Source: Macrostomum lignano
Taxonomy: Eukaryota
Assembly: GCA_002269645.1 (NCBI GenBank)
Contig: NIVC01002841.1
Coordinates: 1 to 33,059 of the forward strand
Length of the DNA: 33,059 nucleotides
Reading direction: 5' to 3'
In this document: positions 1 to 33,059 of the stretch, piece by piece
Layout: each line of letters opens with the position of its first letter
Numbering within the stretch: position 1 is the stretch's first letter
Program-made: the position numbers and the translations under genes
The notes under the pieces: model-generated
Told to the model about the DNA's origin: nothing
The model's input: only the letters and a program-made list of their open reading frames with translations
Databases searched by the model: none

Positions 1-602
1 CTCATCAAGGCGGCGCTTGTACTCTGCCAGCTCCGCGTTCAGTCGCTGCATCGCTCCGGGTCTAGCTGAATGCTGCAGCGCGGCTCGCGCCTGCTCCACC
101 GACGTCAGCACCGAGGCGTCGAACAGTCCGATGCGATTCAGACGCGCCAGTCGCTCGATCGTAGCGTCAAACAGTGCCGCGTTCATTGCCGCGTCCTCGA
201 CGACCGGCTCAGCTTCTGGCTCTTCCTCCTCCTGTTCTGGCGCTGCAGCTTCCGCCTGTTCAGCTGCGGTGATCTCATCAAGGCGGCGCTTGTACTCTGC
301 CAGCTCCGCGTTCAGTCGCTGCATCGCTCCGGGTCTAGCTGAATGCTGCAGCGCGGCTCGCGCCTGCTCCACCGACGTCAGCACCGAGGCGTCGAACAGT
401 CCGATGCGATTCAGACGCGCCAGTCGCTCGATCGTAGCGTCAAACAGTGCCGCGTTCATTGCCGCGTCCTCGACGACCGGCTCAGCTTCTGGCTCTTCCT
501 CCTCCTGTTCTGGCGCTGCAGCTTCCGCCTGTTCAGCTGCGGTGATCTCATCAAGGCGGCGCTTGTACTCTGCCAGCTCCGCGTTCAGTCGCTGCATCGC
601 TC
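1..602 (-). CDS. Frameshifted continuation of the giant protein (about 2.2 more array-B units, open at the window edge)
   Basis: Positions 1-602 are identical to the 273-bp consensus but offset by 1 nt. Unit starts fall at 70, 343, then 615 instead of 616. Confidence 0.7.
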
Positions 603-3600
603 GGGTCTAGCTGAATGCTGCAGCGCGGCTCGCGCCTGCTCCACCGACGTCAGCACCGAGGCGTCGAACAGTCCGATGCGATTCAGACGCGCCAGTCGCT
701 CGATCGTAGCGTCAAACAGTGCCGCGTTCATTGCCGCGTCCTCGACGACCGGCTCAGCTTCTGGCTCTTCCTCCTCCTGTTCTGGCGCTGCAGCTTCCGC
801 CTGTTCAGCTGCGGTGATCTCATCAAGGCGGCGCTTGTACTCTGCCAGCTCCGCGTTCAGTCGCTGCATCGCTCCGGGTCTAGCTGAATGCTGCAGCGCG
901 GCTCGCGCCTGCTCCACCGACGTCAGCACCGAGGCGTCGAACAGTCCGATGCGATTCAGACGCGCCAGTCGCTCGATCGTAGCGTCAAACAGTGCCGCGT
1001 TCATTGCCGCGTCCTCGACGACCGGCTCAGCTTCTGGCTCTTCCTCCTCCTGTTCTGGCGCTGCAGCTTCCGCCTGTTCAGCTGCGGTGATCTCATCAAG
1101 GCGGCGCTTGTACTCTGCCAGCTCCGCGTTCAGTCGCTGCATCGCTCCGGGTCTAGCTGAATGCTGCAGCGCGGCTCGCGCCTGCTCCACCGACGTCAGC
1201 ACCGAGGCGTCGAACAGTCCGATGCGATTCAGACGCGCCAGTCGCTCGATCGTAGCGTCAAACAGTGCCGCGTTCATTGCCGCGTCCTCGACGACCGGCT
1301 CAGCTTCTGGCTCTTCCTCCTCCTGTTCTGGCGCTGCAGCTTCCGCCTGTTCAGCTGCGGTGATCTCATCAAGGCGGCGCTTGTACTCTGCCAGCTCCGC
1401 GTTCAGTCGCTGCATCGCTCCGGGTCTAGCTGAATGCTGCAGCGCGGCTCGCGCCTGCTCCACCGACGTCAGCACCGAGGCGTCGAACAGTCCGATGCGA
1501 TTCAGACGCGCCAGTCGCTCGATCGTAGCGTCAAACAGTGCCGCGTTCATTGCCGCGTCCTCGACGACCGGCTCAGCTTCTGGCTCTTCCTCCTCCTGTT
1601 CTGGCGCTGCAGCTTCCGCCTGTTCAGCTGCGGTGATCTCATCAAGGCGGCGCTTGTACTCTGCCAGCTCCGCGTTCAGTCGCTGCATCGCTCCGGGTCT
1701 AGCTGAATGCTGCAGCGCGGCTCGCGCCTGCTCCACCGACGTCAGCACCGAGGCGTCGAACAGTCCGATGCGATTCAGACGCGCCAGTCGCTCGATCGTA
1801 GCGTCAAACAGTGCCGCGTTCATTGCCGCGTCCTCGACGACCGGCTCAGCTTCTGGCTCTTCCTCCTCCTGTTCTGGCGCTGCAGCTTCCGCCTGTTCAG
1901 CTGCGGTGATCTCATCAAGGCGGCGCTTGTACTCTGCCAGCTCCGCGTTCAGTCGCTGCATCGCTCCGGGTCTAGCTGAATGCTGCAGCGCGGCTCGCGC
2001 CTGCTCCACCGACGTCAGCACCGAGGCGTCGAACAGTCCGATGCGATTCAGACGCGCCAGTCGCTCGATCGTAGCGTCAAACAGTGCCGCGTTCATTGCC
2101 GCGTCCTCGACGACCGGCTCAGCTTCTGGCTCTTCCTCCTCCTGTTCTGGCGCTGCAGCTTCCGCCTGTTCAGCTGCGGTGATCTCATCAAGGCGGCGCT
2201 TGTACTCTGCCAGCTCCGCGTTCAGTCGCTGCATCGCTCCGGGTCTAGCTGAATGCTGCAGCGCGGCTCGCGCCTGCTCCACCGACGTCAGCACCGAGGC
2301 GTCGAACAGTCCGATGCGATTCAGACGCGCCAGTCGCTCGATCGTAGCGTCAAACAGTGCCGCGTTCATTGCCGCGTCCTCGACGACCGGCTCAGCTTCT
2401 GGCTCTTCCTCCTCCTGTTCTGGCGCTGCAGCTTCCGCCTGTTCAGCTGCGGTGATCTCATCAAGGCGGCGCTTGTACTCTGCCAGCTCCGCGTTCAGTC
2501 GCTGCATCGCTCCGGGTCTAGCTGAATGCTGCAGCGCGGCTCGCGCCTGCTCCACCGACGTCAGCACCGAGGCGTCGAACAGTCCGATGCGATTCAGACG
2601 CGCCAGTCGCTCGATCGTAGCGTCAAACAGTGCCGCGTTCATTGCCGCGTCCTCGACGACCGGCTCAGCTTCTGGCTCTTCCTCCTCCTGTTCTGGCGCT
2701 GCAGCTTCCGCCTGTTCAGCTGCGGTGATCTCATCAAGGCGGCGCTTGTACTCTGCCAGCTCCGCGTTCAGTCGCTGCATCGCTCCGGGTCTAGCTGAAT
2801 GCTGCAGCGCGGCTCGCGCCTGCTCCACCGACGTCAGCACCGAGGCGTCGAACAGTCCGATGCGATTCAGACGCGCCAGTCGCTCGATCGTAGCGTCAAA
2901 CAGTGCCGCGTTCATTGCCGCGTCCTCGACGACCGGCTCAGCTTCTGGCTCTTCCTCCTCCTGTTCTGGCGCTGCAGCTTCCGCCTGTTCAGCTGCGGTG
3001 ATCTCATCAAGGCGGCGCTTGTACTCTGCCAGCTCCGCGTTCAGTCGCTGCATCGCTCCGGGTCTAGCTGAATGCTGCAGCGCGGCTCGCGCCTGCTCCA
3101 CCGACGTCAGCACCGAGGCGTCGAACAGTCCGATGCGATTCAGACGCGCCAGTCGCTCGATCGTAGCGTCAAACAGTGCCGCGTTCATTGCCGCGTCCTC
3201 GACGACCGGCTCAGCTTCTGGCTCTTCCTCCTCCTGTTCTGGCGCTGCAGCTTCCGCCTGTTCAGCTGCGGTGATCTCATCAAGGCGGCGCTTGTACTCT
3301 GCCAGCTCCGCGTTCAGTCGCTGCATCGCTCCGGGTCTAGCTGAATGCTGCAGCGCGGCTCGCGCCTGCTCCACCGACGTCAGCACCGAGGCGTCGAACA
3401 GTCCGATGCGATTCAGACGCGCCAGTCGCTCGATCGTAGCGTCAAACAGTGCCGCGTTCATTGCCGCGTCCTCGACGACCGGCTCAGCTTCTGGCTCTTC
3501 CTCCTCCTGTTCTGGCGCTGCAGCTTCCGCCTGTTCAGCTGCGGTGATCTCATCAAGGCGGCGCTTGTACTCTGCCAGCTCCGCGTTCAGTCGCTGCATC

Positions 3601-6600
3601 GCTCCGGGTCTAGCTGAATGCTGCAGCGCGGCTCGCGCCTGCTCCACCGACGTCAGCACCGAGGCGTCGAACAGTCCGATGCGATTCAGACGCGCCAGTC
3701 GCTCGATCGTAGCGTCAAACAGTGCCGCGTTCATTGCCGCGTCCTCGACGACCGGCTCAGCTTCTGGCTCTTCCTCCTCCTGTTCTGGCGCTGCAGCTTC
3801 CGCCTGTTCAGCTGCGGTGATCTCATCAAGGCGGCGCTTGTACTCTGCCAGCTCCGCGTTCAGTCGCTGCATCGCTCCGGGTCTAGCTGAATGCTGCAGC
3901 GCGGCTCGCGCCTGCTCCACCGACGTCAGCACCGAGGCGTCGAACAGTCCGATGCGATTCAGACGCGCCAGTCGCTCGATCGTAGCGTCAAACAGTGCCG
4001 CGTTCATTGCCGCGTCCTCGACGACCGGCTCAGCTTCTGGCTCTTCCTCCTCCTGTTCTGGCGCTGCAGCTTCCGCCTGTTCAGCTGCGGTGATCTCATC
4101 AAGGCGGCGCTTGTACTCTGCCAGCTCCGCGTTCAGTCGCTGCATCGCTCCGGGTCTAGCTGAATGCTGCAGCGCGGCTCGCGCCTGCTCCACCGACGTC
4201 AGCACCGAGGCGTCGAACAGTCCGATGCGATTCAGACGCGCCAGTCGCTCGATCGTAGCGTCAAACAGTGCCGCGTTCATTGCCGCGTCCTCGACGACCG
4301 GCTCAGCTTCTGGCTCTTCCTCCTCCTGTTCTGGCGCTGCAGCTTCCGCCTGTTCAGCTGCGGTGATCTCATCAAGGCGGCGCTTGTACTCTGCCAGCTC
4401 CGCGTTCAGTCGCTGCATCGCTCCGGGTCTAGCTGAATGCTGCAGCGCGGCTCGCGCCTGCTCCACCGACGTCAGCACCGAGGCGTCGAACAGTCCGATG
4501 CGATTCAGACGCGCCAGTCGCTCGATCGTAGCGTCAAACAGTGCCGCGTTCATTGCCGCGTCCTCGACGACCGGCTCAGCTTCTGGCTCTTCCTCCTCCT
4601 GTTCTGGCGCTGCAGCTTCCGCCTGTTCAGCTGCGGTGATCTCATCAAGGCGGCGCTTGTACTCTGCCAGCTCCGCGTTCAGTCGCTGCATCGCTCCGGG
4701 TCTAGCTGAATGCTGCAGCGCGGCTCGCGCCTGCTCCACCGACGTCAGCACCGAGGCGTCGAACAGTCCGATGCGATTCAGACGCGCCAGTCGCTCGATC
4801 GTAGCGTCAAACAGTGCCGCGTTCATTGCCGCGTCCTCGACGACCGGCTCAGCTTCTGGCTCTTCCTCCTCCTGTTCTGGCGCTGCAGCTTCCGCCTGTT
4901 CAGCTGCGGTGATCTCATCAAGGCGGCGCTTGTACTCTGCCAGCTCCGCGTTCAGTCGCTGCATCGCTCCGGGTCTAGCTGAATGCTGCAGCGCGGCTCG
5001 CGCCTGCTCCACCGACGTCAGCACCGAGGCGTCGAACAGTCCGATGCGATTCAGACGCGCCAGTCGCTCGATCGTAGCGTCAAACAGTGCCGCGTTCATT
5101 GCCGCGTCCTCGACGACCGGCTCAGCTTCTGGCTCTTCCTCCTCCTGTTCTGGCGCTGCAGCTTCCGCCTGTTCAGCTGCGGTGATCTCATCAAGGCGGC
5201 GCTTGTACTCTGCCAGCTCCGCGTTCAGTCGCTGCATCGCTCCGGGTCTAGCTGAATGCTGCAGCGCGGCTCGCGCCTGCTCCACCGACGTCAGCACCGA
5301 GGCGTCGAACAGTCCGATGCGATTCAGACGCGCCAGTCGCTCGATCGTAGCGTCAAACAGTGCCGCGTTCATTGCCGCGTCCTCGACGACCGGCTCAGCT
5401 TCTGGCTCTTCCTCCTCCTGTTCTGGCGCTGCAGCTTCCGCCTGTTCAGCTGCGGTGATCTCATCAAGGCGGCGCTTGTACTCTGCCAGCTCCGCGTTCA
5501 GTCGCTGCATCGCTCCGGGTCTAGCTGAATGCTGCAGCGCGGCTCGCGCCTGCTCCACCGACGTCAGCACCGAGGCGTCGAACAGTCCGATGCGATTCAG
5601 ACGCGCCAGTCGCTCGATCGTAGCGTCAAACAGTGCCGCGTTCATTGCCGCGTCCTCGACGACCGGCTCAGCTTCTGGCTCTTCCTCCTCCTGTTCTGGC
5701 GCTGCAGCTTCCGCCTGTTCAGCTGCGGTGATCTCATCAAGGCGGCGCTTGTACTCTGCCAGCTCCGCGTTCAGTCGCTGCATCGCTCCGGGTCTAGCTG
5801 AATGCTGCAGCGCGGCTCGCGCCTGCTCCACCGACGTCAGCACCGAGGCGTCGAACAGTCCGATGCGATTCAGACGCGCCAGTCGCTCGATCGTAGCGTC
5901 AAACAGTGCCGCGTTCATTGCCGCGTCCTCGACGACCGGCTCAGCTTCTGGCTCTTCCTCCTCCTGTTCTGGCGCTGCAGCTTCCGCCTGTTCAGCTGCG
6001 GTGATCTCATCAAGGCGGCGCTTGTACTCTGCCAGCTCCGCGTTCAGTCGCTGCATCGCTCCGGGTCTAGCTGAATGCTGCAGCGCGGCTCGCGCCTGCT
6101 CCACCGACGTCAGCACCGAGGCGTCGAACAGTCCGATGCGATTCAGACGCGCCAGTCGCTCGATCGTAGCGTCAAACAGTGCCGCGTTCATTGCCGCGTC
6201 CTCGACGACCGGCTCAGCTTCTGGCTCTTCCTCCTCCTGTTCTGGCGCTGCAGCTTCCGCCTGTTCAGCTGCGGTGATCTCATCAAGGCGGCGCTTGTAC
6301 TCTGCCAGCTCCGCGTTCAGTCGCTGCATCGCTCCGGGTCTAGCTGAATGCTGCAGCGCGGCTCGCGCCTGCTCCACCGACGTCAGCACCGAGGCGTCGA
6401 ACAGTCCGATGCGATTCAGACGCGCCAGTCGCTCGATCGTAGCGTCAAACAGTGCCGCGTTCATTGCCGCGTCCTCGACGACCGGCTCAGCTTCTGGCTC
6501 TTCCTCCTCCTGTTCTGGCGCTGCAGCTTCCGCCTGTTCAGCTGCGGTGATCTCATCAAGGCGGCGCTTGTACTCTGCCAGCTCCGCGTTCAGTCGCTGC

Positions 6601-9600
6601 ATCGCTCCGGGTCTAGCTGAATGCTGCAGCGCGGCTCGCGCCTGCTCCACCGACGTCAGCACCGAGGCGTCGAACAGTCCGATGCGATTCAGACGCGCCA
6701 GTCGCTCGATCGTAGCGTCAAACAGTGCCGCGTTCATTGCCGCGTCCTCGACGACCGGCTCAGCTTCTGGCTCTTCCTCCTCCTGTTCTGGCGCTGCAGC
6801 TTCCGCCTGTTCAGCTGCGGTGATCTCATCAAGGCGGCGCTTGTACTCTGCCAGCTCCGCGTTCAGTCGCTGCATCGCTCCGGGTCTAGCTGAATGCTGC
6901 AGCGCGGCTCGCGCCTGCTCCACCGACGTCAGCACCGAGGCGTCGAACAGTCCGATGCGATTCAGACGCGCCAGTCGCTCGATCGTAGCGTCAAACAGTG
7001 CCGCGTTCATTGCCGCGTCCTCGACGACCGGCTCAGCTTCTGGCTCTTCCTCCTCCTGTTCTGGCGCTGCAGCTTCCGCCTGTTCAGCTGCGGTGATCTC
7101 ATCAAGGCGGCGCTTGTACTCTGCCAGCTCCGCGTTCAGTCGCTGCATCGCTCCGGGTCTAGCTGAATGCTGCAGCGCGGCTCGCGCCTGCTCCACCGAC
7201 GTCAGCACCGAGGCGTCGAACAGTCCGATGCGATTCAGACGCGCCAGTCGCTCGATCGTAGCGTCAAACAGTGCCGCGTTCATTGCCGCGTCCTCGACGA
7301 CCGGCTCAGCTTCTGGCTCTTCCTCCTCCTGTTCTGGCGCTGCAGCTTCCGCCTGTTCAGCTGCGGTGATCTCATCAAGGCGGCGCTTGTACTCTGCCAG
7401 CTCCGCGTTCAGTCGCTGCATCGCTCCGGGTCTAGCTGAATGCTGCAGCGCGGCTCGCGCCTGCTCCACCGACGTCAGCACCGAGGCGTCGAACAGTCCG
7501 ATGCGATTCAGACGCGCCAGTCGCTCGATCGTAGCGTCAAACAGTGCCGCGTTCATTGCCGCGTCCTCGACGACCGGCTCAGCTTCTGGCTCTTCCTCCT
7601 CCTGTTCTGGCGCTGCAGCTTCCGCCTGTTCAGCTGCGGTGATCTCATCAAGGCGGCGCTTGTACTCTGCCAGCTCCGCGTTCAGTCGCTGCATCGCTCC
7701 GGGTCTAGCTGAATGCTGCAGCGCGGCTCGCGCCTGCTCCACCGACGTCAGCACCGAGGCGTCGAACAGTCCGATGCGATTCAGACGCGCCAGTCGCTCG
7801 ATCGTAGCGTCAAACAGTGCCGCGTTCATTGCCGCGTCCTCGACGACCGGCTCAGCTTCTGGCTCTTCCTCCTCCTGTTCTGGCGCTGCAGCTTCCGCCT
7901 GTTCAGCTGCGGTGATCTCATCAAGGCGGCGCTTGTACTCTGCCAGCTCCGCGTTCAGTCGCTGCATCGCTCCGGGTCTAGCTGAATGCTGCAGCGCGGC
8001 TCGCGCCTGCTCCACCGACGTCAGCACCGAGGCGTCGAACAGTCCGATGCGATTCAGACGCGCCAGTCGCTCGATCGTAGCGTCAAACAGTGCCGCGTTC
8101 ATTGCCGCGTCCTCGACGACCGGCTCAGCTTCTGGCTCTTCCTCCTCCTGTTCTGGCGCTGCAGCTTCCGCCTGTTCAGCTGCGGTGATCTCATCAAGGC
8201 GGCGCTTGTACTCTGCCAGCTCCGCGTTCAGTCGCTGCATCGCTCCGGGTCTAGCTGAATGCTGCAGCGCGGCTCGCGCCTGCTCCACCGACGTCAGCAC
8301 CGAGGCGTCGAACAGTCCGATGCGATTCAGACGCGCCAGTCGCTCGATCGTAGCGTCAAACAGTGCCGCGTTCATTGCCGCGTCCTCGACGACCGGCTCA
8401 GCTTCTGGCTCTTCCTCCTCCTGTTCTGGCGCTGCAGCTTCCGCCTGTTCAGCTGCGGTGATCTCATCAAGGCGGCGCTTGTACTCTGCCAGCTCCGCGT
8501 TCAGTCGCTGCATCGCTCCGGGTCTAGCTGAATGCTGCAGCGCGGCTCGCGCCTGCTCCACCGACGTCAGCACCGAGGCGTCGAACAGTCCGATGCGATT
8601 CAGACGCGCCAGTCGCTCGATCGTAGCGTCAAACAGTGCCGCGTTCATTGCCGCGTCCTCGACGACCGGCTCAGCTTCTGGCTCTTCCTCCTCCTGTTCT
8701 GGCGCTGCAGCTTCCGCCTGTTCAGCTGCGGTGATCTCATCAAGGCGGCGCTTGTACTCTGCCAGCTCCGCGTTCAGTCGCTGCATCGCTCCGGGTCTAG
8801 CTGAATGCTGCAGCGCGGCTCGCGCCTGCTCCACCGACGTCAGCACCGAGGCGTCGAACAGTCCGATGCGATTCAGACGCGCCAGTCGCTCGATCGTAGC
8901 GTCAAACAGTGCCGCGTTCATTGCCGCGTCCTCGACGACCGGCTCAGCTTCTGGCTCTTCCTCCTCCTGTTCTGGCGCTGCAGCTTCCGCCTGTTCAGCT
9001 GCGGTGATCTCATCAAGGCGGCGCTTGTACTCTGCCAGCTCCGCGTTCAGTCGCTGCATCGCTCCGGGTCTAGCTGAATGCTGCAGCGCGGCTCGCGCCT
9101 GCTCCACCGACGTCAGCACCGAGGCGTCGAACAGTCCGATGCGATTCAGACGCGCCAGTCGCTCGATCGTAGCGTCAAACAGTGCCGCGTTCATTGCCGC
9201 GTCCTCGACGACCGGCTCAGCTTCTGGCTCTTCCTCCTCCTGTTCTGGCGCTGCAGCTTCCGCCTGTTCAGCTGCGGTGATCTCATCAAGGCGGCGCTTG
9301 TACTCTGCCAGCTCCGCGTTCAGTCGCTGCATCGCTCCGGGTCTAGCTGAATGCTGCAGCGCGGCTCGCGCCTGCTCCACCGACGTCAGCACCGAGGCGT
9401 CGAACAGTCCGATGCGATTCAGACGCGCCAGTCGCTCGATCGTAGCGTCAAACAGTGCCGCGTTCATTGCCGCGTCCTCGACGACCGGCTCAGCTTCTGG
9501 CTCTTCCTCCTCCTGTTCTGGCGCTGCAGCTTCCGCCTGTTCAGCTGCGGTGATCTCATCAAGGCGGCGCTTGTACTCTGCCAGCTCCGCGTTCAGTCGC

Positions 9601-12600
9601 TGCATCGCTCCGGGTCTAGCTGAATGCTGCAGCGCGGCTCGCGCCTGCTCCACCGACGTCAGCACCGAGGCGTCGAACAGTCCGATGCGATTCAGACGCG
9701 CCAGTCGCTCGATCGTAGCGTCAAACAGTGCCGCGTTCATTGCCGCGTCCTCGACGACCGGCTCAGCTTCTGGCTCTTCCTCCTCCTGTTCTGGCGCTGC
9801 AGCTTCCGCCTGTTCAGCTGCGGTGATCTCATCAAGGCGGCGCTTGTACTCTGCCAGCTCCGCGTTCAGTCGCTGCATCGCTCCGGGTCTAGCTGAATGC
9901 TGCAGCGCGGCTCGCGCCTGCTCCACCGACGTCAGCACCGAGGCGTCGAACAGTCCGATGCGATTCAGACGCGCCAGTCGCTCGATCGTAGCGTCAAACA
10001 GTGCCGCGTTCATTGCCGCGTCCTCGACGACCGGCTCAGCTTCTGGCTCTTCCTCCTCCTGTTCTGGCGCTGCAGCTTCCGCCTGTTCAGCTGCGGTGAT
10101 CTCATCAAGGCGGCGCTTGTACTCTGCCAGCTCCGCGTTCAGTCGCTGCATCGCTCCGGGTCTAGCTGAATGCTGCAGCGCGGCTCGCGCCTGCTCCACC
10201 GACGTCAGCACCGAGGCGTCGAACAGTCCGATGCGATTCAGACGCGCCAGTCGCTCGATCGTAGCGTCAAACAGTGCCGCGTTCATTGCCGCGTCCTCGA
10301 CGACCGGCTCAGCTTCTGGCTCTTCCTCCTCCTGTTCTGGCGCTGCAGCTTCCGCCTGTTCAGCTGCGGTGATCTCATCAAGGCGGCGCTTGTACTCTGC
10401 CAGCTCCGCGTTCAGTCGCTGCATCGCTCCGGGTCTAGCTGAATGCTGCAGCGCGGCTCGCGCCTGCTCCACCGACGTCAGCACCGAGGCGTCGAACAGT
10501 CCGATGCGATTCAGACGCGCCAGTCGCTCGATCGTAGCGTCAAACAGTGCCGCGTTCATTGCCGCGTCCTCGACGACCGGCTCAGCTTCTGGCTCTTCCT
10601 CCTCCTGTTCTGGCGCTGCAGCTTCCGCCTGTTCAGCTGCGGTGATCTCATCAAGGCGGCGCTTGTACTCTGCCAGCTCCGCGTTCAGTCGCTGCATCGC
10701 TCCGGGTCTAGCTGAATGCTGCAGCGCGGCTCGCGCCTGCTCCACCGACGTCAGCACCGAGGCGTCGAACAGTCCGATGCGATTCAGACGCGCCAGTCGC
10801 TCGATCGTAGCGTCAAACAGTGCCGCGTTCATTGCCGCGTCCTCGACGACCGGCTCAGCTTCTGGCTCTTCCTCCTCCTGTTCTGGCGCTGCAGCTTCCG
10901 CCTGTTCAGCTGCGGTGATCTCATCAAGGCGGCGCTTGTACTCTGCCAGCTCCGCGTTCAGTCGCTGCATCGCTCCGGGTCTAGCTGAATGCTGCAGCGC
11001 GGCTCGCGCCTGCTCCACCGACGTCAGCACCGAGGCGTCGAACAGTCCGATGCGATTCAGACGCGCCAGTCGCTCGATCGTAGCGTCAAACAGTGCCGCG
11101 TTCATTGCCGCGTCCTCGACGACCGGCTCAGCTTCTGGCTCTTCCTCCTCCTGTTCTGGCGCTGCAGCTTCCGCCTGTTCAGCTGCGGTGATCTCATCAA
11201 GGCGGCGCTTGTACTCTGCCAGCTCCGCGTTCAGTCGCTGCATCGCTCCGGGTCTAGCTGAATGCTGCAGCGCGGCTCGCGCCTGCTCCACCGACGTCAG
11301 CACCGAGGCGTCGAACAGTCCGATGCGATTCAGACGCGCCAGTCGCTCGATCGTAGCGTCAAACAGTGCCGCGTTCATTGCCGCGTCCTCGACGACCGGC
11401 TCAGCTTCTGGCTCTTCCTCCTCCTGTTCTGGCGCTGCAGCTTCCGCCTGTTCAGCTGCGGTGATCTCATCAAGGCGGCGCTTGTACTCTGCCAGCTCCG
11501 CGTTCAGTCGCTGCATCGCTCCGGGTCTAGCTGAATGCTGCAGCGCGGCTCGCGCCTGCTCCACCGACGTCAGCACCGAGGCGTCGAACAGTCCGATGCG
11601 ATTCAGACGCGCCAGTCGCTCGATCGTAGCGTCAAACAGTGCCGCGTTCATTGCCGCGTCCTCGACGACCGGCTCAGCTTCTGGCTCTTCCTCCTCCTGT
11701 TCTGGCGCTGCAGCTTCCGCCTGTTCAGCTGCGGTGATCTCATCAAGGCGGCGCTTGTACTCTGCCAGCTCCGCGTTCAGTCGCTGCATCGCTCCGGGTC
11801 TAGCTGAATGCTGCAGCGCGGCTCGCGCCTGCTCCACCGACGTCAGCACCGAGGCGTCGAACAGTCCGATGCGATTCAGACGCGCCAGTCGCTCGATCGT
11901 AGCGTCAAACAGTGCCGCGTTCATTGCCGCGTCCTCGACGACCGGCTCAGCTTCTGGCTCTTCCTCCTCCTGTTCTGGCGCTGCAGCTTCCGCCTGTTCA
12001 GCTGCGGTGATCTCATCAAGGCGGCGCTTGTACTCTGCCAGCTCCGCGTTCAGTCGCTGCATCGCTCCGGGTCTAGCTGAATGCTGCAGCGCGGCTCGCG
12101 CCTGCTCCACCGACGTCAGCACCGAGGCGTCGAACAGTCCGATGCGATTCAGACGCGCCAGTCGCTCGATCGTAGCGTCAAACAGTGCCGCGTTCATTGC
12201 CGCGTCCTCGACGACCGGCTCAGCTTCTGGCTCTTCCTCCTCCTGTTCTGGCGCTGCAGCTTCCGCCTGTTCAGCTGCGGTGATCTCATCAAGGCGGCGC
12301 TTGTACTCTGCCAGCTCCGCGTTCAGTCGCTGCATCGCTCCGGGTCTAGCTGAATGCTGCAGCGCGGCTCGCGCCTGCTCCACCGACGTCAGCACCGAGG
12401 CGTCGAACAGTCCGATGCGATTCAGACGCGCCAGTCGCTCGATCGTAGCGTCAAACAGTGCCGCGTTCATTGCCGCGTCCTCGACGACCGGCTCAGCTTC
12501 TGGCTCTTCCTCCTCCTGTTCTGGCGCTGCAGCTTCCGCCTGTTCAGCTGCGGTGATCTCATCAAGGCGGCGCTTGTACTCTGCCAGCTCCGCGTTCAGT

Positions 12601-15600
12601 CGCTGCATCGCTCCGGGTCTAGCTGAATGCTGCAGCGCGGCTCGCGCCTGCTCCACCGACGTCAGCACCGAGGCGTCGAACAGTCCGATGCGATTCAGAC
12701 GCGCCAGTCGCTCGATCGTAGCGTCAAACAGTGCCGCGTTCATTGCCGCGTCCTCGACGACCGGCTCAGCTTCTGGCTCTTCCTCCTCCTGTTCTGGCGC
12801 TGCAGCTTCCGCCTGTTCAGCTGCGGTGATCTCATCAAGGCGGCGCTTGTACTCTGCCAGCTCCGCGTTCAGTCGCTGCATCGCTCCGGGTCTAGCTGAA
12901 TGCTGCAGCGCGGCTCGCGCCTGCTCCACCGACGTCAGCACCGAGGCGTCGAACAGTCCGATGCGATTCAGACGCGCCAGTCGCTCGATCGTAGCGTCAA
13001 ACAGTGCCGCGTTCATTGCCGCGTCCTCGACGACCGGCTCAGCTTCTGGCTCTTCCTCCTCCTGTTCTGGCGCTGCAGCTTCCGCCTGTTCAGCTGCGGT
13101 GATCTCATCAAGGCGGCGCTTGTACTCTGCCAGCTCCGCGTTCAGTCGCTGCATCGCTCCGGGTCTAGCTGAATGCTGCAGCGCGGCTCGCGCCTGCTCC
13201 ACCGACGTCAGCACCGAGGCGTCGAACAGTCCGATGCGATTCAGACGCGCCAGTCGCTCGATCGTAGCGTCAAACAGTGCCGCGTTCATTGCCGCGTCCT
13301 CGACGACCGGCTCAGCTTCTGGCTCTTCCTCCTCCTGTTCTGGCGCTGCAGCTTCCGCCTGTTCAGCTGCGGTGATCTCATCAAGGCGGCGCTTGTACTC
13401 TGCCAGCTCCGCGTTCAGTCGCTGCATCGCTCCGGGTCTAGCTGAATGCTGCAGCGCGGCTCGCGCCTGCTCCACCGACGTCAGCACCGAGGCGTCGAAC
13501 AGTCCGATGCGATTCAGACGCGCCAGTCGCTCGATCGTAGCGTCAAACAGTGCCGCGTTCATTGCCGCGTCCTCGACGACCGGCTCAGCTTCTGGCTCTT
13601 CCTCCTCCTGTTCTGGCGCTGCAGCTTCCGCCTGTTCAGCTGCGGTGATCTCATCAAGGCGGCGCTTGTACTCTGCCAGCTCCGCGTTCAGTCGCTGCAT
13701 CGCTCCGGGTCTAGCTGAATGCTGCAGCGCGGCTCGCGCCTGCTCCACCGACGTCAGCACCGAGGCGTCGAACAGTCCGATGCGATTCAGACGCGCCAGT
13801 CGCTCGATCGTAGCGTCAAACAGTGCCGCGTTCATTGCCGCGTCCTCGACGACCGGCTCAGCTTCTGGCTCTTCCTCCTCCTGTTCTGGCGCTGCAGCTT
13901 CCGCCTGTTCAGCTGCGGTGATCTCATCAAGGCGGCGCTTGTACTCTGCCAGCTCCGCGTTCAGTCGCTGCATCGCTCCGGGTCTAGCTGAATGCTGCAG
14001 CGCGGCTCGCGCCTGCTCCACCGACGTCAGCACCGAGGCGTCGAACAGTCCGATGCGATTCAGACGCGCCAGTCGCTCGATCGTAGCGTCAAACAGTGCC
14101 GCGTTCATTGCCGCGTCCTCGACGACCGGCTCAGCTTCTGGCTCTTCCTCCTCCTGTTCTGGCGCTGCAGCTTCCGCCTGTTCAGCTGCGGTGATCTCAT
14201 CAAGGCGGCGCTTGTACTCTGCCAGCTCCGCGTTCAGTCGCTGCATCGCTCCGGGTCTAGCTGAATGCTGCAGCGCGGCTCGCGCCTGCTCCACCGACGT
14301 CAGCACCGAGGCGTCGAACAGTCCGATGCGATTCAGACGCGCCAGTCGCTCGATCGTAGCGTCAAACAGTGCCGCGTTCATTGCCGCGTCCTCGACGACC
14401 GGCTCAGCTTCTGGCTCTTCCTCCTCCTGTTCTGGCGCTGCAGCTTCCGCCTGTTCAGCTGCGGTGATCTCATCAAGGCGGCGCTTGTACTCTGCCAGCT
14501 CCGCGTTCAGTCGCTGCATCGCTCCGGGTCTAGCTGAATGCTGCAGCGCGGCTCGCGCCTGCTCCACCGACGTCAGCACCGAGGCGTCGAACAGTCCGAT
14601 GCGATTCAGACGCGCCAGTCGCTCGATCGTAGCGTCAAACAGTGCCGCGTTCATTGCCGCGTCCTCGACGACCGGCTCAGCTTCTGGCTCTTCCTCCTCC
14701 TGTTCTGGCGCTGCAGCTTCCGCCTGTTCAGCTGCGGTGATCTCATCAAGGCGGCGCTTGTACTCTGCCAGCTCCGCGTTCAGTCGCTGCATCGCTCCGG
14801 GTCTAGCTGAATGCTGCAGCGCGGCTCGCGCCTGCTCCACCGACGTCAGCACCGAGGCGTCGAACAGTCCGATGCGATTCAGACGCGCCAGTCGCTCGAT
14901 CGTAGCGTCAAACAGTGCCGCGTTCATTGCCGCGTCCTCGACGACCGGCTCAGCTTCTGGCTCTTCCTCCTCCTGTTCTGGCGCTGCAGCTTCCGCCTGT
15001 TCAGCTGCGGTGATCTCATCAAGGCGGCGCTTGTACTCTGCCAGCTCCGCGTTCAGTCGCTGCATCGCTCCGGGTCTAGCTGAATGCTGCAGCGCGGCTC
15101 GCGCCTGCTCCACCGACGTCAGCACCGAGGCGTCGAACAGTCCGATGCGATTCAGACGCGCCAGTCGCTCGATCGTAGCGTCAAACAGTGCCGCGTTCAT
15201 TGCCGCGTCCTCGACGACCGGCTCAGCTTCTGGCTCTTCCTCCTCCTGTTCTGGCGCTGCAGCTTCCGCCTGTTCAGCTGCGGTGATCTCATCAAGGCGG
15301 CGCTTGTACTCTGCCAGCTCCGCGTTCAGTCGCTGCATCGCTCCGGGTCTAGCTGAATGCTGCAGCGCGGCTCGCGCCTGCTCCACCGACGTCAGCACCG
15401 AGGCGTCGAACAGTCCGATGCGATTCAGACGCGCCAGTCGCTCGATCGTAGCGTCAAACAGTGCCGCGTTCATTGCCGCGTCCTCGACGACCGGCTCAGC
15501 TTCTGGCTCTTCCTCCTCCTGTTCTGGCGCTGCAGCTTCCGCCTGTTCAGCTGCGGTGATCTCATCAAGGCGGCGCTTGTACTCTGCCAGCTCCGCGTTC

Positions 15601-18600
15601 AGTCGCTGCATCGCTCCGGGTCTAGCTGAATGCTGCAGCGCGGCTCGCGCCTGCTCCACCGACGTCAGCACCGAGGCGTCGAACAGTCCGATGCGATTCA
15701 GACGCGCCAGTCGCTCGATCGTAGCGTCAAACAGTGCCGCGTTCATTGCCGCGTCCTCGACGACCGGCTCAGCTTCTGGCTCTTCCTCCTCCTGTTCTGG
15801 CGCTGCAGCTTCCGCCTGTTCAGCTGCGGTGATCTCATCAAGGCGGCGCTTGTACTCTGCCAGCTCCGCGTTCAGTCGCTGCATCGCTCCGGGTCTAGCT
15901 GAATGCTGCAGCGCGGCTCGCGCCTGCTCCACCGACGTCAGCACCGAGGCGTCGAACAGTCCGATGCGATTCAGACGCGCCAGTCGCTCGATCGTAGCGT
16001 CAAACAGTGCCGCGTTCATTGCCGCGTCCTCGACGACCGGCTCAGCTTCTGGCTCTTCCTCCTCCTGTTCTGGCGCTGCAGCTTCCGCCTGTTCAGCTGC
16101 GGTGATCTCATCAAGGCGGCGCTTGTACTCTGCCAGCTCCGCGTTCAGTCGCTGCATCGCTCCGGGTCTAGCTGAATGCTGCAGCGCGGCTCGCGCCTGC
16201 TCCACCGACGTCAGCACCGAGGCGTCGAACAGTCCGATGCGATTCAGACGCGCCAGTCGCTCGATCGTAGCGTCAAACAGTGCCGCGTTCATTGCCGCGT
16301 CCTCGACGACCGGCTCAGCTTCTGGCTCTTCCTCCTCCTGTTCTGGCGCTGCAGCTTCCGCCTGTTCAGCTGCGGTGATCTCATCAAGGCGGCGCTTGTA
16401 CTCTGCCAGCTCCGCGTTCAGTCGCTGCATCGCTCCGGGTCTAGCTGAATGCTGCAGCGCGGCTCGCGCCTGCTCCACCGACGTCAGCACCGAGGCGTCG
16501 AACAGTCCGATGCGATTCAGACGCGCCAGTCGCTCGATCGTAGCGTCAAACAGTGCCGCGTTCATTGCCGCGTCCTCGACGACCGGCTCAGCTTCTGGCT
16601 CTTCCTCCTCCTGTTCTGGCGCTGCAGCTTCCGCCTGTTCAGCTGCGGTGATCTCATCAAGGCGGCGCTTGTACTCTGCCAGCTCCGCGTTCAGTCGCTG
16701 CATCGCTCCGGGTCTAGCTGAATGCTGCAGCGCGGCTCGCGCCTGCTCCACCGACGTCAGCACCGAGGCGTCGAACAGTCCGATGCGATTCAGACGCGCC
16801 AGTCGCTCGATCGTAGCGTCAAACAGTGCCGCGTTCATTGCCGCGTCCTCGACGACCGGCTCAGCTTCTGGCTCTTCCTCCTCCTGTTCTGGCGCTGCAG
16901 CTTCCGCCTGTTCAGCTGCGGTGATCTCATCAAGGCGGCGCTTGTACTCTGCCAGCTCCGCGTTCAGTCGCTGCATCGCTCCGGGTCTAGCTGAATGCTG
17001 CAGCGCGGCTCGCGCCTGCTCCACCGACGTCAGCACCGAGGCGTCGAACAGTCCGATGCGATTCAGACGCGCCAGTCGCTCGATCGTAGCGTCAAACAGT
17101 GCCGCGTTCATTGCCGCGTCCTCGACGACCGGCTCAGCTTCTGGCTCTTCCTCCTCCTGTTCTGGCGCTGCAGCTTCCGCCTGTTCAGCTGCGGTGATCT
17201 CATCAAGGCGGCGCTTGTACTCTGCCAGCTCCGCGTTCAGTCGCTGCATCGCTCCGGGTCTAGCTGAATGCTGCAGCGCGGCTCGCGCCTGCTCCACCGA
17301 CGTCAGCACCGAGGCGTCGAACAGTCCGATGCGATTCAGACGCGCCAGTCGCTCGATCGTAGCGTCAAACAGTGCCGCGTTCATTGCCGCGTCCTCGACG
17401 ACCGGCTCAGCTTCTGGCTCTTCCTCCTCCTGTTCTGGCGCTGCAGCTTCCGCCTGTTCAGCTGCGGTGATCTCATCAAGGCGGCGCTTGTACTCTGCCA
17501 GCTCCGCGTTCAGTCGCTGCATCGCTCCGGGTCTAGCTGAATGCTGCAGCGCGGCTCGCGCCTGCTCCACCGACGTCAGCACCGAGGCGTCGAACAGTCC
17601 GATGCGATTCAGACGCGCCAGTCGCTCGATCGTAGCGTCAAACAGTGCCGCGTTCATTGCCGCGTCCTCGACGACCGGCTCAGCTTCTGGCTCTTCCTCC
17701 TCCTGTTCTGGCGCTGCAGCTTCCGCCTGTTCAGCTGCGGTGATCTCATCAAGGCGGCGCTTGTACTCTGCCAGCTCCGCGTTCAGTCGCTGCATCGCTC
17801 CGGGTCTAGCTGAATGCTGCAGCGCGGCTCGCGCCTGCTCCACCGACGTCAGCACCGAGGCGTCGAACAGTCCGATGCGATTCAGACGCGCCAGTCGCTC
17901 GATCGTAGCGTCAAACAGTGCCGCGTTCATTGCCGCGTCCTCGACGACCGGCTCAGCTTCTGGCTCTTCCTCCTCCTGTTCTGGCGCTGCAGCTTCCGCC
18001 TGTTCAGCTGCGGTGATCTCATCAAGGCGGCGCTTGTACTCTGCCAGCTCCGCGTTCAGTCGCTGCATCGCTCCGGGTCTAGCTGAATGCTGCAGCGCGG
18101 CTCGCGCCTGCTCCACCGACGTCAGCACCGAGGCGTCGAACAGTCCGATGCGATTCAGACGCGCCAGTCGCTCGATCGTAGCGTCAAACAGTGCCGCGTT
18201 CATTGCCGCGTCCTCGACGACCGGCTCAGCTTCTGGCTCTTCCTCCTCCTGTTCTGGCGCTGCAGCTTCCGCCTGTTCAGCTGCGGTGATCTCATCAAGG
18301 CGGCGCTTGTACTCTGCCAGCTCCGCGTTCAGTCGCTGCATCGCTCCGGGTCTAGCTGAATGCTGCAGCGCGGCTCGCGCCTGCTCCACCGACGTCAGCA
18401 CCGAGGCGTCGAACAGTCCGATGCGATTCAGACGCGCCAGTCGCTCGATCGTAGCGTCAAACAGTGCCGCGTTCATTGCCGCGTCCTCGACGACCGGCTC
18501 AGCTTCTGGCTCTTCCTCCTCCTGTTCTGGCGCTGCAGCTTCCGCCTGTTCAGCTGCGGTGATCTCATCAAGGCGGCGCTTGTACTCTGCCAGCTCCGCG

Positions 18601-20395
18601 TTCAGTCGCTGCATCGCTCCGGGTCTAGCTGAATGCTGCAGCGCGGCTCGCGCCTGCTCCACCGACGTCAGCACCGAGGCGTCGAACAGTCCGATGCGAT
18701 TCAGACGCGCCAGTCGCTCGATCGTAGCGTCAAACAGTGCCGCGTTCATTGCCGCGTCCTCGACGACCGGCTCAGCTTCTGGCTCTTCCTCCTCCTGTTC
18801 TGGCGCTGCAGCTTCCGCCTGTTCAGCTGCGGTGATCTCATCAAGGCGGCGCTTGTACTCTGCCAGCTCCGCGTTCAGTCGCTGCATCGCTCCGGGTCTA
18901 GCTGAATGCTGCAGCGCGGCTCGCGCCTGCTCCACCGACGTCAGCACCGAGGCGTCGAACAGTCCGATGCGATTCAGACGCGCCAGTCGCTCGATCGTAG
19001 CGTCAAACAGTGCCGCGTTCATTGCCGCGTCCTCGACGACCGGCTCAGCTTCTGGCTCTTCCTCCTCCTGTTCTGGCGCTGCAGCTTCCGCCTGTTCAGC
19101 TGCGGTGATCTCATCAAGGCGGCGCTTGTACTCTGCCAGCTCCGCGTTCAGTCGCTGCATCGCTCCGGGTCTAGCTGAATGCTGCAGCGCGGCTCGCGCC
19201 TGCTCCACCGACGTCAGCACCGAGGCGTCGAACAGTCCGATGCGATTCAGACGCGCCAGTCGCTCGATCGTAGCGTCAAACAGTGCCGCGTTCATTGCCG
19301 CGTCCTCGACGACCGGCTCAGCTTCTGGCTCTTCCTCCTCCTGTTCTGGCGCTGCAGCTTCCGCCTGTTCAGCTGCGGTGATCTCATCAAGGCGGCGCTT
19401 GTACTCTGCCAGCTCCGCGTTCAGTCGCTGCATCGCTCCGGGTCTAGCTGAATGCTGCAGCGCGGCTCGCGCCTGCTCCACCGACGTCAGCACCGAGGCG
19501 TCGAACAGTCCGATGCGATTCAGACGCGCCAGTCGCTCGATCGTAGCGTCAAACAGTGCCGCGTTCATTGCCGCGTCCTCGACGACCGGCTCAGCTTCTG
19601 GCTCTTCCTCCTCCTGTTCTGGCGCTGCAGCTTCCGCCTGTTCAGCTGCGGTGATCTCATCAAGGCGGCGCTTGTACTCTGCCAGCTCCGCGTTCAGTCG
19701 CTGCATCGCTCCGGGTCTAGCTGAATGCTGCAGCGCGGCTCGCGCCTGCTCCACCGACGTCAGCACCGAGGCGTCGAACAGTCCGATGCGATTCAGACGC
19801 GCCAGTCGCTCGATCGTAGCGTCAAACAGTGCCGCGTTCATTGCCGCGTCCTCGACGACCGGCTCAGCTTCTGGCTCTTCCTCCTCCTGTTCTGGCGCTG
19901 CAGCTTCCGCCTGTTCAGCTGCGGTGATCTCATCAAGGCGGCGCTTGTACTCTGCCAGCTCCGCGTTCAGTCGCTGCATCGCTCCGGGTCTAGCTGAATG
20001 CTGCAGCGCGGCTCGCGCCTGCTCCACCGACGTCAGCACCGAGGCGTCGAACAGTCCGATGCGATTCAGACGCGCCAGTCGCTCGATCGTAGCGTCAAAC
20101 AGTGCCGCGTTCATTGCCGCGTCCTCGACGACCGGCTCAGCTTCTGGCTCTTCCTCCTCCTGTTCTGGCGCTGCAGCTTCCGCCTGTTCAGCTGCGGTGA
20201 TCTCATCAAGGCGGCGCTTGTACTCTGCCAGCTCCGCGTTCAGTCGCTGCATCGCTCCGGGTCTAGCTGAATGCTGCAGCGCGGCTCGCGCCTGCTCCAC
20301 CGACGTCAGCACCGAGGCGTCGAACAGTCCGATGCGATTCAGACGCGCCAGTCGCTCGATCGTAGCGTCAAACAGTGCCGCGTTCATTGCCGCGT
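1..20395 (-). repeat. Array B: at least 74.7 tandem copies of a 273-bp (91-aa) unit, AAMNAALFDATIERLARLNRIGLFDASVLTSVEQARAALQHSARPGAMQRLNAELAEYKRRLDEITAAEQAEAAAPEQEEEEPEAEPVVED
   Basis: The period is exactly 273 nt (ORF starts 615, 888 ... 20271, i.e. 72 steps). Translations are identical in three frames in every copy. The consensus match ends at 20395 (gccgcgt|tttct). The unit is about 64% GC (174/273 by hand count). Confidence 0.99.
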
Positions 20396-23300
20396 TTTCT
20401 TTTTTGGTTTCCTGCTTTTGTTCGTATTGGAATTCTATTGTGTCTGCGATTTCGTTTCGGAATGGTAGCATTTTTGGGAGTGAGTCTGTTGTTTTTTGTT
20501 GTATTTGCCATAATCCGGTCGAAAGTATGTAGTTTCTAGTGTGATCAAAGTCTTTGGTGTAAATATGCAGTAGTCGCTTGAACCTTCCCAGTGCTTGTCG
20601 TCCTACTGGTGCACTTTGACCTTTAGTGAGCTGATGCTGAAGGCCTTTCTCTGCATGCAAAAATATGGATAAAAACTTTTTCCAAGTGGACCCCTCCGTT
20701 AATAGTAAACGAGGCGCTTGATAAAGAAAGCTTCTAGTTGACTCAGTTAGAAATTCATATCGGAGTTTTTTAAGAGGAATCCGGAGTAAAGAGCATTGGA
20801 TCGCCTCACAATAGTAGTCTGTAGCTTCTGAGATATGGCCTATCGCAGTTTTCATTGACAGTTCAAAACGTACCATGTCGCTGTTTAGAAGTGCGTACTT
20901 GTTTAGCATGGCTAAACAATTAGACAATTCTGCTGAAAAATCTGCAACCAAGAATTTATTCATTGATACCATCGATATTTGAAGACCGTGCCAATATGAT
21001 CTTCTACTATGTAAAATTTCCAGTTGACGATGTATCGAATTAAAAAATTCTGATAAATTCACGTTCCTACACGACGACAGTTGATTCTCCGAATTCGATG
21101 CAATTTCTATCCAATATGAGATTTGAGCAACTTCAGCAGTATGCCGTTCTGAGATCCATGACCAAAACTTACACCGCATTAGCTCTACCATAGTCTGACG
21201 AAGAGGCGAAACAAGGAACTGGATCAACTCGGCAGACCTTGCGATCCGTAGCTGCTGTAAAACTCCTTTCACAAGAAAACTCGAATGGCAAAGCTGGACC
21301 CCGGATGCTAGGCTACGAATGCCAGGCCGAAGCTCTTGCAAAAACATTGGGCGAGCGTCCACCAGTTTATGGAGACCATGTACCAGAGGCATAGGAGACA
21401 AGGAATCAGACGGATAAACAGAGCACAAGAAGTTAATCTGGTCCACTAAGTCTTTCCAACGCTGCTGCTCGGTTACCTTGTTTTCCTGACCAATAACCGT
21501 CAACATTGACGCTTGCTTCTTGTAAGAATCCAACGCACCGTCGAGGCGTTCCATCGATCCGGGTGTTGCACCACTCGACAGCAGAGCCCGTGCCATTCCG
21601 ACAGATGTCAGCACCGACTCGTCATACAGTCCAGACGCCTTCAACTTGTTCAGCCTCGAGATCATCAGCTCCGTCACAGCCGCGCTGGTCGGTGCTGCTT
21701 CCTCTGGCGGCTGCTTTGACTCGACACGCTTTCCAACCTCGTCCGTGGAAACCTGTGGCTTCTCGACCTCAGCTGCAGGAGCTTCTGACTTTGGAGTCTC
21801 GTCCGGTTGTACGCCATCTTCCTTGTCAACGACAGCCGCGGCCAGAAGAGCGTCTCTATCTGACGCTTGCTTCTTGTAAGAATCCAACGCACCGTCGAGG
21901 CGTTCCATCGATCCGGGTGTTGCACCACTCGACAGCAGAGCCCGTGCCATTCCGACAGATGTCAGCACCGACTCGTCATACAGTCCAGACGCCTTCAACT
22001 TGTTCAGCCTCGAGATCATCAGCTCCGTCACAGCCGCGCTGGTCGGTGCTGCTTCCTCTGGCGGCTGCTTTGACTCGACACGCTTTCCAACCTCGTCCGT
22101 GGAAACCTGTGGCTTCTCGACCTCAGCTGCAGGAGCTTCTGACTTTGGAGTCTCGTCCGGTTGTACGCCATCTTCCTTGTCAACGACAGCCGCGGCCAGA
22201 AGAGCGTCTCTATCTGACGCTTGCTTCTTGTAAGAATCCAACGCACCGTCGAGGCGTTCCATCGATCCGGGTGTTGCACCACTCGACAGCAGAGCCCGTG
22301 CCATTCCGACAGATGTCAGCACCGACTCGTCATACAGTCCAGACGCCTTCAACTTGTTCAGCCTCGAGATCATCAGCTCCGTCACAGCCGCGCTGGTCGG
22401 TGCTGCTTCCTCTGGCGGCTGCTTTGACTCGACACGCTTTCCAACCTCGTCCGTGGAAACCTGTGGCTTCTCGACCTCAGCTGCAGGAGCTTCTGACTTT
22501 GGAGTCTCGTCCGGTTGTACGCCATCTTCCTTGTCAACGACAGCCGCGGCCAGAAGAGCGTCTCTATCTGACGCTTGCTTCTTGTAAGAATCCAACGCAC
22601 CGTCGAGGCGTTCCATCGATCCGGGTGTTGCACCACTCGACAGCAGAGCCCGTGCCATTCCGACAGATGTCAGCACCGACTCGTCATACAGTCCAGACGC
22701 CTTCAACTTGTTCAGCCTCGAGATCATCAGCTCCGTCACAGCCGCGCTGGTCGGTGCTGCTTCCTCTGGCGGCTGCTTTGACTCGACACGCTTTCCAACC
22801 TCGTCCGTGGAAACCTGTGGCTTCTCGACCTCAGCTGCAGGAGCTTCTGACTTTGGAGTCTCGTCCGGTTGTACGCCATCTTCCTTGTCAACGACAGCCG
22901 CGGCCAGAAGAGCGTCTCTATCTGACGCTTGCTTCTTGTAAGAATCCAACGCACCGTCGAGGCGTTCCATCGATCCGGGTGTTGCACCACTCGACAGCAG
23001 AGCCCGTGCCATTCCGACAGATGTCAGCACCGACTCGTCATACAGTCCAGACGCCTTCAACTTGTTCAGCCTCGAGATCATCAGCTCCGTCACAGCCGCG
23101 CTGGTCGGTGCTGCTTCCTCTGGCGGCTGCTTTGACTCGACACGCTTTCCAACCTCGTCCGTGGAAACCTGTGGCTTCTCGACCTCAGCTGCAGGAGCTT
23201 CTGACTTTGGAGTCTCGTCCGGTTGTACGCCATCTTCCTTGTCAACGACAGCCGCGGCCAGAAGAGCGTCTCTATCTGACGCTTGCTTCTTGTAAGAATC

Positions 23301-26300
23301 CAACGCACCGTCGAGGCGTTCCATCGATCCGGGTGTTGCACCACTCGACAGCAGAGCCCGTGCCATTCCGACAGATGTCAGCACCGACTCGTCATACAGT
23401 CCAGACGCCTTCAACTTGTTCAGCCTCGAGATCATCAGCTCCGTCACAGCCGCGCTGGTCGGTGCTGCTTCCTCTGGCGGCTGCTTTGACTCGACACGCT
23501 TTCCAACCTCGTCCGTGGAAACCTGTGGCTTCTCGACCTCAGCTGCAGGAGCTTCTGACTTTGGAGTCTCGTCCGGTTGTACGCCATCTTCCTTGTCAAC
23601 GACAGCCGCGGCCAGAAGAGCGTCTCTATCTGACGCTTGCTTCTTGTAAGAATCCAACGCACCGTCGAGGCGTTCCATCGATCCGGGTGTTGCACCACTC
23701 GACAGCAGAGCCCGTGCCATTCCGACAGATGTCAGCACCGACTCGTCATACAGTCCAGACGCCTTCAACTTGTTCAGCCTCGAGATCATCAGCTCCGTCA
23801 CAGCCGCGCTGGTCGGTGCTGCTTCCTCTGGCGGCTGCTTTGACTCGACACGCTTTCCAACCTCGTCCGTGGAAACCTGTGGCTTCTCGACCTCAGCTGC
23901 AGGAGCTTCTGACTTTGGAGTCTCGTCCGGTTGTACGCCATCTTCCTTGTCAACGACAGCCGCGGCCAGAAGAGCGTCTCTATCTGACGCTTGCTTCTTG
24001 TAAGAATCCAACGCACCGTCGAGGCGTTCCATCGATCCGGGTGTTGCACCACTCGACAGCAGAGCCCGTGCCATTCCGACAGATGTCAGCACCGACTCGT
24101 CATACAGTCCAGACGCCTTCAACTTGTTCAGCCTCGAGATCATCAGCTCCGTCACAGCCGCGCTGGTCGGTGCTGCTTCCTCTGGCGGCTGCTTTGACTC
24201 GACACGCTTTCCAACCTCGTCCGTGGAAACCTGTGGCTTCTCGACCTCAGCTGCAGGAGCTTCTGACTTTGGAGTCTCGTCCGGTTGTACGCCATCTTCC
24301 TTGTCAACGACAGCCGCGGCCAGAAGAGCGTCTCTATCTGACGCTTGCTTCTTGTAAGAATCCAACGCACCGTCGAGGCGTTCCATCGATCCGGGTGTTG
24401 CACCACTCGACAGCAGAGCCCGTGCCATTCCGACAGATGTCAGCACCGACTCGTCATACAGTCCAGACGCCTTCAACTTGTTCAGCCTCGAGATCATCAG
24501 CTCCGTCACAGCCGCGCTGGTCGGTGCTGCTTCCTCTGGCGGCTGCTTTGACTCGACACGCTTTCCAACCTCGTCCGTGGAAACCTGTGGCTTCTCGACC
24601 TCAGCTGCAGGAGCTTCTGACTTTGGAGTCTCGTCCGGTTGTACGCCATCTTCCTTGTCAACGACAGCCGCGGCCAGAAGAGCGTCTCTATCTGACGCTT
24701 GCTTCTTGTAAGAATCCAACGCACCGTCGAGGCGTTCCATCGATCCGGGTGTTGCACCACTCGACAGCAGAGCCCGTGCCATTCCGACAGATGTCAGCAC
24801 CGACTCGTCATACAGTCCAGACGCCTTCAACTTGTTCAGCCTCGAGATCATCAGCTCCGTCACAGCCGCGCTGGTCGGTGCTGCTTCCTCTGGCGGCTGC
24901 TTTGACTCGACACGCTTTCCAACCTCGTCCGTGGAAACCTGTGGCTTCTCGACCTCAGCTGCAGGAGCTTCTGACTTTGGAGTCTCGTCCGGTTGTACGC
25001 CATCTTCCTTGTCAACGACAGCCGCGGCCAGAAGAGCGTCTCTATCTGACGCTTGCTTCTTGTAAGAATCCAACGCACCGTCGAGGCGTTCCATCGATCC
25101 GGGTGTTGCACCACTCGACAGCAGAGCCCGTGCCATTCCGACAGATGTCAGCACCGACTCGTCATACAGTCCAGACGCCTTCAACTTGTTCAGCCTCGAG
25201 ATCATCAGCTCCGTCACAGCCGCGCTGGTCGGTGCTGCTTCCTCTGGCGGCTGCTTTGACTCGACACGCTTTCCAACCTCGTCCGTGGAAACCTGTGGCT
25301 TCTCGACCTCAGCTGCAGGAGCTTCTGACTTTGGAGTCTCGTCCGGTTGTACGCCATCTTCCTTGTCAACGACAGCCGCGGCCAGAAGAGCGTCTCTATC
25401 TGACGCTTGCTTCTTGTAAGAATCCAACGCACCGTCGAGGCGTTCCATCGATCCGGGTGTTGCACCACTCGACAGCAGAGCCCGTGCCATTCCGACAGAT
25501 GTCAGCACCGACTCGTCATACAGTCCAGACGCCTTCAACTTGTTCAGCCTCGAGATCATCAGCTCCGTCACAGCCGCGCTGGTCGGTGCTGCTTCCTCTG
25601 GCGGCTGCTTTGACTCGACACGCTTTCCAACCTCGTCCGTGGAAACCTGTGGCTTCTCGACCTCAGCTGCAGGAGCTTCTGACTTTGGAGTCTCGTCCGG
25701 TTGTACGCCATCTTCCTTGTCAACGACAGCCGCGGCCAGAAGAGCGTCTCTATCTGACGCTTGCTTCTTGTAAGAATCCAACGCACCGTCGAGGCGTTCC
25801 ATCGATCCGGGTGTTGCACCACTCGACAGCAGAGCCCGTGCCATTCCGACAGATGTCAGCACCGACTCGTCATACAGTCCAGACGCCTTCAACTTGTTCA
25901 GCCTCGAGATCATCAGCTCCGTCACAGCCGCGCTGGTCGGTGCTGCTTCCTCTGGCGGCTGCTTTGACTCGACACGCTTTCCAACCTCGTCCGTGGAAAC
26001 CTGTGGCTTCTCGACCTCAGCTGCAGGAGCTTCTGACTTTGGAGTCTCGTCCGGTTGTACGCCATCTTCCTTGTCAACGACAGCCGCGGCCAGAAGAGCG
26101 TCTCTATCTGACGCTTGCTTCTTGTAAGAATCCAACGCACCGTCGAGGCGTTCCATCGATCCGGGTGTTGCACCACTCGACAGCAGAGCCCGTGCCATTC
26201 CGACAGATGTCAGCACCGACTCGTCATACAGTCCAGACGCCTTCAACTTGTTCAGCCTCGAGATCATCAGCTCCGTCACAGCCGCGCTGGTCGGTGCTGC

Positions 26301-29300
26301 TTCCTCTGGCGGCTGCTTTGACTCGACACGCTTTCCAACCTCGTCCGTGGAAACCTGTGGCTTCTCGACCTCAGCTGCAGGAGCTTCTGACTTTGGAGTC
26401 TCGTCCGGTTGTACGCCATCTTCCTTGTCAACGACAGCCGCGGCCAGAAGAGCGTCTCTATCTGACGCTTGCTTCTTGTAAGAATCCAACGCACCGTCGA
26501 GGCGTTCCATCGATCCGGGTGTTGCACCACTCGACAGCAGAGCCCGTGCCATTCCGACAGATGTCAGCACCGACTCGTCATACAGTCCAGACGCCTTCAA
26601 CTTGTTCAGCCTCGAGATCATCAGCTCCGTCACAGCCGCGCTGGTCGGTGCTGCTTCCTCTGGCGGCTGCTTTGACTCGACACGCTTTCCAACCTCGTCC
26701 GTGGAAACCTGTGGCTTCTCGACCTCAGCTGCAGGAGCTTCTGACTTTGGAGTCTCGTCCGGTTGTACGCCATCTTCCTTGTCAACGACAGCCGCGGCCA
26801 GAAGAGCGTCTCTATCTGACGCTTGCTTCTTGTAAGAATCCAACGCACCGTCGAGGCGTTCCATCGATCCGGGTGTTGCACCACTCGACAGCAGAGCCCG
26901 TGCCATTCCGACAGATGTCAGCACCGACTCGTCATACAGTCCAGACGCCTTCAACTTGTTCAGCCTCGAGATCATCAGCTCCGTCACAGCCGCGCTGGTC
27001 GGTGCTGCTTCCTCTGGCGGCTGCTTTGACTCGACACGCTTTCCAACCTCGTCCGTGGAAACCTGTGGCTTCTCGACCTCAGCTGCAGGAGCTTCTGACT
27101 TTGGAGTCTCGTCCGGTTGTACGCCATCTTCCTTGTCAACGACAGCCGCGGCCAGAAGAGCGTCTCTATCTGACGCTTGCTTCTTGTAAGAATCCAACGC
27201 ACCGTCGAGGCGTTCCATCGATCCGGGTGTTGCACCACTCGACAGCAGAGCCCGTGCCATTCCGACAGATGTCAGCACCGACTCGTCATACAGTCCAGAC
27301 GCCTTCAACTTGTTCAGCCTCGAGATCATCAGCTCCGTCACAGCCGCGCTGGTCGGTGCTGCTTCCTCTGGCGGCTGCTTTGACTCGACACGCTTTCCAA
27401 CCTCGTCCGTGGAAACCTGTGGCTTCTCGACCTCAGCTGCAGGAGCTTCTGACTTTGGAGTCTCGTCCGGTTGTACGCCATCTTCCTTGTCAACGACAGC
27501 CGCGGCCAGAAGAGCGTCTCTATCTGACGCTTGCTTCTTGTAAGAATCCAACGCACCGTCGAGGCGTTCCATCGATCCGGGTGTTGCACCACTCGACAGC
27601 AGAGCCCGTGCCATTCCGACAGATGTCAGCACCGACTCGTCATACAGTCCAGACGCCTTCAACTTGTTCAGCCTCGAGATCATCAGCTCCGTCACAGCCG
27701 CGCTGGTCGGTGCTGCTTCCTCTGGCGGCTGCTTTGACTCGACACGCTTTCCAACCTCGTCCGTGGAAACCTGTGGCTTCTCGACCTCAGCTGCAGGAGC
27801 TTCTGACTTTGGAGTCTCGTCCGGTTGTACGCCATCTTCCTTGTCAACGACAGCCGCGGCCAGAAGAGCGTCTCTATCTGACGCTTGCTTCTTGTAAGAA
27901 TCCAACGCACCGTCGAGGCGTTCCATCGATCCGGGTGTTGCACCACTCGACAGCAGAGCCCGTGCCATTCCGACAGATGTCAGCACCGACTCGTCATACA
28001 GTCCAGACGCCTTCAACTTGTTCAGCCTCGAGATCATCAGCTCCGTCACAGCCGCGCTGGTCGGTGCTGCTTCCTCTGGCGGCTGCTTTGACTCGACACG
28101 CTTTCCAACCTCGTCCGTGGAAACCTGTGGCTTCTCGACCTCAGCTGCAGGAGCTTCTGACTTTGGAGTCTCGTCCGGTTGTACGCCATCTTCCTTGTCA
28201 ACGACAGCCGCGGCCAGAAGAGCGTCTCTATCTGACGCTTGCTTCTTGTAAGAATCCAACGCACCGTCGAGGCGTTCCATCGATCCGGGTGTTGCACCAC
28301 TCGACAGCAGAGCCCGTGCCATTCCGACAGATGTCAGCACCGACTCGTCATACAGTCCAGACGCCTTCAACTTGTTCAGCCTCGAGATCATCAGCTCCGT
28401 CACAGCCGCGCTGGTCGGTGCTGCTTCCTCTGGCGGCTGCTTTGACTCGACACGCTTTCCAACCTCGTCCGTGGAAACCTGTGGCTTCTCGACCTCAGCT
28501 GCAGGAGCTTCTGACTTTGGAGTCTCGTCCGGTTGTACGCCATCTTCCTTGTCAACGACAGCCGCGGCCAGAAGAGCGTCTCTATCTGACGCTTGCTTCT
28601 TGTAAGAATCCAACGCACCGTCGAGGCGTTCCATCGATCCGGGTGTTGCACCACTCGACAGCAGAGCCCGTGCCATTCCGACAGATGTCAGCACCGACTC
28701 GTCATACAGTCCAGACGCCTTCAACTTGTTCAGCCTCGAGATCATCAGCTCCGTCACAGCCGCGCTGGTCGGTGCTGCTTCCTCTGGCGGCTGCTTTGAC
28801 TCGACACGCTTTCCAACCTCGTCCGTGGTAACCTGTGGCTTCTCGACCTCAGCTGCAGGAGCTTCTGACTTTGGAGTCTCGTCCGGTTGTACGCCATCTT
28901 CCTTGTCAACGACAGCCGCGGCCAGAAGAGCGTCTCTATCTGACGCTTGCTTCTTGTAAGAATCCAACGCACCGTCGAGGCGTTCCATCGATCCGGGTGT
29001 TGCACCACTCGACAGCAGAGCCCGTGCCATTCCGACAGATGTCAGCACCGACTCGTCATACAGTCCAGACGCCTTCAACTTGTTCAGCCTCGAGATCATC
29101 AGCTCCGTCACAGCCGCGCTGGTCGGTGCTGCTTCCTCTGGCGGCTGCTTTGACTCGACACGCTTTCCAACCTCGTCCGTGGTAACCTGTGGCTTCTCGA
29201 CCTCAGCTGCAGGAGCTTCTGACTTTGGAGTCTCGTCCGGTTGTACGCCATCTTCCTTGTCAACGACAGCCGCGGCCAGAAGAGCGTCTCTATCTGACGC

Positions 29301-30623
29301 TTGCTTCTTGTAAGAATCCAACGCACCGTCGAGGCGTTCCATCGATCCGGGTGTTGCACCACTCGACAGCAGAGCCCGTGCCATTCCGACAGATGTCAGC
29401 ACCGACTCGTCATACAGTCCAGACGCCTTCAACTTGTTCAGCCTCGAGATCATCAGCTCCGTCACAGCCGCGCTGGTCGGTGCTGCTTCCTCTGGCGGCT
29501 GCTTTGACTCGACACGCTTTCCAACCTCGTCCGTGGAAACCTGTGGCTTCTCGACCTCAGCTGCAGGAGCTTCTGACTTTGGAGTCTCGTCCGGTTGTAC
29601 GCCATCTTCCTTGTCAACGACAGCCGCGGCCAGAAGAGCGTCTCTATCTGACGCTTGCTTCTTGTAAGAATCCAACGCACCGTCGAGGCGTTCCATCGAT
29701 CCGGGTGTTGCACCACTCGACAGCAGAGCCCGTGCCATTCCGACAGATGTCAGCACCGACTCGTCATACAGTCCAGACGCCTTCAACTTGTTCAGCCTCG
29801 AGATCATCAGCTCCGTCACAGCCGCGCTGGTCGGTGCTGCTTCCTCTGGCGGCTGCTTTGACTCGACACGCTTTCCAACCTCGTCCGTGGTAACCTGTGG
29901 CTTCTCGACCTCAGCTGCAGGAGCTTCTGACTTTGGAGTCTCGTCCGGTTGTACGCCATCTTCCTTGTCAACGACAGCCGCGGCCAGAAGAGCGTCTCTA
30001 TCTGACGCTTGCTTCTTGTAAGAATCCAACGCACCGTCGAGGCGTTCCATCGATCCGGGTGTTGCACCACTCGACAGCAGAGCCCGTGCCATTCCGACAG
30101 ATGTCAGCACCGACTCGTCATACAGTCCAGACGCCTTCAACTTGTTCAGCCTCGAGATCATCAGCTCCGTCACAGCCGCGCTGGTCGGTGCTGCTTCCTC
30201 TGGCGGCTGCTTTGACTCGACACGCTTTCCAACCTCGTCCGTGGTAACCTGTGGCTTCTCGACCTCAGCTGCAGGAGCTTCTGACTTTGGAGTCTCGTCC
30301 GGTTGTACGCCATCTTCCTTGTCAACGACAGCCGCGGCCAGAAGAGCGTCTCTATCTGACGCTTGCTTCTTGTAAGAATCCAACGCACCGTCGAGGCGTT
30401 CCATCGATCCGGGTGTTGCACCACTCGACAGCAGAGCCCGTGCCATTCCGACAGATGTCAGCACCGACTCGTCATACAGTCCAGACGCCTTCAACTTGTT
30501 CAGCCTCGAGATCATCAGCTCCGTCACAGCCGCGCTGGTCGGTGCTGCTTCTCTGGCGGCTGCTTTAAAGCTTTTTCGGAAGATTTTCTTTCCATTGCTT
30601 TTTAGCTTTTTAATGCAAAGCAA
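585..30623 (-). CDS. Giant tandem-repeat protein, family unknown (10,012 aa as assembled; probable true extent from before position 1 to 30595, at least ~10,190 aa)
   Basis: This is the only frame that stays open through array A, the 370-codon unique segment (roughly 40% GC, so chance openness is very unlikely) and array B. The two repeat units align at protein level in this frame. The listed start at 30623 is TTG, not ATG. The listed stop at 585-587 follows directly from a 1-bp deletion at 602, so both ends are probably artefacts. Confidence 0.85.
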   Translation of the reverse strand: MLCIKKLKSNGKKIFRKSFKAAAREAAPTSAAVTELMISRLNKLKASGLYDESVLTSVGMARALLSSGATPGSMERLDGALDSYKKQASDRDALLAAAVVDKEDGVQPDETPKSEAPAAEVEKPQVTTDEVGKRVESKQPPEEAAPTSAAVTELMISRLNKLKASGLYDESVLTSVGMARALLSSGATPGSMERLDGALDSYKKQASDRDALLAAAVVDKEDGVQPDETPKSEAPAAEVEKPQVTTDEVGKRVESKQPPEEAAPTSAAVTELMISRLNKLKASGLYDESVLTSVGMARALLSSGATPGSMERLDGALDSYKKQASDRDALLAAAVVDKEDGVQPDETPKSEAPAAEVEKPQVSTDEVGKRVESKQPPEEAAPTSAAVTELMISRLNKLKASGLYDESVLTSVGMARALLSSGATPGSMERLDGALDSYKKQASDRDALLAAAVVDKEDGVQPDETPKSEAPAAEVEKPQVTTDEVGKRVESKQPPEEAAPTSAAVTELMISRLNKLKASGLYDESVLTSVGMARALLSSGATPGSMERLDGALDSYKKQASDRDALLAAAVVDKEDGVQPDETPKSEAPAAEVEKPQVTTDEVGKRVESKQPPEEAAPTSAAVTELMISRLNKLKASGLYDESVLTSVGMARALLSSGATPGSMERLDGALDSYKKQASDRDALLAAAVVDKEDGVQPDETPKSEAPAAEVEKPQVSTDEVGKRVESKQPPEEAAPTSAAVTELMISRLNKLKASGLYDESVLTSVGMARALLSSGATPGSMERLDGALDSYKKQASDRDALLAAAVVDKEDGVQPDETPKSEAPAAEVEKPQVSTDEVGKRVESKQPPEEAAPTSAAVTELMISRLNKLKASGLYDESVLTSVGMARALLSSGATPGSMERLDGALDSYKKQASDRDALLAAAVVDKEDGVQPDETPKSEAPAAEVEKPQVSTDEVGKRVESKQPPEEAAPTSAAVTELMISRLNKLKASGLYDESVLTSVGMARALLSSGATPGSMERLDGALDSYKKQASDRDALLAAAVVDKEDGVQPDETPKSEAPAAEVEKPQVSTDEVGKRVESKQPPEEAAPTSAAVTELMISRLNKLKASGLYDESVLTSVGMARALLSSGATPGSMERLDGALDSYKKQASDRDALLAAAVVDKEDGVQPDETPKSEAPAAEVEKPQVSTDEVGKRVESKQPPEEAAPTSAAVTELMISRLNKLKASGLYDESVLTSVGMARALLSSGATPGSMERLDGALDSYKKQASDRDALLAAAVVDKEDGVQPDETPKSEAPAAEVEKPQVSTDEVGKRVESKQPPEEAAPTSAAVTELMISRLNKLKASGLYDESVLTSVGMARALLSSGATPGSMERLDGALDSYKKQASDRDALLAAAVVDKEDGVQPDETPKSEAPAAEVEKPQVSTDEVGKRVESKQPPEEAAPTSAAVTELMISRLNKLKASGLYDESVLTSVGMARALLSSGATPGSMERLDGALDSYKKQASDRDALLAAAVVDKEDGVQPDETPKSEAPAAEVEKPQVSTDEVGKRVESKQPPEEAAPTSAAVTELMISRLNKLKASGLYDESVLTSVGMARALLSSGATPGSMERLDGALDSYKKQASDRDALLAAAVVDKEDGVQPDETPKSEAPAAEVEKPQVSTDEVGKRVESKQPPEEAAPTSAAVTELMISRLNKLKASGLYDESVLTSVGMARALLSSGATPGSMERLDGALDSYKKQASDRDALLAAAVVDKEDGVQPDETPKSEAPAAEVEKPQVSTDEVGKRVESKQPPEEAAPTSAAVTELMISRLNKLKASGLYDESVLTSVGMARALLSSGATPGSMERLDGALDSYKKQASDRDALLAAAVVDKEDGVQPDETPKSEAPAAEVEKPQVSTDEVGKRVESKQPPEEAAPTSAAVTELMISRLNKLKASGLYDESVLTSVGMARALLSSGATPGSMERLDGALDSYKKQASDRDALLAAAVVDKEDGVQPDETPKSEAPAAEVEKPQVSTDEVGKRVESKQPPEEAAPTSAAVTELMISRLNKLKASGLYDESVLTSVGMARALLSSGATPGSMERLDGALDSYKKQASDRDALLAAAVVDKEDGVQPDETPKSEAPAAEVEKPQVSTDEVGKRVESKQPPEEAAPTSAAVTELMISRLNKLKASGLYDESVLTSVGMARALLSSGATPGSMERLDGALDSYKKQASDRDALLAAAVVDKEDGVQPDETPKSEAPAAEVEKPQVSTDEVGKRVESKQPPEEAAPTSAAVTELMISRLNKLKASGLYDESVLTSVGMARALLSSGATPGSMERLDGALDSYKKQASDRDALLAAAVVDKEDGVQPDETPKSEAPAAEVEKPQVSTDEVGKRVESKQPPEEAAPTSAAVTELMISRLNKLKASGLYDESVLTSVGMARALLSSGATPGSMERLDGALDSYKKQASDRDALLAAAVVDKEDGVQPDETPKSEAPAAEVEKPQVSTDEVGKRVESKQPPEEAAPTSAAVTELMISRLNKLKASGLYDESVLTSVGMARALLSSGATPGSMERLDGALDSYKKQASDRDALLAAAVVDKEDGVQPDETPKSEAPAAEVEKPQVSTDEVGKRVESKQPPEEAAPTSAAVTELMISRLNKLKASGLYDESVLTSVGMARALLSSGATPGSMERLDGALDSYKKQASDRDALLAAAVVDKEDGVQPDETPKSEAPAAEVEKPQVSTDEVGKRVESKQPPEEAAPTSAAVTELMISRLNKLKASGLYDESVLTSVGMARALLSSGATPGSMERLDGALDSYKKQASDRDALLAAAVVDKEDGVQPDETPKSEAPAAEVEKPQVSTDEVGKRVESKQPPEEAAPTSAAVTELMISRLNKLKASGLYDESVLTSVGMARALLSSGATPGSMERLDGALDSYKKQASDRDALLAAAVVDKEDGVQPDETPKSEAPAAEVEKPQVSTDEVGKRVESKQPPEEAAPTSAAVTELMISRLNKLKASGLYDESVLTSVGMARALLSSGATPGSMERLDGALDSYKKQASMLTVIGQENKVTEQQRWKDLVDQINFLCSVYPSDSLSPMPLVHGLHKLVDARPMFLQELRPGIRSLASGVQLCHSSFLVKGVLQQLRIARSAELIQFLVSPLRQTMVELMRCKFWSWISERHTAEVAQISYWIEIASNSENQLSSCRNVNLSEFFNSIHRQLEILHSRRSYWHGLQISMVSMNKFLVADFSAELSNCLAMLNKYALLNSDMVRFELSMKTAIGHISEATDYYCEAIQCSLLRIPLKKLRYEFLTESTRSFLYQAPRLLLTEGSTWKKFLSIFLHAEKGLQHQLTKGQSAPVGRQALGRFKRLLHIYTKDFDHTRNYILSTGLWQIQQKTTDSLPKMLPFRNEIADTIEFQYEQKQETKKENAAMNAALFDATIERLARLNRIGLFDASVLTSVEQARAALQHSARPGAMQRLNAELAEYKRRLDEITAAEQAEAAAPEQEEEEPEAEPVVEDAAMNAALFDATIERLARLNRIGLFDASVLTSVEQARAALQHSARPGAMQRLNAELAEYKRRLDEITAAEQAEAAAPEQEEEEPEAEPVVEDAAMNAALFDATIERLARLNRIGLFDASVLTSVEQARAALQHSARPGAMQRLNAELAEYKRRLDEITAAEQAEAAAPEQEEEEPEAEPVVEDAAMNAALFDATIERLARLNRIGLFDASVLTSVEQARAALQHSARPGAMQRLNAELAEYKRRLDEITAAEQAEAAAPEQEEEEPEAEPVVEDAAMNAALFDATIERLARLNRIGLFDASVLTSVEQARAALQHSARPGAMQRLNAELAEYKRRLDEITAAEQAEAAAPEQEEEEPEAEPVVEDAAMNAALFDATIERLARLNRIGLFDASVLTSVEQARAALQHSARPGAMQRLNAELAEYKRRLDEITAAEQAEAAAPEQEEEEPEAEPVVEDAAMNAALFDATIERLARLNRIGLFDASVLTSVEQARAALQHSARPGAMQRLNAELAEYKRRLDEITAAEQAEAAAPEQEEEEPEAEPVVEDAAMNAALFDATIERLARLNRIGLFDASVLTSVEQARAALQHSARPGAMQRLNAELAEYKRRLDEITAAEQAEAAAPEQEEEEPEAEPVVEDAAMNAALFDATIERLARLNRIGLFDASVLTSVEQARAALQHSARPGAMQRLNAELAEYKRRLDEITAAEQAEAAAPEQEEEEPEAEPVVEDAAMNAALFDATIERLARLNRIGLFDASVLTSVEQARAALQHSARPGAMQRLNAELAEYKRRLDEITAAEQAEAAAPEQEEEEPEAEPVVEDAAMNAALFDATIERLARLNRIGLFDASVLTSVEQARAALQHSARPGAMQRLNAELAEYKRRLDEITAAEQAEAAAPEQEEEEPEAEPVVEDAAMNAALFDATIERLARLNRIGLFDASVLTSVEQARAALQHSARPGAMQRLNAELAEYKRRLDEITAAEQAEAAAPEQEEEEPEAEPVVEDAAMNAALFDATIERLARLNRIGLFDASVLTSVEQARAALQHSARPGAMQRLNAELAEYKRRLDEITAAEQAEAAAPEQEEEEPEAEPVVEDAAMNAALFDATIERLARLNRIGLFDASVLTSVEQARAALQHSARPGAMQRLNAELAEYKRRLDEITAAEQAEAAAPEQEEEEPEAEPVVEDAAMNAALFDATIERLARLNRIGLFDASVLTSVEQARAALQHSARPGAMQRLNAELAEYKRRLDEITAAEQAEAAAPEQEEEEPEAEPVVEDAAMNAALFDATIERLARLNRIGLFDASVLTSVEQARAALQHSARPGAMQRLNAELAEYKRRLDEITAAEQAEAAAPEQEEEEPEAEPVVEDAAMNAALFDATIERLARLNRIGLFDASVLTSVEQARAALQHSARPGAMQRLNAELAEYKRRLDEITAAEQAEAAAPEQEEEEPEAEPVVEDAAMNAALFDATIERLARLNRIGLFDASVLTSVEQARAALQHSARPGAMQRLNAELAEYKRRLDEITAAEQAEAAAPEQEEEEPEAEPVVEDAAMNAALFDATIERLARLNRIGLFDASVLTSVEQARAALQHSARPGAMQRLNAELAEYKRRLDEITAAEQAEAAAPEQEEEEPEAEPVVEDAAMNAALFDATIERLARLNRIGLFDASVLTSVEQARAALQHSARPGAMQRLNAELAEYKRRLDEITAAEQAEAAAPEQEEEEPEAEPVVEDAAMNAALFDATIERLARLNRIGLFDASVLTSVEQARAALQHSARPGAMQRLNAELAEYKRRLDEITAAEQAEAAAPEQEEEEPEAEPVVEDAAMNAALFDATIERLARLNRIGLFDASVLTSVEQARAALQHSARPGAMQRLNAELAEYKRRLDEITAAEQAEAAAPEQEEEEPEAEPVVEDAAMNAALFDATIERLARLNRIGLFDASVLTSVEQARAALQHSARPGAMQRLNAELAEYKRRLDEITAAEQAEAAAPEQEEEEPEAEPVVEDAAMNAALFDATIERLARLNRIGLFDASVLTSVEQARAALQHSARPGAMQRLNAELAEYKRRLDEITAAEQAEAAAPEQEEEEPEAEPVVEDAAMNAALFDATIERLARLNRIGLFDASVLTSVEQARAALQHSARPGAMQRLNAELAEYKRRLDEITAAEQAEAAAPEQEEEEPEAEPVVEDAAMNAALFDATIERLARLNRIGLFDASVLTSVEQARAALQHSARPGAMQRLNAELAEYKRRLDEITAAEQAEAAAPEQEEEEPEAEPVVEDAAMNAALFDATIERLARLNRIGLFDASVLTSVEQARAALQHSARPGAMQRLNAELAEYKRRLDEITAAEQAEAAAPEQEEEEPEAEPVVEDAAMNAALFDATIERLARLNRIGLFDASVLTSVEQARAALQHSARPGAMQRLNAELAEYKRRLDEITAAEQAEAAAPEQEEEEPEAEPVVEDAAMNAALFDATIERLARLNRIGLFDASVLTSVEQARAALQHSARPGAMQRLNAELAEYKRRLDEITAAEQAEAAAPEQEEEEPEAEPVVEDAAMNAALFDATIERLARLNRIGLFDASVLTSVEQARAALQHSARPGAMQRLNAELAEYKRRLDEITAAEQAEAAAPEQEEEEPEAEPVVEDAAMNAALFDATIERLARLNRIGLFDASVLTSVEQARAALQHSARPGAMQRLNAELAEYKRRLDEITAAEQAEAAAPEQEEEEPEAEPVVEDAAMNAALFDATIERLARLNRIGLFDASVLTSVEQARAALQHSARPGAMQRLNAELAEYKRRLDEITAAEQAEAAAPEQEEEEPEAEPVVEDAAMNAALFDATIERLARLNRIGLFDASVLTSVEQARAALQHSARPGAMQRLNAELAEYKRRLDEITAAEQAEAAAPEQEEEEPEAEPVVEDAAMNAALFDATIERLARLNRIGLFDASVLTSVEQARAALQHSARPGAMQRLNAELAEYKRRLDEITAAEQAEAAAPEQEEEEPEAEPVVEDAAMNAALFDATIERLARLNRIGLFDASVLTSVEQARAALQHSARPGAMQRLNAELAEYKRRLDEITAAEQAEAAAPEQEEEEPEAEPVVEDAAMNAALFDATIERLARLNRIGLFDASVLTSVEQARAALQHSARPGAMQRLNAELAEYKRRLDEITAAEQAEAAAPEQEEEEPEAEPVVEDAAMNAALFDATIERLARLNRIGLFDASVLTSVEQARAALQHSARPGAMQRLNAELAEYKRRLDEITAAEQAEAAAPEQEEEEPEAEPVVEDAAMNAALFDATIERLARLNRIGLFDASVLTSVEQARAALQHSARPGAMQRLNAELAEYKRRLDEITAAEQAEAAAPEQEEEEPEAEPVVEDAAMNAALFDATIERLARLNRIGLFDASVLTSVEQARAALQHSARPGAMQRLNAELAEYKRRLDEITAAEQAEAAAPEQEEEEPEAEPVVEDAAMNAALFDATIERLARLNRIGLFDASVLTSVEQARAALQHSARPGAMQRLNAELAEYKRRLDEITAAEQAEAAAPEQEEEEPEAEPVVEDAAMNAALFDATIERLARLNRIGLFDASVLTSVEQARAALQHSARPGAMQRLNAELAEYKRRLDEITAAEQAEAAAPEQEEEEPEAEPVVEDAAMNAALFDATIERLARLNRIGLFDASVLTSVEQARAALQHSARPGAMQRLNAELAEYKRRLDEITAAEQAEAAAPEQEEEEPEAEPVVEDAAMNAALFDATIERLARLNRIGLFDASVLTSVEQARAALQHSARPGAMQRLNAELAEYKRRLDEITAAEQAEAAAPEQEEEEPEAEPVVEDAAMNAALFDATIERLARLNRIGLFDASVLTSVEQARAALQHSARPGAMQRLNAELAEYKRRLDEITAAEQAEAAAPEQEEEEPEAEPVVEDAAMNAALFDATIERLARLNRIGLFDASVLTSVEQARAALQHSARPGAMQRLNAELAEYKRRLDEITAAEQAEAAAPEQEEEEPEAEPVVEDAAMNAALFDATIERLARLNRIGLFDASVLTSVEQARAALQHSARPGAMQRLNAELAEYKRRLDEITAAEQAEAAAPEQEEEEPEAEPVVEDAAMNAALFDATIERLARLNRIGLFDASVLTSVEQARAALQHSARPGAMQRLNAELAEYKRRLDEITAAEQAEAAAPEQEEEEPEAEPVVEDAAMNAALFDATIERLARLNRIGLFDASVLTSVEQARAALQHSARPGAMQRLNAELAEYKRRLDEITAAEQAEAAAPEQEEEEPEAEPVVEDAAMNAALFDATIERLARLNRIGLFDASVLTSVEQARAALQHSARPGAMQRLNAELAEYKRRLDEITAAEQAEAAAPEQEEEEPEAEPVVEDAAMNAALFDATIERLARLNRIGLFDASVLTSVEQARAALQHSARPGAMQRLNAELAEYKRRLDEITAAEQAEAAAPEQEEEEPEAEPVVEDAAMNAALFDATIERLARLNRIGLFDASVLTSVEQARAALQHSARPGAMQRLNAELAEYKRRLDEITAAEQAEAAAPEQEEEEPEAEPVVEDAAMNAALFDATIERLARLNRIGLFDASVLTSVEQARAALQHSARPGAMQRLNAELAEYKRRLDEITAAEQAEAAAPEQEEEEPEAEPVVEDAAMNAALFDATIERLARLNRIGLFDASVLTSVEQARAALQHSARPGAMQRLNAELAEYKRRLDEITAAEQAEAAAPEQEEEEPEAEPVVEDAAMNAALFDATIERLARLNRIGLFDASVLTSVEQARAALQHSARPGAMQRLNAELAEYKRRLDEITAAEQAEAAAPEQEEEEPEAEPVVEDAAMNAALFDATIERLARLNRIGLFDASVLTSVEQARAALQHSARPGAMQRLNAELAEYKRRLDEITAAEQAEAAAPEQEEEEPEAEPVVEDAAMNAALFDATIERLARLNRIGLFDASVLTSVEQARAALQHSARPGAMQRLNAELAEYKRRLDEITAAEQAEAAAPEQEEEEPEAEPVVEDAAMNAALFDATIERLARLNRIGLFDASVLTSVEQARAALQHSARPGAMQRLNAELAEYKRRLDEITAAEQAEAAAPEQEEEEPEAEPVVEDAAMNAALFDATIERLARLNRIGLFDASVLTSVEQARAALQHSARPGAMQRLNAELAEYKRRLDEITAAEQAEAAAPEQEEEEPEAEPVVEDAAMNAALFDATIERLARLNRIGLFDASVLTSVEQARAALQHSARPGAMQRLNAELAEYKRRLDEITAAEQAEAAAPEQEEEEPEAEPVVEDAAMNAALFDATIERLARLNRIGLFDASVLTSVEQARAALQHSARPGAMQRLNAELAEYKRRLDEITAAEQAEAAAPEQEEEEPEAEPVVEDAAMNAALFDATIERLARLNRIGLFDASVLTSVEQARAALQHSARPGAMQRLNAELAEYKRRLDEITAAEQAEAAAPEQEEEEPEAEPVVEDAAMNAALFDATIERLARLNRIGLFDASVLTSVEQARAALQHSARPGAMQRLNAELAEYKRRLDEITAAEQAEAAAPEQEEEEPEAEPVVEDAAMNAALFDATIERLARLNRIGLFDASVLTSVEQARAALQHSARPGAMQRLNAELAEYKRRLDEITAAEQAEAAAPEQEEEEPEAEPVVEDAAMNAALFDATIERLARLNRIGLFDASVLTSVEQARAALQHSARPGAMQRLNAELAEYKRRLDEITAAEQAEAAAPEQEEEEPEAEPVVEDAAMNAALFDATIERLARLNRIGLFDASVLTSVEQARAALQHSARPGAMQRLNAELAEYKRRLDEITAAEQAEAAAPEQEEEEPEAEPVVEDAAMNAALFDATIERLARLNRIGLFDASVLTSVEQARAALQHSARPGAMQRLNAELAEYKRRLDEITAAEQAEAAAPEQEEEEPEAEPVVEDAAMNAALFDATIERLARLNRIGLFDASVLTSVEQARAALQHSARPGAMQRLNAELAEYKRRLDEITAAEQAEAAAPEQEEEEPEAEPVVEDAAMNAALFDATIERLARLNRIGLFDASVLTSVEQARAALQHSARPGAMQRLNAELAEYKRRLDEITAAEQAEAAAPEQEEEEPEAEPVVEDAAMNAALFDATIERLARLNRIGLFDASVLTSVEQARAALQHSARPGAMQRLNAELAEYKRRLDEITAAEQAEAAAPEQEEEEPEAEPVVEDAAMNAALFDATIERLARLNRIGLFDASVLTSVEQARAALQHSARPGAMQRLNAELAEYKRRLDEITAAEQAEAAAPEQEEEEPEAEPVVEDAAMNAALFDATIERLARLNRIGLFDASVLTSVEQARAALQHSARPGAMQRLNAELAEYKRRLDEITAAEQAEAAAPEQEEEEPEAEPVVEDAAMNAALFDATIERLARLNRIGLFDASVLTSVEQARAALQHSARPGAMQRLNAELAEYKRRLDEITAAEQAEAAAPEQEEEEPEAEPVVEDAAMNAALFDATIERLARLNRIGLFDASVLTSVEQARAALQHSARPERCSD
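20396..21506 (-). other. Unique in-frame ~370-aa segment between the arrays (Leu/Ser/Phe-rich, probably a folded helical domain)
   Basis: It runs MLTVIGQENK...EQKQETKKEN with no stops, no repeats and roughly 40% GC in the lines I sampled. It holds the only Cys and Trp residues of the frame-corrected protein. I recognise no motif. Confidence 0.75.
21507..30566 (-). repeat. Array A: about 25.6 tandem copies of a 354-bp (118-aa) unit, EAAPTSAAVTELMISRLNKLKASGLYDESVLTSVGMARALLSSGATPGSMERLDGALDSYKKQASDRDALLAAAVVDKEDGVQPDETPKSEAPAAEVEKPQV(S/T)TDEVGKRVESKQPPE
   Basis: The period is exactly 354 nt (ORF starts 21513, 21867 ... 30363). It begins at tgacgcttgc (21507) and ends at ctgcttt (30566). The unit is about 58% GC (205/354). 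One A/T polymorphic site is visible among copies. Confidence 0.99.
30593..30612 (-). promoter_or_regulatory. Probable true start codon (ATG at 30595-30593) with Kozak-like context and an upstream TAAAAAGC doublet
   Basis: The minus strand reads TAAAAAGC TAAAAAGC A ATG G, with a purine at -3 and G at +4. An in-frame TAA lies 3 codons upstream. The ATG is in frame with the repeat-consensus reading KQPPEE once the missing C at 30551 is restored. There is no SD-like AGGAGG. Confidence 0.55.
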
Positions 30624-31960
30624 CGGTATTATAAAATCCGTATAGTTTGGTTACTTCAAGGAACATGTTTTAGACTTGTTATTTTGTGGCGTTGAAGTTA
30701 AATAACGTAATTTTTGGCCATAAAAATTAACGATGAATGTTGATTAGGAAAGGCTTTTATTAAATTATGGCTCAGAGATCAAGCGCGACTTTTAGCGGTT
30801 GCGGCCTACATGTAACCATAGACACTACTATATATGTAGGAGATTGCGTGTTTTTCAAACATTCTATGCCTTGAGTCTTAGGAAGTGTTGTGTAGGGACC
30901 ACACAGCATGACGTGGTTGACTACAGAGAATTGAGCTAACACAGAGCGCCATATTTGTATTTTAAGCCGAAGCCAAAATCCCAATTCCTCAGTCTCCTAC
31001 TTTTCGACCATCGGCAAGAAGTCAAAAGATAGGAGTATATAGGGTATACAAAGCATTCATGCAATCTATTTCTTAATATGGAAGTATCAAAAATTTAATG
31101 GGCTGAAGAAACTGCAGATGTCCGTTCATTTATTCAATGTGTAGTGAGGCATCTGTCGTATTTGAAAATATCGTAAAAAGAACCGACTCGACATCTAACA
31201 ATCGGCTTAAAGTTTGGGAAATTATGCTACAAATACTCGCAGACACAGGTAATAAATTAGTAAGTCGTTGAATTGCAAATATTTGTTTCTAGCCAGACCG
31301 ACGGAGGAACTCTTCGACTGCGACTGGCTGTGTGTTGAGACCGTCTCATTGAACAAATTCAGCCGCTGAAGCTATGCTGGAGCATTGGAAACCAGGCACT
31401 AAGCTGTATATAATGGAGAGGGCAAAGCCACAACGTACCTGTCAATTATTCAATATGTCAGGCTGTGACTTTATAAACGCATCTTTTTCGTCATTCAAGA
31501 CCCATTCTTTAGCCGCAGAATGCCGAATTGTCCTATGCTGCCAGCTACGAGTATTCGCTCGATATGCGCAAATAGACTACTAACGATGAGAAGCCTGTAA
31601 GTAGTTATACTAAATAAATAAACGCTAGAAAAGTACAAGAAAGTGTTTCGAAAGTTTAGACACATGCTAAACGTTTGTTCTCTTAATTGGTTCGCACTAA
31701 ATGAACAGGAAAAAACTAGAGATAAGTATGTAAAATAGGAATAATAATTATTAGTTGGCCGAGAACAAGCATCTTTGAGGCGGAGATAACGGTTTCGCTA
31801 AAACATAGTCAAATTTTGAATTAATTGTGACGTTCGACACAAAGAAGCTTTTATATAAATGCGAGGCATTTAAAACATTTTTCGTTCAACAAAAACAGAG
31901 TTCAAGATTTTTAGGTAGATGGATTTAGCAGGTTTAGGCTCTGTTTAGGAGGCTCAAGAT
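30596..31960. other. AT-rich non-coding upstream/intergenic region
   Basis: It has many A/T tracts, only two ~70-aa ORFs with no recognisable character, and no repeats or RNA-gene signatures that I could see. Confidence 0.6.
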
Positions 31961-31966
31961 TGAGGT

Positions 31967-32907
31967 GGTTCATGGGTCAGTGGGTTCAGGGTTCAGCGGG
32001 TTCAGGATCAGTGGGTTCAGGGATCAGTGGTTCAGGGATCAGTGAGTTCAGGGATCAGTGGGTTCATGGGTCCAGTGGGTTCAGGATCAGTGGTTAAGAG
32101 ATCAGTAGTTCAGGGATCAGTGGGTTCAGGGATCAGTGGGCTCAGGGATCAGTGGGTTAAGAGATCAGTGAGTTCAGGATCAGTGAGTTCATGGGTTCAG
32201 TGGGTTCAGGGTTCAGCGGGTTAAGGGATCAGTAGGTTCAGGGATCAGTGGGTTAAGAGATCAGTGAGTTCAGGGATCAGTGTGTTAAGGGATCAGTGGG
32301 TTAAGGATCAGTGGGTTAAGAGATCAGTGAGTTCAGGGATCAGTGAGTTCAGGGATCAGTGGGTTCATGGGTTCAGTGGGTTCAGGGTTCAGCGGGTTAA
32401 GGGATCAGTAGGTTCAGGATCAGTGAGTTCAGGGATCAGTGAGTTCAGGGATCAGTGAGTTCAGGGATCAGTGGGTTAAGGGATCAGTGGGTTCAGGGTT
32501 CAGCGGGTTCAGGGATCAGTGGGCTCAGGGATCAGTGAGTTCAGGGATCAGTGGGTTAAGGGATCAGTGGGTTCAGGGTTCAGCGGGTTCAGGGATCAGT
32601 GGGCTCAGGGATCAGTGGTTCAGCGGATCAGTGGGTTAAGGGATCAGTGGGCTCAGGGATCAGTGGGCTCAGGATCAGTGGGCTCAAGGATCAGTGGGCT
32701 CAGGATCAGTGGGCTCAGGGATCAGTGGGCTCAGGATCAGTGGGTTCAGGGATCAGTGGGTTCAGGGATCAGTGGGCTCAGGAATCAGTGGGCTCAGGAA
32801 TCAGTGGGTTCAAGGATCAGTGGGCTCAGGGATCAGTGGGCTCAGGGATCAGTGGTTCAGGGATCAGTGGGTTCAGGGATCAGTGGGCTCAGGAATCAGT
32901 GGGTTCA
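31967..32907 (+). repeat. G-rich minisatellite of about 59 variant copies of a 16-bp unit GGGATCAGTGGG(T/C)TCA
   Basis: The repeat reads directly as gggatcagtgggttca, with variants ...ctca, ...ttaa, gagttca and 15-nt ggatca units. The strand asymmetry is strong (G-rich plus strand). Confidence 0.97.
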
Positions 32908-33059
32908 TATGGTTCAAATTCAAGCGTGTTCATATTTCAGAAAGCTAGATTTTTCAAAGTTTAGAAGGCTCAATAGGTTCAGTGACTCCTCGAGTCTCGG
33001 GTGACTCAGGCGACTCCTGTGACTCAGAGGCGATCTTCAGCCGAGGCAAAGGCGGCTCA

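What the first reader, a model, noticed from the sequence alone, without database searches (positions are those of the whole stretch)
1..30595. Titin-scale beads-on-a-string protein: about 100 copies of one small helical module on acidic, PEVK-like linkers
Seen: at least 74 B units and about 26 A units in one frame, each a ~56-aa amphipathic module plus a low-complexity linker. The A linker DKEDGVQPDETPKSEAPAAEVEKPQVSTDEVGKRVESKQPPEE is 25/43 P/E/V/K. The B linker EQAEAAAPEQEEEEPEAEPVVED is dominated by E, A and P. The corrected N-terminus (MERKSSEKALKQPPEE) is hydrophilic with no signal peptide, and the repeats have no Cys, no Trp and no transmembrane stretch. Established: titin's elasticity comes from folded modules in series with disordered PEVK segments, and giant repeat proteins serve as cytoskeletal scaffolds in protists. 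Inference: this is an intracellular elastic filament, molecular ruler or multivalent scaffold of more than 1 MDa. I cannot place it in a family, so it may be undescribed.
Basis: partly seen in the sequence, partly recalled or inferred. Interest (0 to 1): 0.85.

Follow-up and report, generated by a model that had tools for sequence, protein, structure and literature searches.

The report
Giant orphan repeat protein of a flatworm
The window is a whole contig of the flatworm Macrostomum lignano that carries most of a real, transcribed gene with no relatives elsewhere, encoding a protein of about 0.65 to over 1 MDa built from about 100 near-identical small three-helix bundles joined by acidic floppy linkers; its function is unknown.

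Summary
On the minus strand there are 74.7 copies of a 273-bp unit (B, 91 aa) and 25.6 copies of a 354-bp unit (A, 118 aa). They are joined in frame by a unique 371-codon segment.

The window is a complete 33,059-bp contig of Macrostomum lignano (assembly GCA_002269645.1). The B array therefore runs off the contig end, and the gene is incomplete here.

A fully spanned paralogous copy (L002) shows the whole plan: MERKSSEKALKQPPEE, A array, S1 domain, B array, S2 domain (a homologue of S1), a third array C (98 aa x 11.7), a 150-aa tail, then a stop.

- **Coding is well supported.** The evidence is codon-position divergence, dN/dS of about 0.4 between module types, 6 synonymous to 2 non-synonymous changes between copies of S1, and RNA-seq-derived partial gene models.
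- **The two frameshifts look like errors.** Both are 1-bp deletions in short base runs, and the other copies are intact at those sites.
- **Structure.** AlphaFold2 predicts the module as a three-helix bundle (pLDDT 86.5). The linkers fall on the disordered side of the charge-hydropathy plot.
- **No family.** Pfam and PDB give no significant match, and none of 1.84 billion representative proteins outside this species is a credible relative.
- **Open points.** The elastic-filament or ruler function is untested. The >1 MDa size rests on an unspanned perfect array; the spanned copy gives about 6,000 aa.

The parts
1..20393 (-). B array: 74 full units plus one partial unit of 273 bp (91 aa). Each unit is a 64-aa three-helix module plus a 27-aa E/A/P-rich acidic linker. 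The array runs off the contig end.
   Evidence: 73/74 units are identical in DNA; fold prediction; linker charge and disorder.
601..601 (-). 1-bp deletion (CCCGGAGCG -> CCCGAGCG) in B unit 72. It causes the stop at 585-587. Probably an assembly error.
   Evidence: All other B units in the window, and those in L001 and L002, are intact.
20394..21506 (-). S1 domain: a unique 371-aa, all-helical, basic (pI 9.1) domain with 7 Cys and 7 Trp. It is fused in frame between the last A module and the first B module.
   Evidence: 0 stops in this frame against 13-30 in the other five; 25% identity over 336 aa with S2, E=3e-33; 6 synonymous and 2 non-synonymous substitutions against L001; predicted helical secondary structure at low confidence.
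21507..30548 (-). A array: 25 full units of 354 bp (118 aa: a 64-aa module plus a 54-aa P/E/V/K-rich acidic linker), plus a final module-only unit that abuts S1.
30549..30595 (-). N-terminal leader MERKSSEKALKQPPE(E), with the ATG at 30593-30595. A 1-bp deletion (GAGGAA -> GAGAA) at about 30551 puts it out of frame in this contig.
   Evidence: The intact in-frame version is seen in L002 and L001. An in-frame stop lies 3 codons upstream of the ATG.
30596..31966 (-). AT-rich upstream non-coding region, presumably 5'UTR and promoter.
   Evidence: no convincing ORF; the whole upstream flank, 1-2492 of the minus strand (minisatellite and contig end included), aligns to L001 at 97% identity; no Rfam match.
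31967..32907 (.). 16-bp minisatellite GGTTCAGGGATCAGTG x 59. The same minisatellite lies upstream of the gene at the paralogous loci.

Best explanation
This is most of a real, transcribed, single-exon gene of the free-living flatworm Macrostomum lignano. No relative outside the species was found.

The protein is cytoplasmic and has no signal peptide or TM segment. The full plan, read from paralog L002, is:
1. a short hydrophilic leader;
2. array A: a 64-aa module plus a 54-aa acidic linker;
3. S1, a 370-aa helical, basic, Cys/Trp-containing domain;
4. array B: module plus a 27-aa acidic linker;
5. S2, a homologue of S1;
6. array C: module plus a 35-aa acidic linker;
7. a 150-aa tail.

Shown:
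- The three module types are old paralogues. They are 42-56% identical, with dS 0.6-1.35 and dN/dS about 0.4.
- The module is predicted to be a compact three-helix bundle.
- The linkers have the charge and hydropathy of disordered chains.
- Units within an array are essentially identical.
- Copy numbers as assembled differ between genomic copies.

Inferred:
- The arrays are kept uniform and resized by unequal recombination.
- The protein acts as a very long, flexible, strongly polyanionic tether or scaffold (pI 4.5, net charge about -900 in the window).
- The bundles are repeated docking or spacing beads, the acidic linkers are entropic springs, and the two basic S domains and the tail are the specific attachment points.
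- The two frameshifts in the window are assembly errors.
For: Organism and copies:
- The S1 query hits PAA54909.1 of M. lignano at 99% identity.
- Its cluster holds a 580-aa partial CDS on a 33,059-bp contig, which is this window, and a third copy on a 435-kb contig.

Coding:
- S1 is open only in the minus frame.
- A versus B identity by codon position is 63/58/47%, and 14 of 29 conserved residues use different codons.
- dN/dS is 0.39-0.43 between module types.
- Between the window and L001, S1 carries 6 synonymous and 2 non-synonymous changes.
- Unit lengths of 354, 273 and 294 bp are all multiples of 3, and every junction is in frame.

Transcription:
- The GenBank models of this assembly derive only from RNA-seq transcripts (PMC5730564).
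- Such models cover A units plus S1 (P0001-P0003) and the C array (P0004).

Frameshifts:
- Each copy has its own 1-bp deletions in short base runs at sites that are intact in the other copies.

Fold:
- AlphaFold2 gives pLDDT 86.5 and pTM 0.71, with helices 2-21, 26-42 and 45-71.
- The same helix boundaries appear in the low-confidence long model.

Linkers and localisation:
- Linkers carry net -7 to -11 and lie on the disordered side of the Uversky boundary, while modules lie on the folded side.
- No TM-like stretch, a hydrophilic N-terminus and an upstream in-frame stop.

Full architecture.
Against: - Function is not tested at all. I found no expression site, localisation or phenotype.
- No transcript is shown to span A, S1, B, S2 and C. 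The annotated CDSs are fragments, and no B-array CDS is annotated.
- The 3-sequence alignment behind the AlphaFold2 model is shallow.
- Perfect identity of units within and between loci could partly be a polishing artefact, since unique sequence differs by about 0.7% between the window and L001.
- All three copies carry frameshifts as assembled, so pseudogenisation is not formally excluded.
- An upstream exon encoding a signal peptide, spliced in just before the ATG, cannot be ruled out from DNA alone.
Confidence: 0.55

Rival explanations
1. The gene is real, but the megadalton size and perfect uniformity come from the assembly. The 20-kb B array at the contig end was over-extended or homogenised during PacBio assembly and polishing. 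The true protein is then nearer the spanned L002 version, about 6,000 aa or 0.65 MDa.
For: - The window is a whole contig that ends inside the array.
- B copy number is 17.9 in the only copy flanked by unique sequence on both sides (L002), against >=36.5 and >=74.7 in the copies that run off the fetched locus or the contig.
- Unit consensus sequences are identical between loci whose unique DNA differs by 0.7-1%.
- Locus L003 shows inverted B and C arrays typical of chimeric assembly.
- All copies carry deletion errors in short base runs.
Against: - The window keeps a private T/A variant in A units 0, 1, 3 and 4 that is absent from L001 and L002, so the arrays were not blindly homogenised.
- Collapse of L002 is as plausible as expansion of the window.
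- Repeat-number variation between duplicated copies is common in tandem-repeat genes (general knowledge).
Confidence: 0.35
2. It is a secreted or extracellular material such as an adhesive, mucus-like or rhabdite component. The model would be the giant two-array adhesive protein Mlig-ap2 of the same animal.
For: - Mlig-ap2 has two consecutive homogeneous repeat regions, 21 x 255 aa and 25 x 221 aa (PMC8621496). Giant repeat proteins of that kind therefore exist in this species.
- The 5' end of the gene is not covered by an annotated model.
Against: - The N-terminus is hydrophilic, an in-frame stop lies 3 codons upstream of the ATG, and no hydrophobic stretch is present.
- None of the vWD, TIL, C8, TSP-1 or LDL domains, and no other Pfam domain, is found.
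- The repeats have no Cys.
- Unit lengths and sequences differ from those of ap2.
Confidence: 0.08
3. It is non-coding satellite DNA, or a dead gene, that merely stays open because a stop-free unit is repeated.
For: - Antisense frames are also open across each array: 343..20532 and 21506..28831 on the plus strand.
- Every assembled copy has frameshifts.
- No B-unit protein exists in the 5.8-billion-protein collection.
Against: - The unique 1.1-kb S1 segment is open only in the minus frame.
- Synonymous changes outnumber non-synonymous ones between copies.
- dN/dS is about 0.4 and the third codon position is the least conserved between A, B and C modules.
- S1 and S2 are homologous at 25% identity with E=3e-33, which indicates long-term protein-level constraint.
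- Transcript-derived CDS models lie on this strand.
- The A-array variant is Ser/Thr on the minus strand, whereas the plus-strand ORF stops at 28831, short of the variant-bearing units 0-4.
Confidence: 0.05
4. The protein is not mechanical. It is a polyanionic cation (for example Ca2+) buffer or the scaffold of a condensate, and the number of acidic linkers is what matters.
For: - Net charge is -7 to -10 per unit and the overall pI is 4.5.
- The linkers are the least conserved part between array types, yet they are always acidic.
Against: - A conserved, folded module under purifying selection and two conserved S domains are not needed for simple buffering.
- No direct evidence supports or excludes this reading.
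Confidence: 0.12

Closest known systems
Titin (I-band Ig domains plus PEVK segment)
   Same: A giant intracellular protein with folded modules in series with proline/glutamate-rich disordered segments. The A linker is 58% P/E/V/K.
   Different: - Titin modules are Ig/Fn3 beta-sandwiches, whereas these are 64-aa three-helix bundles.
- Titin's PEVK is one contiguous block, whereas here a linker follows every module.
- This protein has no kinase and no Ig/Fn3 Pfam hits.
- Titin is encoded by hundreds of exons with diverged repeats, whereas this is one exon with identical units.
- There is no sequence homology.
Spectrin-repeat rods (spectrin, nesprins, plakins)
   Same: Tandem three-helix bundles forming long intracellular scaffolds.
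   Different: - Spectrin repeats are about 106 aa and are joined by a continuous helix without disordered acidic linkers.
- The Pfam Spectrin match is 19.4 bits against a cut-off of 29.9.
- Foldseek finds no significant match to the spectrin fold.
- This protein has no CH, KASH or plakin domains.
Staphylococcal Ebh/Embp (about 1 MDa helical-bundle repeat proteins)
   Same: Megadalton size reached by tens of tandem copies of small alpha-helical bundle modules (PMC7587433 abstract).
   Different: Ebh/Embp are bacterial, secreted and surface-anchored, have FIVAR/GA-type modules, and lack alternating acidic linkers. There is no homology.
Mlig-ap2, the giant adhesive protein of the same species
   Same: Same organism. 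Consecutive arrays of highly uniform long repeats, which short-read transcriptomes cannot assemble (PMC8621496).
   Different: ap2 is secreted and glycosylated. It is flanked by vWD/TIL/C8/LDL/TSP-1 domains and has units of 255 and 221 aa. None of these features is present here.
Single-exon repeat giants with near-identical, copy-number-variable units (AHNAK, filaggrin, trichohyalin). Recalled from general knowledge, not tested here.
   Same: One large exon, near-identical tandem units, and copy number that differs between copies (A 25.6/16.6/19.6; B >=74.7/>=36.5/17.9).
   Different: The sequences and folds are unrelated, and the S100/PDZ-type flanking domains of those proteins are absent here.
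MIT domains and the TBCC N-terminal domain (best fold matches)
   Same: A small antiparallel three-helix bundle of about 70 residues.
   Different: The Foldseek matches are not significant: E 0.7-1.3, TM 0.45-0.64, and 12-13% identity. This is a generic fold resemblance only.

Membership tests
Titin/connectin family | Tandem Ig (I-set) and Fn3 domains | tested here: not met
   Pfam scans of the A, B and C units, S1, S2 and the tail give no I-set or fn3 hits. The module is predicted to be all-helical.
Titin/connectin family | A contiguous PEVK region (about 70% or more P/E/V/K, in 26-28-residue PPAK motifs and polyE segments) | tested here: not met
   The linkers are 27-54 aa and are interspersed after each module. 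P/E/V/K is 25/43 in the A linker and 15/23 in the B linker, with no Lys in B. The resemblance is in composition only.
Spectrin repeat (PF00435) | A match at or above the Pfam gathering score, and about 106-aa periodicity | tested here: not met
   The match scores 19.4 bits against a cut-off of 29.9. The folded module is about 64-70 aa.
MIT domain | Significant structural or sequence similarity to the MIT three-helix bundle | tested here: not met
   The best Foldseek hit, 4a5x_A, has E=0.7, TM 0.45 and 12% identity. There is no Pfam MIT hit.
Flatworm adhesive protein ap2 | A signal peptide, vWD/TIL/C8/LDL/TSP-1 flanking domains, and 255-aa and 221-aa repeat units | tested here: not met
   The N-terminus is hydrophilic with an upstream in-frame stop. 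No such Pfam domains are found. Units are 118, 91 and 98 aa. The ap2 features are taken from PMC8621496.
Generic class: giant modular 'beads-on-a-string' structural proteins | Many tandem folded modules separated by disordered linkers in one polypeptide | tested here: met
   The fold is predicted with confidence. The linkers lie on the disordered side of the charge-hydropathy plot. About 100 units lie in one frame once two 1-bp deletions are repaired.
Generic class: giant modular 'beads-on-a-string' structural proteins | Expression as a single giant polypeptide with a mechanical or scaffolding role | not testable with these tools
   Only fragmentary transcript-derived CDS models are available. 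I found no proteomic, localisation or phenotype data.

The most novel reading that the evidence does not exclude
The protein founds a previously undescribed family that may be restricted to macrostomid flatworms. It would be a megadalton, cytoplasmic, polyanionic 'bead-and-spring' protein in which a new three-helix module and a new 370-aa S domain build a novel cytoskeletal or tethering element. Candidate sites in this animal are the complex sperm, cilia-associated structures or anchor cells. Its length would be tuned rapidly by unequal recombination and would differ between the subgenomes of this recent polyploid.
Probability: 0.2. Interest if true: 0.65.

Novelty: new variant of a known kind. 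Interest (0 to 1): 0.45.

Why it matters
M. lignano is a laboratory model with established RNAi, in situ hybridisation and transgenesis. One of its largest genes has no relatives, no name and only fragmentary 'hypothetical protein' models, yet its function can be tested directly using the unique S1 segment as probe and RNAi target.

The locus is also a natural example of a megadalton protein built from identical three-helix beads and acidic linkers. That makes it a useful subject for single-molecule mechanics and for studying how recombination resizes coding arrays in a recent polyploid.

It also shows how repeat masking and short-read transcriptomes hide such genes. The GenBank annotation of this assembly excluded transcripts overlapping repeat annotations (PMC5730564).

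Tried and rejected
Protein family and homology searches:
- Pfam on the A, B and C units, S1, S2 and the tail gave nothing above the curated cut-offs. The best were RF-1, Spectrin and Ish1 at 19-21 bits, and HBM at 17 bits.
- PDB sequence and profile searches gave only a chance match to a KDPG-aldolase TIM-barrel segment sharing 'GxVTSVEQxR' (E=0.008). I rejected it as biologically meaningless. S1/S2 and the tail gave no hits.
- The search for homologous proteins with the A+B alignment and with two B units gave no hits. The first search even missed P0001, which contains exact A units. This is a sensitivity caveat of the word pre-filter.
- The full HMMER scan of 1.84 billion representatives returned only M. 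lignano proteins plus two bacterial repeat proteins, P0005 and P0006. I judged those spurious: different repeats, and E-values inflated by the repeats.
- An exact 42-mer from the B unit has no match in viral contigs.

Structure:
- Single-sequence AlphaFold2 of A-module+S1+B-module reached only pLDDT 39 and is unusable for a fold search.
- The Foldseek PDB search with the module model found nothing significant.
- I tested whether the S domain is made of degenerate modules. hhalign gave probability 2.8%. Smith-Waterman shuffles gave p of about 0.04 for B against S2 (IERLARL/IERYARL) and were not significant for the other pairs. This is not established.

Expression and other:
- A full-text search found no paper holding 'Mlig011518'. 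Neither Mlig011518 nor Mlig012374 occurs in the supplements held for five papers. Two further papers have no supplements held.
- Rfam finds nothing in the upstream flank.
- I did not scan the bacterial/archaeal genome or metagenome collections, because the source is a flatworm.
Full report
**1. What is in the window.**
Tandem Repeats Finder reports a 273-bp unit x 74.7 copies at 1-20395 and a 354-bp unit x 25.6 copies at 21507-30566, both at 99% matches. It also reports a 16-bp minisatellite at 31967-32907. The arrays are GC-rich (64% and 58%), while the sequence between and beside them is 42-45% GC.

A minus-strand ORF of 10,012 aa runs from 30623 to 585.
- 25 full A units of 118 aa, plus a 26th that stops after the module;
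- a unique 371-aa segment, which I call S1;
- B units of 91 aa that continue to base 1.

At the DNA level 73 of 74 B units are identical. The A units differ at one T/A site (Ser/Thr), in units 0, 1, 3 and 4.

**2. Source.**
The S1 segment hits a Macrostomum lignano hypothetical protein at 99% identity: PAA54909.1, BOX15_Mlig011518g2, partial. Its 90% cluster has two more members:
- a 580-aa doubly partial CDS on a contig of exactly 33,059 bp, which is this window;
- a 309-aa CDS on a 435-kb contig.

The window is therefore a complete contig of assembly GCA_002269645.1 (Mlig_3_7, PacBio). The B array is cut by the contig end.

**3. The paralogous copies show the whole gene.**

| Feature | L001 (NIVC01002842.1) | L002 (NIVC01000838.1) |
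|---|---|---|
| Upstream | same 16-bp minisatellite | tubulin-domain gene, then minisatellite x 73 |
| Start | in-frame ATG, MERKSSEKASKQPPEE | in-frame ATG, MERKSSEKALKQPPEE |
| A array | 16.6 units | 19.6 units |
| S1 | 99.2% identical to the window | 1 mismatch and 3 one-base deletions against the window |
| B array | >=36.5 units, runs off the fetched locus | 17.9 units |
| Beyond B | not fetched | S2 (378-aa query segment), array C (294 bp, 98 aa, x 11.7), ~150-aa tail, stop |

L002 is spanned end to end. S2 is homologous to S1, with 25% identity over 336 aa and E=3e-33. The C module is 56% identical to B, and A is 42% identical to B.

The gene plan is therefore leader-A(n)-S1-B(n)-S2-C(n)-tail. 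The window holds the leader, A, S1 and part of B. A fourth locus, L003 (NIVC01001166.1, carrying PAA71394.1 made of C units), has B and C arrays in inverted orientation next to a forward C array, with 3% indels. It looks chimeric.

**4. Is it coding?**
- **S1 frame.** S1 has 0 stops in the minus frame and 13-30 in the other five.
- **Module divergence.** Between A and B modules, identity by codon position is 63/58/47%, and 14 of 29 conserved residues use different codons.
- **dN/dS.** Nei-Gojobori dN/dS between module cores is 0.39-0.43, with dS of 0.6-1.35.
- **Copies of S1.** Between the window and L001, the in-frame part of S1 carries 8 substitutions. Only two change the protein, A->T and I->M. 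With a neutral expectation of about 25% synonymous changes, 6 or more synonymous out of 8 has a binomial probability of about 0.004. This is my own calculation.
- **Frame.** All three unit lengths are multiples of three and every junction is in frame.
- **Antisense ORFs.** The long plus-strand ORFs (343..20532 and 21506..28831) are the trivial result of repeating a stop-free unit. They do not cross S1. The A-array one ends at 28831, short of variant-bearing units 0-4, while the T/A variant is a conservative Ser/Thr change on the minus strand.
- **Transcription.** The GenBank annotation of this assembly was built only from RNA-seq-derived transcripts (StringTie plus a de novo transcriptome, then TBONE and TransDecoder). 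This explains why only fragments around S1 and one stretch of C are annotated. It also shows that this strand is transcribed.

**5. The frameshifts.**
The window has two, both GG->G deletions:
- one puts the ATG leader out of frame, at about 30551;
- one lies in B unit 72 at 601 and creates the stop at 585.

L001 has two CC->C deletions in S1. L002 has GG->G twice and A6->A5. Every site is intact in the other copies. Independent single-base deletions in short base runs point more to assembly or consensus error than to three independently decayed genes. Only raw reads can settle this.

**6. Structure.**
- **Module fold.** With the 3-sequence alignment of B, A and C modules, AlphaFold2 predicts a three-helix bundle for the 72-aa B module. 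Mean pLDDT is 86.5 and pTM is 0.71, with helices at 2-21, 26-42 and 45-71.
- **Cross-check.** The same helix boundaries appear in the low-confidence single-sequence model of A-module+S1+B-module, which is helical throughout (pLDDT 39).
- **Invariant residues.** Across A, B and C these include the core leucines and valines. They also include a polar cluster in the helix1-helix2 loop and the start of helix 2: G-x-[FY]-D-x-S-V-x-T-S-V-x-x-x-R.
- **Charge.** Modules are near-neutral to slightly basic (A and B pI 8.4-8.6, C 6.2). Linkers carry net -7 to -11. S1 is basic (pI 9.1) with 7 Cys and 7 Trp.
- **Disorder.** On the charge-hydropathy plot the modules fall on the folded side and all three linkers on the disordered side.
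- **Localisation signals.** No 19-residue window reaches TM-like hydropathy. The N-terminus is hydrophilic, and an in-frame stop lies three codons upstream of the ATG.

**7. Relatives.**
No Pfam family reaches its cut-off for any part. PDB sequence and profile searches give only a chance motif match to KDPG aldolase. Foldseek against the PDB gives no match with E below 0.7; the top hits are MIT domains and the TBCC N-terminal domain, which are generic three-helix bundles. A full HMMER scan of 1.84 billion representative proteins returns only M. lignano's own fragments plus two unrelated bacterial repeat proteins. The family has no detectable relatives outside this species in the data available. 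Other Macrostomum species may not be represented in those protein sets; I did not check.

**8. Size and uniformity.**
The corrected window alone encodes about 10,200 aa, 1.10 MDa, pI 4.5. Adding S2, C and the tail would give about 11,900 aa. The only copy with arrays flanked by unique sequence, L002, gives about 6,000 aa.

| Array | Window | L001 | L002 |
|---|---|---|---|
| A | 25.6 | 16.6 | 19.6 |
| B | >=74.7 | >=36.5 | 17.9 |

Unit consensus sequences are identical in all loci, while unique DNA differs by about 0.7% between the window and L001. From my own calculation I would expect about 4 differences in the 627 bp of A plus B consensus, and none is seen.

Two explanations are possible: recombination or gene conversion keeps the arrays uniform, or polishing with multi-mapping reads erased the variants. 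The private T/A variant in four 5' A units of the window argues against complete artificial homogenisation. I treat '>1 MDa' as plausible but unproven.

**9. How it most likely works (inference).**
The protein alternates compact three-helix beads of about 7 kDa with acidic, proline-containing chains of 27-54 residues. Two or more basic, Cys/Trp-containing helical S domains and a unique tail interrupt this pattern.

The simplest reading is a long, flexible, strongly polyanionic cytoplasmic tether or multivalent scaffold:
- The S domains and the tail give specific attachment.
- The beads give repeated docking or spacing sites. Their conserved polar loop is the candidate surface.
- The linkers act as entropic springs whose mutual repulsion keeps the chain extended.

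At about 0.38 nm per residue for extended linkers and about 4 nm per bundle, the part in the window could reach roughly 1.5-1.7 micrometres. This estimate is mine and was not measured. Unequal crossing-over within the arrays would change length quickly. The high GC and GC3 of the arrays (0.59-0.67, against 0.41 in S1) fit frequent recombination with GC-biased conversion, but that too is inference.

Tissue, partners and phenotype are unknown. The transcript ids Mlig011518 and Mlig012374 do not occur in any text or supplement I could search.

**10. Comparison with known systems.**
- **Architecture.** It resembles titin (modules plus PEVK), spectrin-type rods (tandem three-helix bundles) and staphylococcal Ebh/Embp (about 1 MDa of helical bundles; PMC7587433). 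Genetically it resembles single-exon repeat giants with copy-number variation.
- **Same species.** M. lignano already has a giant protein with two consecutive uniform arrays, the secreted adhesive Mlig-ap2 with 21 x 255 aa and 25 x 221 aa repeats (PMC8621496).
- **Membership.** It fails every membership test I could run. It has no Ig/Fn3 domains, no spectrin profile, no significant MIT-like similarity, and no signal peptide or ap2 domains.
- **Classification.** I classify it as a new variant of a known kind: a giant beads-on-a-string protein built from a new module and a new S domain.

**11. Verdict.**
The coding and 'undescribed family' parts of the interpretation hold. The mechanical function and the exact megadalton size remain open. 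Interest is moderate. Lineage-specific giant repeat proteins are not rare in eukaryotes, but this one sits in a tractable model animal and can be tested directly.

Noticed in passing
window 31967-32907; L001 2430-3365; L002 314-1488: A 16-bp minisatellite (GGTTCAGGGATCAGTG, 58-73 copies) lies about 1.4 kb upstream of the gene's ATG at all three loci. It sits between the giant gene and the upstream neighbour.
   Followed up: partly
L003 1-13723 (NIVC01001166.1): C-like (290 bp) and B arrays in reverse orientation, with 3% indels, abut a forward C array of 17.5 units. No S domains lie between them. This looks like a chimeric or palindromic mis-assembly, or else a rearranged copy. PAA71394.1 is annotated on it.
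   Followed up: partly
window 1-30566: Base composition differs strongly within one ORF. GC3 is 0.67 in B, 0.59 in A and 0.41 in S1, and GC is 64/58/42%. This could reflect GC-biased gene conversion in the recombining arrays.
   Followed up: no
S1 residues about 198-225 (window about 20832-20915); S2 residues about 188-215 in L002: Helix 1 and the following loop of the module (IERLARLNRIGLFDASVLTSVE) align weakly to the centre of both S domains (IERYARLSKSLTKFEYALLKSIQ in S2). hhalign gives probability 2.8%; shuffle p is about 0.04 for B against S2 and 0.17 for B against S1. This hints that S contains a degenerate module but is not significant.
   Followed up: yes
window 32960-33059 (minus strand); L002 1-233: The contig end encodes '...EPPLPRLKIAS...'. 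This matches the last codons of the upstream neighbour, which in L002 is a 452-aa product with Tubulin and Tubulin_C domains. The two copies differ in where the stop falls.
   Followed up: partly
window 343-20532 and 21506-28831 (plus strand): Antisense ORFs of 6,729 and 2,441 aa are open only because the repeated unit lacks a stop in that frame. They do not cross S1, and the A-array one ends at 28831, short of the variant-bearing units. Automated ORF callers could mis-annotate them.
   Followed up: yes
search tool behaviour (against 18, 40): The word-indexed protein search with the A+B alignment, and with two B units, returned nothing. Yet P0001, which is in the collection, contains two exact A units. 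Low-complexity words probably saturated the candidate list, so negative results from that tool for repeat queries are weak.
   Followed up: no
module residues 9-58: The module shares 'G.(V/L)TSVEQ(A/C)R' and flanking residues with a beta/alpha segment of Thermotoga KDPG aldolase and the nanocages designed from it (E=0.008 to 0.3). I judged this a chance match, because the aldolase segment is part of a TIM barrel.
   Followed up: yes

Follow-up and report, generated by a model that had tools for sequence, protein, structure and literature searches.

A single giant Macrostomum lignano gene probably carries diverged tandem arrays of one small helical module

Adhesion protein 2 of the flatworm Macrostomum lignano, Mlig-ap2, is a giant protein of 14,794 aa in whose centre 21 repeats of 255 aa are followed by 25 repeats of 221 aa, near-identical in both cases. 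A secreted glycoprotein, it has vWD, TIL, LDL-receptor and TSP-1 domains (PMC6410801). The locus described here, analysed in a window of 33,059 nt (the whole stretch of DNA under study), resembles it in that it would encode a giant M. lignano protein made of consecutive arrays of long, near-identical repeats. Unlike Mlig-ap2, it has units of 118, 91 and 98 aa and lacks a signal peptide, and no vWD, TIL, LDLR or TSP-1 Pfam domain was found in its units, in its two inter-array domains (mid1 and mid2) or in its tail. Identity with Mlig-ap2 is ruled out, since the domains, the secretion signal and the unit lengths all differ.

Small three-helix modules, repeated many times within very large proteins, are also found in the FIVAR and GA families of Gram-positive surface proteins; FIVAR modules form a long tandem array in the bacterial giant protein Ebh. 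Those are bacterial cell-wall proteins, whereas the present gene is eukaryotic, with acidic linkers between its modules and no secretion signal. Spectrin-repeat proteins, which are intracellular and serve mechanical or scaffold functions, consist of tandem three-helix bundles, an arrangement that is predicted for the locus considered here. Spectrin repeats, however, measure about 106 aa, run into one another through continuous helices, have no disordered linkers and diverge from unit to unit, whereas our units are identical and span 91-118 aa, with about 75 residues helical. Finally, the acidic linkers rich in Pro, Glu, Val and Lys recall, in composition only, the entropic-spring PEVK segments of titin; unlike titin, the locus has no Ig or Fn3 domains.

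The minus strand of the window holds one open reading frame of more than 10,000 codons (the listed ORF has 10,012), along which array A is followed by mid1 and then by array B, which runs past the window edge. On sister contigs the layout continues through mid2 and a third array, C, whose units are 98 aa long, to a unique tail of about 150 aa with its stop codon. A sequence-only reading of the window, which had compared arrays A and B, had missed the flatworm host, array C and the fact that the inter-array domains are paralogous. B, mid2 and C share one open frame on the sister contig L003, where the tail and the stop codon come after array C. The A/mid1 and mid1/B junctions in the window and the B/mid2 and mid2/C junctions on L003 are all in frame and free of stop codons, and the complete predicted protein would be about 13,000 aa long. 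There is good reason to believe that arrays A and B represent divergent versions of the same small helical module, both lying within a single giant, uncharacterised M. lignano gene. A 16-bp satellite lies immediately upstream. A scan for bacterial promoters and terminators was empty, which is irrelevant to a eukaryotic sequence.

Array A (21507..30566, minus strand) is a run of 25.6 copies of a 354-bp (118-aa) unit, with 99% matches according to TRF. Each unit comprises a 56-aa core, a helix extension and a linker rich in P, E, V and K. The 26 units fall into four DNA variants, 21 of the 26 being identical, and the core was found 26 times at a spacing of 118 aa; the last of these cores (AAVTELMISRL...DSYKK; 21516..21683, minus strand) is the sequence that had been used in the earlier comparison. 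Array B (1..20395, minus strand) has a 273-bp (91-aa) unit, of which TRF counts at least 74.7 copies, the array running off the window end, and which combines its version of the core with a short, strongly acidic linker. Seventy-two consecutive B units are identical in DNA, and the core was found in frame 72 times at a spacing of 91 aa, the first (AALFDATIERL...AEYKR) lying at 20214..20381 on the minus strand. P, E, V and K account for 41-62% of the linkers across the arrays (53% in A, 62% in B), and the units are acidic, with net charges of -7 to -10. Copy number differs between the window and a sister copy (25.6 versus 16.6 for A, at least 74.7 versus about 47 for B), figures that may be distorted, as may the perfect identity of the units, by the way in which long identical repeats are assembled and polished.

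In a genome with about 15% tandem and simple repeats (PMC5730564), such arrays might be non-coding and satellite-like, the ORF and the "module" being by-products of GC-rich repeats. The satellite close upstream, the existence of indels that break the frame and the presence of ORFs of thousands of codons on the plus strand too, across the arrays, are in keeping with such an origin. However, the plus-strand ORFs do not keep the same relative frame from A to B, and a unit variant interrupts them: they stop exactly at the sites of an A-unit variant (28829, 29183 and 29891, minus strand) that is a Ser/Thr change and yields TAA on the plus strand. That one variant should be a Ser/Thr change on the minus strand but a stop on the plus strand shows that the minus strand is the coding one. 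Moreover, the three unit lengths are distinct and each is divisible by 3 (354, 273 and 294 bp for A, B and C), and the frame remains open across two unique domains, each about 380 codons long and richer in AT. A, B and C resemble one another most as protein read in that frame, where synonymous changes are also in excess; indeed, the sense frame tops all six in A/B amino-acid identity and in synonymous share. Gene models derived from RNA-seq also exist. We regard a non-coding satellite as very improbable and retain the interpretation of the arrays as coding sequence.

As to the indels, the probable start codon (MERKSSEKA...; 30593..30595, minus strand) is followed in the window by a loss of frame, one G being missing about 45 nt downstream, near 30550-30551, in a GG run where GAGGAAG is expected and GAGAAG is found. 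On the sister contig L001, the equivalent ATG opens a frame that continues into array A, with an in-frame stop 19 codons upstream. The second break, a 1-nt deletion in a GG run at 601 (minus strand), turns CCCGGAGCG into CCCGAGCG and so ends the listed ORF at 585; a long-read error is the probable cause. In the sister copy, the frame is broken at two places that differ from the two in the window (about 30550 and 601). All four of these frame-breaking indels, in the window and the sister copy, sit in 2-base homopolymer runs, a location typical of the PacBio error pattern. It is possible that pseudogenisation of some copies of the locus is real.

The sole close database match is the M. lignano hypothetical protein BOX15_Mlig011518g2 (99% identity), and the layout on its contig is identical. 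The M. lignano annotation derives from RNA-seq (PMC5730564), from which it follows that the locus is transcribed. In the full texts searched, and in supplements of five M. lignano papers, Mlig011518, Mlig012374 and Mlig009675 are absent, and no expression site, phenotype or peptide evidence was found there. The public annotation splits the locus into partial gene models, and multi-gene precursors cut by trans-splicing account for about 7% of the assembled M. lignano transcripts (PMC5730564). A polycistronic unit, in which A, mid1 plus B, and mid2 plus C would give separate trans-spliced mRNAs and proteins, would also fit the g1/g2 suffixes of the public models and the Met that starts mid1. The stop-free, in-frame junctions described above would be unexpected for independent cistrons, however, and the GenBank model P0001 crosses from array A into mid1. 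We consider such an organisation improbable, and treat the locus as a single gene, whose mRNA would be about 40 kb long.

The paralogy of A and B had been proposed on the basis of 28 identical residues out of 56, without gaps. Both 56-aa cores were recovered on the minus strand, inside 20200-21700, and their ungapped alignment does contain 28/56 identities, with a BLOSUM62 score of 126. When B was shuffled 2000 times, the best local scores had a mean of 20.7 (sd 3.7, maximum 40), which places the real score at a z of about 28, and identity averaged 4.5 positions, with a maximum of 13. The real match is so far above both the scores and the identities of the shuffles that a compositional origin is ruled out. 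The other pairs of cores behave alike, with 23/56 identities for A-C and 30/56 for B-C (41-54% over all pairs). At the DNA level, the A and B cores are identical at 97 of 168 positions (58%), and the surviving DNA similarity noticed earlier was found again, GTCAGCACCGA and ACAGTCC each occurring once per unit in both arrays (26 occurrences in array A, 75 in array B).

About 20 core positions are invariant, 17 of them in helices. The Nei-Gojobori dN/dS ratio is 0.51 for A-B and 0.37 for A-C, pairs for which dS is about 1 or higher, at or near saturation, and 0.67 for B-C, with a dS of about 0.5. The synonymous excess for A-B is significant at p = 0.02 (Fisher). With ratios of 0.4-0.7 and a dS at or near saturation for A-B and A-C, purifying selection on the cores, which the sequence-only reading had proposed, is weakly to moderately supported.

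The inter-array segment mid1 (20382..21515, minus strand) is an open stretch of 378 codons, predicted to be all-helical. Its sequence is unique, with 7 Cys, 7 Trp and about 49% GC, and is 99% identical to P0001; no hydrophobic segment was found in it. An AlphaFold2 model built from its single sequence has a pLDDT of 38 and is unreliable. Searches with mid1 alone and with a profile of mid1 and mid2 together recovered only the sister copy. Compared with each other, mid1 and mid2 match over their full length (tblastn, E = 3e-23, 26% identity) and are paralogues.

Within each array the units are identical or nearly so, as against 58% DNA identity between the cores of A and B, and a single frame spans A, mid1 and B. 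In these respects the locus belongs with tandem-repeat proteins whose paralogous sub-arrays evolve in concert. This uniformity within arrays and divergence between them, together with the different unit lengths (354 versus 273 bp), agrees with the succession of duplication, divergence and separate amplification that had been envisaged. The paralogy of the modules stands as well, but the duplicated unit was probably larger than the single module then supposed, namely a block made of a domain of about 380 aa plus its array, since mid1 and mid2 are paralogous and a third array, C, is present. Intragenic duplication of such a block of helical domain and module array would have been followed by divergence of the copies. 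Each array would have expanded afterwards, and unequal crossing-over or gene conversion would presumably have kept it uniform; such expansion and homogenisation would leave arrays that are uniform internally and differ from one another in unit length and sequence. Constraint would be focused on the 20 or so core positions, namely the hydrophobic helix faces and the G[LP][FY]DxSV[LV]TSV turn, leaving the linkers free to vary. This route of array evolution is ordinary for repeat proteins.

AlphaFold, run on an alignment of just two sequences, predicts three helices for the A unit (H4-24, H29-42 and H48-78), with a pLDDT of 83.5 and a pTM of 0.70, and so upholds the three-helix layout that had been guessed from the letters. 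The linkers were said not to align between arrays, which is broadly correct, but in the A-unit model the predicted third helix extends beyond the 56-aa core by about 20 residues, and the folded module is probably nearer 75 than 56 aa.

A resemblance to FIVAR, GA and protein A bundles had also been suggested. Were the module a diverged eukaryotic member of the FIVAR, GA, protein A or spectrin family, a function such as ligand or surface binding might be transferred to it, and its comparable size, its three-helix layout and its very long tandem array would suit such an affiliation. The resemblance, however, found no Pfam, PDB sequence or Foldseek match. Searched against Pfam-A with hmmscan at E<=10, the A and B units gave no match to FIVAR (PF07554), to the GA module (PF01468) or to Spectrin, and FIVAR was likewise absent from P0002, a 9-unit C protein. 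On P0002, the Spectrin repeat (PF00435) reached 18.1 bits against a cut-off of 29.9 (E = 0.004), no stretch passing alone, and was rejected. The helical bimodular sensor domain HBM (PF16591) was rejected too: its 77 bits on P0002 are the repeat-inflated sum of 8 short weak stretches, the best of which covers only positions 177-224 of the 254-position profile, and single A and B units gave no HBM match. PDB sequence searches with a two-unit A query and with an A/B/C profile returned no GA or albumin-binding chain, the best profile match (E = 0.009) being an unrelated aldolase-derived design. Foldseek comparison of the pLDDT-83.5 model with the PDB gave nothing below E = 1. The best match, at E = 1.0, was the helical part of the human AlaRS C-Ala fragment, and FIVAR, GA, protein A and spectrin were not among the best 50 of 62 matches (E<=10).

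The exhaustive profile search of 1.84 billion proteins yielded accepted relatives only in M. lignano and none outside it. Several other candidates from this search were set aside: P0004, P0005 and P0006 align with no more than 22-28 positions of the profile and appear compositional, and P0008 belongs to the villin-headpiece repeat proteins. A protein from a Mycobacteriaceae MAG, P0007, has only the motif L..LN..GL[FY]DAS.LT in common with the module (pairwise E of 0.001), a likeness that we treat as convergent or due to chance. No bacterial or archaeal relative was detected in 185,579 genomes, and a metagenome scan gave no match. Membership in the FIVAR, GA, protein A or spectrin family is hardly credible, and we keep to a module that belongs to M. 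lignano.

No signal peptide was found, the N-terminus being hydrophilic and preceded by the in-frame stop of L001, and no membrane segment was found in the protein. Composition and predicted structure suggest, tentatively, a non-secreted structural, spacer or elastic protein of the beads-on-a-string type. Its length would be set by the copy number of the units, and its extensibility would come from the linkers and possibly also from reversible unfolding of the modules. As a more speculative proposal, the gene may encode a protein about 13,000 aa long that occurs only in M. lignano or its closest relatives and is made of a newly evolved three-helix module, its three arrays being kept base-identical by ongoing gene conversion within arrays and between the homeologous copies of this neopolyploid; it might then act as an intracellular spring or spacer of tunable length in a flatworm-specific structure.

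No long-standing open question is touched by this finding. It would give M. lignano, beside its adhesive proteins, a second type of giant repeat protein built from several arrays, and a domain family outside Pfam without detectable relatives beyond this species; in the public annotation, this one very large gene appears as several "hypothetical protein, partial" pieces. Its coding, very uniform arrays, present in several homeologous copies, could suit the study of concerted evolution after genome duplication, and the same locus could also suit that of copy-number change in coding repeats.

Read 5' to 3', the minus strand of the window translates into 26 A units (118 aa each), followed by mid1, a segment of 378 aa that is unique, and then by B units of 91 aa. 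Tandem Repeats Finder places array A at 21507-30566 (354-bp unit, 25.6 copies, 99% matches) and array B at 1-20395 (273-bp unit, 74.7 copies, 99% matches), both on the minus strand, with mid1 at 21515-20382 of the same strand. The minus-strand ORF comprises 10,012 codons (585..30623). It ends at 585 only because, at position 601, one B unit lacks one G of a GG run; the array is unchanged from there to base 1 and extends beyond the window edge. GC content reaches 64% in array B and 58% in array A, compared with about 49-51% in the 1-kb windows that cover mid1 and 38-49% in the upstream DNA. The high GC of the arrays is partly due to their Ala/Glu-rich codons (GC1 0.67-0.79), and GC-biased gene conversion in recombining arrays is another possible source.

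The plus strand of the arrays is also open, with ORFs of 6729 codons (343-20532) and 2441 codons (21506-28831), showing that ORF length by itself is meaningless in GC-rich in-frame repeats. Several observations designate the minus-strand frame as the coding one. It alone traverses mid1 (378 codons, about 49% GC). When the A and B cores are compared in all six frames, amino-acid identity is highest in the sense frame (28/56, against 23/55 or less in the rest), which also has the largest proportion of synonymous differences. The antisense open frames do not occupy the same relative frame in A as in B. Finally, array A has only one unit variant, which exchanges Ser and Thr on the minus strand and creates a TAA stop on the plus strand; the plus-strand ORFs terminate exactly at the variant sites. 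Other plus-strand ORFs, at 32519-33004, are likely spurious, lying mostly inside a 16-bp satellite (31967-32907; GGTTCAGGGATCAGTG on the plus strand, about 59 copies, 86% matches). This satellite is found ~1.4 kb upstream of the gene; the sister locus has it too (2430-3365 of contig L001), flanked by additional 21-bp and 32-bp satellites.

The sequence-only reading had proposed, from a match within 20200-21700, that arrays A and B share a 56-aa core. Both cores were found there, the last A core at 21683-21516 and the first B core at 20381-20214 (minus strand), and they align without a gap at 28/56 identical positions. Their ungapped BLOSUM62 score is 126, while 2000 shuffles of B gave a mean best local score of 20.7 (sd 3.7, max 40) and at most 13/56 identities with A. 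The similarity, being far above all 2000 shuffles, is therefore not compositional. The two DNA stretches cited as shared remnants likewise occur exactly once per unit in each array, and the proposed match is confirmed.

Sister copies of the locus made it possible to assemble a composite of the whole gene. In L001, an ATG (MERKSSEKASKQPPEE...) lies in frame with array A, with an in-frame stop 19 codons upstream. The same ATG is present in the window at 30595, but out of frame, because a GG run 45 nt further on lacks one G. L001 carries two further single-base deletions, in CC runs close to the end of mid1. All four deletions that break the frame fall in homopolymer runs, at sites that differ between copies, and we infer that they are long-read errors. 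A TATAATA motif (30627-30633, minus strand) begins 38 nt before the probable start ATG at 30595; it may serve as a TATA box, in which case the 5' UTR would be very short. In contig L002, array B, with a total of about 47 units, gives way to a second unique segment, mid2, and then to a third array, C (unit of about 289-294 bp, 23.6 copies). Array B, mid2 and array C share one uninterrupted frame in L003 (NIVC01001166.1), another part of which has array C running into a unique tail (about 150 aa) closed by a stop codon. At a 14-N scaffold gap in L003 (8561-8574), an 'array B - mid2 - array C' segment in reverse orientation meets a forward array C, probably through a wrong-orientation join in the public assembly. 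Pieced together in this way, the protein would have about 13,000 aa.

The 98-aa C unit, annotated in GenBank within PAA71394.1 (9 units), has a core of the A/B type. Core identities are 28/56 for A-B, 23/56 for A-C and 30/56 for B-C. Twenty positions are invariant across the three cores, among them the motifs RL..L (helix 1), G[LP][FY]DxSV[LV]TSV (turn), RA.L (helix 2) and RL...L..Y (helix 3), and 17 of the 20 fall in predicted helices. mid1 and mid2 are paralogous as well: tblastn aligns 170 aa of them at E = 3e-23, and their full-length identity is 26%. Since these segments are paralogous too, the duplicated block was probably 'helical domain + array' rather than the module alone. The proposed history of duplication, divergence and separate amplification was right in outline but incomplete, missing array C and the mid1/mid2 paralogy.

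With the A core and its flanks as input and B as the sole aligned sequence, AlphaFold2 predicts three helices (4-24, 29-42 and 48-78; pLDDT 83.5, pTM 0.70), in agreement with the layout suggested earlier; the third reaches about 20 residues past the 56-aa core. The suggested likeness to FIVAR or GA modules was not supported. Pfam-A gave no match for the A unit, the B unit, mid1, mid2 or the tail, and a PDB sequence search with the module returned nothing meaningful. The best Foldseek match in the PDB was a human AlaRS C-Ala fragment (E = 1.0, TM 0.73); FIVAR, GA and the protein A domain were absent among the matches listed. When an A+B profile was run exhaustively with HMMER against 1.84 billion representative proteins, convincing relatives turned up in M. 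lignano only: the GenBank model BOX15_Mlig011518g2 (P0001), a 9-unit array C protein (P0002) and one other protein (P0003). Metagenome and prokaryotic genome scans yielded no relatives of the module, and searches with mid1 and mid2 found no homologues of these segments beyond the sister copy. A hypothetical protein from a Mycobacteriaceae MAG (MBY0442813.1) repeats L..LN.SGL[FY]DAS.LT.I, resembling helix 1 and the turn (profile E 1e-6, pairwise E 0.001); this short shared motif is probably convergent or due to chance. The module is an orphan domain without known relatives.

The N-terminus is hydrophilic, mid1 revealed no hydrophobic segment, the units are acidic (net charge -7 to -10) and devoid of Cys and Trp, and Pro, Glu, Val and Lys make up 41-62% of the linkers. 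These features prompt the tentative, rather doubtful suggestion of a non-secreted chain in which small helical modules alternate with flexible acidic linkers, with a structural, spacer or elastic role. A similar two-array plan is known from Mlig-ap2, an adhesive protein of M. lignano with 21 repeats of 255 aa followed by 25 of 221 aa (PMC6410801). However, Mlig-ap2 is secreted and carries vWD, TIL, LDLR and TSP-1 domains (PMC6410801), which are absent here, so that the present gene is not Mlig-ap2. No expression or phenotype data for the gene were found in the M. lignano papers searched. The database gene model (contig NIVC01002842.1, assembly GCA_002269645.1) indicates that the locus is transcribed, since the models of this assembly derive from RNA-seq (PMC5730564). 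The assembly, built from PacBio reads with Canu, contains much duplicated sequence (PMC5730564). The window is not identical to the database locus but a sister copy of it (a homeologue, an allele or a redundant contig); about 1% of bases differ in mid1, and identity in the upstream region is 97%.

Within array B, 72/72 in-frame units are identical in DNA sequence, as are 21 of the 26 units of array A, whereas A and B cores share only 58% DNA identity. The number of units also varies from one copy of the locus to another: array A has 25.6 in the window against 16.6 in a sister copy, and array B at least 74.7 against about 47. Such a pattern is expected if each array expands and homogenises independently, which would occur via unequal crossing-over or gene conversion. 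The A and B consensus units are base-for-base identical across the window, L001/L002 and L003, while the unique parts (mid1, upstream) differ by 1-3%. Gene conversion between (homeologous) copies could account for this identity; read pooling during assembly polishing could do so equally. As for the purifying selection claimed earlier, the Nei-Gojobori dN/dS of 0.51 for A-B (pS 0.56, pN 0.37) is consistent with constraint and is not strong evidence for it (synonymous excess, Fisher p = 0.02). The same holds for A-C (0.37) and B-C (0.67), dS being about 1 or higher in A-B and A-C and about 0.5 in B-C. The invariant helix and turn positions are a better argument for constraint than dN/dS. The locus is a giant tandem-repeat protein gene, whose paralogous sub-arrays are under concerted evolution.
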